Origin: an uncultured Roseovarius sp.
Lineage (GTDB): Bacteria > Pseudomonadota > Alphaproteobacteria > Rhodobacterales > Rhodobacteraceae
DNA length: 64,000 bases
Assembly (NCBI GenBank): GCA_947496175.1
Contig: CANMBU010000003.1
Span: 462,334-526,333 of the forward strand
Direction: 5' to 3'
Part shown: positions 1 to 64,000 of the stretch, one piece after another
Numbering within the stretch: the stretch's first letter is position 1
Layout of the letters: every line of letters starts with the position of its first letter
Made by a program: the position numbers and the translations under genes
The notes under the pieces: generated by a model
Told to the model about the DNA's origin: nothing
The model's database searches: none
The model's input: the letters and a program-made list of their open reading frames with translations, nothing else

Positions 1-2
1 AG

Positions 3-287
3 GAGGCGGGGCTTGACCTGCGGACCCTCAAGCATGTCTCCAGTCATTACTGCTCACCCGGTTGCTCAACGGAGGTCTTTCATTGCTATGTGGGCCTGTG
101 CGACCTGCCGGATATGGCACAGGGGCAGGGCGGGCTTGAGACCGAACACGAAGACATTCGCACACATGTCCTGAGCTTTGAGGATGCGCTAAACCTCACT
201 CAAACCGGAGAGGCAAATATCGGGCCTCTGGTGCTTTTGCTCTTGTGGCTGGAACGGGAACGATCACACCTGCGTTCTATTGGTTGA
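3..287 (+). CDS. 3' part of a NUDIX hydrolase (ADP-ribose pyrophosphatase/TrgB-like), truncated by the window start
   Basis: Frame reads EAGL..HYCSPGCSTEVFHCYVG..GGLETEHEDIR, the end of a Nudix box plus NudF-like motifs; lies directly upstream of cysK, as trgB does in Rhodobacter. Confidence 0.75.
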   Translation, partial: EAGLDLRTLKHVSSHYCSPGCSTEVFHCYVGLCDLPDMAQGQGGLETEHEDIRTHVLSFEDALNLTQTGEANIGPLVLLLLWLERERSHLRSIG

Positions 288-341
288 GTTAGCCCGAGAG
301 AGGCTCTAAATCTGGGCGCAACACTGACAGGGAGCCTCATC

Positions 342-1373
342 ATGCGCATTGCCAAGGACCTCGCCGACGCCGTCGGCCACACCCCTTTGATCCGGCTGCG
401 TCAAGCCAGCGAGGCCACAGGCTGTGAGATTTATGGCAAGGCGGAATTCATGAACCCCGGCCAGTCGGTCAAGGATCGCGCGGCGCTCTTTATTATTCGC
501 GATGCAATTGCGCGGGGCAATCTCAAACCCGGCGGCACGATCGTCGAAGGGACAGCGGGCAACACCGGCATTGGTCTGGCTGTTGTCGGCGCGTCGATGG
601 GGTTCAAGACGGTGATCGTCATCCCCGAGACGCAAAGCGAAGAGAAAAAAGACATGCTGCGTCTGGCGGGGGCTGAATTGGTGCAGGTGCCAGCCGCGCC
701 TTATGCCAATCAGAACAATTTCGTGCACTACTCGCGGCGTCTGGCCGAAAAACTGGCCGAGACTTCGGACAACGGCGTGGTCTGGGCCAATCAGTTCGAC
801 AACGTGGCCAACCGGCAGGCGCATATCGAAACGACCGGTCCTGAGATCTGGGAGCAAACCGGGGGCAAGGTTGATGGGTTTATCTGTGCCTGCGGCTCGG
901 GCGGAACCCTCACCGGCGTGGCCATGGCGCTGCAATCCAAAGGTGTGAAGATTGGCCTTGCTGATCCGATGGGGGCCAAGCTTTTCTCGTGGTTCACCAA
1001 GGGTGAGCTCGACTCCGAGGGCGGCTCTATTGCTGAAGGGATTGGGCAGGTGCGGGTGACGGCCAATCTCGAAGGGTTATCCCCCGATTTTGCCTATCAG
1101 ATCACTGATGAAGAGGCCCTGCCGATTGTCTTTGACCTGCTGGAACATGAGGGCCTGATCATGGGTGCATCCACCGGCGTGAATATCGCCGGGGCCATTC
1201 GCATGGCCAAGGAAATGGGGCCGGGGCATACCATTGTGACAATCCTGTGCGACTACGGCACGCGTTATCAGTCCAAGCTTTTCAACCCTGATTTCCTGCG
1301 TGAAAAGGACTTGCCTGTGGCCAGTTGGATGACAAGCAGCCCACAAAGCATCCCCGGAGTATTCGTGGAATGA
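342..1373 (+). CDS. cysK: Cysteine synthase A (O-acetylserine sulfhydrylase)
   Basis: PLP lysine motif NPGQSVKDR, TAGNTG, GSGGT. Confidence 0.93.
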   Translation: MRIAKDLADAVGHTPLIRLRQASEATGCEIYGKAEFMNPGQSVKDRAALFIIRDAIARGNLKPGGTIVEGTAGNTGIGLAVVGASMGFKTVIVIPETQSEEKKDMLRLAGAELVQVPAAPYANQNNFVHYSRRLAEKLAETSDNGVVWANQFDNVANRQAHIETTGPEIWEQTGGKVDGFICACGSGGTLTGVAMALQSKGVKIGLADPMGAKLFSWFTKGELDSEGGSIAEGIGQVRVTANLEGLSPDFAYQITDEEALPIVFDLLEHEGLIMGASTGVNIAGAIRMAKEMGPGHTIVTILCDYGTRYQSKLFNPDFLREKDLPVASWMTSSPQSIPGVFVE

Positions 1374-3826
1374 TACGCCTTTTGAAAGGCTTACTCCTCT
1401 TGTTGGCCTTGGCGTTTTGCGCCGCCGCGCCTCTTTTGATGCAGGCGGAAAGCGCACAGGCGCAATCCGCACCGCAACTGTCTGAGGCGGAACCAAACTA
1501 TGACAGATGGATCCGGACAGCTGACCGTGCGGATGAGGCGATTGAAGCCGCGCGCGCGTCGACCACAGCGCTTGAAGCCCTGCGCGAAGACCTCGCCAGC
1601 TGGAGACAGCAGTTTCTTGACGCACAAAGCATCAACAGCAACGCGCTCGCCACTGTGCGCCGACAGATCAGTGATCTGGGTCCCGTGCCCGAAGAGGGAG
1701 AAGAACCACAAGATGTCGCCGCCAATCGCCAATTGTTGCAGGACCGTTTCGACCGATTGAATGCGCCTGTTCTGCGCGCCGAACTGGCCTTCAGCAGAGC
1801 GGATGGGCTTATCCGCGGTATTGATAAGATCATTCGTGATCGACAGGCCGAGGAATTGCTGGAATTTGGGCCATCACCTCTGAACCCAACGCATTGGGCA
1901 GCGGGTTTAGCGGCGCTGCCTGCGACACTGACACAGCTTTCCGGAGAGGTGTCCAAAGCCTGGCGCAACCCGGTTCAGTCCGCCGAAACCAAAAACAGTC
2001 TGCCGATCGTTGCGGTTTTGACTCTGCTTGGCCTCATCCTCGTGTCGCGCGGCAGGGTCTGGAGCCGCCGCTTAACCAACCGCGTGCTGGGAGAAAGCCC
2101 AGGTCCCGGCCTTTGGATCACGGGGTTCCTTGTCTCTCTTGGCAGTTTGGTTCTGCCTTTCGTTGGAATACTGCTGCTGATTGAGGCCGTCGTTTCCACC
2201 GGGCTTGTCGGGTTGCGCGGGGATCAGCTTCTTGCCGCTTTTGTACCCGCTGCGTTTGCCTTTCTTCTTGCGCGCTGGCTGGCCACCCGGGTGTTCCCAG
2301 CCGATGAAGCACGAACGCTGCCTTTGGTTCTGGACGCGACACAGAGGTCCCGGGGACGTTTCTTTGGCGCTTGTCTGGGACTGGTCGCCGCTACCGCAGT
2401 GTTCTTGCGTGATGTCGGTGACATTTCCGGTTGGAGTGAGGCGGCCACGAATGTGGTGGTATTCCCTGTGCTGGTTATGTCCAGCTTCTTTCTCTGGCGC
2501 TTGGCGAATCTGCTCCGCGTGCATGTCCGCAACTCATCCGAAGCCGACGGTGAGGAAAGCTATAGGACCAAACTCATCAGTGTGCTGGCTGTTGGTCTGG
2601 TCGTGCTGGCCTTTGTCTCTCCGCTTCTCGCAGCCATTGGGTACTTCCGACTGGCTGAATCTCTCATGCTGCCATCACTGGCGTCGCTTGAGATGCTGGC
2701 CGTGCTACTGGTGCTGCAACGTCTGGTGGTCGAGGTGTTTGTTCTGATCACGGGAAACCGGGAAGGGGCCGCGGAGTCCCTGGTTCCGATCCTGATCGGC
2801 TTTCTGCTGGTTTTGGCCTCGCTGCCAGTCTTTGCTCTGATCTGGGGGGCCAGAGTTGCGGATCTAACCGAGCTTTGGACGCAGGTGCTAGACGGGATCA
2901 GCATTGGCGGCGTGCGTGTCTCGCCGATGATCTTCCTCACCTTCGCGCTGGTCTTTGTGCTGGGGTATCTGGCGACGCGCATGGTGCAGGGAGCGCTGAA
3001 GAACACCATCCTGCCCAAGACGCGCATCGATGCCGGGGGGCGCAATGCGATTGTATCGGGTGTTGGGTATCTCGGTATATTCCTGGCGGCGGTTATCGCG
3101 ATCACAAGTGCCGGGATTGACCTCAGTTCCATCGCAATTGTCGCCGGTGCGCTGTCTGTGGGTATTGGTTTTGGCCTGCAAAACATTGTGTCGAACTTTG
3201 TTTCTGGCATCATTCTTTTGATTGAACGGCCCATTTCCGAAGGTGACTGGATCGAGGTGGGTGGTGTGCATGGCACGGTGCGCGATATTTCGGTGCGCTC
3301 CACCATCATTCAGACCTTTGATCGTTCAGATGTCATCGTGCCCAACTCTGATCTCGTCAGTGGCAGGGTAACAAACTACACCCGCGGCAACACTGTGGGG
3401 CGGGTCATTGTGCCCGTGGGCGTGGCCTATGGGACCGATACAAAGAAAGTGGAGGGCATCCTGCAAGAGGTGGCGGATGCGCATCCTCTGGTGCTGATGA
3501 ACCCACCGCCCGCTGTTCTTTTCCGGTCCTTCGGAGCTTCGTCGCTTGATTTCGAAATCCGCGCCATTTTACGCGATGTGAACTACGTGATGTCGGTGCA
3601 TTCCGAGATGAACCACGAGATTGCCAAACGGTTCGAGGAAGAAGGGATCGAAGTGCCCTTCTCGCAGCGCGACATCTGGATCCGCAACCCCGAGGCATTG
3701 CCGCAGACCCAAGCGGAGCAGACACAGGCCAACGAGTCCAAACCCAAAGACATGTCCGATCATATCACACCCGAGGATCTGGATGCTGGCAAAGGGGACG
3801 CGGATGGTGATGGAGGCGGGCGATGA
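1370..3826 (+). CDS. Large MscS-family mechanosensitive channel with periplasmic N-terminal domain
   Basis: ATGA overlap with cysK stop; multiple TM segments; GALSVGIGFGLQNIVSNFVSG and GDWIEV MscS motifs. Confidence 0.9.
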   Translation: MIRLLKGLLLLLALAFCAAAPLLMQAESAQAQSAPQLSEAEPNYDRWIRTADRADEAIEAARASTTALEALREDLASWRQQFLDAQSINSNALATVRRQISDLGPVPEEGEEPQDVAANRQLLQDRFDRLNAPVLRAELAFSRADGLIRGIDKIIRDRQAEELLEFGPSPLNPTHWAAGLAALPATLTQLSGEVSKAWRNPVQSAETKNSLPIVAVLTLLGLILVSRGRVWSRRLTNRVLGESPGPGLWITGFLVSLGSLVLPFVGILLLIEAVVSTGLVGLRGDQLLAAFVPAAFAFLLARWLATRVFPADEARTLPLVLDATQRSRGRFFGACLGLVAATAVFLRDVGDISGWSEAATNVVVFPVLVMSSFFLWRLANLLRVHVRNSSEADGEESYRTKLISVLAVGLVVLAFVSPLLAAIGYFRLAESLMLPSLASLEMLAVLLVLQRLVVEVFVLITGNREGAAESLVPILIGFLLVLASLPVFALIWGARVADLTELWTQVLDGISIGGVRVSPMIFLTFALVFVLGYLATRMVQGALKNTILPKTRIDAGGRNAIVSGVGYLGIFLAAVIAITSAGIDLSSIAIVAGALSVGIGFGLQNIVSNFVSGIILLIERPISEGDWIEVGGVHGTVRDISVRSTIIQTFDRSDVIVPNSDLVSGRVTNYTRGNTVGRVIVPVGVAYGTDTKKVEGILQEVADAHPLVLMNPPPAVLFRSFGASSLDFEIRAILRDVNYVMSVHSEMNHEIAKRFEEEGIEVPFSQRDIWIRNPEALPQTQAEQTQANESKPKDMSDHITPEDLDAGKGDADGDGGGR

Positions 3827-4542
3827 CCGATCGGTTGTTCCTGCTGAATGCCTACGCCCGCGATGCCAAGGGACACGTAACGGCACATACACCCGAAGGG
3901 GGCATTGTCCTGAACAAGTCGCTTTTTTATCCCACAAGCGGCGGGCAACCGGGTGACAGCGGTTATATTGCCTGGGGTGATGCGGCGCTTGAAATTGCGA
4001 CGACGATTAAGCTCGACGCCTGGCAGATTGCGCTCATTCCCGCCGAGCCACAGCCCTTGCCGCCCGTCGGCACGGAGATCATGCAGCATATTGACTGGGA
4101 CCGGCGCTATCGGCACATGCGCGTGCACACGGCCTTGCATCTGCTGTCGGTGGTCCTACCTTTGCCGGTGACGGGAGGCTCCATCGGCACCGAAAAAGGA
4201 CGTCTCGATTTTGATATGGCAGAGCCTCCAGAGGATAAATCCAAGCTGGAAGAGCTGCTCAATGCAATGGTGGCGCTCAACCTTCCGGTCAGCGAAAGCT
4301 GGATCACAGATGCGGAACTGCGCGAAAATCCGGGTTTGGTGAAAACCATGTCCGTCAAGCCGCCTATGGGCGAAGGACAGGTGCGGCTGGTGCGCATCGG
4401 TGAAGGTGAGGCGCAGGTCGATCTGCAACCTTGTGGCGGCACGCATGTGGCGCGCACCGGCGAGATCGGCAAACTGCGTATTGGCAAAATCGAAAAGAAG
4501 GGCCGTCAGAACCGCCGGGTGTATCTGCATCTCGATGGGTGA
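3823..4542 (+). CDS. Alanyl-tRNA editing protein (AlaX family)
   Basis: FYPTSGGQPGDSG, HTALH, CGGTHV editing-domain motifs. Confidence 0.92.
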   Translation: MTDRLFLLNAYARDAKGHVTAHTPEGGIVLNKSLFYPTSGGQPGDSGYIAWGDAALEIATTIKLDAWQIALIPAEPQPLPPVGTEIMQHIDWDRRYRHMRVHTALHLLSVVLPLPVTGGSIGTEKGRLDFDMAEPPEDKSKLEELLNAMVALNLPVSESWITDAELRENPGLVKTMSVKPPMGEGQVRLVRIGEGEAQVDLQPCGGTHVARTGEIGKLRIGKIEKKGRQNRRVYLHLDG

Positions 4543-4558
4543 GGCAGAGGGTAATACC

Positions 4559-5185
4559 ATGGCAAATGCAAAAGCACGCAACCTGATCGAGGGACGCGCG
4601 GCGCTCATCGTTATTGATATCCAGAAATCGACGTTTGCACCGCTCTCGGACGACGAACGCGCCATTGCGCATATGCCGGACTACGCCGAGCGCATGGCGC
4701 AATCGCGCCAGGCCATAGATCAAGCGCGTGAGGTGGGCATTCCGGTTATTTTTATTCAGGAAATTCACCGTGCCGATCTGGTCGATATGGGCCGTGAGAC
4801 GGATGGGGACGAGGACGTGCACTGCCTCGACAACAATCCCTTGACGGAACTGGCCGTTGAAGAGTTGGGCATTCGTCCCGATGACTATAGAATCCAGAAA
4901 CGCCGCTATTCCGCCTTTTATGGGACCGATCTTGAAATTTTGTTGCGAGGCCTCAAGGCCGAGACACTGATCCTTGTGGGCGGGCTGACGGATGTCTGCG
5001 TGCACTACACCTTTGTCGATGCACACCAAGGCGATTACTTTTGCCGTGTGATTGAGGATTGCGTTGCAGGGTCCAGCGTCGAGGCACATAATGCGGCGCT
5101 ACGGGCCATGGAGTATCTTCAGCACGGTGCTGTGCAGTCTCTGGACAAAGTGCTTGAGGAAATGGTCGCGTCGGGTCAGGGCTAA
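4559..5185 (+). CDS. Isochorismatase-family cysteine hydrolase
   Basis: ALIVIDIQ, KRRYSAFYGTDL, GGLTDVCV catalytic motifs. Confidence 0.88.
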   Translation: MANAKARNLIEGRAALIVIDIQKSTFAPLSDDERAIAHMPDYAERMAQSRQAIDQAREVGIPVIFIQEIHRADLVDMGRETDGDEDVHCLDNNPLTELAVEELGIRPDDYRIQKRRYSAFYGTDLEILLRGLKAETLILVGGLTDVCVHYTFVDAHQGDYFCRVIEDCVAGSSVEAHNAALRAMEYLQHGAVQSLDKVLEEMVASGQG

Positions 5186-5254
5186 TTCGTCTGACCTGAG
5201 CAGCAACTCACACAATTCGCCTTGGACGTAGGTCATCACTTGGAGCCAAACGCT

Positions 5255-5602
5255 TCAGGAAATGACGAGTTGAGCCTTCATGTGCGGGTGAAACACACAG
5301 AAATACGCCGTTTCCATGTTTTCGGAGATAACGACTTCGGCGCTTTCACCGCGTTTAAGCTCACCTGTGTCCCAACCAAACTCCAAAGCCGTGGCGGTAT
5401 GGGGTGCAAGATCATCGTTGATCCACCTTACAATGTCGCCAACATGTACCTGGAGAGTTTCCGGGACATACACGAAATCTTTTATGCGGACGTCGTGTAT
5501 CTTGGACCGCGGCTCGGCATTCGCAGGGTTGGTTAAAGCGGCCACTGACGCGGCCGCTCCTGCGAGCAATATATGTCTGCGCGATAAATCAGAGCACATC
5601 AC
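5255..5602 (-). CDS. Cupredoxin/plastocyanin-like copper protein with Tat-like signal
   Basis: SRRHIL signal; PHTAT and YFCVFHPHM type-1 copper ligands. Confidence 0.85.
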   Translation of the reverse strand: MMCSDLSRRHILLAGAAASVAALTNPANAEPRSKIHDVRIKDFVYVPETLQVHVGDIVRWINDDLAPHTATALEFGWDTGELKRGESAEVVISENMETAYFCVFHPHMKAQLVIS

Positions 5603-6123
5603 TGCAAGCTCTTTACCATCATTTCAGCGTGCTTTTCGTGTGCCTTAAAAATCTTCAGACCTTGCTCAAAGAGCGCTTTGACCTCGGCATTGTCGATGTT
5701 CGGGATCATCGTACCCTCAACCAAGGCGTTGACCTCTTGGTGATAGGCCAGTTCGTTTTCGGCATACGCCTTGTCGAAGGCGGCACCGCGCAGTTGAGAA
5801 AACTCATTGATGATGTTGTCTGCACGCTCATTCAGCGCCTGGCTCACAGCGTTATCCTGTGCAGTGGCTCCAAGCTTGGTCAGCAGCTCAAGCGCAGCTT
5901 CGTTCACAGCTTCATGGTCGCTGATCATGGTTTTGGCAAATTTCTTGATTTCGGGATTGTCCGATAGTGCCAGCGCCAGATGTGCATATCGAATATCGAT
6001 ATTGTCAGCAGTGTATGCGATGTGCGCAAATTCCGTGTCGCTCATATTCGCAATATCCTGCGCAGTGGCCTGCGCACCGATAAACGCAGCGGCAACGGCA
6101 AGTGCTGATATCAATTTTTTCAT
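5599..6123 (-). CDS. Secreted DUF4142-like four-helix protein
   Basis: GGAGG RBS; signal peptide MKKLISALAVAAAFIGAQATA; FAKTMISDH and FDKAYAENE..YH..H pattern. Confidence 0.75.
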   Translation of the reverse strand: MKKLISALAVAAAFIGAQATAQDIANMSDTEFAHIAYTADNIDIRYAHLALALSDNPEIKKFAKTMISDHEAVNEAALELLTKLGATAQDNAVSQALNERADNIINEFSQLRGAAFDKAYAENELAYHQEVNALVEGTMIPNIDNAEVKALFEQGLKIFKAHEKHAEMMVKSLQ

Positions 6124-6258
6124 GAGTAATCCTCCGGTTTCTCTCGTGCAAATTCGATAAACCAGGGCGCAGCAGCCTTTGAATGCTACCACGTTCGTAT
6201 TCTTGTGCAGATCGTTCACGTCGATGTACAAAGCGGCATGGCGTGATATCTAAGAATT

Positions 6259-7227
6259 ATGCTTGATTTGCTCAGTGATATCCTGACCCGCCTGTCCATG
6301 CGCGGAACATTGTATTTTCGCACGTCTTTTTCAAAGCCGTGGGGCGTATGCGTTCCAAGCTTCGAGAACGTAGCGCGTTTTCACTATGCACATCGCGGCG
6401 CGTGCAAGGTGCGTGTGAAGGGCACAGATGAAGTGGTGTCTGTTGAACAAGGGGATTTGATTATCATCCCGCATGGCGCGTCTCATGATTTATTTTATGA
6501 TCACGAAGCGGAAACGGCAGTGAAGCCTCTGGATACCGTACTGGAAGATTCCGGTTATGATGGGTCTGGTGTTCTCGTATATGGCGGCAATTCAGAACCA
6601 AGCAGTGAAACGCAGCTGATTTGCGGCCATTTTTCATTCGAGCCCACCTCGCGTCACATTCTTTTTGACCGCTTACCGCCTTTGGTCCACGTAAAGAACT
6701 ACGGAGAGACCGCGGGAAAGTGGATGGAGGCAACGCTTCGGGTTATCGGCGATGAGGCAGGGGGAAAACGCATGGGCGGCGACCTGATTGCTTTGAAGAT
6801 GTCAGAAGCGATACTTGCACAGGCCATTCGCGCTTTCCTCGAAAGCGGCGCCGGGGCGAAATACGGGCTCGGGGGGTTTGCTGACGAGAAACTCTGTCTG
6901 TCCTTGGATGCGTTCCACAAATCCCCACAGCAGACTTGGTCTGTCGAAGCGTTGGCGCGGGTTGCAGGAATGTCGCGCACCAGTTTCGCGGTGGCGTTTC
7001 AAAAACAAATGGAGATCACGCCAATGGAATATGTAACCGGCTGGCGTATGGAGATCGCCAAACAAGCGCTTCTGGACACAACAAATTCGCTAACTGATGT
7101 TGCAGAGAAGGCGGGCTACGCGTCAGACTCTGCCTTTACGCGCGTTTTCAAAAAAGAGACCGGGTCAACACCTGCAGCGTTTAGAAAGAAATACCAGAGC
7201 GTACGCACGCCTGAACGATCTGCATGA
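6259..7227 (+). CDS. AraC-family regulator with N-terminal cupin (RclR-like)
   Basis: Cupin region (FHYAHRGAC..GDLIIIPHGASH); double HTH (WSVEALARVAGMSRTSF; GYASDSAFTRVFKK). Confidence 0.9.
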   Translation: MLDLLSDILTRLSMRGTLYFRTSFSKPWGVCVPSFENVARFHYAHRGACKVRVKGTDEVVSVEQGDLIIIPHGASHDLFYDHEAETAVKPLDTVLEDSGYDGSGVLVYGGNSEPSSETQLICGHFSFEPTSRHILFDRLPPLVHVKNYGETAGKWMEATLRVIGDEAGGKRMGGDLIALKMSEAILAQAIRAFLESGAGAKYGLGGFADEKLCLSLDAFHKSPQQTWSVEALARVAGMSRTSFAVAFQKQMEITPMEYVTGWRMEIAKQALLDTTNSLTDVAEKAGYASDSAFTRVFKKETGSTPAAFRKKYQSVRTPERSA

Positions 7228-7315
7228 AAATGCGAACAATTTAGAATAGAAAGTGAGTTTTGCTTTCATAAGTTTGTCAAAGAGAGACGCACGCAAACTT
7301 TGAAAGGAACACCCT

Positions 7316-7681
7316 ATGCCTCGCTTCATCACCAAAAACATTCACGCCTACTTGGACTATCCGGTCGCGCTTGGCCTGCTTGTCATGCCATTTCTCTTTG
7401 GCCTGGGTGCAGAAAACCCGCTTGCCATGTGGTTGTCAGTTGCCACAGGCGCAGCTGCACTTGTTTTGACAATTTTGACGGATCACCATCTGGGTCTGTT
7501 CCGCGTTCTGCCATATTGGCTGCATCTGGCGGTTGACGGTGCGGTTGGGGCCGTTTTTGTTGCCGCCCCCTTCGTGCTAGGCTTCGTTGGCCTTGATTTT
7601 TGGTATTACTTTGCTCTTGGCGCCACTGTTCTGATGGTCGTGGGTCTGCATAAGTCCGAGGAAGAGATGGCACCTGCATAA
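7316..7681 (+). CDS. Small membrane protein (SPW-repeat-like)
   Basis: Four hydrophobic segments; HAYLDY and HLAVDG repeats. Confidence 0.65.
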   Translation: MPRFITKNIHAYLDYPVALGLLVMPFLFGLGAENPLAMWLSVATGAAALVLTILTDHHLGLFRVLPYWLHLAVDGAVGAVFVAAPFVLGFVGLDFWYYFALGATVLMVVGLHKSEEEMAPA

Positions 7682-7712
7682 GGCTTCGAACCTCTTAAAC
7701 GCCCGCACACAT

Positions 7713-7745
7713 AAAAAGGCCCTGCACAGCATGCAGGGCCTTTTT
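7713..7745. terminator. Bidirectional intrinsic terminator
   Basis: AAAAAGGCCCTGCA-cagca-TGCAGGGCCTTTTT, perfect 14-bp stem between convergent genes. Confidence 0.85.
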
Positions 7746-7771
7746 GCGTTTCAAAGGTGGATCAACGCGCC

Positions 7772-8836
7772 TTATGCCCGCCGTCTGCGACGCGCACCGG
7801 CGCGACCGCCACGACCGCCGGCTTCTTCACCGGGTTTAGGGGGGGCCTTATTGAACTTGATCCACGCGCCGCCATGCGGGTCGTTGTTGGTCAGGAAGTT
7901 GGCCGCGCGGATGGCCTCCATTTCCTTGCCCGGGCGCGGCTTGGTCGAGCCAAGACCGAAGAGCTGACAGAAGGTTTCGTCATCCATGTCTTCTGGCAGG
8001 ACGATGCCTGCGGCCTCGATTTCTGCGCGCTTGGCATCCTTGTCGGCTTGCTTAACCGGCAAGGCCACCGGGTTCATAATCGCCGACGTCATGCCAGCGC
8101 CCATCGCCATGGGCAAAAACGCGTTGTTGATACCATGCCGGTTGGGCAGACCGAACGAGATGTTGGACGCCCCACAAGTGGTGTTCACGCCCAGTTCCTC
8201 GCGCAATTTGCGCACCAACGTGAACACCTGCTGACCGGCGGTGCCCATCGCCCCGATGGGCATAACCAGCGGGTCCACGACAATGTCATGGGCCGGGATA
8301 CCGAAATCAGCAGCACGCTCGACGATCTTTTTCGCCACGGCAAAGCGCACATCGGGATCTTCTGAAATGCCAGTGTCATCATTGGAGATGGCCACGACCG
8401 GCACATTGTACTTCTTAACGAGTGGCAGGATCGCCTCAAGCCGCTCTTCCTCGCCTGTCACCGAGTTCAGCAAAGGACGACCTTCGCAGGTTTCCAACCC
8501 GGCCTCCAAGGCGCCTGGTACCGAGCTGTCAATACAAAGCGGGACATCTACCAGGCCTTGCACCAGTTCCACCACTTTGCGCATCAACGGCGGTTCTGTC
8601 TGGTTGGGATCGGGGTTTGAGTTGTAAACCACACCTGCATTGATATCGAGCACAGTGGCCCCGGCCTCGACCTGTGCAATCGCGTCGGATTCCACTGTTG
8701 AGAAATCGCCGGCCTCAAGTTCAGCCGCCAGTTTCTTGCGCCCCGTGGGGTTGATCCGTTCGCCAATCACGCAGAAGGGCTGATCAAAGCCGATCACGGC
8801 GGTCTTGGTTTTGCTTTCGACGATGGTCTGCGTCAT
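7772..8836 (-). CDS. Methyltetrahydrofolate:corrinoid methyltransferase (stand-alone pterin-binding module of split MetH)
   Basis: IGERINPTGRK, LCIDSS, LLNSVTGE, DPLVMPIG, GASNISFGLP. Confidence 0.88.
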   Translation of the reverse strand: MTQTIVESKTKTAVIGFDQPFCVIGERINPTGRKKLAAELEAGDFSTVESDAIAQVEAGATVLDINAGVVYNSNPDPNQTEPPLMRKVVELVQGLVDVPLCIDSSVPGALEAGLETCEGRPLLNSVTGEEERLEAILPLVKKYNVPVVAISNDDTGISEDPDVRFAVAKKIVERAADFGIPAHDIVVDPLVMPIGAMGTAGQQVFTLVRKLREELGVNTTCGASNISFGLPNRHGINNAFLPMAMGAGMTSAIMNPVALPVKQADKDAKRAEIEAAGIVLPEDMDDETFCQLFGLGSTKPRPGKEMEAIRAANFLTNNDPHGGAWIKFNKAPPKPGEEAGGRGGRAGARRRRRA

Positions 8837-8839
8837 GGT

Positions 8840-9772
8840 TTATCCTTGCTGGCTGGCTGGCACGGTGGACGCGCCGCCATTTTCAATCGCCCAGGTGGCG
8901 TTGGTCTTGATCCCGCCCAATGGGAAGAAATGCACGTTGGTGATGTTGAAATCCGGATTGGCGGCTTTGTGGGCGGCCAGCTGGCTGAGAACATCGGTCG
9001 GCTCGTAGGGCAGAAGAAGCTTGGTGACATCCATCGCGCGCTTTTGCAGCACCTTGAGCGACGGACCTACGCCACACGCAATCGCAAACTTGATCAGCGT
9101 CTGAAGCTTGGCAGGCCCGGCAATGCCAATATGGACGGGCAGGGTGATGCCCGCCGCCGCCAGATCATCGGCCCATTTGATGATGGGGCCCGCGTCAAAG
9201 GCAAACTGTGTGGCCAGCGCCATTTCGGCATCGGTGGTTTCAGAGAACTTCTGCTTCCAGCGAAGCGCCTCTTCGACGTTTTTCATGCTGCCGTCTGGAT
9301 CAATGTCTTTGTTGCCTTCGGGGTGACCGGCCACATGCAACCGTTTGAAACCCGCGCGATCAAACGCGCCGCTCTCCAAAAGCTGCATGGAGCTGTGATA
9401 GTCGCCATGGGGCTTTTCCACACCACCCGCAAGCAAAAGCGCCTGATCGACACCGGCCTCACCCTGATAGCGTGCAATCCAGTCTTCCAGCACCGCTTGA
9501 TCCTTGATGATCCGTGCCGGGAAGTGGGGCATGACAGGGTAGCCATCGGCGGCCAGGCGCTTCGCCGTGGCGACCATGTCTTCGATAGGCGTGCCCTCGA
9601 TATGGGCGATGTAGACACGGGTGCCGGTCGGCAAAAGTTCACGGAAGTTTTCAACCTTCTCAGCCGTCCGCGGCATGACCTCTATGGAGTATCCCTTGAG
9701 AAAGGCCTCCATTTCCGGTGTGACCACGCGCCCGCCCGGTGTCTCGCGTCTTTTGAAGTTCAACAAAGCCAT
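8840..9772 (-). CDS. Methylenetetrahydrofolate reductase-like protein
   Basis: SIEVMP, VMPHFPAR, VAGHPEG, TQFAFD flavoprotein barrel motifs. Confidence 0.8.
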   Translation of the reverse strand: MALLNFKRRETPGGRVVTPEMEAFLKGYSIEVMPRTAEKVENFRELLPTGTRVYIAHIEGTPIEDMVATAKRLAADGYPVMPHFPARIIKDQAVLEDWIARYQGEAGVDQALLLAGGVEKPHGDYHSSMQLLESGAFDRAGFKRLHVAGHPEGNKDIDPDGSMKNVEEALRWKQKFSETTDAEMALATQFAFDAGPIIKWADDLAAAGITLPVHIGIAGPAKLQTLIKFAIACGVGPSLKVLQKRAMDVTKLLLPYEPTDVLSQLAAHKAANPDFNITNVHFFPLGGIKTNATWAIENGGASTVPASQQG

Positions 9773-9804
9773 CGCGGCCTCCCAGAAAGATTTGCGGCTT
9801 TTGC

Positions 9805-10110
9805 TCAATTTGAGTTGGCCCAGCCATCGTTTGCGATCAATTCCTTGATCCGGTCTTGGTCGTATTCTGTGTCCAGCCGTGCGGCCTCGGCCTCGGCCAC
9901 CGCTTCGGCCTCACCGTCCACAGGGTAGGGCGCGGCCTTGCGCCATTCGGCGAGGTAGGCATCGGTGTCCGCTGCGCCAATTTTCATCGCCGCCCGGTCA
10001 ATGGCCTGCTCAAAGCGCTCGGGCAATGGCCGTTTGGCCCCCCGACGGCCCTTGCCGACAATGACCTGCGCGGGGATATCGCGCCAGTACACAACGGTGA
10101 CATCTACCAT
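9805..10110 (-). CDS. Small conserved protein ('virulence factor' family) co-encoded with methyltransferase genes
   Basis: VYWRDIPAQV..LPERFEQAIDRAAM..D.Y..EW signature. Confidence 0.75.
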   Translation of the reverse strand: MVDVTVVYWRDIPAQVIVGKGRRGAKRPLPERFEQAIDRAAMKIGAADTDAYLAEWRKAAPYPVDGEAEAVAEAEAARLDTEYDQDRIKELIANDGWANSN

Positions 10111-10364
10111 CTCTGATTCCTCATCCTCAGTTGTCCCCTCATAATGCAGCCCCGTTGCGGCACGGTGTCGTTTTTCGACTTAACACGGTCACCGAGCGAC
10201 CTTTGGCTCATCTGGGCTTCTAGCCGATATAGATGCTCTGACCGCGTCCGGCCACTGCCGGGGCCTTGAATTCCGGTCAAGTCTCATATGAGGCGCGTTC
10301 AATGCTTGCGCGAAAGCCATCGGATGACTACCTTGTGATCAACTCGAAATGGAGGGCGTAAGTT

Positions 10365-11477
10365 ATGGCGCCCAAGCGTCCCGTTGGTGCGGGCGCTATC
10401 CCGAAACAGGTAGAGAGCCCCGCACTGATCAAGCCCGCTCCCGGGCCGCTCTATGCGGCGTTGGATTTGGGAACAAACAGTTGCCGTATGCTGATTGCCC
10501 GGCCAGAGGGCGATCAGTTTAAAGTCGTGGACAGCTTCTCAAAATCAGTTCAACTGGGTGCCGGGCTTGAAAACTCAGGTAAGCTGTCGCGATCCTCAAT
10601 TTACCGCACAATTCAGGCACTTCGCGTGTGCCAGCAAAAGATAAAACGGCACAAGGTGAACCGCATGCGGCTGGTGGCAACCGAAGCCTGCCGACGCGCC
10701 AGCAATGGTGCGGCCTTCATGAAGCGGGTGCGGCGCGAAACGGGTCTTCCGCTGGAAATCATCGAACCGCAGCAAGAGGCGCAGCTGGCTGTAGTGTCCT
10801 GTGCGCCGCTGGTCAGCAAAAAGACTGAGCAGCTTTTGGTCGTGGACATTGGTGGAGGCTCGACCGAGCTTGTGTGGATTGATCTCAAGGATGTGCGTCC
10901 AAGTGAGCGCGCAGGTGCGATCATGCGTATGCATGGCGGGTTTCCGACCTGCGACGGCGAGGGCGCCATGGCGCGTGTTGTCGACTGGATCAGCGTGCCC
11001 TTGGGCGTCGCGACATTGCGCGACCAGTTTCGAGATGTGGAAGATGACGCAGCACGCTTTGCGCTGATGAGTTGGTTTTTTGAGGAAAACCTGGCGGAGT
11101 TTGCACCCTACAAAGATGAACCACCGCGCGATGGCTTTCAGATTGTGGGCACCTCCGGCACTGTAACGACCGTCGCGGCAAGCCATCTGGGTCTTAAACG
11201 CTATGACCGCAACAAGGTTGATGGGCTGCGCATGACCAGTGACGAGATCGACAAGGTGATCCGCACTTATTTGCAGATGGGGCCTGAAGGCCGCCGCAAT
11301 GACCCTCGCATTGGCCTGGATCGTCAGGCGCTCATCATGTCTGGAGCCGCCATCCTGCAAGCTTTGCTGCGGTGTTGGCCTACGGACCGTTTGTCCGTCG
11401 CAGACAGGGGTCTGCGCGAGGGCATGCTTTATGCCCAAATGGCAGCAGACGGCGTTCTGGGCGAGGGGTGTGCGTGA
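10365..11477 (+). CDS. Ppx/GppA family phosphatase
   Basis: [32 protein letters not shown]. Confidence 0.9.
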
Positions 11478-12199
11478 TGGCCAAAAAGCCGAGCGGCAAA
11501 AACACGTCCGGGCGCGGGCAGCGGGATCTGACGGTGCGGGTCAAGACCGCCAAGGGGCGTAGATCGTCCTCAACCCGCTGGCTGCAGCGGCAATTGAATG
11601 ACCCTTATGTGAAACGCGCGCAGGCCGAGGGGTATCGTGGGCGCGCGGCCTACAAAATCATGGAGCTTGACGACAAGTTCCGCTTTCTGGTGCCCGGCGC
11701 GCGGGTGGTCGATCTGGGCTGTGCACCGGGAGGCTGGTGTCAGGTGGCGGTGCCGCGTGTCAACGCGCTTGCTGAGAAAAAGAACAAAGCAGTTGGCACC
11801 ATCCTGGGCATAGACCTGCAAGAGGTTGATCCCATCCCCGGATGCGGGATCCATGTGCTTGATTTCATGGAAGACGGGGCCGATGACAAGGTCAAGGATT
11901 GGCTGGGTGGCAAGGCGGATGTCGTGATGTCAGACATGGCCGCGGCGTCTTCAGGGCACAAGCAAACCGACCACCTGCGTATCATCGCGCTTTGCGAAGC
12001 GGCCGCGTATCTGGCCTTCGACGTGTTGGACGAGGGCGGCACATTCGTGTCGAAGGTTTTGGCCGGCGGTGCGGAGGGCGAGCTTCAAAAGCTCTTGAAA
12101 CAGCGTTTTACCAAGGTCGCCAACGTCAAACCACCCGCATCCCGTGCGGACAGTTCCGAAAAATTCGTTGTGGCCACAGGGTTTCGCAGTGCGGGTTAA
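11477..12199 (+). CDS. rlmE: 23S rRNA Um2552 methyltransferase
   Basis: [40 protein letters not shown]. Confidence 0.93.
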
Positions 12200-12375
12200 C
12201 CACGCGGATTGAGAGACCCCAAAGCGCGCGACAAAAGCTCCTGTTCGCTCATCTGACGCTCTTGCACGGGCTGCGCGGTTGCATGGCTGTGCTGGGTTGC
12301 AATGTTTTCCTGCCGCAACAGCTCAAAAAGCTTCGCGTGACGCACGAAAGTGGGTTCTTCTTGTTCGTCTGACAT
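12196..12375 (-). CDS. Small hypothetical protein
   Basis: 59-aa [13 protein letters not shown]..; weak GAGG RBS; overlaps rlmE stop; no recognisable motif. Confidence 0.35.
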
Positions 12376-12582
12376 CACACAGCTCTGCCTCAATCTGTGT
12401 GCCCCCGCCGGGGTTGATAGTGTGTTAATAGGGCAGATTTGGCCCAGCCATGGCGCGATTTCGTGACGCTATAAGGGCGGAATGTGGCAGGGCGCGACGC
12501 GGTGACATCAGGCATTTTGACGGAGTAGTTCGGAAAAATTCGCACCCGGAGCGCGCTCAAGTCGCCGGAGGCGGTAGCGCAC

Positions 12583-12596
12583 TAAAATGGCGGAGA
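12583..12596 (+). repeat. Distal att core (displaced tRNA-Ser 3' end)
   Basis: TAAAATGGCGGAGA identical to 30815-30828; followed by a degenerate GGGA..TTCGAAC T-arm copy. Confidence 0.88.
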
Positions 12597-12694
12597 AGCC
12601 GGGACTCAATTCGAACACTTTATTCGATGAGTTAGAGCGGTGGAACGCAGTCCTTGCTGAGCATAAAAACGAATTGCGGGGGCCGAGACCATGA
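12587..12694 (+). CDS. 35-codon frame giving the predicted recombinase C-terminus in the excised (attP) form
   Basis: MAEKPGLNSNTLFDELERWNAVLAEHKNELRGPRP*; same frame through the att core as the recombinase; stop overlaps the mobC ATG (ATGA). Confidence 0.6.
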   Translation: MAEKPGLNSNTLFDELERWNAVLAEHKNELRGPRP

Positions 12695-13080
12695 CACGGC
12701 ACCCTGCAAATTCACCTGAGCCGACCAAGCGTCTTGCGCCTTTTTCTCTTCGTCTGACGGTCGAAGAACGCGAACAGCTTGAACGCCAATCCGGTGGCCT
12801 TTCGCTCGGGGCTTACATCAAATCCGTCATTTTTTCAGATGACGCCCCCAAGTATCGCAAACGCCGCAAAGGTTCGACCGCAGAGCAACAACTGCTCGCC
12901 GAGATACTGGCGCGGCTTGGTCAAACGCGCACAGCCAATAACCTCAATCAGATCGCCAAGCACCTCAATCAAGGAACGCTGGTTGTGGATGAAGAATTAG
13001 AGGCTGATCTCAACCGCGCCGTGGCGGAAGTCGCCTGGATGCGCGCGCAATTGATGAACGCACTCGGGAGAAAGTCATGA
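12691..13080 (+). CDS. mobC: Relaxosome accessory protein (MobC-like, ribbon-helix-helix)
   Basis: FSLRLTVEERE RHH start; NNLNQIAKHLN MobC motif; coupled to relaxase. Confidence 0.85.
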   Translation: MTRHPANSPEPTKRLAPFSLRLTVEEREQLERQSGGLSLGAYIKSVIFSDDAPKYRKRRKGSTAEQQLLAEILARLGQTRTANNLNQIAKHLNQGTLVVDEELEADLNRAVAEVAWMRAQLMNALGRKS

Positions 13081-14351
13081 TCCTGATTGCCTCCCAACGT
13101 TCTGGTGCCCGTGATTTGGCTGATCATTTGATGAACGACATTGAGAATGATCATGTTGAACTGGCAGACCTCACAGGTTTTATGTCTGATGATCTACATG
13201 GGGCATTGGATGAAGCCTATGCCATTTCCAAGGCAACCAAGTGCCAGAAATTCCTTTTTTCAGTGTCCCTAAATCCACCCGGTGATGCTGTGATCTCCAA
13301 GGAAGAGTTTCAGGAGACGGCGGATCGCGTTGCAGAGCATTTAGGCATTCAAGATCAGCCGCGCGCACTGGTCATTCACGAGAAACAGGGCCGCCGTCAT
13401 GCGCACGTAGTGTTCTCAAGAATTGATGGTGAAAACTTAAAAGCCATTGAGCTTGGCCTCTTTAAAGCCAAGCTGCGTGATCTTTCCCGTGATCTGTTTT
13501 TGGAACATGGCTGGAGACTGCCAGAGGGATTGAGCGTCTACGGGAATAAAAACCCGCTCAACTTCACACTCGCCGAATGGCAACAGGCGCAACGCATTGG
13601 CGTTGATCCAAGAGAGATCAAACAGGCATTTCAGGATGCCTGGGAGCAATCAGATGATTTGAAGTCCTTGTCCAATGCTCTTGAGGACAAAGGGTTATTT
13701 TTGGCCAAGGGAGATCGCCGTGGATTTGTCGCTCTTGATATTGAGGGGAATATCTATGCGCTGGCGAAATGGACGGGGCTTAAAACCAAGGAGGTGAAAG
13801 AGCGGTTGGGGTCGCCTGACGCGTTGTCGTCGGTGTCTGACACACTGGTCGCGTTGAAACGCAAGAAGACCACGCAGGTTCGCGACTACATCCTGCAGGT
13901 CAAGGATCGCCACGCCAGAGAAATGCGCCCCTTCTTTGAGGAACGTGCCAGTCTCGTCACAACCCAAAGGAAAGAGCGCAGCACTCTCAAAGCAAAACAG
14001 GACGCGCGATGGATTGCAGAAACTAAAGAGAGATCAGACCGCCTCAATTCTGGTTTGCGAGGTCTCTTTGATCGTTTGACGGGCGCGCATGGCAAGATCA
14101 TCAAACAGAATGAGCGTGAAGCCTGGGCTGGTCTCAATCGCGATCAGGAACAGCGTGATACTTTGATCCTGGCGCAAATGACTGAACGCAAGGAGTTGCA
14201 GGAGCGCGCCTTAAAAACTCGCCACAAACATCGTCTTGAACGCAAACAAATGGCCCATGTTGTGCGCCACTACATGAACAACCCTGAGCACGATAACAGC
14301 CCGCGCCGTACGCGGCATCGGTCACAGGAACCACCGGGCTTTAGTCGCTAA
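13077..14351 (+). CDS. Relaxase/mobilisation nuclease (MOBP-like) with C-terminal coiled coil
   Basis: SVSLNPP motif II; VIHEKQGRRHAHVVFSR HUH motif III. Confidence 0.88.
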   Translation: MILIASQRSGARDLADHLMNDIENDHVELADLTGFMSDDLHGALDEAYAISKATKCQKFLFSVSLNPPGDAVISKEEFQETADRVAEHLGIQDQPRALVIHEKQGRRHAHVVFSRIDGENLKAIELGLFKAKLRDLSRDLFLEHGWRLPEGLSVYGNKNPLNFTLAEWQQAQRIGVDPREIKQAFQDAWEQSDDLKSLSNALEDKGLFLAKGDRRGFVALDIEGNIYALAKWTGLKTKEVKERLGSPDALSSVSDTLVALKRKKTTQVRDYILQVKDRHAREMRPFFEERASLVTTQRKERSTLKAKQDARWIAETKERSDRLNSGLRGLFDRLTGAHGKIIKQNEREAWAGLNRDQEQRDTLILAQMTERKELQERALKTRHKHRLERKQMAHVVRHYMNNPEHDNSPRRTRHRSQEPPGFSR

Positions 14352-14401
14352 TCCGCGACACACCCTCAATCCACATCATTCATATCCAATAGGAGATTGC
14401 C

Positions 14402-16219
14402 ATGTCCTGGCACATCAAAACTGCGGTCCTTGCGACCGCACTGGTAACCCTTTGTCTGTTCACATCTGATCCCGCCTTTGCAGACTTCGTCTGGCGTAAT
14501 GGTCGTTGGGTGGACAATTACACTTACAGACCCGCTCGCGATCCATTGATCTGGCTCTCATTTATGAGACTTATTCTGGTCGCAGGGTCTGCCGCCCTCG
14601 GCTTTGCGATTGGGTGGTTCTTCTCGCCCCAGGGTCATCCAGCCCGTCAAATCATACTCATTCTTCTTGGTGTTGTCGCAATGGGTGTGGTTCTCATTGA
14701 TCAAAGCGCCTTGGGATGGAGCACCGCAACCCTGATGGCTATTGTTGGTTTTTTCTGGGGTATTGGCTTCTGGCTTGGCAAGGGGCTGAAACAGGTCTTT
14801 GATACTCCAACAACCTTTGGTTCTGCCAAATGGGCAGATGCGGAGCATTTGACCCAGAAAGGTCTCTTCACCAAAACCAAAGGTCTTTTGTTGGGACTGG
14901 CCTTTGATGGCAATCTGATGTCCCGTATTTACTACTCGGGTGATCGTCACGCCCTGACCGTTGCGCCCAATCGCTCGGGCAAGGGATTTGCCCATATAAT
15001 TCCAAACCTTCTTAAATATCTTGGCTCGGTTCTGGTGATCGATCCTAAGGGTGAGAATGCCATTATCACTGCCAAGAGACGAGAAGAGATGGGCCAAAAG
15101 GTTCATCTGATTGACCCCTGGGATATTGCGGCAACGAAGTCTGGCTTTGAACCCGCCAGGATTAATCCTCTTGACTGGATTACGATGGATGATCCTGACG
15201 CGCCAGAGAACGCCAAGCTTCTAACAGACGCCCTGGTGCAATCCAAACCCAAGAGTGATCCGTTCTGGCTGGAAGAGGCCAAAGCTCTTTTGCAGGGCTT
15301 GATCCTGCTCGTTGCCTTGGACGAAACCTACGAGGGACGGCGCAATCTGGGAACTGTCCGTGATCTTATGCTGTTGGATGGGAAAGAGATGAAGGCGCTG
15401 TTTCAGTATATGGCCAACTCCGCTCATCCTTTGATCGTCTCCACAGGATCGCGTTCCTTGCAAAAGGAAGAAAAGCTGATGGCCAATGTTTTGGCCTCGG
15501 TTCAGGCGGAAACCCATATGCTGGACAGTCATCGTGTTCGTGATGCGCTGTCGGCGTCTGACTTCAGCTTTGAAGACCTCAAGAAAGACCCAATGTCGGT
15601 GTTTCTGATCCTGCCAGCAGATCGCCTGAACTCCTTCAATGCATTTCTGCGTTTGATGGTCCAACAGGCGATTACTGTGAATGCCCGCAACATCACGGAC
15701 AAACCAGAAAAGCCTGTGCTTTTCATTCTTGATGAAATGCCAGCCTTGGGACGTCTGTCGATGCTGGAACAGGCCTATGGGCTGATGGCGGGTTTTGGTA
15801 TGCAGTTCTGGGGCATCGTCCAGGACTTGAGCCAGCTTCGCCGTGTTTATGGGGAAGATTATGAGAGCTTCATCGCCAATTGCGGGATGGTGTCCTACTT
15901 TGGCTCCCCTGACAAACGAACGGCGGAATATTTCTCTTCCCTTTGCGGGGTCACTACTGTGCCCAATTTGAGCACGGCGGTTGCATCGGCGGTCAGTCAT
16001 AATTTTGGTTCCGGCGGTGGCGGCAGTGAATCCACCACCAGTACGGACACACGCTCGGCAACACAGCGCAAACTGGCCTATCCCGATGAATTGATGCGGA
16101 TGCATCAAGACCAGCAACTCATCTTCATTGAGAACACTGACCCGATCCTCTCAGAGAAGATCAAGTGGTTTGAAGACCCGGAGCTCTCCAAGCTCGGTGT
16201 AGATACCCACAAGTCTTAG
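14402..16219 (+). CDS. VirD4/TraG-type type IV coupling protein
   Basis: N-terminal TM segments; TFGSAKWA; Walker A APNRSGKG; VIDPKGEN; Walker B FILDEMPALG; QDLSQL. Confidence 0.9.
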   Translation: MSWHIKTAVLATALVTLCLFTSDPAFADFVWRNGRWVDNYTYRPARDPLIWLSFMRLILVAGSAALGFAIGWFFSPQGHPARQIILILLGVVAMGVVLIDQSALGWSTATLMAIVGFFWGIGFWLGKGLKQVFDTPTTFGSAKWADAEHLTQKGLFTKTKGLLLGLAFDGNLMSRIYYSGDRHALTVAPNRSGKGFAHIIPNLLKYLGSVLVIDPKGENAIITAKRREEMGQKVHLIDPWDIAATKSGFEPARINPLDWITMDDPDAPENAKLLTDALVQSKPKSDPFWLEEAKALLQGLILLVALDETYEGRRNLGTVRDLMLLDGKEMKALFQYMANSAHPLIVSTGSRSLQKEEKLMANVLASVQAETHMLDSHRVRDALSASDFSFEDLKKDPMSVFLILPADRLNSFNAFLRLMVQQAITVNARNITDKPEKPVLFILDEMPALGRLSMLEQAYGLMAGFGMQFWGIVQDLSQLRRVYGEDYESFIANCGMVSYFGSPDKRTAEYFSSLCGVTTVPNLSTAVASAVSHNFGSGGGGSESTTSTDTRSATQRKLAYPDELMRMHQDQQLIFIENTDPILSEKIKWFEDPELSKLGVDTHKS

Positions 16220-16292
16220 TCCAGCACATCGCTCATGCTCCTCCCATTCTGGGGGGAGCACCTTTCCCACTTTCATATGAGGAGGTCAGACA

Positions 16293-17201
16293 ATGGCCGA
16301 TCCCAAAGACCCGTTTAATCGTATCACCAATCCTGACGGCACGCCCGTGCGCGACAAGGACAACGCGCATCCTGTTTTAAAACCCGTCAATCAAAACCTG
16401 CGTCCAGCCCAAAACCTGGCCCCAGGCGGATCAATGGGCATTCGGCAACGTAAGTCCAGTGACCTTGTCCCGCAGCGCCCATCAGTTGAGATTATCAACA
16501 GAATTGATACTGATACGCATCGCTATATTGATGGTCGCATCACAACCATGCCTGACATGCGTGTCATGGCGATGATCAATGACAAGCCCTCGCCAGTTGG
16601 GATTGAAGAGGGGCATGTTGATCAGCTCGTCCTCATGCAAATGGACAAGACCGTCGCGCGCTATAATCGTGGTTGGGAAATTGACCCGCAAACGCCTCAG
16701 CACAAACAGGCGATACAATTTTTTAGAGAAGAGTTTGATCCCTCCTACGAAAAGCAAAGATCAAATGATCTGGTCCCAAAACAGCAACCAGAAAAGGAAC
16801 GTATCAAGTTCACAAAATCACCAGAACGTTCTGAAGAAAGCACCCGTTCAGGTGCGGCTCCTGCGTTTCAGAATGTGTCCAGTGAGCTTTCTTGTGAACC
16901 CGTTCGCAATACAAATTGGGTCAAAGGCAAAATCTTGTCCATGCCAGGCTACACCTTCCATGCCAAAGTGTTTGATTTGCCCTCTTCATACGGGATTGAC
17001 GATGGGCGGATTTCCAAACTGCAAGTTCTGAAACACGGCCAGGAAGTGGTCAACTATGAACGAGGCTGGGATCAAAAACCCGATACGCCCGAACAGGTTG
17101 AAGCTGTACATCGCATTAGACGTGGTCTTGGTGACATGCCTGAGAAAGAGTTTCAGGCGTACCAGCACATGCCCGACAAAGGGCATGGGTTTGAGCGGTA
17201 G
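16293..17201 (+). CDS. Hypothetical protein with a duplicated ~65-aa domain
   Basis: GGAGG RBS; two homologous units ending ..GIEEGHVDQL..YNRGW and ..GIDDGRISKL..YERGW. Confidence 0.8.
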   Translation: MADPKDPFNRITNPDGTPVRDKDNAHPVLKPVNQNLRPAQNLAPGGSMGIRQRKSSDLVPQRPSVEIINRIDTDTHRYIDGRITTMPDMRVMAMINDKPSPVGIEEGHVDQLVLMQMDKTVARYNRGWEIDPQTPQHKQAIQFFREEFDPSYEKQRSNDLVPKQQPEKERIKFTKSPERSEESTRSGAAPAFQNVSSELSCEPVRNTNWVKGKILSMPGYTFHAKVFDLPSSYGIDDGRISKLQVLKHGQEVVNYERGWDQKPDTPEQVEAVHRIRRGLGDMPEKEFQAYQHMPDKGHGFER

Positions 17202-17326
17202 GTTGCTCTAAAACTACTTGATTGTATTTTCGTCAAAGCGCGATGCAAAGACTTAGGTACAACTATGCAGAGCCTTGACCAGCTTGAATCGAACCAGAGT
17301 GGAACACAAAATGAGAAAGAATTCAG

Positions 17327-17575
17327 TCAGATACTTCTTCTCGAGAAAGGTTGCATTTTGACGTTTCGGGAAACTACAAAATCATTTCCAACCTTTTCCT
17401 TTAACTCAGCGAGACGGCCCTCAGCGACTTCAACATCTGCACAGCGACCTCTGTCAAAAACTTTCACAAGCTTAACAAAGTCCACGTCAGCCAATACTTT
17501 ACCATAGTCTAATTGCCCGCCAGAGTGGTTCATCGACATACGTTTCGCCGCTCGCATACTCAATGTACAAATCAT
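17327..17575 (-). CDS. Small protein directly downstream of the S8 peptidase (possible I9/prodomain-like partner)
   Basis: 82-aa ORF, same strand, 30 bp after the S8 stop; alternating beta/alpha pattern. Confidence 0.55.
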   Translation of the reverse strand: MICTLSMRAAKRMSMNHSGGQLDYGKVLADVDFVKLVKVFDRGRCADVEVAEGRLAELKEKVGNDFVVSRNVKMQPFSRRSI

Positions 17576-17605
17576 AGCTCGAACCTACCACATTGATTAG
17601 AAAGG

Positions 17606-18820
17606 TTAAATAGGAACATTTTCCTTTATTTGTGGCAATTTAATGATGCCAAACCCTTGTTTGTCGTGGTGGATACCTGTGTCGTCACATAAATCTTTCA
17701 ATGTTTCTTTAACATAGTCAACTCTCTGTTGCAAAGAATTGTCTTGTTTTTCAAAGTCTTTCTTGCACAACACTTGTGATAAAATTGCTGTCACAATTGG
17801 AGCAGCAAAAGAAGTACCATCCATCTCAAAAATCGATCCATCTGAATAAGCAATGTCAACACCGATACCGGGAGCTACAGCGTCCAAGCCTGGCCCAAAG
17901 CAGGTTCCATGGTGAAAGAAAACAGATTGGCCGTCAGACGTTCGCCCTATATTTCCAACATCTTCCAGGGATTCCACCTGACTGATATTGTAGTCTGTTC
18001 CAACTGGTGCTGCGTCCACCAACCCTATGCTTCCCACTCCTACCACCGTAGGCAACTCCGCTGGCATTGCCAATTGGCGGACATTTTCGTTTCCAGCAGC
18101 AACCACAACGGCACAACCATTCAACAAAGCAAACTCAATTTCTTCTTCAAAACGCTCCTTCGCTTCAACGTGCTCTAATTTGGTATCGTCAAAATGAAAG
18201 CCGCTTGAAATGTTGATCACGTCAACACCATAGTCTTGAACTAGGGCCGAGATACCTGAACACGCTGTCTTGGTATCTAAATACTCACCGGAAGCATCTG
18301 CAGCATCCCACAGGAATATCTCATAGTCAGAAACGCCATCTAGAACGCTCGAAACGACCGTGGCAACATGAAGCCCGTGAAAATTGACGGGTGAATTTTC
18401 ACTGGGCAAATTCTCGTCTAATCCAACTACGTGCAAAGGATTTGCATCAGGTGAGCGAGGCACGCCGATGTCTATCACTCCGATCCTAGTCCTTTTATCC
18501 TTACCAAAAGCAACACCCCCGCAAGTCAAGTTTCTCCACCAACTGGATTCCCCGTTCGCTTTAATTTCCGGACAATAAATTTTTTGTTCCCTTTTCGAGT
18601 ATTCCAGACTCTTTGTAACACGCCAGTGCCCATCACATGGGATAACACGAACTTTGTCCGGGTAAATTCCCTCCAAAACTGGAACTTCAACGCACCCGTC
18701 CTCCATCGTTGGAAATAGTCGATCGTGCACGCGAGCCCCATAGTGAAACTCTAATAACGCACCAATCGGTTGATCTACGGGACCAAGAACTTGTACCTTC
18801 TTACCACTCATGTTTTGCAT
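17606..18820 (-). CDS. S8 (subtilase) serine peptidase, no signal peptide
   Basis: Catalytic motifs IGVIDIG, HGLHVA, AAGN, GTSFAAP. Confidence 0.88.
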   Translation of the reverse strand: MQNMSGKKVQVLGPVDQPIGALLEFHYGARVHDRLFPTMEDGCVEVPVLEGIYPDKVRVIPCDGHWRVTKSLEYSKREQKIYCPEIKANGESSWWRNLTCGGVAFGKDKRTRIGVIDIGVPRSPDANPLHVVGLDENLPSENSPVNFHGLHVATVVSSVLDGVSDYEIFLWDAADASGEYLDTKTACSGISALVQDYGVDVINISSGFHFDDTKLEHVEAKERFEEEIEFALLNGCAVVVAAGNENVRQLAMPAELPTVVGVGSIGLVDAAPVGTDYNISQVESLEDVGNIGRTSDGQSVFFHHGTCFGPGLDAVAPGIGVDIAYSDGSIFEMDGTSFAAPIVTAILSQVLCKKDFEKQDNSLQQRVDYVKETLKDLCDDTGIHHDKQGFGIIKLPQIKENVPI

Positions 18821-18837
18821 AACCTTTGGGAATCATT

Positions 18838-19197
18838 ATGGACTTTGAAAATTTAACAGAAGATCAACTTCGCGCTCTAGAAGAATTAGGGGAAGAATTG
18901 GAAAAAGTTTCCTGGCAGCCTGAAACTATTCCGATGAAGCCGTATGGATTGGGGAAAAAGATCAGTAATGCGAAACTGCTCGCGATAAACTACGTCAATG
19001 AAAACCGTGAGGAAATGCAAAAGCATGTTTGCAAAGACAATGCGGTAAAGATTGAGATACAAGCTGCCGGCGCCAGTACAGCAACAGTCGCTGACGCCTT
19101 TCAGGCCATGGCAGGTGCACCAATACCAGTTTGGAATCTAGCAAATGTCGTATGTATGTTAGGTCTCGGTAAATTTTGCCAATGGAAGGCAAAGTAA
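18838..19197 (+). CDS. Hypothetical protein divergent from the S8 peptidase
   Basis: 119-aa ORF; acidic N-terminus; small-residue/hydrophobic C-terminus (..VVCMLGLGKFC). Confidence 0.7.
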   Translation: MDFENLTEDQLRALEELGEELEKVSWQPETIPMKPYGLGKKISNAKLLAINYVNENREEMQKHVCKDNAVKIEIQAAGASTATVADAFQAMAGAPIPVWNLANVVCMLGLGKFCQWKAK

Positions 19198-19237
19198 ACT
19201 AGGAACGATGTTTTTTCTGCATTCTACATTGAGGATT

Positions 19238-19858
19238 CTAAACCACCGCCACCTTGTTTACCGCCCGTATGATCGTTTGCGGTGACAACTCTAACTCTTC
19301 TGCCAACTCATCGACAGACGCCATCCCCGAATGCAGTCTTTCCTTTAGGATCGGCACCACCTCCGGCGGAATAGCCCTGGGCCTGCCAATATGCACACCC
19401 CTGGCACGGGCGGCTTCCATCCCTGCCTTGGTGCGTTCGCGGATTTGCTCGCGCTCAAACTCTGCAAACACGGCCAATTGACCATATAGCAATCGTCCAA
19501 TGGATGTGGTGGTGTCGATCCTTTGGGTGAGGGCTATGAAGTCCACGCCATTCTCGCGCAGATCTTCGAGAAGTTGTAGGAGGTGCAGCACAGATCGGCT
19601 GAGACGATCCAGTTTCCACACTACCAGCGTGTCGCCGGAACCAAGCTCTCCTAGGAGTGTTTCGAGCGAGCATCGATCTTTGATAGCGCCTGAGACGCCC
19701 AAGTCACCATAGATGGTATCGCACCCTGCCTCTTTGAGCGCATCCACCTGTAGAGCCTCAGATTGGTCAGCGTCCGACACGCGGACATAACCGATTTTGC
19801 GCCCTTTTGGTCTAAGCTCTTGTTTGGACTCTGTGTTTCTCTGTTGAGGTTTGTTCAT
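19238..19858 (-). CDS. Small serine recombinase (Hin/Pin-type invertase/resolvase)
   Basis: IGYVRVS..Q catalytic Ser, LVVWKLDRLSRS, IDTTT..GRL, ERT.AGM.AAR..G..GRP, C-terminal HTH. Confidence 0.93.
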   Translation of the reverse strand: MNKPQQRNTESKQELRPKGRKIGYVRVSDADQSEALQVDALKEAGCDTIYGDLGVSGAIKDRCSLETLLGELGSGDTLVVWKLDRLSRSVLHLLQLLEDLRENGVDFIALTQRIDTTTSIGRLLYGQLAVFAEFEREQIRERTKAGMEAARARGVHIGRPRAIPPEVVPILKERLHSGMASVDELAEELELSPQTIIRAVNKVAVV

Positions 19859-19915
19859 TGGCTCAGTGTGCCACTTGAGTGGCTTCGTACAAGCGGAATT
19901 CATGGCATTTTCTCC

Positions 19916-20060
19916 TTGTCAAAAGGGGTCCCTTTGCGAAGCCGCTGAATCCGAGGTTTTGCGCGATCTCATTGATCCGAGATTTCTGTGGATAAACGGG
20001 GATTTGGTGCGTTTGCCCCGCCGCGTGGTAAGAGTTATCTAAAGGGACCCCTTTTGATGG
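19916..20060. repeat. Two inverted 26-bp hix-like recombination sites enclosing ~120 bp
   Basis: TTGTCAAAAGGG-GT-CCCTTTGCGAAG (19916-19941) and TTATCTAAAGGG-AC-CCCTTTTGATGG (20035-20060); perfect 17-bp inverted repeat 19919-19935/20041-20057. Confidence 0.75.
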
Positions 20061-20093
20061 GTGATTGGTTGCGAATGAAGACCGCATCATAGC

Positions 20094-20981
20094 TTGCCAA
20101 AGGGAGACCTCATGTCGTTCAAGTTACTATGCCAAACCGAACGTTTGTCGGTTCTTACTCTTGTTACTTGTCTTTTAATTCCTGCCACCGCCAATAGAAC
20201 CGAAGCACTTAGTGACCTGAGTGAACTCTGGCCTGCTCCCCTTTCGGTCGAAAGTAGCTTTGAGGGACTCGGCATTGATATCAAAGGCATCGCGATGACC
20301 ATGTCGATGAAAGAGGCGCAATCAGTTCATGGCGGTGATTTCTCGAATGCAATATGGCGGTTTCGCAATCAAAACCGCCTCTCCAAGGAGAAGGTAACCA
20401 GACAGGATGTCGGCAACCTGAAAGTCAAATTCGATCAACCTGGTGCCTACGATGACCTCCGCACATTAGGATCGCACTGGCACACAGGTAATCGCATGAT
20501 CCGTATGACAAGGGATGTCGAATTCTATGACGTCGACCGACAACCTTCGGCACAGAACTTCGTGGCATCTGTGATCGAAAAATATGGTACGCCTTCTAAC
20601 GGTCCATATCGTACCACGGGTAAATATCGCTATACGGTCAAACCGCATGAGGCGCGTCGATGGATGTTTGACAATGCGCAGCTCTCAACGACCTGCGAAG
20701 TCTACGATCTTCCCGTTGATCTCAAGGACGCAACACGGCTCAAGGAGGACAACCTGGAAGCCATCATTGCTGATCTTGAAACGCCTGAGGCTTGTGATGG
20801 ATACATGGAAATTTTGCATGAAATCACACCAGCATCCACTGTCAGCAAATATCGTATTCAAATCACCGATGTTCGATTGCTGATGATTGATGCACTCAAT
20901 GAACGGCGCGTCCAGGCAAATATGGAAGCCTACTTTGAAAGGGCTTTACAATCTGGCAACAAAAACACTCCGGACTTATGA
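20094..20981 (+). CDS. Secreted hypothetical protein
   Basis: 295-aa ORF with signal-like N-terminus (SVLTLVTCLLIPATA); likely start nearer 20112. Confidence 0.75.
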   Translation: MPKGDLMSFKLLCQTERLSVLTLVTCLLIPATANRTEALSDLSELWPAPLSVESSFEGLGIDIKGIAMTMSMKEAQSVHGGDFSNAIWRFRNQNRLSKEKVTRQDVGNLKVKFDQPGAYDDLRTLGSHWHTGNRMIRMTRDVEFYDVDRQPSAQNFVASVIEKYGTPSNGPYRTTGKYRYTVKPHEARRWMFDNAQLSTTCEVYDLPVDLKDATRLKEDNLEAIIADLETPEACDGYMEILHEITPASTVSKYRIQITDVRLLMIDALNERRVQANMEAYFERALQSGNKNTPDL

Positions 20982-21304
20982 AGAGCGTCTCGGAAGAAAA
21001 AAGTAAGTGGGGCGTGACGACCCCTCCGTCTCTTTAATTTCCCACTAACAGGGTTGCTCCTGCAACCCTCTGCCCTTCGGCGAGAAATGGGGGTGCAAGG
21101 GTCAAGATCAATCGATGGCGGGCGCAGGTATCTTCGATGCCTAGCCTCGGGAGACCGGCTATTGATCTTGATCCCGCGCCGGGGGCGGTAGCCCTAAGAA
21201 TCAACTCAAGCATGCAGAAGTCATTTGATTTCCCGCAAAGAAGCAATAGGCTAGCCTTTAGTGCAACGCCTGCGCGCTATTGGCTTTTTATTTGGGGGAA
21301 TTGA

Positions 21305-22222
21305 ATGTTGAGGCTTCGAAAAACCAACGGTTTGAAAATCATTACAGCAATAATTTTTGCTGCGCTTTCAGCGCCTTCTCTGGCATTAGCTATGGAATGT
21401 AACCTGGACACGAGCTTCACACATAAGACCAAACACCATGGAAAACGTCCTGTTTACACAGATAAAAACTCTGTGTTTTTCACGGCACCAATGGCAGTGA
21501 ATACTGACGGTGCACCAATCTCGTACCACCCCGATGACCCATGGGGAAACACTGGTAAAGCAATTAACACGATTTGCAATGGAGCCAATGTGATCCTGCC
21601 AAACGGAAAAAAGATCAGGTATGATAAATGTACCAAACTTATTGAAGGTTTTAAGGAAGCAAAGGCATCCGGTTGGGAAAACAAAGCCACAGCAAGAATG
21701 GACTTCTATGGTATAGCCTCCTCGGGCTTTACTCCCTGCATAAATGACAAAGAGCCATACGAAGGATATTTTGTATCCACTACCTCGGTCATTGCAGACA
21801 AGTCGAAAGCGGTGTGCGATCAAGATAGATATCTTAATTCGATCGAAATACCGTTCGCAATTTATCCCGGTGCGAAAAAATTTACTTCACACGGCGTCGG
21901 AAAAAGAGACGTCGTTGTCTATTTCAATCCAGAAAACAGTGCGATCGAATTCGGGATAATAGGAGACCGTGGTCCAAAATGGGGACTTGCAGAAGGGTCA
22001 ATCGCTTTTGCCCAGTCTCTGAGACAAACCGACAGTCTTCCGACGTCGCGTAAAGACACATATAATTTTGGTGTTAGCAAGGTTCATGGGCTGATTTTGC
22101 CAAACGCTAGTTTAGAACCACCTTACACTGCCGAAAACGTAAGAACCCGAGCCAGAAACGAGTTTAACAACTGGGGAGGAATGGACCGCCTAAATGCATG
22201 CATTAAGCAGCATGGCGGTTAA
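21305..22222 (+). CDS. Secreted GH75 (chitosanase)-like glycoside hydrolase
   Basis: Signal peptide; AVNTDG, YLNSIEIPF and GIIGDRGP..AEGSIAFA resemble GH75 catalytic motifs. Confidence 0.6.
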   Translation: MLRLRKTNGLKIITAIIFAALSAPSLALAMECNLDTSFTHKTKHHGKRPVYTDKNSVFFTAPMAVNTDGAPISYHPDDPWGNTGKAINTICNGANVILPNGKKIRYDKCTKLIEGFKEAKASGWENKATARMDFYGIASSGFTPCINDKEPYEGYFVSTTSVIADKSKAVCDQDRYLNSIEIPFAIYPGAKKFTSHGVGKRDVVVYFNPENSAIEFGIIGDRGPKWGLAEGSIAFAQSLRQTDSLPTSRKDTYNFGVSKVHGLILPNASLEPPYTAENVRTRARNEFNNWGGMDRLNACIKQHGG

Positions 22223-22261
22223 ATTCCAAAGTAGCGCGGCTCATGTATGGGACATTTCTCA

Positions 22262-22960
22262 ATGAAGTTTTTAGTACTGTCTTTTTTTGTTTTCTTGGCG
22301 ATACCGTCTTCTGCAAAGGCTCAAGGTCTAAGAGATTTTATCAAAGAAACTATCAACGAAGCCGCTGGACCTCCTGGAAGGAGTTTTGGGGACAAGTCAC
22401 ATTTGATGGTTGTGAAAGCGGATGGGGGCGTCACATTTATCTTTCTTTGCAGCGCGGGCAAAGAGAATGGTGCGGGCGACAAATTGGTGAATGCAATTTT
22501 TGATGGACTGAACCAAGCGACCGCTGGTGTTTCTGTCTTTTTCAGATCTTGGATACGGAGAGAGATCGAAAAGGGTGTGGTAAACGAGGGCGATGCGTTC
22601 TGTGGTGTCTTTGCCAAAAAAACTGGTGGTAAGAGCAAAGCCAGGAATGTACGAGACGGCAGCATCTATACAACCTCGTGGCGAAATGGCGAGAAGGTTC
22701 AATCGGTAACTGATGAAAGGGCCTGTAAAAAAGTGCACAAGAGATACTTTTGTTTCGAAGTCGCCGAAGGGCCTTCGGATGACGGTGAAATCGACGGTGT
22801 AAGTGGATGCTTTGAAGCTAAAGTCGATGGGCGGCTGGTTTCCTTTTCGTTTGGCCGAGGAGAGACTATTCCGGTCGAAACACGAAGTACTTTCGGCCCT
22901 AAAGACTCAAAATCTTCAGAGGGTTGCGTGGTTCGAAAATTGGGCGTTGAAAAGAATTAG
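22262..22960 (+). CDS. Secreted Cys-containing hypothetical protein
   Basis: Signal peptide MKFLVLSFFVFLAIPSSAKA; six Cys; follows the GH75-like gene. Confidence 0.7.
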   Translation: MKFLVLSFFVFLAIPSSAKAQGLRDFIKETINEAAGPPGRSFGDKSHLMVVKADGGVTFIFLCSAGKENGAGDKLVNAIFDGLNQATAGVSVFFRSWIRREIEKGVVNEGDAFCGVFAKKTGGKSKARNVRDGSIYTTSWRNGEKVQSVTDERACKKVHKRYFCFEVAEGPSDDGEIDGVSGCFEAKVDGRLVSFSFGRGETIPVETRSTFGPKDSKSSEGCVVRKLGVEKN

Positions 22961-23297
22961 TTGAGAACAAAAAGCAATATTGCAGAAAGCGCTGCCAAGG
23001 CCGAATTTTGAGATTTGATGAATACTAAGGGTGCTCGAGAAGTCGCGATAACCTCTTGGTCGGGTCCAGCAATGAAATGCAGGCGGCATCCAACCCGCGC
23101 AGGGATGGTCTCCATGAAATGGTCAGGATTGCATAAGGGAAGGAACGCCCTTTGCTCGATGGGTGTGGGGAGAGAGAAATCTCCCACGAGGGATCAAACA
23201 CCGATATGTTTGTGTGGTCAAATCAGGCTCAACGCCTGTTCCTGACCACTTGCTTTGGGGGATAGAACGGGGGAGCGCAGCAACCCCCTTCTCAAGT

Positions 23298-23324
23298 GGG
23301 GCGGTACTACCGCCCCCATCTTGC
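23298..23324 (+). other. Candidate origin of transfer (MOBP-type nic site)
   Basis: 9-bp inverted repeat GGGGCGGTA-c-TACCGCCCC immediately followed by CATCTTG|C, like RP4 TATCCTG|C and R64 CATCCTG|T. Confidence 0.55.
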
Positions 23325-23481
23325 GATGGACGCTATCAACATCATGCTACTCCTTTAGCATCTCAATTGCGGGTCAACCCATGTCAATTTCACCAACACC
23401 GTATCGTGGATAAGCTACAATCTTAGATTGACTCGCAGCATTGCTTCTCATCAGTCTGGTTAGAAGGAAAAGGCAACGATT

Positions 23482-24789
23482 ATGAGATTAGAAGAAATTA
23501 GCATTGGCGCTTTGTCGGTAAATCGCGCGAATGATCGTCACGGTGAATTGGAAAACGAAACGGCAGCAATTGCCTGGCTTTTCAATACACGCGAAACTCA
23601 CATGAAAAACCTCGCCAAAGACATCGTTGCGGAGGGGCGAATTTTTGAGCCACCACTCGTCTCGCCCGAAGGATCAAGTTATTTGGTCTTCGATGGAAAC
23701 CGTCGTGTCACCTGTTTAAAGCTACTGGAAAAACCTTCCCGTGCGCCAACAACGACTCTGCAAGAATACTTTGCGAACTTAAAAGCTGATTGGCAGGGAG
23801 ACTTTCCAAAGAAAATCCTATGCCAGGTTGAAGACGACAGAGACCTCATCGACGATATTCTTTACAGAAGGCACACTGGAACGCTGAATGGTGTTGGCCA
23901 GACAACCTGGGACGACCGAATGAAAGACAACTTTGTCGCTCGTTCGGGTAAGAAAACAGGCTTCAACATCGCTGATGAAATCGAACAACGATTGGAAGCA
24001 GCAAACCTGTTACCATCTACCAAAATCCCACGGTCGAACCTGAACCGCCTTCTGTCGTCAGAAGCAATTAGAAACAGGTTCGGATTTACGGCAAAAAACA
24101 AAGTCTTCGACTACACGCATAATCCTGATGTTGTATTAAAAACGCTTGCTGCTCTCGCTGATGATTTTGCAGCTGGACGGGTAGTTCTTGGCGACATTTG
24201 GGACAATGAAAACAAGTTGAAATATGTAGACGGATTAGAAGACCAAGGGTTACTTCCTACGGACGAAGACATCATCGATAACGAGAGCGGCACGGGCAAA
24301 CCAAGCCCAAAACCGAAGCCCAAACCAAAACCGAAGCCCAAACCAAAACCCACGAAACGAACGACTTTGATCCCGCAAAAAGAATTCGGAATTTTATGGA
24401 CGGGCAAACAACACCGCATGCAGGCGATCTGGGAAGAACTACAGTTTCACCTAAACCCCGAAAAGCATCCGAACGCGGTTTCCGTTCTGTTTCGAGTGCT
24501 CTTGGAGTTAGCCGCTGACCATTACGCAAGTGAACATGGCGTGGCGTTACAACAAAACGACAAACTGGCACGAAGGGTCGAAAAGGTCGGTGATGCGTTG
24601 TTTAGCCAAGGCAAAATCGACAAGAAGCAGAGAACAGCAACAAAGAAGTTTGGTCAGCTAGACCAACTGGTATCAGCAGATACGCTTAACCGATATGTCC
24701 ATTCACCCAACTTCGCGCCTTCGGCCAAACACCTAGAAGCGCTTTGGGATACCATGGCCGATCTGATCGTCGCCTGCCTCAAAGGTTAG
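23482..24789 (+). CDS. ParB/Srx-like N-terminal domain, PK linker and HEPN-like C-terminal domain
   Basis: EPPLV..VFDGNRRVTCL; (PK)n linker; LFRVLLEL...LNRYVH helical C-terminus. Confidence 0.65.
   Translation: MRLEEISIGALSVNRANDRHGELENETAAIAWLFNTRETHMKNLAKDIVAEGRIFEPPLVSPEGSSYLVFDGNRRVTCLKLLEKPSRAPTTTLQEYFANLKADWQGDFPKKILCQVEDDRDLIDDILYRRHTGTLNGVGQTTWDDRMKDNFVARSGKKTGFNIADEIEQRLEAANLLPSTKIPRSNLNRLLSSEAIRNRFGFTAKNKVFDYTHNPDVVLKTLAALADDFAAGRVVLGDIWDNENKLKYVDGLEDQGLLPTDEDIIDNESGTGKPSPKPKPKPKPKPKPKPTKRTTLIPQKEFGILWTGKQHRMQAIWEELQFHLNPEKHPNAVSVLFRVLLELAADHYASEHGVALQQNDKLARRVEKVGDALFSQGKIDKKQRTATKKFGQLDQLVSADTLNRYVHSPNFAPSAKHLEALWDTMADLIVACLKG
24308..24351 (+). repeat. 18-bp tandem repeat encoding the PKPKPK linker
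   Basis: CAAAACCGAAGCCCAAAC x2 plus a partial unit. Confidence 0.8.
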
Positions 24790-24814
24790 CATTTCAAAGA
24801 TTTTGAAGGTCTGG

Positions 24815-25108
24815 TCAAAACAGGCTACCCTGACGCGAAGCCTCAACATAGGCCTTCCATTGCTTTGATTGCGCTTCTTTGTTGAGCCAATCGGTCACAA
24901 GGGTGATCACTTCGTCGATTTCAAGAACGGGATCCATCGGTCCAAAGTAATGCGATCTGTAACCTGTGTCTGAGATGGGAATAGGTTGGTCATCCTCAGC
25001 ACAAATTGCGACGTGATCTATAACGCCATACTGCCTTGGTGTGTAAGAGAGCCGAATGGATCGGCCCTCCCATGTGATGTTGATGTCAATCGTTTCGCCG
25101 TTACGCAT
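24815..25108 (-). CDS. Small hypothetical protein ending in a clamp-binding-like QGSLF motif
   Basis: AGGAG RBS; start overlaps the upstream gene's stop; C-terminus ..RQGSLF. Confidence 0.7.
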   Translation of the reverse strand: MRNGETIDINITWEGRSIRLSYTPRQYGVIDHVAICAEDDQPIPISDTGYRSHYFGPMDPVLEIDEVITLVTDWLNKEAQSKQWKAYVEASRQGSLF

Positions 25109-25337
25109 CGCTCTGCTCCTCAGTCTCAACAGTGATTGGAAAGAGGTAGATGTCATCTGTGATGATCTGCGTGCCTGAGGTTCGGATACAAATGCCTCCG
25201 TCCTTGGCACGGTTCCAGGCGACACCGATGCGTTCCAGCCGTGCCTTGCGGCCATAGCCTTTGGGTGTTTTGACGATCCAGTCGGGATCATTGTTTGCCT
25301 CGGGTGAGTGTTGTGAAGTTTGACGAGTTTCTGTCAT
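25101..25337 (-). CDS. Small hypothetical mobile-element protein
   Basis: GAAAGGAA RBS; ERIGVAWNR..GGI.IR beta-rich core. Confidence 0.7.
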   Translation of the reverse strand: MTETRQTSQHSPEANNDPDWIVKTPKGYGRKARLERIGVAWNRAKDGGICIRTSGTQIITDDIYLFPITVETEEQSDA

Positions 25338-25667
25338 GGCTTTTCCTTTCTGTTATTCCGCCAGACCATCTGGCCGATGTCTCGGGAAAAAGCGGACCAG
25401 CTCTCACACATCATGCGCTACACGGTTCGAAGCGAATGCGAAGAAGTGGTGCGGGCCGCGCATTGATGGGATGAGGGATGATCTGCTTCCCATAGAACAA
25501 ACGGCTGATGATCTGGTGTGATTAAGGCAGCAAGGAACGCGTCAGGAAATCAATCCAAACAGTGCCTCACGCCAGCGGAATTATGGTCAGGTCATTTGGT
25601 AAAAAGGACCCTGCTTTGAGGTTGCATCGCAGAGGGTGTGTTAACTGAAGTAGCGCAAGGCTAATCA

Positions 25668-26123
25668 TTAAGTAGTCGACCACAAGCTGCGTGTGTTTTG
25701 GCCTTCACCTATAACTATCCGCCAAGCTGTAAACGCTGCGCGAAATCTGCCAGCGGATTCAAGGTTGTCATGAAGGGAAACAAGAGCTGACTCACTGGAG
25801 TAACTCTTCGTCTGTGTTGCAAGCGCAAGTCTGTTCTCAAGTCTAACGACAGAAAGAAGCGGCGCACCGAAGCCGTTGGTTTCGATCAGGCTCGTTTCGT
25901 CAACCTCAACTCGGACATCTGGGACAATTAGACCGTCCCAATTCTCGTTGTCTTTGCTTTCGAAGCAGTGCGATTGAAACTCACCAGAAAGGAATACTGC
26001 CGTGTTGACGTTTTCAATATGGCCCACAAGGATTATCTTTCCATAAGTGTCGGTGGGCAAAATCAGACTTAGGGGTTTTGCCTTCCCGACTGGGCCAACG
26101 GTGAATTCATTAGGTGACAACAA
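25668..26123 (-). CDS. Hypothetical beta-rich protein
   Basis: 151-aa ORF, third gene of the TIR cluster. Confidence 0.7.
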   Translation of the reverse strand: MLSPNEFTVGPVGKAKPLSLILPTDTYGKIILVGHIENVNTAVFLSGEFQSHCFESKDNENWDGLIVPDVRVEVDETSLIETNGFGAPLLSVVRLENRLALATQTKSYSSESALVSLHDNLESAGRFRAAFTAWRIVIGEGQNTRSLWSTT

Positions 26124-26210
26124 CTCGAATTCTCCTAACCAATTAGAAAAGATGATCGTACTTAAATGATCCCAATAAACCTACGAGTCCTAGCTCAAAG
26201 CTTGACCATT

Positions 26211-26375
26211 TCACTCCCAGCCTCGCCGAACATCGGTGCGGTGGCACGCGGGGCAATGTACGGCGCTGGTTGGTCGATTTTCTTGACGGGCTTCACGACG
26301 CTCATCCTCATTGAGTACTTCCGTTTCGAAGCGATGTCCGCAATTGTTGCAACGAAATCGAACTTGTTCAGGCAT
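26211..26375 (-). CDS. 54-aa zinc-ribbon protein
   Basis: CNNC..CPAC; ATG overlaps the TIR gene stop by 8 nt. Confidence 0.75.
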   Translation of the reverse strand: MPEQVRFRCNNCGHRFETEVLNEDERREARQENRPTSAVHCPACHRTDVRRGWE

Positions 26376-27312
26376 GGCTAATACCTGCCTGTTCAATAAA
26401 CTCGTTCCACAAATACTCTGCTGCTTGCTCAGGATTTAGACGCTCAGGACCATTTCCAAACACTGACATTGTCACGACCAGGAATAGTTCATACTCGTCA
26501 GAGGATACGTTGAAACCACCGTTTGCCGTATTGTCTGCGGCATTTTCGTTAAAGGAAAAGTAGATGTCTCCCAAGGCAAAACCCGCATTTCGGCAATGCA
26601 CAGTGATATGCGCCGTTCCATGTTGACGCCCTTGATTGATGACAGTACTACCAAAAGAGTTCGCGCCTCTATCTACAAATCGGCCACGCAGGCCATCTAC
26701 CGCATCTATTTCCTCAATCGCACGTTTGAAATAATCCCTAATCGTGTTGAAAGACGCATCGCGATATTCGCTAAGGTCGATTTCATCAAAATCGCGTTGA
26801 ACGCGATAGCGTGGGACCGCCTTTTGTTGAGGCGTTGCCACCGCTTCATAAGCGGCAATTTCTGGTTTCTTAAACTCACCCGCAGTGACTATGCGTCGAA
26901 TTTCCTGAACCACGTCCAGGTAAGCCGTATTATCGTTCGTCCATTCTGAGATTGGGAGACCGTCTTTTGGCACAGCTTTCAAACGCCTCAGTTGAGGCAT
27001 GGCGGCCCAATCGCATGGCTCTACGATGATCGGCACAACACGCGCCTCCTGAGCAGCATGCCGCTCCAATGCTCTTTGCATTTCCTGATCCACACAATAG
27101 TTAGATGCAATGAAATCAGGGCTAACCATCAGCAAAAAAATGTCTGCCGTCTCTAGCTCTCTATTGATCTCATCGTCCAAGACATCGCCGGCCAAAATCT
27201 CACGATCGTACCACGTGTCGATCTGGCCTTCCCGTTGAAGGTTGGCGAGGTGAACATGGAGGCGAACAAGCGCATCGGTGTCTCGATGTGAGTAGGATAT
27301 AAATGCCTTCAT
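26368..27312 (-). CDS. TIR-domain protein with uncharacterised C-terminal domain
   Basis: AFISYSHRD, WYDREILAGD, LMVSPDFIASNYCVDQEM (catalytic Glu kept), VVPIIVEPCDW. Confidence 0.9.
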   Translation of the reverse strand: MKAFISYSHRDTDALVRLHVHLANLQREGQIDTWYDREILAGDVLDDEINRELETADIFLLMVSPDFIASNYCVDQEMQRALERHAAQEARVVPIIVEPCDWAAMPQLRRLKAVPKDGLPISEWTNDNTAYLDVVQEIRRIVTAGEFKKPEIAAYEAVATPQQKAVPRYRVQRDFDEIDLSEYRDASFNTIRDYFKRAIEEIDAVDGLRGRFVDRGANSFGSTVINQGRQHGTAHITVHCRNAGFALGDIYFSFNENAADNTANGGFNVSSDEYELFLVVTMSVFGNGPERLNPEQAAEYLWNEFIEQAGISHA

Positions 27313-27466
27313 AAAGTTGCTCGTGTTTATCTTTTGTTCTATTTTATCTACCTTGGGACGAGTTGGCAACGCCGTTTCGGCATCTAGCGTGTCCAAGAAG
27401 ACTAATTGGATGCGCAGTGAACCGGTGTAATAAGGAATTGAGCTTCTTCCACTTAGGATCATTCGC

Positions 27467-28450
27467 ATGACCGAAAATGATAAGTCACCTCACCCCAGCT
27501 ATGACAATACTCTAAAAGAAGAGACCTTGAACTTTCTTAAGCTTTGGGCTGGTGAACCAGGAAATCTGCTGAAAGAAACACTGCCAGGCGAAAGTAAAGA
27601 CGCAACCTTCTCTCTAGATAGGCAATACCTTTTTTCTGAGACGATTTTCCTAGCAGACCGAAACGCCGAAGAGCACCAAGCTAGGGAGCGGAAGCACATA
27701 TGCGAAGACATCGCGGTACAGTCTTTTCCCTTAGAACGTATCTTTGCCCCAACAGAAATCGACGAACTTGAGCAATCATTTTACGAAATTTCATCGCTTC
27801 AAACTATGCACCACAACCAGACAATTTCCGTGGATCATAAGCTCAAAGCGGATTTCAATGATGAGGGTGGAACTGCTAGGCTGAATTTGATAAAGTTCTT
27901 TCTTATCAAGCGTATGTGCTGTATACTTGATGGTAAGAATTTAACCATTGAAACCCGTAACAAGTCATTAGTGAACCACAAGGAAATACGACTCAAACAC
28001 CTGGAACTAGAAATTTCGAACCTACTTCGAGAAGCGTTCGCAATTTGTGTTGATGACCAGGTTGAGAAACGTGATTTCCAAGAGCGAATTATGAAACGCG
28101 CTCTTCAAGCTGATGACGCCACGTCCTTTCCAACAGAAGCGCCCGAACTTTACGTAGATCGCAAAGACGAAACAGAGCCACCGGCTAAATTCCTGATGAG
28201 GGTCTACAAAAAATGGGCCAAAACAGGCTTAACTAGGAGAAGTATTGGCAATCTTGATCCTACTTTAATCCGCGCATTGTATCGAGAAGACATCCCTGTC
28301 GAGATCGATCAGATGTTCCCAAAATCACCGGGTGGACGACCAAAGAAAAGCCGTTCTCTAGAAGAGGAAGCCGCTGCACGTAAAAAAAGGCGTGAGGCTA
28401 ACCGTGAACAAGTCAGAAAACATCGCGAACGAAAACGAAATCCACAGTAA
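27467..28450 (+). CDS. Hypothetical protein with basic C-terminal tail (possible DNA-binding)
   Basis: 327-aa ORF; GGRPKK AT-hook-like motif and RKKRREANREQVRKHRERKR. Confidence 0.7.
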   Translation: MTENDKSPHPSYDNTLKEETLNFLKLWAGEPGNLLKETLPGESKDATFSLDRQYLFSETIFLADRNAEEHQARERKHICEDIAVQSFPLERIFAPTEIDELEQSFYEISSLQTMHHNQTISVDHKLKADFNDEGGTARLNLIKFFLIKRMCCILDGKNLTIETRNKSLVNHKEIRLKHLELEISNLLREAFAICVDDQVEKRDFQERIMKRALQADDATSFPTEAPELYVDRKDETEPPAKFLMRVYKKWAKTGLTRRSIGNLDPTLIRALYREDIPVEIDQMFPKSPGGRPKKSRSLEEEAAARKKRREANREQVRKHRERKRNPQ

Positions 28451-28483
28451 CAACATTACACATCTACAGTAATCTGCTTTCTG

Positions 28484-28512
28484 TTGACATAAGCTTCGAA
28501 TCCCTTCATAAG
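28484..28512 (+). promoter_or_regulatory. Sigma70-type promoter
   Basis: TTGACA-N17-CATAAG upstream of the 44-aa ORF. Confidence 0.6.
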
Positions 28513-28551
28513 GTTAATCACTGCAATTGATAAACCTGAAAGGTTACAAAA

Positions 28552-28686
28552 ATGGCTGTAAGTAATGAACAACTGAAGCAAGCGGAAGCCGTCGGCGCAC
28601 GCGGCGGCAATGTAAACACCTCTACACTCCCTTATGGTGACAAGGTGAAAATCGATGCGGCTGTCCGCAAAGGCAAAGGTATGTGA
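28552..28686 (+). CDS. 44-aa small protein missed by the ORF track
   Basis: GAAAGG RBS; MAVSNEQLKQAEAVGARGGNVNTSTLPYGDKVKIDAAVRKGKGM*; own promoter and terminator. Confidence 0.65.
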   Translation: MAVSNEQLKQAEAVGARGGNVNTSTLPYGDKVKIDAAVRKGKGM

Positions 28687-28713
28687 AGCTTACTTCTCGT
28701 ACATGCCAACATT

Positions 28714-28744
28714 GGGCGGCGGAGAACTAATCTGCCGCCCTTTT
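28714..28744 (+). terminator. Intrinsic terminator
   Basis: GGGCGGCGGA-gaactaa-TCTGCCGCCC followed by TTTT. Confidence 0.7.
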
Positions 28745-28994
28745 CGTTTATCAATCGGAAATTTCAATGATCCATCCAAACGACATCCAAATCCCCAGAT
28801 GCGCTTACGTCGTATCATTTTGTGGTGCTTGGGCGTTGTCATTGTTATTAAGAACTTTCACTAACCCACTAATATTTTTATATAATTTTCTTTACATGAT
28901 AGGAATTTTATCCTATGATGTTCTCTTTATGTTCGAGCGCGTGACGCGAACGACGAATACCCAAAATTGGGAGAAAGGACAGGTTTAATCTGAG

Positions 28995-29312
28995 ATGAAA
29001 GACAGAGAAATGAACAACAACGTGCAAAGACCAAAGCTAGAAATTGATTGGGATGCTTATGGGGAGATGATGGAAGACTCCGATATGTCTGAAGAAGACA
29101 AACGGGTTCTCATCGAAACACTTTGGAACATTGTTGTCGCCTTTGTTGATCTCGGATTTGATCTGCATCCTGAGGAGAATGATTGTGGAGAACCCCGTTC
29201 TCTCAGTCCATTTCCGATCAAAGATATAGTAGAATTGAGTAATCGAAGAAAAAGAAAGAAACGAGATAGTGCGCGCTCCGATGATGCGCAGAAAGGACAA
29301 GGTCATGAGTAA
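28995..29312 (+). CDS. Acidic hypothetical protein coupled to the serine recombinase
   Basis: 105-aa ORF (IETLWNIVVAFVDLGF); overlaps the recombinase ATG. Confidence 0.75.
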   Translation: MKDREMNNNVQRPKLEIDWDAYGEMMEDSDMSEEDKRVLIETLWNIVVAFVDLGFDLHPEENDCGEPRSLSPFPIKDIVELSNRRKRKKRDSARSDDAQKGQGHE

Positions 29313-30944
29313 AGACGTTAACCAAAAAGCAGTTGTCTATTGCCGTGTATCGTCTGCTGCGCAAATGACCAAAGGCGACGGTTTGGCCTCCCAGGAAAGT
29401 CGGTGTAAGGAATATGCCCGCTATCGCGGTTATGACGTCAAAAAGGTCTTTCAGGATAACATGTCTGGGGGTGATCTTGATCGCCCTGCCATGAGCGCGA
29501 TGGTTCAGTTTATTCGCGAACAGGATGATACGGTTGTCGTCATCATTGATGATATTAATCGGTTTGCACGTGATGTGGTGGGGCACTGGCATTTACGCGC
29601 CATGGTCGCTGAGGCCGGGGGCAAATTGGAAAGCCCCACATTGGAGTTCAAGGAAGACAGCGACTCCATTCTGGTGGAGAATCTTCTCGCTTCTGTCTCA
29701 CAGCATCAGCGTCAGAAGAATGGCGAGCAAACCAAGAACAGAATGCGCGGGCGCGCCCTCAACGGCTATTGGACCTTCTCCGCGCCTCCTGGATACAAGT
29801 TCGAGCGCGTGTCTGGTCATGGCAAACTGTTGGTTCGGGATGAACCCTTGGCCTCGGTTATTCAGGAGGCGCTCGAAGGGTTTGCCACGGGACGATTTGA
29901 AACGCAGGCAGAGGTCAAACGCTTCCTTGAAAACGAACCTGCCTTTCCAAAAGATTCACCCAATGGGACAATCCGTTTTGAGAAGATCATTCGGTTGATG
30001 TCGCGTGTCGTTTATTCGGGTCATATTGAATACCCGAATTGGGACGTCTCCCTGCGCAAGGGCCATCATGAACCCATCATCTCCTTGGAGACCTATGAGG
30101 CCATCCAAAGAAAGATCAAAGAGGGATCACGCGCGCCGTTTCGCAAGGATATCAATGCAGACTTCCCTTTGCGTGGATTTATCGCCTGCGACGACTGCGG
30201 CACGCCTCTGACGGCCTGTTGGTCTACCAGCAAGTCAGGCAAGAAACATCCTTACTATCTGTGCCACAACAGGGCTGTGACAGCTATCGCAAGTCCATTC
30301 GACGTGATGTGGTGGAAGAGGAATTCCAGTCCCTCTTGCGTTCTCTACAGCCTTCAGAGGGACTATTCGCCATTGCAAAGCGGATGTTCAAAGACGCGTG
30401 GGGACAACGACAGGCGCAAGCGGATGTAGGCCGGGCCATTCTTCGAAAAGATCGCGATGCAGTAGATCGCAAGATTGAAGGTCTTTTGGACCGCATTGTG
30501 GATACTGATAACACTTCGCTCGTCGCCACTTACGAAAAGCGATTGGAAAAACTGGATCGCGAGAAACTGGTTCTGGATGAAAAACTCGAAAACCATGGCC
30601 CAAAACCGGGCACCTTCGAGGAATTGTTCGAACACCCACTAGATTTTCTCTCAAGCCCCTGGAAACTATGGGAAAGTGGGTCTCTCAACCTGCGCCGTAC
30701 CGTCCTCAAACTGGCTTTTGCAGACCGTATGACCTACTCCCGAAAAGAGGGACTTCGAACACCAAAAACCACTACACCTTTCAAGGCGTTAGAGGGTTTT
30801 TGTGGTGATGGATGTAAAATGGCGGAGAGACAGGGATTCGAACCCTGGGTGGGCTTGCACCCACAACGGTTTTCGAGACCGCCCCGTTCGACCACTCCGG
30901 CACCTCTCCGCGGGGGTCTGGAGCGTGCGTGTAATCGGCTTTGA
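29305..30944 (+). pseudogene. Large serine recombinase (integrase), frameshifted at ~30271
   Basis: AVVYCRVSS..Q catalytic Ser; IDDINRFAR; recombinase domain; Zn ribbon CDDC..YLC; second half continues in another frame (GCDSYRKSIRR..coiled coil) and reads through the att core. Confidence 0.88.
30820..30909 (-). tRNA. tRNA-Ser(CGA)
   Basis: GGAGAGG/TCTCTCC acceptor stem, CT-CGA-AA anticodon loop, long variable arm, GGTTCGAATCC, encoded CCA. Confidence 0.95.
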
Positions 30945-31064
30945 GCAGGCTGGCAAGGGGGAAGGGAGTGTCGGGTGATTTGGATTTGTTGATGTCACCA
31001 AACGTCGTTTTTATTGCGTATCTATTTTGGTGCAGCGGTTTTTACTGATCACTGCAACAGGTGA

Positions 31065-32579
31065 TTAGTCACGAACAGTCTCACTTCTTTCTCTGAGCGC
31101 CAAGGCATTCTCGGGCAACATTTTCTTACCTCCCAAGAACTCACCGACCGTTTTTCCCTGATGCCGGTGCTCTGCAAAGAAGAAATCAAGCGTTTCTCTT
31201 AGTGCCACACGGCGCCCCATGCGCGTGTACCAACGCATGGCATGGCGAATGTCGCGATTGGGATGGAGGAAACTCCGCCAGAGCGCTTTGGGCCTTGCCT
31301 GCAGACGCAACTCTATGGCTTTGGCCCAGAGAAAAACCCTCCAAGCCGGAACTTTCTTGGTTTCGAGAACCTGGTGCTTGTAGTCCCAGAGTCGAAGATC
31401 GGATTGAATAACTCTACGATGCCTAGAAACCTCGTAAAACGGCGTCCATCTATGCGGGGTTGCATAGACAGACATGATTTGGTCGGGATCATAGCGCAGC
31501 AACTGGCGCATCAGTGCGAAGTAATCTCTGTCAGTTTCCTCCTCAAATCCGACTGCGAAGGTACAAAGGCCAATCATACCATGCTCACGCAACAGTTTTA
31601 TAGCCGCTTGGTCCGTTGAGGGTGTGGAGCCTTTTCGGATCTTGGCGAGGGTATCCTCATTCATCGCTTCGAGCCCAAGCAAAAAGCGCAAGACCCCGGC
31701 TTTCTTGTAAAGGTGCAGGATGTCTGCATCTCGCACGATATCGCCTGCTCGCGTTGATCCAATCAGTATAACAGGGACGTTTTCCGCTATCAGCGCTTCC
31801 AGAAAATCTTTCCAGCGACGGCGAGAGGATGTGGGGTTTTCGTCTGCAAAATTGATTAACTCGACGCCATGTTTGCGATGCAACCATGCAATTTCCTGCG
31901 CCAAACGGGTAGGGTCTCTGTGTCTCCACTTCGTCCAAAATCCGCGCTGCCCGCAATATGTGCACAGATGCGGGCAGCCTCGCGAGAATTGCAAAACGAC
32001 GGATTTTTTTCCTCCCCAATATGAATACTCGTCGAAATCAATCAATTCCCAGCCGATCCGGTAGGCGTCAAGATCCTTGATCATGCTTGCAGCGCGGGTC
32101 GCGACTGGTCCGTCTGCAGAGCGGTAGGCAATGCCCGCAACATCACAGACAGAAAGACCGCTTTCCAACGCATGTAGGAGGCGTTTTGATGTCTCTTCGC
32201 CTTCTCCTCGTACAATGAAATCTATCTCATCGCATTCGGTCAGAACATCTTTCCAGTGGTAGGTTGGATAGACGCCGCCGTAGACAATCGTGACATTTGG
32301 CAAAACCTGCTTCAACTCCCGGGCAATGCAGACAACCGTGGGATGGGCCGAAGTCGATCCGGAATGCCCGATCAGAACCGCATCTGGAGACTGAGTCACA
32401 ATCTCCTTAACAATCGCAGAAACCGGCAGGTTTCCTGGATCTGCATTCAACAAACGAACAGAGTGACCGGCATCAATCAACGGCCCCCCGATGGATAACA
32501 AGCCAAGCGGAGGCAGGTTCTCCTTTGGAATGCGGCTGCCAATTGCGGAATGCGGGGGGTGTACAAGCAATATGTTCAT
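31065..32579 (-). CDS. Cobalamin-dependent radical SAM enzyme (BchE-like)
   Basis: B12-binding N-terminus (PPLGLLSIGG); CPHLCTYC; FADENP; GLEA. Confidence 0.85.
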   Translation of the reverse strand: MNILLVHPPHSAIGSRIPKENLPPLGLLSIGGPLIDAGHSVRLLNADPGNLPVSAIVKEIVTQSPDAVLIGHSGSTSAHPTVVCIARELKQVLPNVTIVYGGVYPTYHWKDVLTECDEIDFIVRGEGEETSKRLLHALESGLSVCDVAGIAYRSADGPVATRAASMIKDLDAYRIGWELIDFDEYSYWGGKKSVVLQFSRGCPHLCTYCGQRGFWTKWRHRDPTRLAQEIAWLHRKHGVELINFADENPTSSRRRWKDFLEALIAENVPVILIGSTRAGDIVRDADILHLYKKAGVLRFLLGLEAMNEDTLAKIRKGSTPSTDQAAIKLLREHGMIGLCTFAVGFEEETDRDYFALMRQLLRYDPDQIMSVYATPHRWTPFYEVSRHRRVIQSDLRLWDYKHQVLETKKVPAWRVFLWAKAIELRLQARPKALWRSFLHPNRDIRHAMRWYTRMGRRVALRETLDFFFAEHRHQGKTVGEFLGGKKMLPENALALRERSETVRD

Positions 32580-32929
32580 GCTCGTGAACTGGGTAAAGCT
32601 TTGACGCCAAACAAGCTTACAGGCCCAGAATGCGAAACACCTGCACAGAGAAACCCGAACTAATACGAAACTCAGTTAACAGTTCGATATTGGTCTATCG
32701 TCTGATTGTGCGTCCATCAGGTCAAAAAGTTGCAGCGAATAATGCAAACCACCGCTCAAATCAGATATTGGATCTGCCACTTCTACCTCTCTCATCATCT
32801 GCCCAAACTAAACCTGCCTCCCATTCCGGCATGATCACGCAAGGTTCATTGCCTTTGCCCTGAGCGACATTGCAGGGGAGGGGCGAAAGCCATTAGGGTG
32901 GCGCAAAGGGTGAACCAAGCGAGGGTATC

Positions 32930-33769
32930 TTGAGGAACGTAGCTTTATTTCGTCCGCTGATCTGGCTGACAATTCTGGGGGTTTTGTTGGTGCTCAGCCT
33001 ACCTGCACGCGCGGCTGAGCGTGAACGCCTGGAGGCGTTTTTACAGGTCACAGGGTTTGATGTTGCACTTGAAAGTATCGGCTTGGCGGCAGGGGACGCA
33101 CCGGGGCTTCTGGGTATGCAGGCCAGTGATTTTGGTGCTGACTGGAAACGCACTGCCGATGAGGTGTTTGACACCGAAACCATGCACAACATGGCGATGG
33201 ATATTCTTGAGGCGGCGCTGAGTGACGACCTTCTGACCCACGCAGCGGCGTTTTACGCCTCCCCTCTTGGGCAAAGGCTGGTGGAGGCGGAGAACGCATC
33301 ACATATGGCCAATGACGACGTCAAACAAAGCAAAGGCACAGCTCTCGTGGCCGAATGGGTTGCCGACGGGGATGCGCGGGTGAGTGTTCTGCGTCAGCTT
33401 AACCAGGCCGTCGATGCCGCCGATAGCGGTGTGCGGGCTGTGCAGGAAATACAGGTACGCTTCTTCGTGGCCGCTTCGCGATCCGGCATTCTGGACTATG
33501 ATATTGATGAAGAAACCCTGCGCCGTGTGATCAAGCAAGGTGAAGCGGAGCTGCGCGTCAGTTTGCAGGTCTCTGCTTTGGCCAATGCCGCCTACACATA
33601 TCAGGATTTCTCGGAAGAGGATATTCGCGCTTATCTTGAGGCGCTGGAGCATCCTGACATGCAGCTGGTCTACGAGCTGATGAATGCGGTGCAATATGAG
33701 ATCATGGCCAACCGGTTTGAAGTTCTGGCCGGACGTATGGCAGATCTGCATCCCGGACAGGAGTTATGA
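32930..33769 (+). CDS. Secreted DUF2059-like protein
   Basis: Signal peptide; AAAFYASPLGQRLV repeat motif. Confidence 0.7.
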   Translation: MRNVALFRPLIWLTILGVLLVLSLPARAAERERLEAFLQVTGFDVALESIGLAAGDAPGLLGMQASDFGADWKRTADEVFDTETMHNMAMDILEAALSDDLLTHAAAFYASPLGQRLVEAENASHMANDDVKQSKGTALVAEWVADGDARVSVLRQLNQAVDAADSGVRAVQEIQVRFFVAASRSGILDYDIDEETLRRVIKQGEAELRVSLQVSALANAAYTYQDFSEEDIRAYLEALEHPDMQLVYELMNAVQYEIMANRFEVLAGRMADLHPGQEL

Positions 33770-34596
33770 TGACACGGGTTCTTTCACTAATATACGCTAC
33801 GGTCTTTGCCCTGCTGGTCACCTCGCCAATGGCCCGCGCAGCAGGCGAGGATATGGCCGCTCTGATCGACGCGCTGCGGATTGATGAAACGGTTGAGATC
33901 ATGCGTAAGGAAGGCCTGCGCTATGGGTCCGAGCTTGGAGCGGAAATGCTGCCCGGTGTAAATGCGAAGGCCTGGCAGGATCAGGTGGCGCGGATCTACG
34001 ACACCGACAAGATGGCACAGGTGGTGACACAAGGATTTGAAACGGCTCTGGATGGCAAGGAGATCGCCGAGGTCGTTGCTTTCTTCACATCAGAAACCGG
34101 GCAGGAGATCATATCGCTTGAACTTTCGGCGCGTGAGGCCTTTCTGAATGAAGACACCGAAATGGCCGCGATGGATGCCTACGAGCGCGCCCGAGATGAG
34201 AATTCTTATCTGTTTCAGCAGGTTGAGACACTGATCTCAGACAGTGACCTGGTGGACTACAACGTTATGGGGGCCTTGAATTCCAACCTGATGTTCTACC
34301 GTGGGCTGGCTGATGGCGGGGCCTTCGAGATGAGCGAAGAGGATATGCTCGCCGATGTCTGGTCGCAGGAAGGCGACGTCCGCAACGACTCAGAAGGGTG
34401 GCTGGGCGCGTTTCTGATCCTGGCGTATCAGCCATTGGACGATGACGAACTGGAAGCTTATGCTGAGTTTTACCGCTCCGAGCAGGGGAAGGTCCTGAAC
34501 GCGGCCATTTTTGAGGCCTATGACCAGATGTATGAGGAGTTGTCATATCTTCTGGGACGCGCCGTGGCGCAGCAGATGCAGAGCGAGGAGCTGTAA
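33766..34596 (+). CDS. Secreted DUF2059-like protein (paralogue)
   Basis: Signal peptide; VAFFTSETGQEII and YAEFYRSEQGK motifs. Confidence 0.7.
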   Translation: MMTRVLSLIYATVFALLVTSPMARAAGEDMAALIDALRIDETVEIMRKEGLRYGSELGAEMLPGVNAKAWQDQVARIYDTDKMAQVVTQGFETALDGKEIAEVVAFFTSETGQEIISLELSAREAFLNEDTEMAAMDAYERARDENSYLFQQVETLISDSDLVDYNVMGALNSNLMFYRGLADGGAFEMSEEDMLADVWSQEGDVRNDSEGWLGAFLILAYQPLDDDELEAYAEFYRSEQGKVLNAAIFEAYDQMYEELSYLLGRAVAQQMQSEEL

Positions 34597-34603
34597 CGCG
34601 TTT

Positions 34604-34685
34604 CGAATTTTGCTTGGCAAAATCCGACAGATGCGAGGGGCCAGCCCCTCGCGCTCCCCGGGGTGTTTTTGACAAGAAAGAAACA
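34604..34685. repeat. REP-like palindromic element of the kind common in Rhodobacteraceae
   Basis: Hairpins ATTTTGC-ttg-GCAAAAT and GCGAGGGG-ccag-CCCCTCGC, then CCCCGGGGTGTTTTTGACAAGAAAG. Confidence 0.5.
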
Positions 34686-34691
34686 GAGACC

Positions 34692-34807
34692 TAAAGCGCC
34701 GCACCTTTCACCTGAGACATCAGCGAACGGCGAAACGCGTGCAACGATTGAGTGTCGCGCGGCGGTTCGCGGTTATCTGTGTGTTAGGGTTATCGCGAAG
34801 CGCTTTA
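34692..34807 (-). repeat. 116-bp MITE-like repeat, copy 1
   Basis: Perfect 8-bp terminal IR TAAAGCGC/GCGCTTTA; 51/58 identity over the core with 51123-51180. Confidence 0.8.
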
Positions 34808-34808
34808 A

Positions 34809-35555
34809 TCAGGCGGATGGGCGCAAGGCGATGGCGGGTTGATTATGCGCCCGTTTAAAGGCGCGGCTGAGCGCCTCGGGAGAGCCATAGCCATAGCGAC
34901 GCGCAATGGTTTGGACACGCTCACCACGTTCCGCATCCTGACGCGCCAGCACCATGCGCCAACGGCGTAAATACGCACCAGGCGTTTCCCCCACTTTGGC
35001 GCGAAAGAGTTCTGAGAACCGTGACTGCGAGAGGCCTGCATGGCGCGCCAGATCATCGCCCTGCCATTTGCGGCCAGGCTCATCATGCATCGCGACAATC
35101 GCTCGGCTGAGGCGGGGATCAGCCAGACCTGCCAATAACCCAACATCAGTGGCGCCACGTTCAATCGTCAAGCGCAAAAGGCGAATAAGCAGGACCTCTC
35201 CCAAACGATCAAGCACAGCACTGCCGCCGCAGCGTGGTGTTGCGCTTTCGTTTTGCAACGCTTTGAGGATATGGATGACCTCCGGTTCTGCATCAAGGCG
35301 CAGGGTGACTTCGGCAGGCAGGGCGCTCAGAAACGGATTGGTGGCACCGCCCCAATCGGCCTGAGCGGCAAAGCTGAGCGTCTCATCGGCTTCAGCTGCG
35401 GTATGAGCCGCGCAAAGCGGGGCAAAGACCACCCGTGTGGGCGTCTGGATTTCAGCGTTTTTAAAGATCAGCAGATTGGCTTCGTTTGGATCTGTCGGAA
35501 AAACCCGCAAGTCAAAGTTTTGAATAAGAGCCGAAAGGCGGTCGATTTTGCTCAT
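34809..35555 (-). CDS. AraC-family regulator
   Basis: GGATNPFLSALP; LDRLGEVLLIRLLR; LARHAGLSQSRF; GYGSPEALSRAFKR. Confidence 0.88.
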   Translation of the reverse strand: MSKIDRLSALIQNFDLRVFPTDPNEANLLIFKNAEIQTPTRVVFAPLCAAHTAAEADETLSFAAQADWGGATNPFLSALPAEVTLRLDAEPEVIHILKALQNESATPRCGGSAVLDRLGEVLLIRLLRLTIERGATDVGLLAGLADPRLSRAIVAMHDEPGRKWQGDDLARHAGLSQSRFSELFRAKVGETPGAYLRRWRMVLARQDAERGERVQTIARRYGYGSPEALSRAFKRAHNQPAIALRPSA

Positions 35556-35645
35556 GTCGGAAAAATTATCATGTTTTTTGGAAAAAATTGATCTCATCAC
35601 CATCTATATCCAAGCTGACGATATATTGCAATCAGGAGACCACAG

Positions 35646-36182
35646 ATGTTGATGCCTCGCCAGAAAACCCCCGACCTGTCGCTACCCACACTGGATCATG
35701 GCAGTTTTGATCTTGCTTCAGATGGATCTGAGCGCGGCACGGTCGTGTGTTTTTACCGCGGTCTGCATTGTCCGCTTTGCGCCAACTACCTGACCGAGTT
35801 GGAAAAGAAGGTTGATGACTTTGCTGAAAGAGGTGTGAAGACAATCGCTGTCAGCTCCGATGGCAAAGAGCGCACCCGTGCCATGGCCGACAAGATCGGC
35901 GCAAGCAAACTGCGCTTTGGCTATGATCTGAGCCTGCCAAAAGCAAAGGAATGGGGGCTTTATATCTCCACCTCGCGCGGCAAGACGTCGATTGGCATCG
36001 AAGAGCCGGCGCTTTTCTCTGAGCCCGGCCTGTTCATGGTGACACCCGAGCAGTCGCTTTACTATGGCTCGGTCCAGACAATGCCCTTCGTGCGCCCGCA
36101 CTTCTCTGAACTTGTCGGCGCTCTCGATTTTGCCATTGCCAATGATTACCCGGCACGTGGCGAATACACTGGCGCGGTCTGA
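35646..36182 (+). CDS. Peroxiredoxin-like AhpC/TSA family protein
   Basis: FYRGLHCPLC thioredoxin-fold motif; FSEPGLF. Confidence 0.88.
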   Translation: MLMPRQKTPDLSLPTLDHGSFDLASDGSERGTVVCFYRGLHCPLCANYLTELEKKVDDFAERGVKTIAVSSDGKERTRAMADKIGASKLRFGYDLSLPKAKEWGLYISTSRGKTSIGIEEPALFSEPGLFMVTPEQSLYYGSVQTMPFVRPHFSELVGALDFAIANDYPARGEYTGAV

Positions 36183-36421
36183 ATGCGTCGCCAAGGTCGG
36201 GCTCTATGGTCCGATACACCACTCACGAACCCGGGGTTTGTTCCCCGGGTTTTTCTCTGAAATCAGCCTTGACTTGAAGGGCAAAGACTTGGATAAGCGC
36301 GCATCCCGGCGGGGAGACTCGCGCGGGACATTATTTTTGACGCCCAAAGGGCGCGCTGTTCGAGGCACCAAACGCCGGTTTGACCCGGGGCCACAGGACG
36401 CGGAAGCGAAAGGAAAACGCC

Positions 36422-37129
36422 ATGTTTGCGGTTCTTAAGACCGGTGGCAAGCAGTATAAGGTCCAGTCGGGCGATATGCTCCGTGTGGAAAAGCTTGCAG
36501 CGGATGCCGGTGAGAAAGTTCAATTCAACGAAGTTCTGATGCTGGGCGGTGACAAGCCTGTTGTCGGAGCGCCGTTTGTCGCCGGTGCGGCCGTACAGGC
36601 CGAAGTGGTTGATCAGATCAAGGGCGACAAGGTCATTCACTTTGTCAAACGCCGCCGGAAGCATGGCAGCAAGCGCACCAAGGGACATCGTCAGCAACTG
36701 ACCGTGCTGCGCGTGACGGACATCCTGGAAAAGGGTGGCGACAAGTCAGGTGTGAAGGCGGCGATGGGTGCTGGATCGGTTGCGGCGGTAGCCGTTGCAG
36801 CGGCGGAGGCCAAGAAACCTGCGAAGAAAGCCGAGCCGAAAAAGGCTGAGGCGAAGAAAGCTGAACCAAAGGCAGAGGCCAAAAAGGCCGAGCCAAAGAA
36901 AGCCGCGCCCAAAAAGGCGGCCAAGGCCGAAGCTGACGACCTCAAGCAGCTCAGCGGCGTGGGTCCGGCTCTGGAGAAGAAATTGCATGAGGCAGGCGTG
37001 ACCACGTTTGCCCAGATCGCAGCCTGGGGCGAAGCCGAGATTGCGGAATTTGACGAAAAGCTTTCGTTCAAAGGCCGGATCGAGCGTGAAGGCTGGGTCG
37101 AACAGGCCAAAGAACTGGCTAAAGGCTAA
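36422..37129 (+). CDS. rplU: 50S ribosomal protein L21 with AK-rich linker and HhH extension
   Basis: [18 protein letters not shown]; [17 protein letters not shown] extension. Confidence 0.96.
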
Positions 37130-37140
37130 GGAGAGACGAG

Positions 37141-37410
37141 ATGGCACATAAGAAAGCAGGCGGTTCATCCAGAAACGGTCGCGATTCAGCTGGCCGCCGC
37201 CTTGGCGTAAAGAAATATGGCGGCGAAGCCGTGATCCCGGGCAATATTATCGTGCGTCAGCGCGGCAATAAATTCTGGCCGGGTGAAGGCGTGGGCCAAG
37301 GGAAAGATCATACGCTCTTTGCGACTGCGCAGGGTGCTGTGAAGTTCCACAAAGGCCTCAAAGGCCGCACATTTATTTCGGTTCTCCCGATGGCGGAGGC
37401 CGCTGAATAA
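37141..37410 (+). CDS. rpmA: 50S ribosomal protein L27
   Basis: [16 protein letters not shown]. Confidence 0.97.
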
Positions 37411-37435
37411 GCCGATCTTCAGGTTTGAATTTGAG

Positions 37436-37469
37436 AGGGATCGGTGAACAACCGGTCCCTTTTCTTTTT
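37436..37469 (+). terminator. Intrinsic terminator after rpmA
   Basis: AGGGATCGGT-gaaca-ACCGGTCCCT followed by TTTCTTTTT. Confidence 0.75.
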
Positions 37470-37535
37470 GGCAAAAGAAATCCGGACCGGGTCACAAAAG
37501 CGCAAAACTGCGCCCCCATATGAGGGACAAAGACG

Positions 37536-38951
37536 ATGGCCGTAACGGGTAAAGATTTGATTGCATTGGGCTTTGAGCAAGGGCCTGAAATGGGCCGTGC
37601 GATAGAGACGGTCAATGCTCTGGGGCTCGAAGGGGAGGCGCTGGCCAATTGGGTTGACGCCAACAAACCCGCACCGCGGATCAAACTGCAGAAGAACCCT
37701 GGCTACCGCTTCAACCTTGAAGCCGAGACCGAGGATGAGGTCGACAACGTCGCCAAAGTGCGCGCGACGATGGATGTCTTGATGCGCACGCCCACGTTGG
37801 TGGATGGGGCAGTGATGCCAGACGCCTGTCCTGCCGGGCCTGAGGGCACGATCCCCGTGGGCGGCGTGGCCGTGGCCCAGAACGCGATTCATCCCGGCAT
37901 GCATTCGGCGGATATCTGTTGTTCGGTGATGGTAACGGAGTTCGCCGATGCCGAGCCACAGGACATTTTGAACGCCATTCATGAGGCCACGCATTTTGGC
38001 CCCGGCGGGCGGCCCAATGGCATGCGCTTTACCATGTCGCCGGATCTCTATGATGCGTTTCGCGGAAATGCATTCCTGAACGACAAAAAGATCCTTCAGG
38101 CCGCGCAAGAACACCTGGGCACGCAAGGGGACGGCAACCATTTTGCCTATGTCGGCCGCTCCGAGGCCAACGGCACGACTTGTCTTGTCACGCATCACGG
38201 TTCTCGCGGACCGGGGGCGGGGCTCTATAAGCTTGGGATGCGCTGTGCCGAAGTGTATCGCACAAAGCTGTCTGAAGGCGTGAAGAAGCAAAATGCCTGG
38301 ATCCCGGCGGATACCGAGGATGGCGAGGCCTATTGGGAGGCGTTGCAGCTTATTCGCAAATGGACCAAAGCCAACCACAACGCGCTGCATGAGCGCGCGG
38401 CGATGGTCGCAGGGACAGATGTGCGTGAGCGGTTCTGGAACGAGCACAACTTTGTCTTCCGCAAAGGCGACCTGTTCTATCACGCCAAGGGGGCCACGCC
38501 GATTGACCCCGAGATGCTGCCCGATACCAACGGGACGCAAATCGTGCCGATGAACATGGCTGAGCCGGTTCTGCTGGTGCGCGGAACTGTACATGACGGC
38601 AACCTCGGCTTTGCGCCACACGGGGCAGGGCGGAACATGTCGCGCTCGGCGCATAAGCGGGCTCTTGAGGGGCGCACAGACCAATCCGTTTTCGATGAGG
38701 AAACGGCAGGTCTCGACGTGCGCTTCTACTCGGGCAACGTGGACATATCCGAGTTGCCTTCGGCCTATAAATCCGCTTCTGCCGTGCAGGCACAGATGAA
38801 GCAGTTTGATCTGGCCGACACAGCGGACCGCATCCTGCCTTATGGCTCGATCATGGCCGGAGACTGGGAACGTGACGCGCCGTGGAAGAAGAAAGCGGCG
38901 GCCAAACGGGCGGCGCGTGCCCGACGTGAGGCGCGGGGCGCTCAGACATGA
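37536..38951 (+). CDS. rtcB: RtcB-family 3'-5' RNA ligase
   Basis: MPDAC, IPVGGV, DICCS, LGTQGDGNHF, HHGSRG, PHGAGR. Confidence 0.88.
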   Translation: MAVTGKDLIALGFEQGPEMGRAIETVNALGLEGEALANWVDANKPAPRIKLQKNPGYRFNLEAETEDEVDNVAKVRATMDVLMRTPTLVDGAVMPDACPAGPEGTIPVGGVAVAQNAIHPGMHSADICCSVMVTEFADAEPQDILNAIHEATHFGPGGRPNGMRFTMSPDLYDAFRGNAFLNDKKILQAAQEHLGTQGDGNHFAYVGRSEANGTTCLVTHHGSRGPGAGLYKLGMRCAEVYRTKLSEGVKKQNAWIPADTEDGEAYWEALQLIRKWTKANHNALHERAAMVAGTDVRERFWNEHNFVFRKGDLFYHAKGATPIDPEMLPDTNGTQIVPMNMAEPVLLVRGTVHDGNLGFAPHGAGRNMSRSAHKRALEGRTDQSVFDEETAGLDVRFYSGNVDISELPSAYKSASAVQAQMKQFDLADTADRILPYGSIMAGDWERDAPWKKKAAAKRAARARREARGAQT

Positions 38952-39553
38952 GCGTCGCGGTTGCCTCTTTCCTGGTTTTCGGCGCAAGCCAAGTCGGCAC
39001 GCCGGGACCTGCCAATATGGCCTTGCTGGCCACGGGCGCGCGGTTTGGGTTTCGCGCAGCACTGCCGTTTGTGTTCGGCGTGGTTCTGGGCAAGCAACTC
39101 ATCATCTGGCCCATCGGGTTTGGCCTGATGGAACTTGCGGAAACGCAGCCACTGATCTTTGAAACTCTGAAATGGGTTTCGGCGGCTTACATTTGTTGGC
39201 TCGCGTGGAAGGTGGCCAATATGCGGCTCGATCCAGCCGAGGCGGGATCACAAGCCCCTGGATTCATTGCCGGATTGGTGGTTCATCCGCTCAACCCCAA
39301 GGCTTGGGCGATGATCGTCACGGGCTTTACCAATTTCGTGAGCCCGGGCACGCCCACCTTGCAGGCAACGGCCACCATCGCCATCTCATTGATGGCGCTG
39401 CAACTCATTTTGCATCCGCTTTGGTCGCTGGGAGGCGACCGGATTGCCCGCACGGTCGCAGGCACGCCTGCGGAACCATACTTGATGCGCGGGCTGGCGA
39501 TTTTGACCGTGGCATCCGTGCTCTTTGTGCTTTTTGGAGGAGAAGGCGCGTGA
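38948..39553 (+). CDS. LysE-family translocator
   Basis: GTPGPAN, HPLNPKAW, TM helices. Confidence 0.88.
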   Translation: MSVAVASFLVFGASQVGTPGPANMALLATGARFGFRAALPFVFGVVLGKQLIIWPIGFGLMELAETQPLIFETLKWVSAAYICWLAWKVANMRLDPAEAGSQAPGFIAGLVVHPLNPKAWAMIVTGFTNFVSPGTPTLQATATIAISLMALQLILHPLWSLGGDRIARTVAGTPAEPYLMRGLAILTVASVLFVLFGGEGA

Positions 39554-40095
39554 AACTCAAAGCTGTTCAACACGACACCCTGATCGACGCAGGCCGGTTT
39601 GATCTGCGCCCAATCCAGCCCTCGGATGCCGGGCTGCTTGTGCTTTATGGCGGTGATAGACGGGTGGCATGGAACACCACGGATATTCCCCACCCCCTAC
39701 CACCGGGCACAGCCGAGGCGTTTATCGACCGTGTGGTGGACACTGAACATCCAGAGGACGTCTGGGTTATGGATGCCACGCGCATGGGCGGGGCCGAGGT
39801 CATGGGCGTCATCGGGTTGGAACGTATGGACCGCGAACAATCCGAAATCGGCTATTGGGTGGCGCCGGCCTATTGGAATTCGGGCGTGGCATCGACCGCT
39901 GTAGAGGCAATTTTGCAGGCCAATCCGCAAAAGGCCCGTACGATTTTCGCCAGTGTCTTTCAGGACAACGCCGCATCGGCGCGGGTGCTGACCATTTGCG
40001 GTTTTGAGTATTTGGGCGATGCAGAGAGCTTTTCGGTCGCGCGCAACAGCACGGTGCCGACATGGACATACAGCCGGAAATCTCCCGATGTCTGA
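39550..40095 (+). CDS. GNAT (RimJ/RimL-like) acetyltransferase
   Basis: GTG overlaps upstream stop; EIGYWV..YWNSGVAS; NAASARVL. Confidence 0.85.
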   Translation: MKLKAVQHDTLIDAGRFDLRPIQPSDAGLLVLYGGDRRVAWNTTDIPHPLPPGTAEAFIDRVVDTEHPEDVWVMDATRMGGAEVMGVIGLERMDREQSEIGYWVAPAYWNSGVASTAVEAILQANPQKARTIFASVFQDNAASARVLTICGFEYLGDAESFSVARNSTVPTWTYSRKSPDV

Positions 40096-40591
40096 GACAG
40101 TGTATGCCACGACAGACCGTTTGACATGGCGTGCCGCCACGCTGGCGGATCTGGAGGCCGTGCATGCGATTGCGTCTGAATTCGAGGTGGTGCGCCAGAC
40201 ATCAACCTGGCCATGGCCTGCAGATCGCGGTTTTACCGCAAGCCGGTGTCAACCGATGCCAAAGAACGAAGGTCTTGGTGGCGTGGTGACATCCCAAGGC
40301 GAGGTGATCGGCATGATGGGCTTGGACCATGGCAAAATGGGCTACATGTTTGCACCTGCGCAGTGGGGCAAAGGCTATGCCACCGAGCTGGGGCGTGCGG
40401 CGATCGATGTGATCTTTGCGCGTTATGATTGGTCCCGAATCGAGGCTTGCGTGTTTGATGACAACCCTGCTTCGGGACGGGTTCTGGAAAAACTGGGCTT
40501 TGCACGTGTTGGCCCCTGCGAAGGGCCGAGCGCCGCGCGGGGCGGCGTTTTCCCGATCATCAATTATGCCCTGCCGCGACCACAGGCTTGA
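40088..40591 (+). CDS. GNAT (RimJ/RimL-like) acetyltransferase
   Basis: MGYMF..QWGKGYATE; DNPASGRVLEKLGF. Confidence 0.85.
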   Translation: MSETVYATTDRLTWRAATLADLEAVHAIASEFEVVRQTSTWPWPADRGFTASRCQPMPKNEGLGGVVTSQGEVIGMMGLDHGKMGYMFAPAQWGKGYATELGRAAIDVIFARYDWSRIEACVFDDNPASGRVLEKLGFARVGPCEGPSAARGGVFPIINYALPRPQA

Positions 40592-40635
40592 GCCGCGCGC
40601 CGTTTCGCTCTATCGCAAGCCCTGACAGTTACTAG

Positions 40636-42776
<2,141 letters not shown>

Positions 42777-42819
42777 CCGCGTACGATTTACTTTGGCGCA
42801 AGAGACAAAAGGTGCTGCC

Positions 42820-44085
42820 ATGAAAGACCTCGACAATATTCCTGCGCTGATGGATGAGATCGGTGCGCGTGCGAAGATTGCAGCTCGTGCGCTGGCCGTG
42901 GCTTCGGCAGACGTCAAGCAACAGGCGCTTGAGGCGGCGGCAGATGCGGTCTGGGCGGGGCGTGCGGGCATCATTGCGGCCAACGCAAAGGATCTCGATT
43001 ATGGCCGTGACAAGGGGCTGTCGGATGCGATGATGGACCGCCTGATGCTGGATGAAGCGCGCATTCATGGCATTTGCGAAGGGCTGCGCGCTGTGGCCGC
43101 GCAAGATGATCCGGTTGGGGAGGTCATGGCCGAATGGGATCGTCCCAATGGCCTGCATATCAAACGCGTGCGCACACCTTTGGGCGTCATTGGCGTGATT
43201 TATGAAAGCCGCCCCAACGTGACGGCGGATGCAGGGGCGCTCTGCCTCAAATCCGGGAATGCGGTGATCCTGCGGGGTGGCTCTGAGAGTTTTCATTCTT
43301 CCGGCGCGATTCACACATGTCTGGTCGAAGGGCTAGCCGAAGCAGGTCTGCCGGAAGACGCCATCCAGCTTGTCCCGACGCGGGACCGCGCAGCGGTTCA
43401 GGCAATGCTGACCATGACCGACACTATCGATGTGATCGTGCCGCGTGGTGGCAAGGGTCTTGTCGGGTTGGTGCAGCGTGAGGCAAGGGTGCCGGTTTTT
43501 GCCCATCTCGAAGGCATCGTGCATATCTATATCGACAAACACGCCGATCCGGACAAGGCGCTCAAGGTTGTGATCAACGCCAAAACACGACGCACTGGAA
43601 TCTGCGGTGCGGCCGAATGCCTTTTGGTGCATGAGGATGTGGTTGACACGATCGGACAGGGCGTCATGCGCGCGCTGATGGAGAAGGGTGTGGAGCTACG
43701 TGCGGATGCGGCTCTGCAAAGTGTCGAGGGAACCAAACCTGCCTCAGAGGAGGATTGGGGATTCGAGTTCCTGGCGATGATCATGGCTGCAAAACGCGTG
43801 AAGAATGCTGATGAAGCAATTGATCATATTCGAAAATATGGCTCCAACCACACCGATTGCATCATCACTGAGGACGACGCAACAGCGGATAGGTTCTTTG
43901 CCCGCCTCGACAGTGCGATCCTTATGCGCAACGCCTCAACCCAGTTCGCCGATGGTGGAGAATTCGGCATGGGTGCCGAGATTGGCATTGCCACCGGCAA
44001 GATGCATGCGCGCGGCCCGGTGGGCGCCGCGCAACTGACGAGTTTCAAGTATCTTGTGACGGGGGATGGTGCGACGCGGGCGTGA
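42820..44085 (+). CDS. proA: Gamma-glutamyl phosphate reductase
   Basis: [38 protein letters not shown]. Confidence 0.95.
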
Positions 44086-44680
44086 TACGGATCTCAGCAT
44101 AGTTCGGTGTAAGCCGCGTAGAACAAGCCATGCCAATTCCCGGCAATAGCTCTGGCAAAATTGCAAATTGTACCGCAGCGGGCGTCAAAGATTGCGCCAG
44201 ATCGGTTCCATTGAGCAAGCCCCACAACTCTGGATCAGGTTTCAGTCGATCGCTCTGCGCGATCACGTTCCAGGTTCCATTCTGCTCGGTTATCGCGATT
44301 TGACCGCCATAAGGGATTGCCTGCTCAGCGCACAGTATCGCCAGCAGGATCGCGCGCACCTGACTGCGGGGATGGACGCCTTGGGGGAAATCGCTGATCT
44401 TTAACCGGCCATCGGTCTGCAAGTCGTGCAAAATCGTGTTCACTTCTTCTGCACCGGTCATCTGATCCTCAGATGCCATGCCAAAGGCCAGCCGGAAAAA
44501 CCGGATGCGCGCATTGGCATAAGTGACGCTTTGCGAGATAAGTGACATCTCGGGGCTTTCGGTCGAATTTGACAGCTGCATCAATTCAAGCCCGTTATTC
44601 ACTGCGCCAAGCGGACTGATCAGGTCATGACAAATGCGCGACCCTATCATCGTTGCTAGGCTGTTGGTATTATACGACAC
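44045..44680 (-). CDS. chpT: Histidine phosphotransferase of the CckA-ChpT-CtrA relay
   Basis: [21 protein letters not shown]; FFRLAFG. Confidence 0.88.
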
Positions 44681-44712
44681 GTCTTTTTCTCCTGCTCAAG
44701 GGCCAAAACGAT

Positions 44713-44895
44713 ATGAGCGACCTGAATTCCATTCTGGAACCCGGCATGCTGGTCCAGCACCCCCAAAAACCCGACTGGGGCACAGGGCAGGTCCAGTCAA
44801 ATGTCGGGGGTAAAGTTACAGTCAATTTTCCCGAAGCGGGAAAGGTGGTCATCGATGGGACTCGGGTTGCTCTGATGCCGGTCATCGAACCATAA
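44713..44895 (+). CDS. DUF3553-like small SH3-fold protein
   Basis: LEPGMLVQHP..PDWG.GQVQS..TVNF. Confidence 0.8.
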   Translation: MSDLNSILEPGMLVQHPQKPDWGTGQVQSNVGGKVTVNFPEAGKVVIDGTRVALMPVIEP

Positions 44896-44912
44896 GGGTG
44901 GTTAGTAAAGGA

Positions 44913-44927
44913 TTAACACTCGTTTAA
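44913..44927. promoter_or_regulatory. CtrA-type box
   Basis: TTAA-CACTCGT-TTAA exact TTAA-N7-TTAA. Confidence 0.6.
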
Positions 44928-45044
44928 AGTGTGTATCAAGCGAAACCACTCGTCAATGGTGTTCTGACACTTAAGAACATCTGCATGGGTTGCAGGCCAG
45001 CTGCGAATGCCAGTAGAACGCCACGAAAAGGAGCGTGATCCCAA

Positions 45045-45812
45045 ATGCTGTCTGACGCGGCGCAGTTCACCGTCCGGCTTGCTGAGAACGACGCCGATCT
45101 GCGCGCGGCGCAGCGTTTGCGCTATGATGTTTTCATCGACGAGCTGGGGGGCGATGGGCCACTGGTGGATCATGACGCTCGACTGGAGCGGGACCAGTTT
45201 GACCCGTTCTTCGATCACCTGTTGCTACTGGATGAAGCGCGCTCGGGAGACATCGTAGGCGTCTACCGGCTGCTACGAGATGATCAGGCCGCGCAGGTGG
45301 GACAGTTCTATTCAGAAGATGAGTATGATCTGAGTGTCCTGAAGCGGTCTGGCCGCAAATGCATGGAATTGGGGCGCTCTTGTCTGGCGCGCGACTATCG
45401 TGGCGGAGCGGCAATGTATCACCTCTGGAACGGACTGGCGCAGTATATAGCTGAGCACAAAGTCGAAATTCTTTTCGGCGTGGCAAGTTTTCACGGCACC
45501 GACGCGCGGTCGCTCGCACAGCCCTTATCGCTTTTGCATCACCGTCATCTGGCGCCTGAAGCCTTGCGGGTGCGGGCGTTGGAGACGTCTTTTCAGAACA
45601 TGAACCTGCTGCCGGAGGCCCAGATTGACAGAAGGGCCGCCATGCTGGCGGTTCCCGCACTGATCAAGGCGTATCTGAGGCTTGGTGGATTTGTCGGCGA
45701 AGGCGCCTTTATTGACCACGCCTTCAACACCACAGATGTCTGCCTGATCATGGATACAGACCGGTTAAGCGAACGGCGGAAAAACATTTACTCCAAAGAA
45801 GTTAAAGCATGA
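45045..45812 (+). CDS. olsB: L-ornithine N-acyltransferase (ornithine lipid synthesis)
   Basis: AQRLRYDVF, D.FDPFFDHL, ELGRSC, PALIKAYLRLG; upstream of an acyltransferase. Confidence 0.8.
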   Translation: MLSDAAQFTVRLAENDADLRAAQRLRYDVFIDELGGDGPLVDHDARLERDQFDPFFDHLLLLDEARSGDIVGVYRLLRDDQAAQVGQFYSEDEYDLSVLKRSGRKCMELGRSCLARDYRGGAAMYHLWNGLAQYIAEHKVEILFGVASFHGTDARSLAQPLSLLHHRHLAPEALRVRALETSFQNMNLLPEAQIDRRAAMLAVPALIKAYLRLGGFVGEGAFIDHAFNTTDVCLIMDTDRLSERRKNIYSKEVKA

Positions 45813-46639
45813 GTTTCACCTGGGATGGTGGAGATGAACCCAAGCCGGGTCGCATTGGCGCTTTGGGGTGTGTGCGGGCGATTATCCGAGGCTCGGCCAT
45901 GGTACTTGTGTTGCTCACAGGTCTTCTGCTTACACTCATATTGCGCCCGATAGAGAGGCTAATCTGGGACATGCGGCGACCGCTGACGGCGCCTGTGACA
46001 CAAAATGTGTTTCGTGTCGGGCTTTGGGTTCTCGGTTTACGGCGCGAAACTGTGGGTCGCCCGATGCAAACGGGTGGCGCGGTGGTGGCCAACCATTCTT
46101 CGTGGCTCGATATCCTGGTGCTCAATGCCGGTCAGCGGGTTGTCTTTGTGTCCAAGGCCGAAGTGGCAGGTTGGCCAGTGATCGGCTGGCTGGCGCGTCT
46201 TGTCGACACGGCCTTCATCCGACGCAATCGGCATGAGGCGATGGCTCAGGGCGCAATGTTTCGTGCGCGGATGGAGGGCGGTCAGAAGCTGTTGTTCTTC
46301 CCCGAGGGCACGTCCACGGACGGAATGAGAGTTTTGCCCTTTAAATCAACACTTTTCGAAGCGTTTTTCGCACAAAGCCTGCGTGACATCGCCTATATTC
46401 AGCCGGTGACAGTGGTGTATGACGCGCCGAAAAACTCAGATGAACCCAGGTTTTATGGATGGTGGGGAGATATGGATCTGGGTCCGCATGTGTTGCAGGT
46501 TCTGGCGGCAACACGGCAAGGACGTGTACGGGTGATCTACCATGCGCCTTTGGCTGTCGCGGATTTCGACGGGCGCAAGACGTTGGCGGTTGAACTGGAA
46601 AAGCATGTCCGCAGCGGGATGCCGGAAGGACGACAATAG
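45809..46639 (+). CDS. olsA: Lyso-ornithine lipid acyltransferase
   Basis: NHSSWLD, FVSKAEV, FPEGTST; coupled to olsB. Confidence 0.78.
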   Translation: MSFTWDGGDEPKPGRIGALGCVRAIIRGSAMVLVLLTGLLLTLILRPIERLIWDMRRPLTAPVTQNVFRVGLWVLGLRRETVGRPMQTGGAVVANHSSWLDILVLNAGQRVVFVSKAEVAGWPVIGWLARLVDTAFIRRNRHEAMAQGAMFRARMEGGQKLLFFPEGTSTDGMRVLPFKSTLFEAFFAQSLRDIAYIQPVTVVYDAPKNSDEPRFYGWWGDMDLGPHVLQVLAATRQGRVRVIYHAPLAVADFDGRKTLAVELEKHVRSGMPEGRQ

Positions 46640-46655
46640 AGGACGTGACGCAGGC

Positions 46656-47276
46656 CTAGCGCATTGCAGAGACTAAGCGTTCAAGAGCCTTGCTCGGCGT
46701 GTCCTGTCGCCAAATCTCATCACCGATGCCAAAGAAATCCGTATTCGGTGTCAGGGTTTGGATCGTGCCCGGGTCAAGCGCACCTTCGGCAACCACGGGA
46801 ATTTCAATCATTTGCGACCACCACTCAAAAAGCTCAGGATCGGCCTGCGTGCCATCTCCCAGTGCCGAGAGGCCCGCGGGGCCAAAGCCAATGTAATCGG
46901 CCCCGGATTCACCTGCATTCATGCCTTCATGTCGCGAGGTTCCGCAAAAAGCTCCGACGATGGCATCCGCTCCAAGCGCCTTACGCGCTTTGCGCACCGA
47001 GCGCGCACCATCGGTCAGGTGGACACCGTCAAGGCCCAATCGCTCGGCCAGCACAAAATGTGTGTCGATCACCAGCGCAACATCACGCGGCGTGGTCACG
47101 TCGCGACAGGCATCAGCCGCACGGCACAGCGTGTCCTCGTCATGGCTTGAAAGCGCCAGTCGCACGCAGGCCACTTCATGCGCATCCAGTACATCCGCCA
47201 ATTGCCCGGGAAAACGGCTCAATTCAATCTCGGAGGGTGTAATGAGGTAAAGGCGCGGTGGCTCTGTCTCGGCCAT
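46656..47276 (-). CDS. Thiamine-phosphate synthase-like TIM barrel protein
   Basis: LYLITP, LDGVHL, GADYIGFG, PVVAEG. Confidence 0.8.
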   Translation of the reverse strand: MAETEPPRLYLITPSEIELSRFPGQLADVLDAHEVACVRLALSSHDEDTLCRAADACRDVTTPRDVALVIDTHFVLAERLGLDGVHLTDGARSVRKARKALGADAIVGAFCGTSRHEGMNAGESGADYIGFGPAGLSALGDGTQADPELFEWWSQMIEIPVVAEGALDPGTIQTLTPNTDFFGIGDEIWRQDTPSKALERLVSAMR

Positions 47277-47437
47277 GTTCTGGTCTTTCTGCAGCTCGTT
47301 GCGCTGCTATAGCGGCAATTTGGTGCGGGTGTCTATGTTCGGCATGCCTTCGGCGAGGATATTTCCGGCAAGAAGAAAGGCTTGGGGGTTTTCAGGCTCA
47401 CGCCTGTGGCCTAAAGCGAAGGCATGGAGGATGGATG

Positions 47438-48181
47438 ATGCCAGGTGTTCAGGCTCAACCCAGTTTTGTACTGGTGCGTCCACAGATGGGCGAGAATATT
47501 GGCGCAGCGGCGCGGGCAATGTGGAATTTCGGCTTGGATCGGATGGTGGTTGTGGCCCCGCGTGATGGCTGGCCCAATCCGGCGGCAGATGCCATGGCCA
47601 GCGGCGCAGGGCGGCTTTTGGATGAGGCGCGGCTGGTTGATGAATTGCCACAGGCCGTGGCCGAAGATCATTTCGTGATGGCAACCACCGCGCGGATGCG
47701 TGATCTGACCAAGCCCGTGCTGAGCCCGGAGGAGGCCATGCGGCAGGCGGCCGAACGCATTGCGCGTCATGAGCGGGTATCGGTTCTTTTCGGGCCGGAG
47801 CGTGCAGGTCTGGAGAATGACGACATTGCCCGCGCCAATGCGCTTATCAACGTGCCTGTGAACCCGGAGTTTCCAAGCCTGAACCTGGCGCAGTGTGTTT
47901 TGCTTTGCGGTTATGAATGGCGCCGAGCCACACAAGAGATCATGTCCGAACGGGTCGATATGGCGGGAACAGTCCCTGCCTCTCAGGACGAGGTTGACGC
48001 GCTTTCAGCCCACTATGAAGAGCGCTTGGGTCAGGCCGGGTTCTTTTTCCCTGACGAAAAAGCCCAAAGCATGAAGACCAACCTGCGCAACATGTGGAGC
48101 CGGATGCCCCTCACGCGTGCAGATGTGCAGATGCTGCACGGTGTTCTGCGGCAAATGGTGCGCTGGAAGGAGCGTGGTTGA
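47438..48181 (+). CDS. SpoU/TrmJ-family RNA methyltransferase
   Basis: LVRPQMGENIGAAARAMWNFG; FGPERAGL; SLNLAQ. Confidence 0.9.
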   Translation: MPGVQAQPSFVLVRPQMGENIGAAARAMWNFGLDRMVVVAPRDGWPNPAADAMASGAGRLLDEARLVDELPQAVAEDHFVMATTARMRDLTKPVLSPEEAMRQAAERIARHERVSVLFGPERAGLENDDIARANALINVPVNPEFPSLNLAQCVLLCGYEWRRATQEIMSERVDMAGTVPASQDEVDALSAHYEERLGQAGFFFPDEKAQSMKTNLRNMWSRMPLTRADVQMLHGVLRQMVRWKERG

Positions 48182-48232
48182 AGGCAACCCACGGCAGAGC
48201 TAGGTTGCCGTCAAACGACCGGGGACAAGGAA

Positions 48233-49372
48233 ATGAGCGAAAAACGCAGCATCTTTGAAGACGTCGGCGAAGGGACGCCGCAGCCTGCTGCACCGAAGGG
48301 TGGTATGATTGATGCAGGAAAGCGCGGCGCACGTGGCGCGGTGCGGCTGTGGCTGATTGTGCTGTTTGCCTTGGTTGTTGTCATGATCGCTGTGGGCGGG
48401 CTGACGCGGCTCACCGACAGCGGGTTGAGCATTACCGAGTGGAAACCCGTGACCGGTGCCTTGCCGCCAATGGACACAGCCACCTGGGAGGAGGAGTTCG
48501 AGAAGTACCGTGCCATCCCTGAATATCAGTTGCAGAACAAAGGGATGAGCCTTGAGGAGTTCAAGGTTATTTATTGGTGGGAATGGGGTCACCGGCAATT
48601 GGGTCGGGTGATCGGTCTTGTTTGGGCGGTTGGTTTTCTTGGTTTCCTGGCTCTGCGAAAAATCCCTCCAGGCTGGAACGGGAGATTACTGTTACTAGGC
48701 GTGCTGGGCGGCGCTCAGGGCGCCATCGGCTGGTGGATGGTAAGCTCTGGCTTGCGCGGCGAGATGCTTGACGTTGCGTCTTATCGGCTGGCCGTGCATC
48801 TGGGGCTGGCCTTTGTGATCCTTGGCTTCATCGCTTGGTATGTCATGCTGTTGGGCCGTGAAGAACGCGAGCTCATGCAGGCCCGGCGCGGGCGAGAGGC
48901 CAAACTTTCTGGTCTCTCAACCGGCTGGCTTCACTTTGCCTTTCTGCAGATTCTCATCGGAGCACTGGTCGCCGGGATAGACGCAGGACGCACCTTCACG
49001 GATTGGCCTTTGATGGCCGGAGGCGTTCTGCCCCCCGATGTCTGGATGGCAGATTTGGGTCTGCGCAATTTCTTTGAAAATCCCGGACTGGTGCAATTCA
49101 TCCATCGCGTCGCCGGGTACATATTGCTGGCATTTGCCATTATGGTCTGGCTCAAGGGACGCAAGAGTGCACATGCCGCCACACGCGCGGCCTTCTCCGC
49201 CGCTTTCCTCGCACTTCTGGCACAGATTGTGCTGGGCGTGATCACAGTGCTCTATGTCGCAGCCTGGCAAGTGGCGATCGTGCATCAGTTTGTGGCGGTT
49301 GTGCTTTGGGTGATGATCCTTCGGGCAAGGTTTTTGAGCCAATATCCAATTGCGCAGTCGGTGCGCGGGTAA
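48233..49372 (+). CDS. ctaA: Heme A synthase
   Basis: GGLTRLTDSGLSITEW, EWGHR, AVHL, QFIHR, HQ. Confidence 0.93.
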   Translation: MSEKRSIFEDVGEGTPQPAAPKGGMIDAGKRGARGAVRLWLIVLFALVVVMIAVGGLTRLTDSGLSITEWKPVTGALPPMDTATWEEEFEKYRAIPEYQLQNKGMSLEEFKVIYWWEWGHRQLGRVIGLVWAVGFLGFLALRKIPPGWNGRLLLLGVLGGAQGAIGWWMVSSGLRGEMLDVASYRLAVHLGLAFVILGFIAWYVMLLGREERELMQARRGREAKLSGLSTGWLHFAFLQILIGALVAGIDAGRTFTDWPLMAGGVLPPDVWMADLGLRNFFENPGLVQFIHRVAGYILLAFAIMVWLKGRKSAHAATRAAFSAAFLALLAQIVLGVITVLYVAAWQVAIVHQFVAVVLWVMILRARFLSQYPIAQSVRG

Positions 49373-49392
49373 TCATCGCAACGAGGGTAAAG

Positions 49393-50877
49393 ATGTCTGC
49401 TTTAGACGAGTTGATGGCGTTTGAGCGTGAAAATCAGGCGCTGGCGCGCGTGGCCGGGCGGTTGAGTTGGGACCAGGAAACAGTGATGCCACGCGGCGCC
49501 ACGGGGCAGCGCGCCGAGGAGGCGGGCGCGATGGAAGCGGTGCTGCATGCGCGCCGCACCGACCCGCGGGTTGGCGACTGGCTGGCGAAAGCAAAGCCAA
49601 AGGATGAGGCCGGCGCGGCGCAGATTCGGCTGATCGGGCGCAGTTATGAGCGCGCGATCAAAGTGCCGGCGGATTTGGCCACAGCACTGGCACGTCTGAC
49701 GTCGAAATCACAGGGCATCTGGGCCGAAGCTCGCGAGGCGGAAGACGTATCTGCTTTTCTGCCCACACTCAAAGACGTGGTCGCTCTCAAGCGCGAAGAG
49801 GCCAGTGCGCTGGCCGATGGTCGCGATCTCTACAACGCGCTGATTGATGACTTTGAACCTGAAATGACAGCATCTGAACTGGGTGCGATGTTTGAGGACA
49901 TGCGCGCTGGATTGGTGGCGCTGCGCGAGGCGGCTCTGGCGCAGCCTGCAGCGACCGAACTGACCGGATCTTTTGACGAAGCGGCGCAGGTGGCGCTCAG
50001 CCGTGAGTTGGCGCAAAGCTTTGGGTATGACTTCAATCGTGGCCGCATTGACAAGGCGGTGCACCCGTTTTCCAGCGGCTCCGGCGAGGATGTACGCATC
50101 ACCATGCGTACTGCAGCAGATGATCCGTTCAACTGCATCTATTCGACCATCCACGAGGTCGGTCACGCCTGTTACGAACAAGGCATTGATCCGTCCTATC
50201 ACCTGACGCCCATAGGGCAGGGCGTGTCGATGGGGGTGCATGAAAGCCAAAGTCGCATTTACGAGAATCAACTGGGTCGCAGCCGGGCGTTTTGCGGATA
50301 TCTCTATGGCCGGATGCGGGATGTTTTTGGTGACTTTGGTGTGTCCGATGAAGACATGTTCTATCGGACAGTAAATGACGTGAACCGCGGGTACATACGG
50401 ACCGAGGCAGACGAAGTTCAATACAACCTGCACATCATGCTGCGCTTTGATCTGGAGCGGGCGTTGATGTCGGGTGATCTTCAGGTGAGAGACCTTGAGG
50501 CTGCCTGGAACGACCGGTTTTTATCTGATTTCGGATACGATGTTGACCGGCCCTCAAACGGGGTTTTGCAGGACGTGCATTGGTCGGTTGGGTTGTTTGG
50601 ATATTTCCCGACTTACAGCCTAGGAAATGTGTATGCCGGATGCCTCTATGAGGCATTGCAGAGGGCTGTGCCGGATCTCGAGACACATTTGAGCAAAGGC
50701 GACCTGAGCGCTCCGACGTCGTGGCTGCGCACGCATGTGCAACGCCACGGTGGTCTCTATGAACCGCGTGAAATCATTGCCCGGGCTTGCGGGTTTGAGC
50801 CCTCAGCCGAGCCGTTGATGCGATATCTCAAAGACAAGTTCGAGGTTTTGGGGTCGAGCGCGGCCGGTGGCCGCTGA
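49393..50877 (+). CDS. M32 carboxypeptidase
   Basis: WDQETVMP, HPF, HEVGH, HESQS, LQDVHW. Confidence 0.93.
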   Translation: MSALDELMAFERENQALARVAGRLSWDQETVMPRGATGQRAEEAGAMEAVLHARRTDPRVGDWLAKAKPKDEAGAAQIRLIGRSYERAIKVPADLATALARLTSKSQGIWAEAREAEDVSAFLPTLKDVVALKREEASALADGRDLYNALIDDFEPEMTASELGAMFEDMRAGLVALREAALAQPAATELTGSFDEAAQVALSRELAQSFGYDFNRGRIDKAVHPFSSGSGEDVRITMRTAADDPFNCIYSTIHEVGHACYEQGIDPSYHLTPIGQGVSMGVHESQSRIYENQLGRSRAFCGYLYGRMRDVFGDFGVSDEDMFYRTVNDVNRGYIRTEADEVQYNLHIMLRFDLERALMSGDLQVRDLEAAWNDRFLSDFGYDVDRPSNGVLQDVHWSVGLFGYFPTYSLGNVYAGCLYEALQRAVPDLETHLSKGDLSAPTSWLRTHVQRHGGLYEPREIIARACGFEPSAEPLMRYLKDKFEVLGSSAAGGR

Positions 50878-50965
50878 GCGTCGCAGGTTGACGCAATCGG
50901 CGAGGTCAGCGCTGCGCAAAAACAGAAGCAGCAGAGCGCTATCGCACTCTTGCAGTTTGGGAATT

Positions 50966-51042
50966 TGGCGGACCGAGGAGGATTCGAACCCCCGACCCCC
51001 TGATTCGTAGTCAGGTACTCTATCCAGCTGAGCTATCGGTCC
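50966..51042 (-). tRNA. tRNA-Arg(ACG)
   Basis: GGACCGA..AGCTCAGCTGGATAGAG..CT-ACG-AA..GGTTCGAATCC..TCGGTCCGCCA. Confidence 0.95.
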
Positions 51043-51100
51043 GTCGGATCAGGCATCTAGACCCTCGTGGCGGGCAATGCAAGAGGGTTTGGCAAAATCT

Positions 51101-51216
51101 TCAAGCGCCTCACCTTCAACCCGAGACATCAGCAATAGGCGAGACGCGTGCAACGATTGAGAGTCGCGCTGCGTTTCGCGATCATCTGTGAGTCATTTGT
51201 ATCGCGAAACGCTTTA
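51101..51216 (-). repeat. 116-bp MITE-like repeat, copy 2
   Basis: TCAAGCGC..ACGCTTTA ends; perfect 12-bp stem GCGTTTCGCGAT/ATCGCGAAACGC; supplies the TAA stop of the kinase gene. Confidence 0.8.
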
Positions 51217-52608
51217 GGCCGCAGACACTTCACCGCGCGGCATGGAGATGCGAAAGACCGTGCCGGTCTCGTCGCTGCGTTCAAGGTCCAGCGAGCCGCC
51301 ATGGCCGCGGATGAGTTCCGCGGCAATCGAAAGACCTAATCCGGTGCCACCTTTGGTCGCGCCGCCCTGGAACGGCTGGAAGAGGTGCTCTTTGGCTTTG
51401 GGCGGCAATCCGGGGCCGGTGTCGGACACACGGATTTCCCAGCTTTCAGGCGTTTCCTCAGCGGAAATGGCGATTTCACCCGCGTTGCCGGTGTTCACGA
51501 TCGCCTGGCGCGCATTGCGCACAAGGTTCGAGATGACGCGATAAATCTGCTCAGAGTCGCCGCGAAGTTCAAGCGTTGGCTGAATATCTTCGCCGAAACT
51601 GACATCTGCTTCACCCACGGCCAGGCGTTCGCTTTCGATCACATCCGACACGATATCGATCAGCATGAAGCGACTGAGCGTCGGGGCCTGCTCCTCGGCC
51701 TTTCCATAGGCCAGGGTAGATTCGCAGAGATGCACCGCGCGGGTGATCGAATTGACCAGCTTTGGGGCCATCCGTTTGACGGCGGGGTCTTCGCTCATCT
51801 CGATGCGATCGGTAAAGAGCTGCGCCGAGGTGAGGATGTTGCGCAGATCGTGGCTGACCTTGGCCACGGCACCGCCCAACTGCGCCAGCCGCTCGCGCTG
51901 TTTGAGAGAGGCGGTCAGCTGTTGCTGCATGGATTTCAGCGCTTCTTCAGCCTGCAGTATCTCGGTGGTGGTTGAGGACGGCTCAATGATGCGACGCGCG
52001 TCATCCGGTGCTTCAGCATAGACCTTCATGTGGCCCACTACCCGACGGATCGGTTTGACCAGGAAGCCGCGCACCGCCAGAAAGAGCAGGGCAGCCGTGA
52101 CGACGGAGATCACAGCCGACAAGATGAGAATACGCAAACCGTAATCCAGCATCGCCGCGCGCAATGGCGCGCTGTCGACAGTGACTTCAATAAGCAAGCC
52201 ACCCATATTTGACGGCTCGCCAATCACACGAATGATTTCATCATTGGGCTGCATCAGAAACTTGAGGGAATCCCGAATAAGCGTCACAGGCGTTGGATCA
52301 CGTAAGTCGTAAGTCTCTGAGATCGCAGAGGGCAGGGGCGCCGAGAGCACAAGCTGGCGAGCCTCGTTCCGGCGCAAAACGACATTGTAGACACCCGCGT
52401 TGAAAAGAAGCTCTTCCTGCAAATCCTCCGAGATCTGGCCATCCGCCAAAAGCGCCAAAGAGGCAATCTGTGCGCGGTCCAGCCTGTCCATAAGAAACTC
52501 TTGCCGAAAACGGGCAATGGAGGGAACGAAGATCAGAATTTCTGCCAGCATCACAAAGATGACTGTCAGGATAAGAAACCGTCCCGAGAGTGACTTGAGA
52601 AACTGCAT
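51214..52608 (-). CDS. Membrane sensor histidine kinase (HAMP-HisKA-HATPase)
   Basis: VSHDLRN H-box; NLVRNA; DTGPG; GTGLGL. Confidence 0.92.
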   Translation of the reverse strand: MQFLKSLSGRFLILTVIFVMLAEILIFVPSIARFRQEFLMDRLDRAQIASLALLADGQISEDLQEELLFNAGVYNVVLRRNEARQLVLSAPLPSAISETYDLRDPTPVTLIRDSLKFLMQPNDEIIRVIGEPSNMGGLLIEVTVDSAPLRAAMLDYGLRILILSAVISVVTAALLFLAVRGFLVKPIRRVVGHMKVYAEAPDDARRIIEPSSTTTEILQAEEALKSMQQQLTASLKQRERLAQLGGAVAKVSHDLRNILTSAQLFTDRIEMSEDPAVKRMAPKLVNSITRAVHLCESTLAYGKAEEQAPTLSRFMLIDIVSDVIESERLAVGEADVSFGEDIQPTLELRGDSEQIYRVISNLVRNARQAIVNTGNAGEIAISAEETPESWEIRVSDTGPGLPPKAKEHLFQPFQGGATKGGTGLGLSIAAELIRGHGGSLDLERSDETGTVFRISMPRGEVSAA

Positions 52609-52626
52609 TTTGATCCTGTTTCTGAG

Positions 52627-54045
52627 TTAGGGCAGCCAGCGCTGTACAAGCCGCACAACACGTTTGACACCGTCGCTTTCAAAGAGACGTGGAGAGAAAT
52701 AAGCCCCTGCCGCGCGCTTATTGATCTCACCCAAAGTCGGGTAGGGCGCAACCATGGCCGCAATCTGCTTCATTTTCATTTTATTGGCCAGTGCCAGCGC
52801 CCAAAACCCGATCAATTCTCCGGCCTGTGCGCCTGCGATGGATGCGCCGACCGGACGGCCTTTGACAACCATCAGCTTGATCAGGCCTTCGGTCTTGCGC
52901 TCGGCGATGGCACGGTCATTGCCGGAGTAGGGGAAGCGCACGACTTCAAGCGCATCGCCATGCGCCTTGCGGGCCTGTGCTTCGGTTAAACCCACCTGCG
53001 CCAGTTCCGGGTCGGTGTAAGTGGCCCATGGAATATGGTCATGGTTGGCTTTGGCAGGCAGCCCGAAAAGTGCAGAGCGGATGATGATCCCGGCGTGATA
53101 TCCCGCCACGTGGGTGAATTGCAGGCCGCCCGCCACATCACCGATGGCATACACCTTTGAATTGGTGGTTTTGAGCGCGGCATCCACCTTGATGCCTGCG
53201 CGCGTGGTTTCAATGCCTGCGGCCTCAAGATTGAGGCGGTCCGTATTGGCTTTGCGCCCCACAGCCATCAAAAGATGCGTGCCTTTGAAGACGCGGCCAT
53301 CCTTGGTTTCGAGTTCAATCGCGCCTGCCTTGCCACGAATTTCGCTGGCCATGGCGTCTTCGGCGACCTCGACGCCCTCAGCGCGCACTCGGTCCAACAC
53401 AACCGCAGCCATTTCCGGGTCGTCCTTGCCAAGTGCCTTCATGCCCTCAACAACCGTCACCTTGCTGCCCAGCCGGACATGCGCCTGCGCCATTTCCATG
53501 CCAATGGGGCCACCGCCCACGATGAGCAGATGCTCGGGCTGTTCACGAAGCTCAAAAAGTGTCTCGTTGGTTTCATAGGGCACGGTGTCGAGGCCGGGGA
53601 TGGGCGGCACAAAGGGCGATGAGCCTGTAGAGATGACGATGCGGCGCGCGGTTATGGTGTGCGCCCCGGCTCGCACCTCGGTGGGTGAGATGAATTCGCC
53701 AAATTCCTGGATGACCTGCACACCAAGACCTTCAAAACGCTCCACGCTGTCATGTGGTTCAATCGTGGCGATGACATCAGCCACGTGATCTTTGGCCGCA
53801 GCATAATCCACTTTCGGCTTGAGATCGGCCACGCCATAAGCGCTGGCGTGAGATTGGGCATATGCCGCCTTTCCGGACGCGATGAGGGCTTTAGACGGCA
53901 CACAGCCATAGTTCAGGCAATCGCCACCCATCTTGTGGCCTTCCAGAAGGATAACTGAGGCACCCATCTGTACTGCACCGGCTGCAACAGACAGCCCACC
54001 AGAGCCGGCGCCGATGACCAGCAAATCCGCTTTCAATTGTGTCAT
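52627..54045 (-). CDS. Pyridine nucleotide-disulfide oxidoreductase (MerA/Lpd-like)
   Basis: GAGSGG, GGDCLNYGCVPSK, GGGPIG, TDPELA; C-terminal YPT. Confidence 0.88.
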   Translation of the reverse strand: MTQLKADLLVIGAGSGGLSVAAGAVQMGASVILLEGHKMGGDCLNYGCVPSKALIASGKAAYAQSHASAYGVADLKPKVDYAAAKDHVADVIATIEPHDSVERFEGLGVQVIQEFGEFISPTEVRAGAHTITARRIVISTGSSPFVPPIPGLDTVPYETNETLFELREQPEHLLIVGGGPIGMEMAQAHVRLGSKVTVVEGMKALGKDDPEMAAVVLDRVRAEGVEVAEDAMASEIRGKAGAIELETKDGRVFKGTHLLMAVGRKANTDRLNLEAAGIETTRAGIKVDAALKTTNSKVYAIGDVAGGLQFTHVAGYHAGIIIRSALFGLPAKANHDHIPWATYTDPELAQVGLTEAQARKAHGDALEVVRFPYSGNDRAIAERKTEGLIKLMVVKGRPVGASIAGAQAGELIGFWALALANKMKMKQIAAMVAPYPTLGEINKRAAGAYFSPRLFESDGVKRVVRLVQRWLP

Positions 54046-54048
54046 TGA

Positions 54049-54819
54049 TCAGATGTCCTTTTTGCCGCGGATCGTTTTGATCACGATGGGCAAAGCGGCC
54101 AGGGCACACAAGCCCAGAATGGGGCCGATAACCTGTGGTTCCCACAGAAGGGACAAATCAGGGCGTTCGCCGCGGTCAAACACTTCGCCAAGGCCCACGC
54201 CGATCCAGGTAAACACCAGTGCACCCGGAATGATGCCGACAAATGTGGTCCAGACAAAGTTGATGAACCGCACCCCCACAAGAGCAGGCAGGAGATTGGC
54301 CACGAAAAACGGCACCACAGGCACAAGGCGCATGAGGAACAAGACACTGATCTCATGCTCGCGCAGGCCTTCTTTGATTTTCTTCAAAGAGCCTTCTGAG
54401 GCGTCCATTTTGGCGGACAGAGCTTTTCCCAGTCCCCAGCGTGCCGCCAGGAAGATCGCAATCGCTCCTAAAGTCGCTGCGGTGACATTGAAAGCCCCGC
54501 CCAGACCAAGGCCAAAGAGGAACCCACCAGTGACCGACGCCACCGCTGCCCCAGGCAATGAGAAGGCCACGATCGTGAAATAGATGGCAATGAATGCCAG
54601 TGCCATAAGCACAAAGTGGTTGTCCCGGAAGGCCAGAAGCTGTTCGCGGTTTTCGTTTAGCGTGTCGAAAGAAAGATAGTCACCCAAAGTGAAATATCCC
54701 ACGACCGCTGCGATAATGATTGCGCCTAGAGGGGCGTGACGAAGAATGGAGGGCTTGCTGCCCTGGTTTACATTTTCCATGTCGCTTTCCGATGCTTTCC
54801 CGTTGCGTTCGCTTGTCAT
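54049..54819 (-). CDS. TVP38/TMEM64 (VTT/DedA) membrane protein
   Basis: FSLPGAAV, LMRLVPVVPFFVAN; start could be 54780. Confidence 0.88.
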   Translation of the reverse strand: MTSERNGKASESDMENVNQGSKPSILRHAPLGAIIIAAVVGYFTLGDYLSFDTLNENREQLLAFRDNHFVLMALAFIAIYFTIVAFSLPGAAVASVTGGFLFGLGLGGAFNVTAATLGAIAIFLAARWGLGKALSAKMDASEGSLKKIKEGLREHEISVLFLMRLVPVVPFFVANLLPALVGVRFINFVWTTFVGIIPGALVFTWIGVGLGEVFDRGERPDLSLLWEPQVIGPILGLCALAALPIVIKTIRGKKDI

Positions 54820-55073
54820 GTAAATGCGTCTCGATCCAGTCTGGCGCCATAGCGCTCACGTGGGGGTGATCATGGGTGATGGAAACACCCCCATTATGAC
54901 GCCTATTCTTGCAGGAATGAAACATTGATAGGGAATTTCATTGGTTTTTTGTTGCAGAAGCGTCAGCTTGGGTTTGACTTCGCAAAAACCGCCCCCTATA
55001 GACCGGGCTTCACGACGTATTCCGGGTGCTGCGCGATTCATAAGCCACACCCCCTTGATCGGAGATCGGAGCG

Positions 55074-55208
55074 ATGAAACGCACCTATCAACCCTCGAAC
55101 CTGGTGCGCAAACGCCGCCACGGCTTTCGTGCGCGCATGGCCACCAAGGCTGGCCGCAAAATCCTGAATGCGCGCCGCGCACGTGGCCGCAAGAGCCTGA
55201 GCGCGTAA
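55074..55208 (+). CDS. rpmH: 50S ribosomal protein L34 (absent from the ORF track)
   Basis: [22 protein letters not shown]. Confidence 0.97.
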
Positions 55209-55234
55209 ACCCGCGCCAAACAGGACAAACGGAT

Positions 55235-55633
55235 ATGACACCGCCGGAGGCCCCTGCTGCGCAAGCGGGGAACACGCCCCCGGCGGTGTCCGTTTGTCTG
55301 GAGGTTCTGAAGAAACGCAGTGATTTTCTGGCCGCGGCACGCGCACGTCGGCAAGGGACCAAGGGCATGATGGTGCAGGCGCGCCATCGTGGGGATGGTT
55401 TGAGCACATTGCGCGTCGGATTTACCTGTTCCAAAAAAGTTGGAAATGCCGTGCTGCGCAACCGCGCCAAACGGCGGTTGCGCGAAGTGGCCCGTGACGT
55501 GCTGCTCTGCGATGGACAACCGGGATGGGATTACGTTCTGATCGGACGCGCGGGGGCAACGGTTGAGCGAGACTTTGCATCCCTCAAAGCCGACTTACGC
55601 TATGCGCTCAAAAAGCTGCACGGCCCGGCATGA
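55235..55633 (+). CDS. rnpA: RNase P protein component
   Basis: RVGFTCSKKVGNAVLRNRAKRRLR. Confidence 0.95.
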   Translation: MTPPEAPAAQAGNTPPAVSVCLEVLKKRSDFLAAARARRQGTKGMMVQARHRGDGLSTLRVGFTCSKKVGNAVLRNRAKRRLREVARDVLLCDGQPGWDYVLIGRAGATVERDFASLKADLRYALKKLHGPA

Positions 55634-55855
55634 GCCCGCTGGCATATATCCTCACGCTCCCGGTCAAAGCCTATCGGCTGATCTTTTCCCCATGGGTCGG
55701 CCACAATTGCCGCTTTCAGCCAACTTGCAGTCAATACGCGCTGGACGCGCTGGCAAAACATGGCGGGCTGCGGGGCGGTTTTCTGGTACTACGGCGCATT
55801 CTACGCTGCCACCCTTGGGGAAAGAGCGGATATGATCCTGTGCCGGGATGGACGA

Positions 55856-55869
<14 letters not shown>
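55630..55869 (+). CDS. yidD: Membrane protein insertion efficiency factor
   Basis: CRFQPTCSQY, RILRCHPWG.SGYDPVP. Confidence 0.93.
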
Positions 55870-56758
<889 letters not shown>

Positions 56759-56766
56759 ACCCCGGC

Positions 56767-57726
56767 CTACGTTTTTGAGCTGAAGTGGAAGATGAAGCCA
56801 AGCAGGTTCAAAAGCACTTGTGCGGCGAGGATCGAGGTTGAGCCGGTTGGGTCATAATCCGGGGCCACTTCCACCAGATCAATGCCCACCACCTCATGCC
56901 GCTGCGCCACCTGCTGCAGGATCTCCAGCACATCGTAGTATAGAAACCCACCATGGCTTGGCGTACCTGTGCCCGGCGCGATGGAGGGGCAAAAGGCATC
57001 TATGTCGATTGTGATATAGACGCGTGCGCCTTCAGGAAGGCGTTCTGATGTGGCTTTCGGGCCAAGAGCGCGCACCTGCCGCACCGACAGGATGTCCGAG
57101 CCGCGCGCGCGTGCGTCCTCATAGCCCTCCTTGGCGGTGGAGCTGACGTTGCGGATGCCAAGTTGCGTGAGGCCGGTGACATAAGGCTTTTCAGCGGCGC
57201 GGCGCATCGGATTGCCATGGCCGTAACGCACCCCATGGCGCTCATCGACAAAATCGAGATGTGCGTCAATTTGCAGGATATGAATGTCGCCGTGACCCTC
57301 AAAGGCATTCACGCAAGGGATATTGACCGAATGATCTCCACCAATGGTGACGGGCAGGGCACCGGCCTTGAGAATAGCGCGCACACCGGACTCAATATTG
57401 GCGTGCGATTTTTCTGTGTCCGTATGCACAATATCGGCATCGCCAATATCCACGATGCGCACGTCGCCAGGCAGGTAGGTGGCATCATCTTCGTGGTCAT
57501 AAGCCCCGGCATGACCGAAAGAGAAGAGCGTCGATGCCTCTCGCACCCCGCGTGGACCAAACCGCGCACCCGAGCGCCATTGCGTGCCAAAATCAAAAGG
57601 CGCCCCAAGGATGGCCACATCAGCGTCTATGGCGCTCCAATCCGAGACATAGGGTCGTTTGCCAAAGGTAGAAATACCGACAAAGGGCAGATCCAGCCTG
57701 CCGCCTTCATATCCATGTGTGCTCAT
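56767..57726 (-). CDS. speB: Agmatinase (ureohydrolase)
   Basis: GGDHS, DAHLD, HGNP, DIDAFCPS.APGTGTP. Confidence 0.85.
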   Translation of the reverse strand: MSTHGYEGGRLDLPFVGISTFGKRPYVSDWSAIDADVAILGAPFDFGTQWRSGARFGPRGVREASTLFSFGHAGAYDHEDDATYLPGDVRIVDIGDADIVHTDTEKSHANIESGVRAILKAGALPVTIGGDHSVNIPCVNAFEGHGDIHILQIDAHLDFVDERHGVRYGHGNPMRRAAEKPYVTGLTQLGIRNVSSTAKEGYEDARARGSDILSVRQVRALGPKATSERLPEGARVYITIDIDAFCPSIAPGTGTPSHGGFLYYDVLEILQQVAQRHEVVGIDLVEVAPDYDPTGSTSILAAQVLLNLLGFIFHFSSKT

Positions 57727-57800
57727 GTGGGTCCTCTAGTCGCCTTGCACAGAAGATTACAGACGGGGCGCAGAATTGAAAGCGTCCCTGTGCCGGAAAC

Positions 57801-58700
57801 CTAGAAGAAAATCCAGTAAATCAGCGCGAGGTAAATGCCGTATTGCACCACGTAATAGACGTTGCTGTTCCATGCCTTCACGCGTTTGCCGAGGAAGCGG
57901 ACTTTCTGAATGTGGCCGAATACCTTGTTCAGACCACCCACCTTGTCACCTTCGACGTTTTTCGTCGCACTTGCCGACATCACCAGGTTCGAAAACACCG
58001 TGTTCAGCCAGTCAATCGGAGCAAATGTGACAGGGCGCCGGATATCGAGAAACAAAATGATCCTGTTCTGGTCGGTCTGGTTTTCCGCGTAATGGATGTA
58101 GGTTTCGTCGAACATCACGACCTCGCCATCGCGCCACGAATACTTTTGTCCGTCCACATCAATAAAACAGGCGTCATCGTTTGGTGTGCTGAGGCCCATG
58201 TGATACCGCAATGATCCGGCAAATGGATCGCGGTGCTTTACCAGCCGTGCGCCGGGCGGCAGCATCGCGAACATCGCCCCCTTTATCGATGGCAGGCTTT
58301 CAATCATTTGTGTGGTCTTCGGGCAAAGCTTGGATGCGGAGGCCAGTTTTGATCCGTACCACTTTAGGTAAAATCGCGTCCAACCTGTTTTAAAGAAAGA
58401 GTTGAACCCAATATCATCCATGTCGTCGGATGCCTTGATCGCGCCTTGTTGGTCGATCTGTATGGCTTCGTCACGGATCACCTCCCAATTGTCATGCAAC
58501 ACCTCAAGTTCAGGAAAATGGTCTTTGCTAATATATGGCGTCGTTGGCACCTTGGAGAACATGTAGAACAGAACATTGATCGGCCCCAACAGGTTGGAGT
58601 GGTCAGTGAAACGCCGTTTGATCAATTCATGTCTGACTTCACCCCGTGTTTGAACGTAGATCGCACACATGATGAAGATCAGAAGGATATAGGGGCCCAT
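57801..58700 (-). CDS. lpxO: LpxO-like Asp/Asn beta-hydroxylase (lipid hydroxylase)
   Basis: TM-RG..DHSN..PIN N-terminus; WTRFYLKWY; HRDPFAGSLRYHMGL; FDETYIH. Confidence 0.75.
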   Translation of the reverse strand: MGPYILLIFIMCAIYVQTRGEVRHELIKRRFTDHSNLLGPINVLFYMFSKVPTTPYISKDHFPELEVLHDNWEVIRDEAIQIDQQGAIKASDDMDDIGFNSFFKTGWTRFYLKWYGSKLASASKLCPKTTQMIESLPSIKGAMFAMLPPGARLVKHRDPFAGSLRYHMGLSTPNDDACFIDVDGQKYSWRDGEVVMFDETYIHYAENQTDQNRIILFLDIRRPVTFAPIDWLNTVFSNLVMSASATKNVEGDKVGGLNKVFGHIQKVRFLGKRVKAWNSNVYYVVQYGIYLALIYWIFF

Positions 58701-59026
58701 GTTCTTTCTTTTCCTGTCAGATTTGCCGCACCGCAACAACACAATGGCACAGCGTCGCGGGACATTCTCGGTGCACTCAAATGCTTTTGCAAGTCACGTT
58801 TCGAAAAGGTTTGGCGCGTGCATGTGCAGCAGTGCAGATGAGTTGCTCCGCGAAGCTTTTCTACTTTGGACAAGATGAGTTCCGATGGCAGACCACGGCC
58901 CTTCAATTGCACGCGGCCTTGCCTGATTGGCGCGCGCGTCAGCCATTAAATTACCCAAAACATGTCCCACTTCACGCAACTTTAGGCTGCTAGGCATTGT
59001 AAAAGATTGTTTTGAGGTCTTTTGAT

Positions 59027-59785
59027 ATGTCCTGGATATTCAGACTTATTCCGTTTCCGGTCATTTTGTTTTTACTTGGTCTGGCTTGCCTCGCTCTGAC
59101 AGGTGCTCTTTTCAACTATGAGAATGGCAAACGCATTGCACGTGAAACGGGTGCACCCGACGCCGTGGCCGTTTCCCGGATGCAGCCAATTCGCGGGTTT
59201 CCCTAGTTTGAAGAAACGACGATACGCGTGCAAGCCAGCGAAGACCTGTCCTATGTCTACTGGTACGAAAACGAAAGCACTGAATTTCCAGTTATTTTCC
59301 TTGTCGACCCCGATCATGAAGGCCCGGTGCAAGAAGTGTTGGGGGCTTTTTCATACACCAGTCTCGAAGATGCGGAAGTTGGAGCATATCTCGAACAAGC
59401 ATATGTGGAAGATGGCGCGCTTGGGCCCATTTTCGAACTCACAGGTGTTCGTGCGCTTTCCCCACCCGTCACAATGGAAGAGATTGACTGGGCAGCTGCC
59501 GACTTAGGTGTGACAGTGTCAGAAAACTTTTTCTACATTGAGCCCCATTTTGCGGGACGTGAGACAATTGTTGAAGCGCGCCCGGAACTCTATTTTGTTG
59601 CCGGTCTCATTGGCGTATTGCTGATCTGGTTCTCGATGATCGCCGCAATTATCCGCAAAAAGTGGATGCGCCGTGAACGGGACGGCGGGTCCACGCGTGC
59701 CGCCGCCAAAAAAGGTGTTGTCGCAGCCGCAGTGGGGGGCATTGCCAAATTGGCTGATGGTGGCGACGGAGAGGGTTTTATTTGA
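59027..59785 (+). pseudogene. Membrane-anchored hypothetical gene interrupted by an in-frame TAG at 59204
   Basis: ORFs 59012-59206 and 59228-59785 share a frame, separated only by TAG; TM helix at each end. Confidence 0.65.
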
Positions 59786-59970
59786 ACCCGCCTCCGACCA
59801 GGATCCGAAAAGCCGCCAGGCGCAAGACACCTTTGCCGATGAAGGCGTAATTTGAAGCGTTTTGAGTCAATTTGAAATCGAAACGCATTGGGTTCGCCCA
59901 CCGGGTTTACCGTCAAATTCTTCAGCCAGGATAGAACGCCTCTTTCCATTCCGGTCTACCCATGCAATAG

Positions 59971-61455
<1,485 letters not shown>

Positions 61456-61500
61456 ATCGCCTTGTATCAGCGGCCTATCATCCCATCTTGAGGTGCTGTC

Positions 61501-62673
61501 ATGACGCCAGCGGCGCGTGTGCAGGCCGCGATTGAGATCCTCGATCACATCAATCAGGGCACAGCCGCAGAAAAAGCGCTGACCACATGGGCGCGGCGCG
61601 CGCGCTATGCCGGGTCAGGCGATCGCGCCGCTGTACGGGATCACGTGTTTCAGGCCCTGCGCTGCCGTCGCAGCTATGCAGCTTTGGGCGGTGGCACAAG
61701 CGGCCGGGCGCTCATGTGTGGCGCCTTGATCGACGCCGGTGTTGCGCTGAACACTGTTTTCACCGGAGGCGGCCATTCACCTGCTGTTTTGGACTCTGAA
61801 GAGTTAACCAAAGGACGCGATCCTGCGGCTGGTGCAGAACAGGGCAATTTACCCGATTGGCTTTGGAAACGGTTTGAAACCGCCCTTGGTCCGGGCAACG
61901 CGCAGCTTAGCGCACAGATATTGCAACAACGCGCTCCTGTCACATTACGTGTCAATTCCGGATTGAGCACCGTCCCACAAGCTGTTGAAATTTTGAAAGA
62001 AGACCAGATTACTGTTACATCCTGCGATCTGATTGATACCGCGCTTATTGTGATAGAGGGCGCGCGGCGCGTCGCAGGATCGCGCGCCTACCGCGAGGGT
62101 TATGTCGAACTTCAAGACGCGAGCAGCCAGGCAGCCATGGCTGCTGTGGATGTTGCGCCGGGATCTCGTGTTCTCGATTTTTGTGCCGGCGGTGGCGGCA
62201 AGACTTTGGCACTGGCCGCACGCGTGACTGCGGACTGGTTCGCACATGATGCCAATGAGAGCAGAATGAGAGACCTTCCGCGGCGTGCAGATCGTGCAGG
62301 CATCACAGTGACCTGCCTGGAGACCAACGCTGTTGCGGATGCAGCCCCCTTTGATCTTGTTGTGTGTGATGTTCCGTGTTCGGGCAGCGGTACCTGGCGG
62401 CGCGCGCCCGAGGCGAAGTGGCGGCTGACATCAGAACGGCTCGAAGAGCTGTGTGTACTTCAGCGCGAAATTCTTCAGGATGCTGCGTCGCTGGTCGCAC
62501 CGGACGGGCAGCTGGCATACGCAACCTGCTCGCTTTTACCTGAGGAAAATGACCATCAGGTGACACGCTTCATAGATCAACATCCTGGCTGGGAGATCAC
62601 ACTCCAAAAGTCATGGTCCGTTTCTGAATGGGGCGATGGGTTCTTTCTCGCCAGTTTAAAGCGTTCGACCTAA
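61501..62673 (+). CDS. RsmB/NOP-family RNA m5C methyltransferase
   Basis: MTPAARVQAAIE, QDASSQ, DFCAGGGGKT, DVPCSGSG, YATCS. Confidence 0.9.
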   Translation: MTPAARVQAAIEILDHINQGTAAEKALTTWARRARYAGSGDRAAVRDHVFQALRCRRSYAALGGGTSGRALMCGALIDAGVALNTVFTGGGHSPAVLDSEELTKGRDPAAGAEQGNLPDWLWKRFETALGPGNAQLSAQILQQRAPVTLRVNSGLSTVPQAVEILKEDQITVTSCDLIDTALIVIEGARRVAGSRAYREGYVELQDASSQAAMAAVDVAPGSRVLDFCAGGGGKTLALAARVTADWFAHDANESRMRDLPRRADRAGITVTCLETNAVADAAPFDLVVCDVPCSGSGTWRRAPEAKWRLTSERLEELCVLQREILQDAASLVAPDGQLAYATCSLLPEENDHQVTRFIDQHPGWEITLQKSWSVSEWGDGFFLASLKRST

Positions 62674-62772
62674 AACCTGCATCACAGCTTTGGGTCGAAT
62701 GCAGCGCAAGATTTGAGTTTTGCGTGCGACCTGCCTTTTTCTGATGCCTCAGGTGAAAGGCCGGGCGTTTCA
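62657..62772 (+). repeat. 116-bp MITE-like repeat, copy 3 (diverged)
   Basis: TAAAGCGT start; CTGATGCCTCAGGTGAAAGG..GGCGTTTCA end matching copy 1 reverse complement; provides the last codons of the RsmB-like gene. Confidence 0.65.
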
Positions 62773-62821
62773 AAAAAAAACGATCACGATATACAACCTT
62801 GACGTGTATTGATAGCCAAGA

Positions 62822-62836
62822 TTAATCTGACCTTAA
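62822..62836. promoter_or_regulatory. CtrA-type box upstream of cckA
   Basis: TTAA-TCTGACC-TTAA, about 50 bp before the TTG start. Confidence 0.65.
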
Positions 62837-62885
62837 AACTTGCACCCCAAAGACGAGGGTGAATTTCAGTAACGGGGATGCAGTT

Positions 62886-64000
62886 TTGGCTGATACCACA
62901 GGGCAATTCTCTGCGGCACGCGGAACAAGAACACGTCTTCGACCGCGAACCCGCATGGTCTTCGTCATCGCAACGGCATGTTTTCTGACCTCATATGTTG
63001 TGCCTGACTTTCCATCTTTGGTGCTTTTGCTGATCTCGGTTTTGCTTTTGCTGACAACCGGGCTGATCCTCGCCCTGAACACACTCAGCCAAAGGTCTGA
63101 TTTGCACACGCTGAAAACGGCGGAACTCTTTTTCGATGACGACGCCAGCCCCAGTTTTATGACCAGTGCAAAGGGTGACATCCAATACGCCAATCGTGCC
63201 GCCATGCAGCTTTTTGAAGGGCAGGTGTTTCATACCCTGGCCGGTGTTTTGCAAAACAGCATCGCCAACCCCGGTCCGGTCTTGTTTCGCCTGGAATCCC
63301 GTGCGGTTGCACGCGGAGCAGCGCATGAGGATGTGGTCACGCGGGACGGACATTTCCGCCTCTCAGTGCATCGCACACGAGATGATCATTTTATCTGGCG
63401 AATTGAAAAATCAGCGGAGCGCCCCGCCAGTGAAGCTGATCCGATGCCCTTGCCGATGATGACCGTTGGGCGCAATGGAGCGGTTCTATACATGAACACG
63501 GCGGCGCGTGATCTGATAGGGGAACGTGCGCGCACTCTGGATCGCGTATTTCCCAAATTGCCGCTGCGGTCGGGTCAGATCAACAAGATCAACAGCAGCG
63601 AAGGCGCAGTGTCTTGTCTGGTGGTCGAGCTTGAAGGCGCGGCAGGGCGACGAGAGGTGTTCCTGCTCCCGGGCATCGCGCCGACGGAACGTCAACCAGA
63701 TGGATGGGCATTTTTTGATGAATTGCCTGTTCCGTTGCTCAAACTGGCGCGTAGGGGCGAAATACATCTGTCTAACCGTCCGGCGCGTGATCTGTTGGGT
63801 GTTGAGGGCTGCTCGGGCAAAATCGTGAGCGACCTTATGGAAGGCCTTGGGCGCTCAATCCCTGATTGGCTCGAAGATGCAGCGGCCGGGCGGGGCGGTG
63901 TGCATTCGGAATTCCTACGCGTCAAACGTGAGGACCGTGAGGTGTTTCTTCAGGTGACGCTGAACCGCGCCACCGAAGCGGGTGAAACCGTTTTGATCGC
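62886..64000 (+). CDS. cckA: 5' part of hybrid PAS histidine kinase CckA, truncated by the window end
   Basis: Open frame from TTG 62886 (ATG 62955); two TM segments then PAS-like repeats (YANRAA, YMNTAA, LSNRPA); follows guaB-rsmB as in roseobacters; kinase domain not in window. Confidence 0.7.
   Translation, partial: MADTTGQFSAARGTRTRLRPRTRMVFVIATACFLTSYVVPDFPSLVLLLISVLLLLTTGLILALNTLSQRSDLHTLKTAELFFDDDASPSFMTSAKGDIQYANRAAMQLFEGQVFHTLAGVLQNSIANPGPVLFRLESRAVARGAAHEDVVTRDGHFRLSVHRTRDDHFIWRIEKSAERPASEADPMPLPMMTVGRNGAVLYMNTAARDLIGERARTLDRVFPKLPLRSGQINKINSSEGAVSCLVVELEGAAGRREVFLLPGIAPTERQPDGWAFFDELPVPLLKLARRGEIHLSNRPARDLLGVEGCSGKIVSDLMEGLGRSIPDWLEDAAAGRGGVHSEFLRVKREDREVFLQVTLNRATEAGETVLI

Follow-up and report, generated by a model that had tools for sequence, protein, structure and literature searches.

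Integrative mobilizable elements (IMEs) with serine integrases are known from streptococci (PMC5704250) and from the Tn4451/Tn4453 group, in which TnpX is accompanied by the Mob protein TnpZ. Among Mesorhizobium IMEs, which encode a VirD4-type coupling protein themselves, five have serine recombinases (PMC8627217). The island described here resembles all these elements in its chromosomal location and in carrying its own integrase, relaxase and putative oriT. Like them, it lacks a mating pore and would need a helper type IV secretion system, and it shares the possession of a VirD4-type coupling protein with the Mesorhizobium IMEs. It differs from them in its target: insertion at a tRNA 3' end is more usual among tyrosine integrases. 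Further differences are that the recombinase frame runs over the att core into the tRNA gene, that a conserved Gin-like switch of 118 bp belongs to the backbone, and that some 9 kb separate the oriT-like site, which lies between cargo slots, from the relaxase gene. Dehalococcoides ssrA-specific islands are reportedly integrated by a serine recombinase at the tmRNA 3' end, with a short direct repeat. Compared by description only, they share with the present island the use of a serine recombinase to enter the 3' end of a gene for a small structured RNA. However, they belong to another phylum and another recombinase lineage and are not known to have a relaxase, coupling protein, oriT module or invertible switch.

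The window, the whole stretch of DNA analysed, comprises 64,000 nt from an uncultured Roseovarius sp. The island occupies positions 12583-30828 (18,232 bp) and has a GC content of 0.487, compared with 0.571 and 0.572 in the flanks. Its integration target is an intact tRNA-Ser(CGA) gene (30820-30909, minus strand), whose anticodon was found in no other gene of the genome (Rfam). The attL core (12583-12596) and the attR core (30815-30828) are exact 14-bp direct repeats of TAAAATGGCGGAGA. The last 9 nt of this repeat are the tRNA 3' end, and the single-copy tRNA-Ser(CGA) is therefore left intact. On both strands of the whole 3.85-Mb genome, the 14-mer occurs just twice, at the two ends of the island, while the chance expectation for one given 14-mer in 3.85 Mb is about 0.03. 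The inner left end (12597-12690, plus strand), the P' arm of the putative attP, consists of a degenerate tRNA-like stretch and TTCGAACACTTTATTCGATGA. The latter is kept in a Thalassobius element, and the inner left end is 76% identical over 85 nt to that of the related locus L101.

Empty sites are present in relatives. In a genome of the same genus (G011), rlmE and tRNA-Ser are separated by about 365 nt, and the left-flank sequence abuts the tRNA gene in a collinear arrangement. A metagenome contig (X1) that matches the left flank at about 98% identity spans the empty junction, with TAAAATGGCGGAGA directly followed by GACAGGGATTCGAACCC. The element interrupts an otherwise conserved rlmE/tRNA-Ser(CGA) junction, exactly at the 14-bp repeat. 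A preliminary description had proposed an 18-kb insertion at tRNA-Ser(CGA) between exact 14-bp att repeats. This is confirmed by the low GC content and the uniqueness of the repeat in the genome, and the repeat also proved to be the synteny breakpoint when the tRNA-Ser site of G011 and X1 was inspected. As the 98%-identical relative has no island, the insertion is recent at the species level.

The mobilisation module comprises three genes on the plus strand. MobC (12691-13080) is a MobC/NikA-like relaxosome accessory protein (Pfam) with 70-73% identity in the related loci L101, L102 and L112. A relaxase (13077-14351) contains a MobA/VirD2-like nuclease domain (Pfam, 3.8e-15). It is followed by a type IV coupling protein of the VirD4/TraG family (14402-16219, 1.6e-87) with N-terminal membrane segments. 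The Pfam matches bear out the mobilisation trio named earlier. Relaxase homologs were present in 15 of 15 tested genomes that bear the large serine recombinase (LSR) and are rare on plasmids; in some of the tested genomes, LSR and relaxase are located on separate contigs. A Pfam scan of all larger ORFs of the island detected the coupling protein but no mating-pore genes, VirB4 included. Two other contigs of the genome (C5 and C2) contain VirB4-type loci, which have coupling proteins of their own.

The proposed class, a compact IME, is supported by the att repeats, the empty sites, the Mob genes, the LSR and the missing mating pore. The island combines an integration module with att repeats, a precise empty site, its own relaxase and putative oriT, and no complete mating-pair-formation apparatus, with the caveat that the LSR frame of the integration module appears broken in this copy. 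A prophage, a phage satellite or a fragment of a self-transmissible ICE is very improbable. Integration at tRNA genes and serine integrases are known in prophages as well, but a PHROGs search with ten cargo and small backbone genes yielded no capsid, terminase, tail or replication match. The sole annotated match among these ten was a weak one to a ParB-like partition protein (E 1.7e-4), obtained with the gene at 23482-24789. The missing VirB4 and other mating-pore genes and the complete set of relaxase, MobC and coupling protein also argue against a phage or ICE origin.

The preliminary description had placed a candidate oriT at about 23270-23330. This position lies inside a structured block (23150-23335, plus strand) with four hairpins, which is conserved in 22 loci. 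Hairpin covariation was observed, 20 of 43 pairs being compensatory. The last hairpin, GGGGCGGTA/CTACCGCCCC at 23296-23314, is followed by the conserved CATCTTGCG. The consensus of the motif after this hairpin is A-N-CTTGC, the second base being variable among loci. It resembles the nick core ATCCTG|C. Conservation, hairpin covariation and this resemblance suggest that the block is the oriT, and the site stands as a candidate. Similar covariation would be expected of a structured RNA or of a single-strand promoter. An ORF of 87 aa (23163-23426) overlaps the conserved block.

The LSR gene (29305-30944, plus strand) encodes the resolvase, recombinase and zinc-ribbon domains PF00239, PF07508 and PF13408 and an RVSS motif. 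Frame +1 carries the recombinase sequence up to about 30276 and frame +3 continues it from about 30270, the two being separated by a one-base frameshift. Hence, no single uninterrupted frame covers the gene (change at 30270-30276). The second frame crosses the att core, continues antisense over the tRNA gene and stops at 30944. The C-terminal half of the LSR aligns with intact homologs in the other frame; intact homologs have 514 and 548 aa. A gene for 105 aa (28995-29312, plus strand) overlaps the LSR start and is conserved immediately 5' of the LSR gene in 44 loci; its product is a candidate directionality factor or regulator. The serine integrase of the preliminary description is thus present, its frameshift having gone unmentioned there.

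The frameshift makes present-day mobility doubtful, and stranding is the most likely current state of the element. The stranding is judged recent, because the downstream frame is still open: its 189 codons contain no stop or gap and are 61% identical to an intact homolog. The same 189 codons would also fit a fully active element, capable of excision and mobilisation, whose frameshift arose when a short run of G's was misread or misassembled. The frame changes at AACAGGGCTG, a short homopolymer context, and all other backbone genes are intact. This explanation is rather unlikely, since the assembly is of high quality (13 contigs, 99.96% complete) and three G's are very short for a homopolymer error. 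In addition, the open frame has 396 aa here, whereas all but three in-genus homologs are open over 512-583 aa. Still less likely is a long-domesticated genomic island that is kept for its cargo and whose mobility genes are relics. The frameshifted integrase would agree with domestication, and decayed LSR 3' remnants, which adjoin other family members, indicate that such elements erode in place. Against domestication stand the exact att repeats, the absence of the island from the 98%-identical relative, and the intact state of relaxase, MobC, coupling protein, invertase and oriT-like block. A mobilizable element most likely stranded by the frameshift, and recently so, is the preferred reading of this copy.

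A second, small serine recombinase (19238-19903, minus strand; Pfam-type match 2e-42) is closest to the Gin DNA invertase (1.5e-34, versus 1e-24 to 1e-22 for gamma-delta/Tn3 resolvases). Next to it, an invertible switch (19917-20060) consists of two hix-like 12-2-12 sites of 26 bp with half-sites of the TTxTCAAAA type. The sites at 19917-19942 (core GT) and 20035-20060 (core AC) have reverse-complementary cores, and 118 bp lie between the crossover points. The interior holds the conserved TGTGGATAA. Paired sites are kept in L101, L102, L112, L072 and L059. In L102, the interior and the inner half-sites are flipped in comparison with L101, L112 and the window, while the outer half-sites are unchanged; the two orientations were thus observed between related elements. 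The invertase switch suspected previously is therefore real, with a Gin-like recombinase and two hix-like inverted sites, the segment being flipped in one relative. Classical Hin/Gin/Cin/Pin invertible segments have a size of about 1-4 kb. The present system shares with them the Gin-type recombinase, the two 26-bp 12-2-12 sites and the occurrence of both orientations among relatives. It differs in the segment of only 118 bp, which contains no gene and is fixed in the backbone of a mobilizable element. In a scan for the sigma-70 consensus, no promoter in the switch passed. The segment probably carries an outward promoter, which would phase-vary the three genes for secreted proteins behind it and, when flipped, would face the invertase/S8 side.

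These three genes encode proteins with signal peptides (20112-22960, plus strand: 20112-20981, 21305-22222 and 22247-22960). The second product is similar to a GH75 chitosanase (7tvm, 1e-9). On the other side of the invertase gene, an S8 protease module (17327-19197) comprises an 82-aa ORF (17327-17575, minus strand), an S8 peptidase (17606-18820, minus strand) and a 123-aa ORF (18826-19197, plus strand), in the same order as in the L112 element. A protein with two DUF7678 repeats (16293-17201, plus strand) follows the coupling-protein gene in L112, too. In another element, the S8 and DUF7678 genes also keep synteny with the Mob backbone, so the block does not count as free cargo. Beyond the oriT-like block, the island contains a 158-aa gene (24815-25291, minus strand), 39% identical to a gene with a KlcB_3rd domain in L112, and a 327-aa all-helical protein (27467-28450, plus strand). 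The confident structure model of the latter gave no match in a fold search. Of the cargo that lies between the switch and the recombinase module, nothing was seen again in the 80 related LSR loci except the conserved oriT block; a KlcB-like relative of the 158-aa gene recurs in one further related element (L112). The cargo combination, supposed to be undescribed, is accordingly unique among the loci examined.

Thoeris and PD-Lambda-5 are the described defence systems closest to two further cargo genes. PD-Lambda-5 is a compact RM and Abi system with a methyltransferase (Vassallo et al., 2022, PMC9519451). A 314-aa TIR-Y4lF protein (26368-27312, minus strand) matches the Thoeris ThsB1 profile of PADLOC (PDLC00420) over its full length (3e-66). 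Unlike in Thoeris, a neighbouring ThsA effector (SIR2-SLOG or Macro/TM) is missing: no ORF neighbouring the TIR gene gave a PADLOC match for this partner, and no SIR2_2 was found in the genome. TIR-Y4lF homologs are solitary elsewhere, too. A 151-aa gene (25668-26123, minus strand) and a 61-aa zinc-ribbon gene (26214-26396, minus strand) are located downstream; neither is conserved beside TIR homologs elsewhere. The second defence-type gene (23482-24789, plus strand) encodes a 435-aa protein with an N-terminus of the ParB/Noc/Srx fold, a PK-repeat linker and a helical C-terminus. It matches PADLOC PD-Lambda-5_A profiles over the full length (5e-81; 26 profiles matched), but neither the second PD-Lambda-5 gene (B) nor the methyltransferase had a match in the island. 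The ParB part of the ParB/HEPN-like assignment given in the preliminary description holds. The HEPN part is not supported, as Foldseek matches of the C-terminal helical domain to HepT were weak (E ~1, probability ~0.3) and no Rx4-6H motif is present; the NRYVH of the protein has two residues between R and H.

From the sequence, it is plausible that the TIR-Y4lF and PD-Lambda-5_A-like genes provide single-gene anti-phage or establishment functions. The PD-Lambda-5_A-like protein could be a leading-region establishment or anti-defence factor instead of a phage defence; it would then be the first to be expressed in the recipient, as with HerB/YfjB of the F plasmid, and a precedent exists (PMC13370423). 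Its gene is the first one past the predicted nick and adjoins the KlcB-like gene, the equivalent slot in L101 and L102 has a gene with an ArdA domain, and the fold is of the ParB/Noc type. The strong full-length match to the PADLOC profiles stands against this role, as do homologs that are solitary, between chromosomal genes and far from any oriT; a role in establishment is possible, though the less probable one. The term defence-rich, applied to the island before, is overstated: only two genes match PADLOC, both without their canonical partners, the S8 protease belongs to the backbone, and three genes encode secreted proteins. Among the modules regarded as typical of conflict systems, the TIR and ParB-fold genes are credible as defence-type genes, while the S8 protease travels with the backbone.

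A search for LSR relatives found 252, and the family is widespread in Alphaproteobacteria. In 57 of 66 loci, the LSR frame overlaps an antisense tRNA gene (Ser, Arg, Leu, Glu or Thr). Two genomes contain elements with the same end-to-end layout (G041, about 16 kb; G042, about 28 kb). Within the genus, the LSR is patchily distributed (20 of 100 species), and the nearest homologs are found in other genera. As judged from sequence comparison, the backbone is composed of mobC, relaxase, coupling protein, the DUF7678/S8 block, the Gin-like invertase with its 118-bp segment, the oriT-like block, the conserved small gene and the LSR. Between these pieces, the content varies among family members. In the same slot, related elements have Upx or CBASS, and ArdA-like genes also occur among their cargo. 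A literature search found no published description of this IME family, which apparently represents an undescribed, widespread family of mobile elements of marine Alphaproteobacteria.

Very probably, the island is a tRNA-Ser IME with the family backbone, dependent on a helper, with a cargo that is partly defence and an LSR frameshifted in this copy. In the proposed transfer cycle, the LSR, perhaps with the 105-aa protein as directionality factor, would recombine attL and attR into a circle, joining the LSR 3' end to mobC. Relaxase and MobC would nick the oriT-like site, composed of hairpin and ATCTTG|C. Through the VirD4-type coupling protein of the element, the relaxosome would be docked to a type IV secretion system supplied by a helper; two VirB4 loci are present elsewhere in the genome. 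The 23.3-kb side would enter the recipient first, and the LSR would integrate the circle at the recipient tRNA-Ser gene.

A joint reading, which we put forward tentatively and somewhat short of even confidence, is that of an unrecognised, widespread alphaproteobacterial IME family with a fixed chassis of four features. The LSR would be specific for tRNA 3' ends, its own coding sequence spanning attP. If so, integration and excision would swap the C-terminal tail of the LSR, and circle formation would bring the LSR stop into overlap with the mobC start. A conserved mini-switch of the Gin type, about 118 bp long, would phase-vary the adjacent cargo. The oriT would be located between two cargo slots, and these slots would swap Upx, CBASS, TIR-Y4lF and PD-Lambda-5_A-like defence between marine genera.

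The island (12583-30828) is bounded by two copies of the 14-mer TAAAATGGCGGAGA, at 12583-12596 (attL) and 30815-30828 (attR), with no further copy in the 3.85-Mb genome, both strands considered. The last nine bases of the repeat form the 3' end, encoded CCA included, of tRNA-Ser(CGA) (30820-30909, minus strand; ARAGORN and Rfam), the sole gene with that anticodon in the genome. The GC content is 0.487 over the enclosed 18,232 bp, against 0.571 and 0.572 in the remaining window. Both flanks are ordinary, with Ppx/GppA and rRNA methyltransferase RlmE/FtsJ genes on the left and the tRNA, a B12-binding radical SAM gene and DUF2059 genes on the right. In G011, a genome of the same genus, rlmE and tRNA-Ser are separated by about 365 nt, and the left-flank sequence of the window (...CGCGCTCAAGTNGCCGNAGGNGGTAGCGCACT) abuts the tRNA 3' end directly. 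A 546-nt contig of the metagenome X1 matches the left flank with 9 differences over 397 positions. Beyond 12596 it reads GACAGGGATTCGAACCC, exactly window 30829-30845, a junction taken from the consensus of metagenome contigs extending past 12596. This contig is an empty attB from a near-conspecific strain. In the other same-genus genomes examined, no island gene lies between the two flanks; inserts of 18 kb (G003) and 10 kb (G006) at the same flanks contain none. Because G011 and X1 have empty sites and the flanks elsewhere are free of island genes, the comparison yielded neither relatives with the same genes but no empty site nor a breakpoint away from the repeat. The 14-bp repeat is the synteny breakpoint on two lines of evidence, as implied in the preliminary description. 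Immediately outside attL (12545-12582), a motif CTCAAGTNGCCGNAGGCGGTAG(C/A) was observed. Three further occurrences were noted: behind other tRNA genes, within a 16S-23S spacer in same-genus genomes, and next to the attL of a Rhodobiaceae element (L019 on G016:C28, L020 on G015:C40 and L112 at about 9100-9200). The motif may represent a small stem-loop repeat, or else a conserved trailer of tRNA genes.

The mobilisation trio of the preliminary description was recovered by Pfam as a MobC/NikA-like protein (12691-13080), a MobA/VirD2-type relaxase (13077-14351), which has no sequence relatives in PDB, and a VirD4/TraG coupling protein (14402-16219, 1.6e-87). A Pfam scan of the island ORFs detected no mating-pore gene. 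Candidate helper transfer systems exist elsewhere in the genome: two loci with VirB4-type genes, one on the 125-kb contig C5 (about 55-81 kb) and one on C2 (about 1.082-1.088 Mb), both of which include a coupling-protein gene of their own. Contig C2 also harbors, near 427 kb, a distant serine recombinase. As predicted from sequence, this gene content, mobilisation genes without a pore and VirB4 elsewhere, is that of an integrative mobilizable element (IME). Coordinates, anatomy and element type had been assigned correctly.

The large serine recombinase (LSR) requires a correction. The ORF 29269-30429 encodes the resolvase, recombinase and zinc-ribbon domains expected of the serine integrase and ends at an early stop. 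The neighbouring frame carries on as GCDSYRKSIRRD... across the att core and antisense over the tRNA, and terminates at 30944. Intact homologs in a single frame comprise 514 aa (Thalassobius sp. Cn5-15, L021) and 548 aa (Cohaesibacter MAG, L067). A tblastn search with the intact protein as query mapped the frame change to 30270-30276 and revealed no other defect; downstream of it, the identity to the intact protein is 61%. Of 100 further species surveyed in the genus, 20 have a homolog, and all but three of the 26 in-genus matches are open over 512-583 aa, compared with 396 aa here. By open frame length and mapped frame change, the integrase appears to be present but frameshifted; by its sequence, it is probably dead. 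In a modelled circular junction, the LSR frame extends 32 codons, and its TGA overlaps the mobC ATG. As the frame crosses the att core and ends differently in the modelled circle (12597-12693) than in the integrated form (30267-30944), the C-terminal tail of the recombinase would be altered by integration. In the Thalassobius element, the inner left end of the island is conserved at 76%. A supposed second LSR upstream of tRNA-Arg(ACG) at 50966 was discarded; it had no LSR match, and the ORF looked metallocarboxypeptidase-like by eye.

A related-locus search identified 252 LSR relatives, chiefly in Rhodobacteraceae and in other Alphaproteobacteria. Among the 66 loci with a complete LSR and downstream sequence, the 3' end of the LSR frame overlaps an opposite-strand tRNA gene in 57, namely for Ser (all four anticodons), Arg, Leu, Glu or Thr; the frame terminates either within that tRNA or past it. 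Therefore, the att core lies within the recombinase coding sequence throughout the family. The closest homologs (76-78% identity) belong to other genera, while the best in-genus homolog reaches 62%; the sequences point to transfer between genera. Backbone and cargo were distinguished by tblastn of every island protein against the related loci. The LSR is common to 82 loci, and the 105-aa gene directly upstream, which overlaps the LSR start, to 44. MobC, relaxase and invertase are common to the closest elements. An 87-aa ORF (23163-23426) matches three loci, but overlies a conserved oriT-like block. The remaining island genes gave no match in the related loci. A relaxase homolog was present in all 15 LSR-bearing genomes tested. 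In the elements of G041 (~16 kb) and G042 (~28 kb), relaxase and LSR occupy opposite island ends, as here. Decayed copies of LSR 3' ends, which provide attP-like LSR-end/mobC junctions, directly adjoin attL on its outer side in two related elements, and a third locus has one next to a tRNA-Leu (L101 17867-18021, L112 9142-9360, L023 6022-6200). They suggest a repeated or tandem use of integration sites. No description of this LSR/tRNA IME family was found in a non-exhaustive search of the literature. The IME-like plasmid pPDL2, which has a seryl-tRNA target, is not a member; its integrase is a 328-aa phage-type enzyme.

The block at 23150-23335 recurs in 22 LSR loci at 68-82% nucleotide identity, and these include distant loci that target tRNA-Arg. 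When 15 copies were aligned, 20 of the 43 predicted pairs had compensatory changes. In the terminal hairpin (GGGGCGGTA/CTACCGCCCC in this island), five of seven pairs have changed on both sides and none is broken. This hairpin is followed on its 3' side by a conserved A-N-CTTGC motif, in which the second base alone varies. In origins of transfer of the MOBP/MOBQ type, a conserved nick core of the ATC(C/T)TG|C type is preceded on its 5' side, at a distance of a few bases, by an inverted repeat. The block is oriT-like in this layout and is considered a candidate oriT. Conserved pairing of this kind could also belong to a structured RNA or a single-strand promoter; in an Rfam scan, the block had no match, and the tRNA was the only hit. 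With the block as oriT, a nick at about 23323 would send gene 23482-24789 first into the recipient.

This gene encodes a 435-aa protein matching 26 PD-Lambda-5_A profiles (best 5e-81). PD-Lambda-5 has been described as compact RM+Abi (PMC9519451). Neither its second gene nor a methyltransferase is present in the island, and the more than 1300 homologs are solitary genes of about 434 aa. The protein has no sequence relatives in PDB. Its AlphaFold model (pLDDT 76.5) confirmed one half of the earlier 'ParB/HEPN-like' label. The N-terminus adopts a ParB/Noc/sulfiredoxin fold (Foldseek 6e-4, probability 1.0), and the helical C-terminus gave weak HEPN-toxin matches only. A role as leading-region establishment factor, comparable to that of the F-plasmid protein HerB, which is likewise ParB-like (PMC13370423), is a live alternative to defence, because the gene is the first past the predicted nick and stands where relatives hold an ArdA-domain gene.

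The second defence-type gene (26368-27312) encodes a 314-aa protein with TIR_2 and Y4lF C-terminal domains, which matches the whole PADLOC ThsB1 profile (3e-66). No ThsA adjoins it, and a SIR2_2 domain is absent from the genome. In Ruegeria, Ferrimonas and Aminobacter, the homologous genes stand alone in mobile surroundings. A system of TIR, zinc ribbon and a 151-aa protein was rejected, as the cluster is not kept around the homologs. The S8 protease, proposed as a conflict-system module, has just three detectable homologs, one of them in a Rhodobiaceae MAG (L112). There, the order equals that of the island: mobC, relaxase, coupling protein, DUF7678, an 82-aa ORF, S8, a 123-aa ORF, invertase and paired sites, continuing with a KlcB-like gene, an ArdA-like gene and the oriT block. 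Given this synteny, the S8/DUF7678 block travels with the backbone and should not count as free defence cargo. The island protein o327 (27467-28450, plus strand; 327 aa) has about 20 homologs and a confident all-helical model, with no Pfam family and no PDB fold match. Related elements carry in the slot between oriT and LSR a full-length Upx (1349 bits; L101 5210-8995, Thalassobius sp. Cn5-15) and a CBASS cyclase with an E1-E2 pair (L103 3110-6096, Rhodobacteraceae MAG). A weakly Lit-like 300-aa gene adjoins both. Judged by predicted genes, the LSR family ferries defence systems, and the present member is modestly endowed. 'Defence-rich' was overstated for an island whose TIR and PD-Lambda-5_A-like genes lack canonical partners.

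The proposed invertase switch was substantiated. The 221-aa recombinase (19238-19903, minus strand) matches Gin at 1.5e-34, ten orders of magnitude better than gamma-delta and Tn3 resolvases. Upstream are two 12-2-12 sites, TTGTCAAAAGGG-GT-CCCTTTGCGAAG (19917-19942) and TTATCTAAAGGG-AC-CCCTTTTGATGG (20035-20060), with reverse-complementary core dinucleotides. Paired sites accompany invertase homologs at spacings of 117 (L101), 119 (L102), 116 (L112), 127 (L072) and 98 bp (L059). In L102, the G042 element, the interior and both inner half-sites read as the reverse complement of their counterparts in L101, L112 and the window, while the outer half-sites, including the distinctive distal GCCTTTTG, are unchanged. 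As read from these sequences, the pattern is the signature of site-specific inversion. A resolvase res-site reading was dismissed on the flipped interior and the greater similarity to Gin. In L102 (9424-11290), an inserted transposase gene, about 1.2 kb long, interrupts the invertase gene, and the switch is in flipped orientation; the transposase product begins MQVTTVGLDLAKNIFQVHG and is presumably IS110-like. The insertion would lock the switch state. A sigma-70 consensus scan revealed no switch promoter; an AT-rich -10-like hexamer adjoins the distal inner half-site in each element. The genes downstream, which the segment may control, encode three signal-peptide proteins. The middle one (21305-22222) resembles the viral GH75 chitosanase V-Csn (7tvm, 1e-9), and the two flanking it have no recognisable family. 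In mid-segment, a conserved (C)TGTGGATAA was observed in the window (19975-19990), L101 and L102, with a degenerate copy in L112; it is the reverse complement of the DnaA-box-like TTATCCACA.

IMEs are thought to be more numerous than conjugative elements; to our knowledge, few families have been described outside Firmicutes and Enterobacteria. The island, from a marine genome of Rhodobacteraceae type, is an example with clear-cut boundaries, described correctly apart from the defence-rich label and the integrase, which is probably dead. With the integrase frameshifted, a perfect-looking island may already be stranded. Directed at tRNA genes and with known attB/attP pairs, serine integrases of this kind are candidate genome-engineering tools. 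The 118-bp serine-invertase switch would rank among the smallest of its kind, a compact phase-variation module on a mobile element. The position of oriT between cargo slots allows host-serving cargo (defence) and element-serving cargo (leading-region establishment) to be asked about separately. The relatives constitute a family of more than 250 recombinase homologs that would move defence systems between genera.

Follow-up and report, generated by a model that had tools for sequence, protein, structure and literature searches.

What happens to a site-specific recombinase if the attachment site of its element lies within the 3' end of its own gene? This question is raised by a locus in the window analysed here, i.e. 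the whole stretch of 64,000 nt from an uncultured Roseovarius sp., in which a large serine recombinase (LSR) gene runs out of a genomic island into a tRNA-Ser gene, and the opposite island end opens with a short reading frame leading into mobC. The answer developed below, which we consider quite probable on the basis of comparative sequence data, is that attP lies within the 3' end of the recombinase gene and that a conserved C-terminal tail and its link to mobC would exist only in the excised circle.

The region 12583-30828 is an integrative mobilizable element (IME) in the 3' end of tRNA-Ser(cga), placed there by the LSR (Table 1). The window sequence and genome comparison delimit the island as the 18.2 kb between the att repeats, and its GC content is 0.43-0.52 compared to 0.59 in the left flank. 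In a congeneric genome (G411, locus L058) the left flank joins tRNA-Ser(cga) directly with nothing between, showing that the segment from 12.6 to 30.8 kb is a true insertion. The assignment as an IME is based on its being att-bounded at a specific site, on the empty site in the relative and on the presence of its own MobC, relaxase and type IV coupling protein (T4CP). No VirB-type family, as expected for mating-pore genes, was present among 26 island ORFs, including part of the small ones, that were scanned against Pfam. The small acidic gene orf105 is conserved, a homologue carrying the motif IETLWNIxxAFVDLGF being located directly upstream of int in 71 of the best 80 family loci and also in L001. 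Neither orf105 nor the tail peptide matched a Pfam family, and we regard orf105 as a candidate accessory or directionality factor or regulator.

Table 1. Features of the island and its borders in window coordinates.
Feature	Position	Strand	Remark
Terminator-like hairpin with T-run, host flank	12541..12555	-	flank partly conserved beside the G411 empty site
attL core TAAAATGGCGGAGA	12583..12596		contains TGG (12588-12590), antisense to the CCA end of the tRNA
Tail ORF (35 codons), MAEKPGLNSNTLFDELERWNAVLAEHKNELRGPRP and stop	ATG 12587 .. TGA 12694	+	in frame with the left core
TTCGAAC in P' arm, copy of the tRNA T-loop motif	12610..12616	+	encodes Ser-Asn of the tail
Conserved amphipathic helix motif LFDELERWNAVL (LFxxLxxWxxxL)	12620..12655	+	beyond the expected attP half-site
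mobC (MobC/NikA-like relaxosome accessory gene)	12691..13080	+	ATG overlaps tail TGA
Relaxase (MobA/VirD2-like)	13077..14351	+	4-nt overlap with mobC stop
Type IV coupling protein, T4CP (VirD4/TraG-like)	14402..16219	+	
S8 peptidase (cargo)	17606-18820	-	
Small resolvase/invertase (cargo)	19238-19903	-	
TIR protein (cargo)	26368-27468	-	
orf105, conserved small acidic gene	28995..29312	+	stop overlaps integrase start by 8 nt
Large serine recombinase	right island end	+	pointing outward into the tRNA
Integrase N-terminal part (resolvase catalytic domain, recombinase domain, start of zinc ribbon)	29305..30273	+	
GGG run, reading frame break	30272..30274	+	one added G gives ..CHNRGCDSYRK..
Integrase C-terminal part (rest of zinc ribbon, coiled coil, C-terminal region)	30273..30827	+	ends ..GDGCKMAE at the core
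attR core TAAAATGGCGGAGA	30815..30828		
tRNA-Ser(cga), integration target (attB' side)	30820..30909	-	CCA end within the right repeat
Integrated-state C-terminus, 38 codons antisense through tRNA-Ser (RQGFEPW..ACNRL and stop)	30828..30944	+	

The island borders are formed by an exact 14-nt direct repeat, TAAAATGGCGGAGA, at 12583-12596 and 30815-30828. By a rough estimate chance alone would produce a 14-nt repeat about once per 23 kb, and it is the position of the repeat together with the empty site in G411 that render it significant. The blocks of identity between paired att ends, here and in the further elements described below, comprise 6-14 bp. Sequence comparison places the crossover within TGG(C/T)GC, the antisense of CCA and the top of the acceptor stem, and it indicates that the P' arm doubles as coding sequence, encompassing a copy of the T-loop motif (Ser-Asn), then the amphipathic helix and then the overlap with the mobC start. 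The T-loop copy TTCGAAC starts 22 nt past the T of TGG in the P' arm but 17 nt past it in the tRNA (B' arm). Written as (T/C)T(C/T)GAAC, the motif has its GAAC at an offset of 25 from the T of TGG in P' and of 20 in B' in 11/11 pairs. For serine integrases a zinc-ribbon-domain (ZD) motif was reported at positions 16-24 in attP compared to 11-19 in attB (Rutherford 2013). The exact outward shift of 5 bp in all 11 pairs matches this attP versus attB rule and is thus a signature of an LSR site. The tail codons for Ser-Asn (TCG AAC) are made up of the same bases as the putative ZD motif. In the left arm a mirror of TTCGAAC was sought, and only a weak TTTG(C/T)(G/A)G-like similarity was found among three P arms.

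Some details of the borders deserve mention in their own right. Between flank and TGG the bases read TAAAA in the window (12583-12587) and TTTAGG in the empty site (L058, 1563-1568); the five bases left of TGG within the 14-nt repeat may simply differ between species or may be a copy of element sequence. The hairpin in the host flank is probably the original tRNA-Ser terminator, parted from its tRNA by the island. A second terminator-like hairpin with a T-run (30774-30789, minus strand) is located within the integrase codons for TPKTTTPFKA, about 30 nt beyond the point where tRNA-Ser ends (3'), and the element may supply a replacement tRNA terminator by dual coding. Transcriptional read-through from the tRNA would run antisense to int.

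The enzyme itself is an LSR by domain content. PF00239 is matched at residues 9-155 (E 5e-24; motif VVYCRVSSAAQ), corresponding to a resolvase-type catalytic domain with a serine nucleophile, and Pfam matches to PF07508 (recombinase domain) and PF13408 (zinc ribbon) are present as well. A structure model of the homologue P0031 has SPbeta, Bxb1, phiC31 and LI integrases as best fold matches (E down to 4e-13) and shows long paired helices at 275-353. A sequence-only reading of this locus had taken 29305-30828 as one recombinase reading frame, which we cannot maintain. The catalytic ORF starting at 29305 terminates at 30429, and the frame reading KMAE at the core is a different one; the switch occurs at the GGG at 30272-30274, with ..HPYYLCHNR / ..YYLCHNR in one frame and GCDSYRKSIRRD.. 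in the other. All homologues read CHxKGCxSYRKSIRRD uninterrupted in a single frame, and one extra G at 30272-30274 would restore the integrase frame. Programmed frameshifting at 30272 was considered and ruled out, as a slippery heptamer is missing and the homologues are single-frame throughout; the break is thus either a mutation or a homopolymer assembly error. The gene is the sole int copy in the genome. As the sequence stands, an intact enzyme would not be obtained from the circle either, and this copy is probably immobile unless the frameshift is an assembly error.

The remaining statements of that reading on the two island ends were confirmed. The att core is read as K-M-A-E in the C-terminal frame of the recombinase (ORF 30219-30944; ..GDGCKMAERQGFEPW..ACNRL), and across the right core this frame runs on antisense through the tRNA (..MAERQGFEPWVGLHPQRFSRPPRSTTPAPLRGGLERACNRL) to a stop at 30942-30944. 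At the left end the core opens the tail ORF (12587-12694), the TGA of which (12692-12694) overlaps the ATG of mobC (12691-12693). After excision the codons from 12596 on (KPGLNSNTLFDELERWNAVLAEHKNELRGPRP and stop) would continue the ..GDGCKMAE of the integrase.

Is this tail a conserved part of the protein? Joining 29305-30828 to the left tail and aligning the product to homologues had been proposed as a check; the join needs the extra G, and the tail does match homologues. For the search the two int frames and the left tail were joined in silico and residues 300-540 were used as query, resulting in 947 homologues with Rhodobacteraceae as the best source-named matches. Among the best 120 of these, 118 end in antisense-tRNA read-through (..GFEPW.., ..GFEPPTP, ..RLELPT..) or are shortened near or soon after the core, and the length of the integrated-state read-through is very variable, ranging from ~3 to >100 residues depending on tRNA and flank. 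The other two of the best 120, P0031 (ending ..KCEMARMEGEASNALFEELERWNHVLSAEENRL..) and P0039 (ending ..KSKMARLEGQTSNRLFETLEEWNTYLKDN..), share the motif with SNTLFDELERWNAVL of the window. With the tail alone (residues 496-540) a homologue search returned no candidate with shared words.

Starting from mobC instead, we searched 401 same-family genomes, obtained a match in 58 and retrieved 30 loci. In 27 of the 30 the 32-60 codons upstream encode (E)(S/T)SNxLF(E/D)xLxxW(N/E)xxL.. (in short SNxLFxxLxxWxxxL) in frame with an xM(A/V) core. Together with the fusion of int and tail in P0031, P0039 and L106 this disposes of the possibility that homologues end before the core and have no LFDELxxWN-like tail. 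The three mobC loci devoid of the conserved tail (L016, L017, L021), two of which end in ..GLESRP and a stop before mobC, resembling ..LRGPRP and a stop, may represent a variant lineage or decayed left ends. In the P0031 model the tail forms a helix (residues 438-455) of moderate confidence (pLDDT 62-68, with the tail present in 2 of 68 aligned sequences), preceded by a disordered stretch of ~20 residues matching the att-encoded codons; no confident docking of the tail helix was observed in this model.

If int and tail belong to one gene, both ends of each integrated element should agree in frame. We found the tail in frame with int in 11/11 complete elements, i.e. this one and ten further ones, with both ends on the same contig and in the same orientation; these 11 pairs share ancestry and do not represent 11 independent events. 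In the ten further elements the int 3' end runs antisense into genes for tRNA-Arg(acg), tRNA-Arg(ccg), tRNA-Thr(tgt) (two), tRNA-Thr(ggt) (four), tRNA-Leu(gag) and tRNA-Leu(cag), and the shared core comprises 6-11 bp with TGG(C/T)GC in every one. All 11 elements taken together thus occupy six tRNA gene types (Ser, Arg(acg), Arg(ccg), Thr(tgt), Thr(ggt) and Leu). In elements of the G354 type the core is read as AAT GGT GCT instead of xxA TGG TGC, and this register is shifted in int and tail alike, which argues that the fusion of int and tail is itself under selection. The left end in G180 that appears to be out of frame belongs to an int-less remnant beside a complete element with its own in-frame left end. 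At this locus (G180:C1:396416-425109; L009, L052, L053, L062) two adjacent elements share one tRNA-Thr(ggt), the int-less remnant carrying a G354-type tail; the pair appears to have arisen by accretion or by tandem insertion with subsequent decay.

The family comprises at least 571 loci in the species-representative genome collection, distributed among Alphaproteobacteria and a few metagenome-assembled genomes labelled Beta- or Gammaproteobacteria, Bacteroidetes or Verrucomicrobiaceae. Among the best 80 of these loci, 57 have an int that reads into a tRNA. The targets among these 80 loci (L065-L144) are tRNA-Arg(acg) in 24, tRNA-Arg(ccg) in 15, four tRNA-Ser isoacceptors in three each, tRNA-Arg(tct) in two, and tRNA-Arg(cct), tRNA-Glu, tRNA-Thr and tRNA-Leu in one each. 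Several of these loci end in partial tRNA-like read-through with no full tRNA, possibly as leftovers of earlier insertions. Elements with an apparently unbroken int frame of full length are present in the cultured relatives Psychromarinibacter halotolerans MCCC 1K03203 (G288/L081) and Roseobacter sp. HKCCA0434 (G283/L122), the predicted joint being ..KCEM|A/V.. ahead of the SNxLF tail.

The joined form was also found as contiguous DNA. Three independent sources contain int, tail and mobC in one piece (L001-L003/L065; L004, a TARA contig; L106, a Kordiimonas assembly). L106 is the third such case besides the contigs of P0031 and P0039, in both of which the recombinase, the tail and a NikA/MobC-like gene are contiguous with an ATGA stop/start overlap. 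The copies of attP form located in genomes, three in number, carry a dead int, due to in-frame TAG or truncation, and no intact tailed gene was seen in isolates; this fits the view that chromosomal junctions persist only with an inactive enzyme. The in-frame stops, one in L001 (9752-11425; Oceaniradius stylonematis-type) and two in L106 (1273-2898), are all TAG while the true stops are TGA. They probably reflect inactivation of trapped junctions, and the common choice of TAG in L001 and L106 may be chance. Another locus, L019 (G178:C12:63209-66586), contains a fossil attP-type junction in which ~114 int 3' codons are fused in frame to the tail, with mobC and relaxase following and no tRNA nearby. 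A tblastn search of the plasmid collection, in which the C-terminal 253 residues encoded by the circle served as query, gave six weak matches, none extending into the tail, and there is no free plasmid form on record.

Could the tail be conserved as DNA rather than as protein, i.e. as attP arm, as ribosome-binding or regulatory region of mobC or as oriT, with the recombinase effectively ending at the core? The codons bear on this directly. The first ~10 codons past the core are indeed constrained as DNA, the core-adjacent ones being near fixed (GTG 14/14, GCG 8/8, TCG 15/17, AAC 24/26), and the tail end overlaps the mobC start. However, the LF..L..W block begins 32 nt from TGG and thus past the ~25-bp LSR half-site, and here five to six different codons occur at each of the three conserved Leu positions and Phe is encoded by TTC in 14 and by TTT in 13 cases, with the Trp invariant. 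This free synonymous variation with the amino acids kept points to selection acting on the tail protein; moreover, the frame stays open over its whole length in the 27 loci, and its register covaries with that of int in the G354-type elements. The codon pattern hence suggests conservation as att arm, i.e. as DNA, for the beginning of the tail and as protein for the helix motif, and conservation of the whole tail as DNA only appears extremely unlikely to us. We judge it very unlikely, too, that the tail is a separate peptide of ~35 amino acids made from the core ATG or GTG in both states as a leader coupled to mobC. A start codon is indeed available in the core (ATG at 12587), as it is in most relatives in the form of ATG or GTG, and the stop overlaps the mobC start, but the attL of G354/G180-type elements (..SGALAE..) has no start codon at the core, and the upstream DNA is unrelated host sequence in each element so that no conserved ribosome-binding site or promoter is possible. 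A separate peptide gives no reason for the frame agreement between int and tail, including the register covariation, and the fused ORF is present in contiguous DNA.

A different objection concerns this genome rather than the family: the arrangement may be a relic here, the element being defective and the swap of C-termini having no present consequence. We lean slightly towards this reading, given that the frameshift at 30272-30274 splits the only int of the genome and that other trapped copies also carry nonsense mutations. It is compatible with the family-level mechanism. Against it speak two possibilities, namely misassembly of a homopolymer as the source of the break and mobilization of the element in trans by a related integrase. 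As far as gene structure is concerned, the earlier claim that only the circle encodes the native integrase has good support, but in this frameshifted copy the circle would not encode it intact either.

The preferred reading, i.e. attP within the recombinase gene, extends to the transfer genes. An overlap between tail ORF and mobC start is found in 27/27 loci, as ATGA in 14 and over 17-20 nt in 13, and in the window the overlaps amount to 8 nt for orf105/int, 4 nt for tail/mobC and 4 nt for mobC/relaxase. That orf105, int, mobC, relaxase and T4CP would form one tightly packed same-strand row only in the circle or at a tandem junction, as had been proposed for int to T4CP, is well supported as gene structure. 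In the integrated state mobC is located at the extreme left edge of the island, 95 nt from host DNA and with no conserved upstream sequence, and no sigma-70-like promoter was found between 11800 and 13200. Upstream, a host rlmE-like gene (FtsJ family; 11372-12199) points toward mobC, and no plus-strand terminator was detected, making read-through of the host gene from upstream of attL into mobC possible. The gene order suggests that mobC probably relies on transcripts and ribosomes that come from int through the joint. With no sigma-70-like site found but the host FtsJ gene pointing the same way, integration may plausibly silence the transfer genes.

These data support a model according to which integration would swap the last 32 residues of the integrase for variable antisense-tRNA read-through and would strand mobC at the left edge behind host DNA. 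Full-length recombinase would be encoded only by the excised circle or a tandem junction, and only post-excision would transcription and translation entering mobC from int become available. As an integrated element would make only the tail-less form and yet the family has spread to many tRNA genes, excision should not require the tail. We infer from this that the tail serves a step specific to the circle, which could be integration, the control of integration direction or contact with the relaxosome. One elaboration, which we put forward as doubtful, is that the tethered C-terminal helix acts as a built-in directionality module. The circle-encoded full-length enzyme would then be restricted to integration, for instance by a tail that fills or covers the hinge between zinc ribbon and coiled coil where a directionality factor acts, and the tail-less enzyme of the integrated element would respond to such a factor, perhaps orf105, and excise. 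If true, whether the element is integrated or free would be written into the primary structure of its recombinase.

Integrases or other genes harbouring their own attP are not without precedent. SSV1 and the mycobacteriophage BPs repressor, cited in the sequence-only reading, do fit, and a closer precedent is DsiB, the serine integrase of Dehalococcoides ssrA islands, the gene of which overlaps attL with its stop outside the island (McMurdie 2011, PMC3146451). The authors of that study raised the possibility that full function of the gene is confined to the circle (PMC3146451), and this remark is the closest precedent to our account. In both systems the 3' ends of an LSR gene and of a small RNA gene meet at the att site, the LSR gene overlapping it. 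In contrast to the tRNA targeted here, the DsiB target is tmRNA, and the DsiB extension was reported to be divergent in length and sequence whereas the present tail is conserved, under protein-level selection and coupled to mobC. The DsiB junction has no mobC/relaxase/T4CP operon, and DsiB has a proposed partner in a second small recombinase, DsiA. Integrases of the SSV1 type, termed 'suicidal' and exclusive to archaea according to a review (PMC8371274), resemble the present system in that attP lies inside the integrase gene, integration alters the product and tRNAs are targeted (PMC8371274). There, however, a tyrosine enzyme is split into two inactive halves; here a serine enzyme loses a tail of 32 residues. 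In BPs-type mycobacteriophages attP is located in the repressor gene, giving integration-dependent immunity (PMC9262239, citing Broussard 2013). They share with the present family an attP in coding sequence at a tRNA and a protein C-terminus swapped by integration, upon which BPs behaviour changes (PMC9262239). In BPs it is the repressor, losing a degradation tag, and not the integrase that is changed, and the BPs integrase is of tyrosine type (PMC9262239). In the same review, serine-integrase mycobacteriophages are described as not using tRNA genes (PMC9262239). Throughout the literature consulted, tRNA targeting is treated as a hallmark of tyrosine integrases. A review of IMEs presents serine-recombinase IMEs as Firmicute elements integrating within genes, and a Mesorhizobium survey counted a few serine-recombinase IMEs and gave no further detail. 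A description of such an integrase tail swap was not found in the literature consulted.

Circularization-dependent expression is known for the Tn916 transfer genes and for ICEclc with its Pcirc promoter. State-dependent int promoters are described for ICEKp1 (PMC13023037). As in Tn916, ICEclc and ICEKp1, end joining would place the genes of one end under signals of the other, giving post-excision expression, which for the present family is read from the gene arrangement. Those systems act on transcription only, whereas here the junction is itself part of an ORF, so that joining would also alter a protein and bring its stop into overlap with the start of the next gene. Regarding the putative directionality module, engineered integrase-RDF fusions exist for phiC31 gp3 and SPbeta (PMC5737554; PMC11722253; 10.1101/2025.05.02.651858). 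They show that a short helical module linked flexibly to the integrase C-terminus can set direction, a single amphipathic RDF helix being the key in SPbeta (PMC11722253, 10.1101/2025.05.02.651858). Unlike the natural tail these fusions are artificial, and any likeness to the tail would lie in the architecture. If the directionality module were real, it would be a natural counterpart of such fusions.

Large serine integrases are prized genome-engineering tools for their one-way action, and how direction is set is an active structural question. For this use the annotation poses a problem, as 118 of the 120 best database entries are devoid of the native tail and cloning from annotation would give the wrong protein. 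The family is also unusual in its target, being a serine integrase family using the tRNA CCA end and T-loop, with the T-loop motif serving as ZD motif; if true, a tRNA-mimicking arm would explain the retargeting of many tRNA genes via the universal CCA end and T-loop. Switches with attP inside a gene are known, and a conserved, selected, mobC-coupled serine integrase tail adds to them and does not constitute a new category. As a summary, a widespread natural family appears to encode two integrase isoforms according to integration state, providing a testable case of state-dependent control, and the way the integrase stop overlaps the mobC start suggests a coupling of conjugative mobilization to the recombination state.

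Follow-up and report, generated by a model that had tools for sequence, protein, structure and literature searches.

The question raised by this locus is what a subtilase gene, followed by one short open reading frame (ORF) and divergently transcribed from another, does on a mobile element. The window, that is, the whole stretch of 64,000 nucleotides analysed here, contains an integrative mobilizable island, and the three genes, hereafter the cassette, are cargo of this island. The features referred to in the text are the following.

12583..30839: low-GC integrative mobilizable island at tRNA-Ser(CGA), 18.2 kb, with the cassette as cargo
12583-12607 and 30815-30839: direct repeats of the island
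30820-30909: tRNA-Ser(CGA), integration site of the island
17606..18820, minus strand: S8 (subtilase) peptidase, 404 aa, assigned by Pfam PF00082 and catalytic alignment
17327..17575, minus strand: 82-aa basic ORF, detached prodomain-like partner of the S8
17345..17362, minus strand: codons of VKMQPF, the C-terminal tail of the small protein (residues 72-77), which would lie in the protease cleft as P6-P1 with F77 as P1
18821..18837: divergent intergenic gap between the S8 and 119-aa genes, 17 bp between the annotated starts
18838..19197, plus strand: 119-aa acidic all-alpha protein, divergently transcribed, with an alternative TTG start at 18826
18928..18945, plus strand: loop IPMKPY, residues 31-36 of the 119-aa protein (W26+5 to +10), putative recognition site of the S8, which is predicted to cut between Y36 and G37

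The protease and its small basic neighbor

The initial annotation had placed the three ORFs at these positions and described an S8 peptidase with an intact triad and neither signal peptide nor cis propeptide, all of which was confirmed. The Peptidase_S8 profile (PF00082) matches residues 109-378 (E 3.7e-15, 56.4 bits against a cut-off of 21.8), and among solved structures the S8 is closest to subtilisins and intracellular subtilisin proteases (E about 1e-15). D117, H148 and S337, in the order Asp-His-Ser, and the oxyanion-hole Asn, N244, are invariant in a 7-sequence alignment of the extended family. No signal peptide or N-terminal hydrophobic segment was found in the S8 by the Kyte-Doolittle scale with a 19-residue window (KD19); the highest value, 1.52, is located at an internal strand, and the net charge is about -27. 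These sequence features indicate that the S8 is a cytoplasmic, catalytically intact subtilase. Homologues and the database entry start at M4 (18811); therefore the protein is probably 401 aa long, which makes the divergent gap 26 bp.

The catalytic domain is preceded by an N-terminal domain of approximately 90 aa, which is beta-rich and beta-sandwich-like and is not a propeptide; the corresponding domain of S8 relatives gives weak matches to CarboxypepD_reg, DUF4198 and Big_1. A Pfam I9 match was not found in the S8, and its N-terminus is without the prodomain-like cis extension of approximately 100 aa that longer relatives carry.

The 82-aa ORF starts 30 bp past the S8 stop codon on the same strand with a Shine-Dalgarno-like GGTAGG ahead of it, an arrangement in which the two genes are probably co-transcribed. 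The charge of the small protein, +5 to +7, is complementary to that of the S8. Its AF2 model (pLDDT 76.6) has a beta-alpha-beta-beta-alpha-beta topology, and when this model was compared with the PDB using Foldseek, the propeptides of Tk-subtilisin, subtilisin E and BPN' were among the top 40 matches (for example 2z57_B, probability 0.97, TM 0.60); the best E value, 0.07, is not significant, and ferredoxin-like folds are common, which is a caveat on these matches. In an hhalign comparison, the small-protein family and the N-terminal extension carried by 58 long-class relatives aligned end to end over 75 columns (probability 90.3%, E 1.5e-6), and reversed, column-shuffled and unrelated controls gave 0.7% or less. 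This profile comparison shows that the separately encoded 82-aa protein is homologous to what the long relatives carry in cis at their N-terminus and, with the fitting AF2 topology, bears out the earlier proposal of a prodomain-like partner encoded in trans.

The I9 identity suggested for this partner did not hold at the sequence level. Four members of the small-protein family had no Pfam match at E<=10, so that I9 membership is not shown by sequence; the small protein had no sequence match to Fervidolysin_NPro or ORF_2_N (PF18492), and hhalign did not relate its family to four genuine fervidolysin/I9 prodomains encoded at other loci (probability 0.1-0.2%). The cis N-extension of the long-class relatives is likewise without an I9 match. 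PDB-sequence and PADLOC searches with the 82-aa protein returned nothing, and a signal peptide is absent from it as well. An aromatic residue is conserved in the family 7 residues past beta4, and in 7 of the 14 independent homologues the chain ends exactly at this residue (..STY, ..HPF, ..RPF, ..QAF and ..QPF). Such an end resembles that of a processed propeptide, or the C-terminus of Aeromonas ORF2 (see below), which lies at the catalytic center.

Recurrence of the genes and the helical protein

The initial annotation had grouped both small ORFs with the protease, a grouping that depended on their accompanying S8 genes in other genomes. They do so: the S8 gene is followed by the small gene in 15 of 17 independent related loci, and the full trio was found in 7 diverged lineages (25-55% identity), with a divergent gap of 12-46 bp at every one of the 7 loci. 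Conserved at the protein level and at the same positions in diverged loci, both small ORFs are more than chance ORFs.

The pair of S8 and small gene is much more widespread than the helical gene, and its neighbors are varied; the extended S8 clade comprises 1518 clusters (50% identity) at E<=1e-30. Relatives are found beside patatin, PLD, CHAT and dCTP-deaminase genes (Bradyrhizobium conjugative plasmid), and beside serine recombinases. Many pair loci are not obviously mobile. Searches of phage records and IMG/VR gave generic S8 domains only. The helical gene, on the other hand, was seen solely beside this S8 clade, in all 7 occurrences from 7 lineages, and none of 400 other genomes of the phylum carried it.

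The AF2 model of the 119-aa protein is confident (pLDDT 84, pTM 0.78) and consists of 7 helices. Foldseek comparison of this model with the PDB and BFVD gave nothing above a probability of 0.15, and globin, death-fold and helix-turn-helix identities were dropped for this reason. There was no match in Pfam, PDB-sequence or PADLOC searches, and no effector, DNA-binding or membrane domain was recognised by the sequence and structure searches. The initial annotation had noted a hydrophobic C-terminal helix in this protein and proposed that it is toxic or membrane-acting. This helix is only moderately hydrophobic (KD19 1.41; 0.55-1.66 in homologues), and in the AF2 model it is buried within the globular all-alpha domain and is thus not a conserved transmembrane helix; the transmembrane identity was rejected on hydropathy and model, and the 119-aa protein is not predicted to be a membrane protein. 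Residues 24-43 are the least ordered and lowest-confidence part of the model (pLDDT 55). With only 17 bp between the divergent starts, the promoters of both transcription units must sit within each other's coding sequence; a scan for promoter and terminator consensus sequences found nothing beyond shuffled expectation.

Tail and loop, and a proposed protease switch

The tail of the small protein and the loop of the helical protein covary within loci, for example VKMQPF and IPMKPY in the window, PRVHPF and PRPIPF in L065, PKAQAF and PLVETF in L067, RFMRPF and PMIRSF in L061, and LKAAAF and PVARSF in L039. When the pairing of tails and loops was permuted, the true pairing was reached by 2 of 5040 permutations with 5- and 6-mers, and by 3 of 5040 at the fixed site W+7 to W+10 (14 of 5040 without P1), in a test that was confined to the loop after the pattern had first been noticed in the window pair. 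L065 and L067 were retrieved after the tail-loop hypothesis had been formed. Within the 119-aa protein, IPMKPY is the best match to the window tail anywhere (score 18, reached in 35 of 2000 shuffles); in L001, L006 and L039 the best match of the tail is elsewhere in the helical protein and not in the loop. The unrestricted test, in which tail motifs were sought in the whole protein at four loci, was not significant (4/24). The covariation of an exposed loop with an inhibitor-like tail lends unexpected support to the earlier suggestion that the protease acts on the 119-aa protein. Among the neighbors of non-helical loci (patatin, PLD, CHAT, MFS and others), tail-like motifs did not rise above shuffles.

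We propose, with a probability of roughly one half, that the cassette encodes a protease kept latent by a detached prodomain, which acts as its plug, and that the helical protein is a substrate that binds the same cleft. The S8 would be latent, having lost the prodomain-like extension in cis and being served by the detached 82-aa homologue. By analogy with the subtilisin propeptide or Aeromonas ORF2, the 82-aa protein may aid the folding of the S8 and may then remain bound as an inhibitor, with its tail ..VKMQPF77 in the S6-S1 subsites. The covariation suggests that the 119-aa protein would dock its flexible loop, ..IPMKPY36 followed by G37, into this cleft, and the 119-aa protein is, judging from these motifs, most likely the physiological substrate of the S8. 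Once the plug is removed or decays, the S8 would be free to cut the acidic first helix off the helical protein, and loss of this helix would switch the activity of the protein.

A rival explanation is that the S8 is a housekeeping or nutritional cytoplasmic protease, the small protein its folding helper or transient inhibitor, and the 119-aa gene unrelated, for example an operon regulator. The far greater abundance of the pair, with many different neighbors across its 1518-cluster clade, is in line with this explanation, as is ASP-ORF2, an example of such a pair with a plain role in maturation; a divergent small gene 12-46 bp away is also typical of local regulators. However, a regulator is difficult to reconcile with a helical protein for which the searches revealed no DNA-binding fold, helix-turn-helix or other, and an unrelated gene with one that is confined to this S8 clade (7/7, against absence from the 400 other genomes) and whose loop covaries with the tail of the small protein. 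We regard this explanation as unlikely.

The mobile context, known systems and the role of the cassette

The GC content of the island is 44-52%, compared with 56-61% in the flanks, and it encodes MobC, a relaxase, a VirD4-type coupling protein, a large serine recombinase, a TIR protein and a PD-Lambda-5_A-like protein. The cassette occupies a variable cargo slot of this TIR- and PD-Lambda-5-like-bearing island; a related island (G018) has different cargo in the same slot, with no PADLOC or Pfam match, and ArdA lies near the equivalent slot in a related island. Of the four trio contexts that could be read, three are associated with elements that encode serine recombinases or mobilisation functions, either within them or next to them. 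The L039 trio has an ordinary-looking chromosomal neighborhood without mobile genes within 6 kb. In a Rhodobiaceae relative, the cassette adjoins ArdA- and KlcB-like genes and a mobilisation module.

The initial annotation had pointed to the S8 proteases of IetAS and to proteases beside bacterial gasdermins, but the partner genes of neither system were found here. No neighbor of the S8 had a Pfam or PADLOC match to gasdermin, and IetA was not matched among the 8 neighboring proteins scanned with PADLOC. The PADLOC IetS models cover S8 residues 318-353 only, 36 residues around the catalytic Ser (E 1.9e-4). We rejected the PADLOC 'subtilase' or IetS identity of the S8, since the models match the catalytic domain only, here and in relatives. 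The likeness to gasdermin-protease and IetAS systems consists of a protease beside a small, possibly cleaved protein in defence-rich mobile DNA, but neither gasdermin nor IetA was found beside the S8, and the candidate substrate is a soluble helical protein of 119 aa without a known fold. In the ImmA/ImmR switches of mobile elements, the protease ImmA is a metalloprotease and ImmR is a helix-turn-helix repressor. The switch proposed here would likewise consist of an element-encoded protease that cuts a small co-encoded protein, whereas the protease in the window is an S8 and no DNA-binding fold was detected in the helical protein.

The pair itself resembles known subtilases with external partners. 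According to the account given in PMC5638518, the Aeromonas sobria protease ASP is a subtilase without a cis propeptide, the adjacent downstream gene of which encodes ORF2, an external chaperone (Kobayashi et al. 2015, JBC, cited therein), and ORF2 is needed for ASP folding and also inhibits, with its C-terminal residues at the catalytic site. A propeptide-less subtilase with an immediately downstream partner gene is the arrangement of the window too (30-bp gap, and 15/17 loci). ASP and ORF2 are exported, ASP is kexin-like and there is no third partner, whereas the pair in the window is cytoplasmic; moreover, the 82-aa protein lacks ORF2 homology (no PF18492) and derives from the N-extension of the S8 clade itself. 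Yeast PBI2 and Pleurotus POIA1 are stand-alone subtilisin propeptide-like inhibitors. Plasmodium SUB1-ProM is another such inhibitor (PMC6993865). What they share with the pair is a free protein of prodomain fold (predicted for the 82-aa protein), the gene of which adjoins that of a subtilase, and the selective inhibition in trans proposed for the 82-aa protein, but they are eukaryotic, their target enzymes keep their own propeptide and no motif-matching substrate is co-encoded. Myxococcus xanthus PopC is described in PMC6434023 and references therein as a subtilisin-like protease without signal peptide, which accumulates in the cytoplasm and is restrained by PopD, the regulated degradation of which frees PopC to cut one specific substrate from p25 to p17. 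By this description, it resembles the S8 of the window, a signal-peptide-less subtilase that would likewise be held by a partner; unlike the proposed system, PopC is secreted before acting on a substrate at the cell surface, and PopD is not known as prodomain-like. The rare three-gene cassette is in this reading a variation on known pairs of protease and prodomain inhibitor, and the match of loop and tail suggests a switch of protease, plug and substrate that is undescribed.

The mobile, defence-rich context leads us to infer that the role is most likely in mobile-element conflict or maintenance, as abortive-infection-type defence, addiction or a proteolytic regulatory switch. A more specific version, which we hold only tentatively, is that the cassette represents a type of mobile-element conflict system not described before, with three components and a protease at its core. 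The helical protein would be a co-encoded pro-effector, the cleavage loop of which is mimicked by the plug tail, and the joint evolution of tail and loop would amount to a private code of specificity. The plug may be removed by a trigger such as phage infection, translation shut-off or transfer to a new cell, after which the S8 would cut the effector following the W+10 aromatic residue and release a C-terminal domain that is active and possibly toxic. In sister clades, the same core of protease and plug would be used with other effectors, such as patatin, PLD or CHAT.

Alternatively, the cassette may be an addiction module of toxin-antitoxin type that maintains the element and does not defend against phage, in which free S8 is toxic, the small protein acts as labile antitoxin and the helical protein serves as a second bait or inhibitor, or as an adaptor. 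The order of enzyme and then small inhibitor, with tight co-transcription, resembles toxin-antitoxin pairs, mimicry between loop and tail suits a pseudo-substrate as well as a substrate, and the three element-associated contexts among the four readable trios agree with such a module; the chromosomal L039 trio and the many pair loci outside obvious elements do not, and we consider it rather improbable. An anti-defence or establishment function, in which the S8 is delivered to a new host, or made there at an early stage, and degrades regulatory or defence proteins of that host, would fit the ArdA- and KlcB-like genes and mobilisation module in the Rhodobiaceae relative and the ArdA near the same slot of a related island, but it leaves the conserved, covarying cis-encoded helical partner unexplained, the cassette is also found away from transfer genes and the neighboring cargo in this island is of the defence type (TIR, PD-Lambda-5-like), which makes it very improbable.

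Trans-acting subtilase propeptides are known among eukaryotes, as a small number of inhibitors, and in bacteria from a single periplasmic chaperone. In the present case, a cytoplasmic subtilase is accompanied by a free copy of the prodomain across a bacterial clade of approximately 1500 clusters; one branch of this clade no longer has any cis copy and has acquired a helical partner of its own, with an exposed loop that tracks the plug tail. If the match of loop and tail reflects a shared binding site, as in the plugged-protease reading, it would provide a testable cleavage site between Y36 and G37, a simple specificity swap and a template for wiring latent proteases into mobile-element conflict modules, and a new small effector fold would be added.

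The S8 peptidase and its low-GC island

The cassette consists of an S8 peptidase gene, a co-oriented small gene and a divergent gene for a helical protein, and the three reading frames were found exactly at the positions proposed in the initial annotation. The region has a GC content of 44-46% and lies within an 18.2-kb low-GC island.

Features of the cassette and the island
17606-18820, minus strand: S8 peptidase, 404 aa (Pfam Peptidase_S8, E 3.7e-15, residues 109-378)
17327-17575, minus strand: small protein, 82 aa, beginning 30 bp past the S8 stop and preceded by a GGTAGG site
18838-19197, plus strand: helical protein, 119 aa, with its start 17 bp from the S8 ATG
12583-12607 and 30815-30839: island direct repeats, the second within tRNA-Ser(CGA)
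23482-24789, plus strand: PD-Lambda-5_A-like protein, 435 aa, full-length match to the PADLOC PD-Lambda-5_A models (best E 5.3e-81)

The catalytic Asp117, His148 and Ser337 of the peptidase and its oxyanion Asn244 were invariant in a seven-sequence alignment of diverged relatives, an N-terminal hydrophobic stretch was absent, and neither I9 nor another propeptide was matched in Pfam, which bears out the first description of an intact triad in a protease lacking a signal peptide and a classic propeptide. The protein is strongly acidic (D+E 60 versus K+R 33). Residues 1 to ~90 are beta-rich and probably form an Ig/transthyretin-like sandwich, because the same region in relatives gave weak matches to CarboxypepD_reg, DUF4198 and Big_1. 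The homologues begin at the residue equivalent to M4, so that a true length of 401 aa is probable.

The island encodes MobC, a relaxase, a VirD4-type coupling protein, DUF7678, a small invertase, the PD-Lambda-5_A-like protein (which contains a PK-repeat linker), a TIR protein and a large serine recombinase, and is rich in defence-type genes. The cassette occupies a variable slot flanked by the DUF7678 gene on one side and the invertase on the other. At this slot the related mobilizable island L047 (G018:C1:2246500-2262500) carries genes for a 743-aa and a 129-aa protein (6696-9310, minus strand), neither matched in Pfam or PADLOC, and these are another cargo module in the same hotspot.

Distribution and settings of the trio

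Close relatives are extremely rare. In a word search of 5.8 billion proteins, the S8, small and helical proteins had just three (above E 1e-27), four and three matches, respectively, and the layout of the trio was identical at each readable locus.

Loci of close relatives
L001-4/L007: Rhodobiaceae MAG, mobilizable backbone of the same kind, S8 identity 45%
L006: short Logan contig, S8 identity 34%
L039: chromosomal locus among ordinary chromosomal genes, S8 identity 38%, divergent 126-aa helical gene

The peptidase belongs to a large clade with an N-terminal sandwich and an S8 domain (1518 clusters at E ≤ 1e-30 in an exhaustive profile search), in which a short class of ~390-405 aa, including the window protein, and a long class of ~480-520 aa with an additional N-terminal extension of ~100 aa were distinguished. 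The neighbourhoods of the closest short-class members provided three further trios (L061, partial; L065/66; L067), and several other short-class loci had the pair of S8 and small genes with different neighbours. In the maximum-likelihood tree, the trio loci were placed in three subclades of the short class, with an unresolved backbone. Of 17 independent loci, 15 (all but L031 and L055) had the small gene downstream of S8, and the helical gene was found in seven lineages, divergent in all and separated by 12-46 bp from the start of S8; the co-occurrence elsewhere that the initial annotation had named as its test was therefore observed for both genes. Among the loci examined there was no helical gene without S8, and it was not found in 400 other genomes of the phylum or in ten island-free genomes from the same genus.

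The spacing of the divergent start codons, in the window (18811-18838) and at six other trio loci, is so short that each promoter must lie within the opposite gene; the two transcripts probably overlap in antisense at their 5′ ends, and this could cause mutual transcriptional interference. Public annotation misses parts of the trio: the small gene of the Rhodobiaceae loci L001-L004 (e.g. L003:3940-4191) is called at 68 aa, while a start at an ATG further upstream extends the protein to 83 aa and includes the first strand (MILSLSMRAAKR..), and the helical gene of L039 (6380-6760, minus strand) is missing from the gene calls.

Several variant arrangements were also seen. One alphaproteobacterial genome has two long-class pairs of S8 and small protein (L054, G650:C456, 613-1931; L052, G650:C397), one S8 gene being broken by an in-frame TAA. 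Of two short-class loci, L062 has two S8 genes near each other, at 332-1540 (minus) and 5001-6437 (plus), and L063 (2183-5424, plus) has tandem S8 genes with an intervening 113-aa gene, the first encoding a motif LSAKTF, like the tail of the small protein, close to its N-terminus (2/300 shuffles). Beside the L065 trio, a 318-aa gene (2412-3368, plus) with a faint Peptidase_U49 (Lit-like) match is followed by a large serine recombinase. On the conjugative plasmid of Bradyrhizobium quebecense (L050; NZ_CP088023.1, 21224-36288), two CHAT genes, a hypothetical gene, PLD (DrmC-like), DUF2252 and patatin precede a divergent S8 gene with the small plug gene, then MerR, three uncharacterised genes and dCTP deaminase. 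This cluster recurs in L060, L029 and L056, metagenomes included, and looks like an undescribed multi-effector conflict island sharing the protease/plug core.

The 82-aa protein and the cis N-terminal extension

Sequence searches of Pfam and the PDB matched nothing to the 82-aa protein. Its AlphaFold2 model, based on six homologues, has a beta-alpha-beta-beta-alpha-beta fold (pLDDT 76.6) without a significant Foldseek match (best E 0.07); of the top 40 matches, none of them significant, about a quarter are with the propeptides of Tk-subtilisin, subtilisin E and subtilisin BPN' (2z57_B, probability 0.97, TM 0.60) and the remainder with other ferredoxin-like domains. The decisive evidence comes from within the clade. 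In hhalign, the small-protein family matched the N-terminal extensions of 58 long-class proteins over its full length, with a probability of 82% when seven sequences were used and of 90.3% when nine were used (E 1.5e-6, 75 columns), against ≤0.7% for reversed, column-shuffled and unrelated alignments. Judged by this end-to-end homology, the 82-aa protein is therefore a detached homologue of a cis domain found in sister proteins at the subtilase prodomain position, and the trans-encoded prodomain-like partner first suggested for this protease is upheld. In some loci of the long class (L008, L052, L054), the detached and the cis copy occur together. Pfam I9 matched neither the small protein nor the extension, and for this reason we use the term prodomain-like.

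The small proteins share a conserved aromatic residue seven positions beyond the last strand, and 7 of 14 independent homologues stop exactly there (STY, HPF, RPF, HPF, QAF, QPF and HPV), as in the processed BPN' prosegment. With a charge of +5 to +7 the small proteins are basic, and the proteases are strongly acidic; together with the conserved aromatic and the exact termini, this fits a propeptide that plugs the cleft. A second parallel to the exact termini is ORF2 of Aeromonas, the C-terminal residue of which is located at the catalytic centre (PMC5638518).

The helical protein and the loop-tail match

AlphaFold2 predicted a confident, compact all-alpha domain for the 119-aa protein (pLDDT 84, pTM 0.78), in which the acidic first helix is followed by a long unstructured loop (residues 24-43, pLDDT about 55). 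The model had no structural match in the PDB or among predicted viral structures, and the sequence none in Pfam, PADLOC or the PDB. Invariant residues are G18, L21, W26, C65, P97, A102, L108, G109 and C114, and the C-terminal segment (..ANVLxxLGLxKFC..) is the most conserved part. Because the hydrophobicity of this segment is only moderate and inconsistent (19-residue Kyte-Doolittle hydropathy 0.55-1.66), a conserved membrane helix was rejected; the initial annotation had described a hydrophobic C-terminal helix.

The tail of the small protein in the window, VKMQPF77, resembles the helical-protein loop IPMKPY36, and an aromatic residue lies exactly ten residues past the invariant Trp in five of the seven trios. 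When each tail was compared with the loop of its own locus and with those of other loci, using a loop restriction picked after the window pair had been seen, the true pairing of five loci was the best of 120 permutations. With L065 and L067 added, both fetched once the loop-tail idea existed, the true pairing was reached by 26/5040 permutations for 4-mers, 2/5040 for 5-mers and 2/5040 for 6-mers, by 3/5040 at the fixed site W+7..W+10 (counted from the Trp) without search, and by 14/5040 for P4-P2 with P1 excluded. The added loci agree well (tail/loop PRVHPF/PRPIPF and PKAQAF/PLVETF). Across the whole helical protein, the loop was the top tail match in the window (35/2000 shuffles), L065 (7/2000) and L067, and not in L001, L006 and L039. 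The earlier proposal that the protease targets the 119-aa protein is thus strengthened by the covariation, although an unrestricted four-locus tail-motif test was not significant (4/24). We regard this as suggestive but real evidence that one common site may bind both tail and loop, the simplest candidate being the protease S6-S1 subsites.

The window cassette thus combines an intact S8 peptidase, predicted to be cytoplasmic from its N-terminus, a conserved co-oriented gene for a detached homologue of the cis extension, and a helical partner specific to the clade, whose exposed loop covaries. The small protein would fold the protease and afterwards plug it; upon loss of the plug, the helical protein would be cut between Y36 and G37, parting acidic helix 1 from the conserved body, and this cleavage may switch an activity relevant to conflict or maintenance. 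The last step is supported by the variable slot, the defence-type island genes, the sister pairs flanked by patatin, DUF2252, PLD and CHAT, and the faintly U49-like and recombinase genes of L065, whereas the ordinary chromosomal setting of the L039 trio argues against it. The membrane-effector and defence readings are unproven; an IetAS system was rejected, since none of the eight neighbouring proteins scanned matched IetA and the IetS match covers just 36 residues, as was a gasdermin system. Overall, the initial interpretation is partly supported, in its prodomain-like partner and co-occurrence, with its substrate idea reinforced.

In its proposed working the cassette is most like ASP-ORF2, a subtilase without propeptide and its downstream chaperone-inhibitor (PMC5638518), and like stand-alone propeptide-like inhibitors such as SUB1-ProM (PMC6993865); in logic it resembles PopC/PopD (PMC6434023). 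The sequence of the small protein places it in neither the ORF2 nor the Pfam I9 family. What this clade adds is that the cis copy has been lost, that a helical partner is present and that loop and tail covary.

Follow-up and report, generated by a model that had tools for sequence, protein, structure and literature searches.

Small serine recombinases of the Hin/Gin type are textbook DNA invertases, and they are thought to need kilobase-scale loops together with a Fis-bound enhancer. The locus described here lies in a 64 000-nt stretch of DNA from an uncultured Roseovarius sp. (hereafter the window) and has much in common with the Hin/Gin/Cin/Pin systems, of which Salmonella hin-hix and Mu gin-gix are examples. 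Here too the enzyme belongs to the small serine recombinases and carries an HTH at its C-terminus, and as in Hin and Gin the sites are 26 bp long with a 12-2-12 layout, TCAAAA-type outer half-sites and asymmetric 2-bp cores that are inverted relative to one another. The position of the recombinase gene, just outside the putative invertible segment, is that seen in Gin, Cin and Pin. However, the Hin and Gin segments are ~1–4 kb in length and contain a gene or parts of genes, whereas the segment here is 119 bp and contains no gene. A remote enhancer loop is described for Hin (PMC3798978); in contrast, the locus studied here has no room for such a loop and its genome has no stand-alone Fis. It differs further from Hin and Gin in that the regulatory His is replaced by Gly141 and in that a DnaA-box-like motif lies at the centre of the loop.

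Short segments are flipped by a serine invertase in Bacteroides fragilis, where the Mpi system, reportedly the subject of Patrick et al. (2003), inverts promoter-sized pieces of DNA between hix-like inverted repeats. Mpi is one global enzyme that acts on many distant sites and on segments of ~170–230 bp. The present system differs in that each recombinase is accompanied by a single adjacent site pair, with a segment of ~100–130 bp, and in that, in Proteobacteria, mobile elements carry the module with them. No dispersed extra site pairs of the Mpi type were found, the two adjacent sites being the only ones in the 3.85-Mb genome. The match of the recombinase to the NCBIfam Mpi family was weak (E 4.5e-11) and fell far below the family cutoff.

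Two further groups of systems invite comparison. In the res sites of Tn3 and gamma-delta and in the RK2 ParA site, recombinase sites fill the ~115–150 bp between divergent genes, one of which encodes the recombinase, as they do here, and autoregulation is therefore expected. The res site consists of three subsites of differing spacing (Tn3 res has three dimer sites in 114 bp), and recombination between its directly repeated copies deletes DNA (PMC2602789). The locus in the window differs in having two equal, inverted sites within one copy, and the product seen among its relatives is inversion. The tyrosine-recombinase invertons (E. coli fimS and those found in Bacteroidales by PhaseFinder-type surveys) resemble it in their short intergenic flip segment beside a recombinase gene, in their enrichment for envelope and secreted cargo and probably in the coexistence of both orientations in populations. 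However, here the enzyme is a serine recombinase, with a 2-bp core and subunit rotation, and simple inverted repeats are replaced by palindromic 12-2-12 dimer sites.

Our analysis suggests that the segment bounded by the two cores is an element that the neighbouring Gin/Hin-like serine recombinase inverts in a site-specific manner (probability roughly 0.8). That flipping takes place in this particular strain is probable by extrapolation from its relatives. The coordinates of the features are collected in Table 1.

Table 1. Features of the putative switch and its flanking genes (window positions)
Feature	Position	Strand	Description
Convergent gene between recombinase and S8 gene	18826–19197	+	
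Small serine recombinase gene	19238–19903	−	PF00239 and C-terminal HTH; 221 aa from ATG 19903
Site A (proximal crossover)	19916–19941		hix-like 12-2-12, TTGTCAAAAGGG-GT-CCCTTTGCGAAG; core GT 19928–19929
Putative invertible segment, core to core	19928–20048		119 bp between core positions, ~11.3 helical turns
DnaA-box-like motif	19987–19995	−	TGTGGATAA; minus strand reads TTATCCACA; at the segment's geometric centre
Promoter-like motif TTGCCC-N17-TATCTA (uncertain)	20013–20041	+	−10 coincides with the inner half of site B; faces the secreted-protein genes as assembled
Site B (distal crossover)	20035–20060		12-2-12, TTATCTAAAGGG-AC-CCCTTTTGATGG; core AC 20047–20048
Divergent cargo gene 1	20113–20981	+	Signal-peptide protein, no Pfam family; ATG 52 nt past site B
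Two further secreted-protein genes after cargo gene 1	21305–22222, 22247–22960	+	

Crossover sites and the adjacent recombinase

An earlier note on this DNA, made from the sequence alone, had described two 12-2-12 sites with reverse-complementary GT/AC cores, and both were found at the positions listed in Table 1. Each site is a near-palindrome, the AC core of site B is the reverse complement of the GT core of site A, and the two have in common a perfect 17-nt inverted repeat (19919–19935 and 20041–20057). When up to three mismatches were allowed, this 17-mer had 3 matches in the window against 0.15 expected, and 0 of 100 shuffles gave as many as 3. Furthermore, AAAGGGRYCCCTTT with up to one mismatch occurs in the 3.85-Mb genome at sites A and B only. 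The matching of the two sites is thus beyond chance. The pair is placed between the Gin-like serine recombinase gene and the divergent secreted-protein gene, with the outer end of site A overlapping the ribosome-binding site (RBS) of the recombinase (the reverse complement of 19912–19917 reads AAGGAG), and no plausible gene was found within the 119-bp segment. A third, partial site at 20092–20110 was also considered, and this is most simply the ribosome-binding region of the cargo gene.

The recombinase had been classed as Hin/Pin-type, which agrees with our results. The ORF matches PF00239 (Resolvase, E 2e-42), has an HTH at its C-terminus and carries its catalytic serine at Ser43 (counted from ATG 19903) within IGYVRVSD, the IGYVRVS of which aligns with Gin S9. 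A search of solved structures found the protein to be nearer to Gin invertase than to the resolvases, as its best relative was the Gin invertase of phage Mu (4m6f/3uj3, E 1.5e-34), whereas gamma-delta resolvase scored E 8.6e-24 and the gamma-delta and Tn3 resolvases spanned 1e-24 to 1e-22. Because relatives conserve the AAGGAG RBS, an ATG that matches 19903 and a fixed 15-codon N-terminal extension (M-x3-C-...), the start codon is most likely ATG 19903, only 12 nt from site A; the start annotated by PGAP in plasmid pP14_e is the equivalent one. The earlier note was right to place the sites upstream of the recombinase, but its distance of 57 bp assumed a start at ATG 19858 and most likely does not stand. 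The adjacent recombinase is the likely catalyst of inversion.

The same layout was seen in 37 distinct related loci (33 matched by pattern and four more, L128–L131), which span the Alpha-, Beta- and Gammaproteobacteria and include one planctomycete metagenome-assembled genome (MAG). In GTDB genomes, relatives of the recombinase likewise have these two palindromes immediately upstream of their genes. When the pattern AAAGGGNNCCCTTT-N90-120-AAAGGGNNCCCTTT was searched for without regard to protein, 36 metagenome loci were found, and within the host family it matched in 6 of 401 evenly sampled genomes. Wherever a pattern match had an adjacent recombinase homologue (41 loci, 33 distinct sequences), the two cores were either exact reverse complements or symmetric, the pairs being GT/AC, TT/AA, AA/TT, GA/TC, TA/TA and AT/AT. 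Looser matches in Nitrosomonas, Nitrosospira, a gammaproteobacterial MAG and a planctomycete MAG added AG/CT and AC/GT, which brings the recombinase-linked core pairs to 8 types in all. Pattern matches without a recombinase provided an internal control, and these had mostly direct cores (CC/CC three times, GG/GG, AG/AG and TT/TT).

The core dinucleotides therefore co-vary as reverse complements in every recombinase-linked relative, in line with the geometry for inversion that had been proposed from the window alone. A symmetric dimer bound to an accessory site is indifferent to the orientation of the central 2 bp, whereas strand exchange between the sites needs it. The repeated compensatory core changes therefore argue strongly for recombination of the two sites with one another. 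The spacing from core to core ranges from 99 to 129 bp, with clusters at 107, 116–119 and 125–129 bp and one locus at 99 bp. These clusters are close to 10, 11 and 12 helical turns, as would be expected if the sites face one another across a small loop.

The earlier note had also allowed for the sites being subsites of a res site for dimer resolution. In a broader form of this explanation the region would serve chiefly for multimer or cointegrate resolution of a mobile element, with the recombinase working for the most part between the copies in a dimer, and local inversion would be a tolerated by-product. The module does occur on mobilisable elements beside relaxase genes, both in the window (where a VirD4-like coupling protein gene and a ParB-like protein gene are further neighbours) and on small plasmids, and Tn3 res and RK2 par likewise have their recombinase sites in a divergent promoter region. 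Nevertheless, we regard a resolution role as unlikely. It would put no constraint on the cores within one copy, yet these are reverse-complementary and co-varying, and it would lead one to expect three subsites of differing geometry rather than two equal, inverted 12-2-12 sites. The closeness of the protein to Gin, the chromosomal location of the window copy with its single site pair and the frequency of inversion in natural samples (see below) also argue against it.

Opposite orientations among relatives

Searches of sequencing runs found only one that holds the window sequence, a seawater metagenome (X1); two further runs of that sample were empty. The X1 run contains both flipped-form junctions of a relative that is ~93 % identical to the window element in its flanks. 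One contig joins the plus strand of 19988–20040 (0 mismatches) to the minus strand of 19935–19844 (9 mismatches), and a second joins the reverse complement of 19936–19950 to 20041–20175 (7 mismatches), the joint being given as 19935/20040 on opposite strands. Shimia aestuarii isolate L004 carries its inner segment reverse-complemented with respect to L083 and L084, with collinear flanking genes; the reverse-complement alignment of L004 with L083 scored 41, compared to −12.6±9 for shuffled sequences (maximum 19 in 1000). Contigs from four metagenomes (X2, X3, X4 and X6) carry the segment on the strand opposite to that of L004, again with both flanks collinear, and the X2 contig shows 0 mismatches to L004 over 202 nt with the segment in the opposite orientation.

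Finished plasmids also differ in orientation. Plasmid unnamed4 of Roseivivax marinus (L129) has the common form, and pP14_e of Phaeobacter piscinae (L130) and p5 of Sulfitobacter pontiacus (L131) are flipped with respect to it. The inner segments of L129 and L130 are identical at 86 of 105 positions as reverse complements only (score 128, compared to 1 in the forward direction and −12.5±7.9 for shuffles), while both flanks align forward. An outer half-site variant, AAAGGC, is fixed in place between these two plasmids and the inner half-sites are swapped, and for this reason the exchange point maps to the core plus the adjacent CCCTTT.

Further metagenome evidence concerns L125, a clade-1 element whose recombinase is 72.6 % identical to that of the window. 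Its complete flipped form is present in a single 1039-nt contig (X33), flipped junctions were seen in X32 and X34, and the common form was seen in X25 and X44. Three seawater metagenomes (X38, X35 and X29) hold both orientations of this element. All four junctions were recovered from X38, at depths of 2.1 and 2.0 for the normal form and 4.1 and 2.8 for the flipped form. In X35 the normal proximal junction has a depth of 8.0 and the flipped distal junction, with the same inner variant, a depth of 10.5; the corresponding depths in X29, again with the same inner variant, are 8.6 and 5.0. The element was not found in two raw-read runs (X45 and X46) from a study shared with a holder of L125. The claim that the segment is of an invertible kind is upheld by the flipped forms in the ~93 % relative and in finished plasmids and by the mixed orientations within single metagenomes, although these mixtures could in principle reflect co-occurring strains with fixed orientations instead of switching within a clone.

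It was also considered whether the opposite orientations arose from assembly errors at the inverted repeat, or from RecA-dependent exchange between short repeats of different strains. The evidence from older runs does consist of assembler contigs, not raw reads, at low depths of 2–10. However, the exact inverted repeats at the joints are 14–17 nt long, which is shorter than the word length of the Logan assemblies (presumably k = 31), so that the joints would not be artefacts of repeat collapse, and repeats this short are poor substrates for RecA. These joints were seen repeatedly, in no fewer than 10 independent runs and also in finished plasmids, the exchange maps to the core region and the covariation of the cores needs a site-specific process. 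An origin of this kind is therefore very improbable.

Approximately 34 of the 37 assembled loci are in one common orientation, and in all 16 distinct clade-1 relatives the motif TTWTCCACA has one and the same direction with respect to the recombinase gene. The constant inner orientation in ~25 assemblies was first taken to speak against inversion, a view that was overturned by the contig and plasmid evidence. The bias suggests that the switch is biased or tightly regulated, with a preferred or self-stabilising state. A single orientation in most assemblies would also fit sites that are autoregulatory operators only, where a tetramer loops out the promoter region and represses both genes and where inversions are rare accidents. 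The position of the sites at either end of the divergent control region as a whole, the contact of site A with the RBS and the helically phased spacing would all fit such operators. For operators, however, non-matching cores would be safest, yet matching inverted cores have been kept through at least eight core changes. Both orientations were found at comparable depth in single samples and finished plasmids differ in orientation, and we consider a role as operators alone to be quite improbable.

Flipping and its predicted effect on the flanking genes

If the segment is inverted by the adjacent recombinase, a dimer would bind to each 26-bp site and the ~93 bp between the sites would loop (~11 helical turns), bringing the two dimers together as a tetramer. 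Staggered cuts would then be made at the GT/AC cores, and the inner subunit pair would rotate by 180° together with the small loop before the ends are rejoined in the opposite orientation. Cleavage at the cores followed by subunit rotation is the standard chemistry of serine recombinases such as Hin and Sin. At 119 bp between the cores, the segment is smaller than any serine-invertase segment known to us.

The enhancer with bound Fis that Hin and Gin require is not evident at this locus. A search of the genome with the E. coli Fis sequence found no stand-alone Fis, as it matched only within ORFs of 501 and 481 aa, which we take to be NtrC-type regulators. The residue of the window recombinase that aligns with Gin H106 and Hin H107, the classic position of Fis-independent mutants, is Gly141. 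One such protein, Hin-H107Y, is named as an activated mutant (PMC4817059). The DnaA box reported in the earlier note is present as described (Table 1). Among the distinct clade-1 loci, TTWTCCACA occurs in 16 of 16, always 2.5–3.5 bp from the centre of the segment, and it is reversed in the two flipped plasmids (L130 and L131). Since a bend at the segment centre would help most, this motif may be a candidate site for a DNA-bending host factor that replaces Fis at the apex of the loop.

With the recombinase ATG only 12 nt away from site A and the cargo ATG 52 nt away from site B, the control elements must for the most part lie within the switch or span it. The same is seen in nearly all related loci, where the starts of both flanking genes are very close to the sites (in relatives, the divergent gene starts ~40 nt past the distal site). 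Flipping should consequently swap or toggle these elements, and with them whatever drives the genes on either side (the recombinase gene and the divergent genes for secreted proteins), and a change of expression on flipping is predicted. Recombinase bound to the sites would also autoregulate, acting as a repressor.

A specific promoter is more difficult to assign. The motif TTGCCC-N17-TATCTA, which had been suggested as a weak promoter facing the secreted-protein genes, is present and is the best position weight matrix (PWM) match towards the cargo in the window (score 5.0). It is an uncertain promoter candidate, as a sigma-70 scan of 19800–20200 returned 0 sites and counterparts (TTGCNN-N17-TATCAA, from an alignment read by eye) occur in only ~6–7 of 16 close relatives. 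Across 33 loci, PWM scanning gave mean scores of 5.7 and 5.8 in the two directions, with no consistent direction or conserved position. In clade 2 a TTGAYT-N17-TTCAAW motif, also identified by eye, faces the recombinase, and clade 1 has no good counterpart to it. We infer that the segment may toggle a promoter.

The earlier note had extended the effect of the switch to the S8 peptidase gene on the recombinase side. A convergent, plus-strand gene separates the recombinase from the S8 gene (Table 1), and control of the peptidase by the switch is therefore unlikely. The cargo genes of the relatives fall into at least 23 unrelated clusters that encode mostly membrane or secreted proteins, one of them a TbpB-like lipoprotein. 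Pfam searches with ten of the cargo proteins assigned almost no family. This variety of membrane and secreted proteins suits phase variation of envelope components.

A possible family of very small switches

Serine invertases of the Hin/Gin type are already known, but a family of such very small flip-switches is apparently undescribed. The site motif had no match in the literature searched, and the literature on invertons in roseobacters, including the DeepInverton paper, contained nothing specific to such switches that we could find. We tentatively propose that these loci could represent a widespread family of self-contained mini-invertons, although this broader reading as a whole is somewhat less likely than not. 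Each would combine a Gin-like recombinase with a segment of 100–130 bp (~10–12 helical turns), would be independent of Fis and pre-looped by a central host factor (DnaA in the roseobacter clade), and would be carried on mobilisable elements, where it would phase-vary the adjacent cargo (mostly envelope or secreted proteins and possibly defence, e.g. Kiwa).

A natural family that flips ~119 bp without Fis would show a different control of synapsis, which would depend upon a short, phased loop and a central host-factor site. If DnaA is the architectural factor, then switching would be linked to the cell's replication state. The modules could also find use as small genetic switches, as they are only ~0.8 kb and have sites of known geometry whose cores can be interchanged. 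For the organisms themselves, the finding suggests that envelope and secreted proteins encoded on mobile elements are phase-variable in the abundant marine roseobacters, and the metagenome contigs indicate that both states coexist in seawater.

The recombinase gene and the invertible segment

Alignment of the Gin/Hin-like recombinase with its relatives revealed an N-terminal extension of 15 codons before the usual start, which is common to the recombinases of the close clade and constant in length across them. The extension follows the pattern M-x-x-x-C-...-[Y/H/Q]-[D/T]-x-x-M, with a conserved Cys5. These codons may be translated as part of the protein, or the 5' end of the gene may instead contain a DNA element there, for example an accessory site. 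Within the invertible segment, both copies of a direct repeat are on the same side of the DnaA-box-like motif at the centre, and this repeat displayed no obvious conservation in the relatives. Pfam and NCBIfam scans assigned no family at E <= 0.01 to the middle cargo gene at 21305-22222 of the window or to its two neighbours.

Coordinates of features in the window and at a related locus
Feature	Sequence	Position	Strand	Remark
Recombinase N-terminal extension	window	19859-19903	minus	alignment of close-clade relatives
Direct repeat ATCCGAG(G/A)TTT	window	19949-19959 and 19975-19985		26 bp apart, inside invertible segment
L128 locus with KwaA/KwaB	Phaeobacter chromosome CP010756.1	2183-3591

Mobile elements and unlinked site pairs

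A MobC/relaxase gene pair was found within about 1 kb of the module on two small roseobacter plasmids (NZ_CP090156.1 of Roseivivax marinus and pP14_e of Phaeobacter piscinae, NZ_CP010686.1), and the module of the window is likewise near relaxase and coupling-protein genes. MOB-type mobilisable elements seem to be the vehicle on which the switch is carried. Three metagenome contigs (L089, L096 and L100) carry the same AAAGGG-NN-CCCTTT pattern as a pair, but their CC/CC cores are in direct orientation at a distance of 122 bp. No recombinase homologue was found near these pairs, which are presumably an unrelated repeat family.

Cargo and core diversity among related switches

The Phaeobacter chromosomal locus L128 is a relative that has the same two-site layout as the window, with TT/AA cores 129 bp apart. 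KwaA and KwaB, of the Kiwa anti-phage system, follow this relative 92 nt downstream on the same strand, and therefore a defence system might be under the control of such a switch. One genome of the same family (G297) harbours three copies of the recombinase-plus-switch module, on contigs C15, C16 and C58 (loci L122, L126 and L127). Two of these copies are nearly identical and have AT/AT cores; those of the third are TT/AA. Thus, several modules with differing cores can coexist in one genome, perhaps insulated from one another by those cores.
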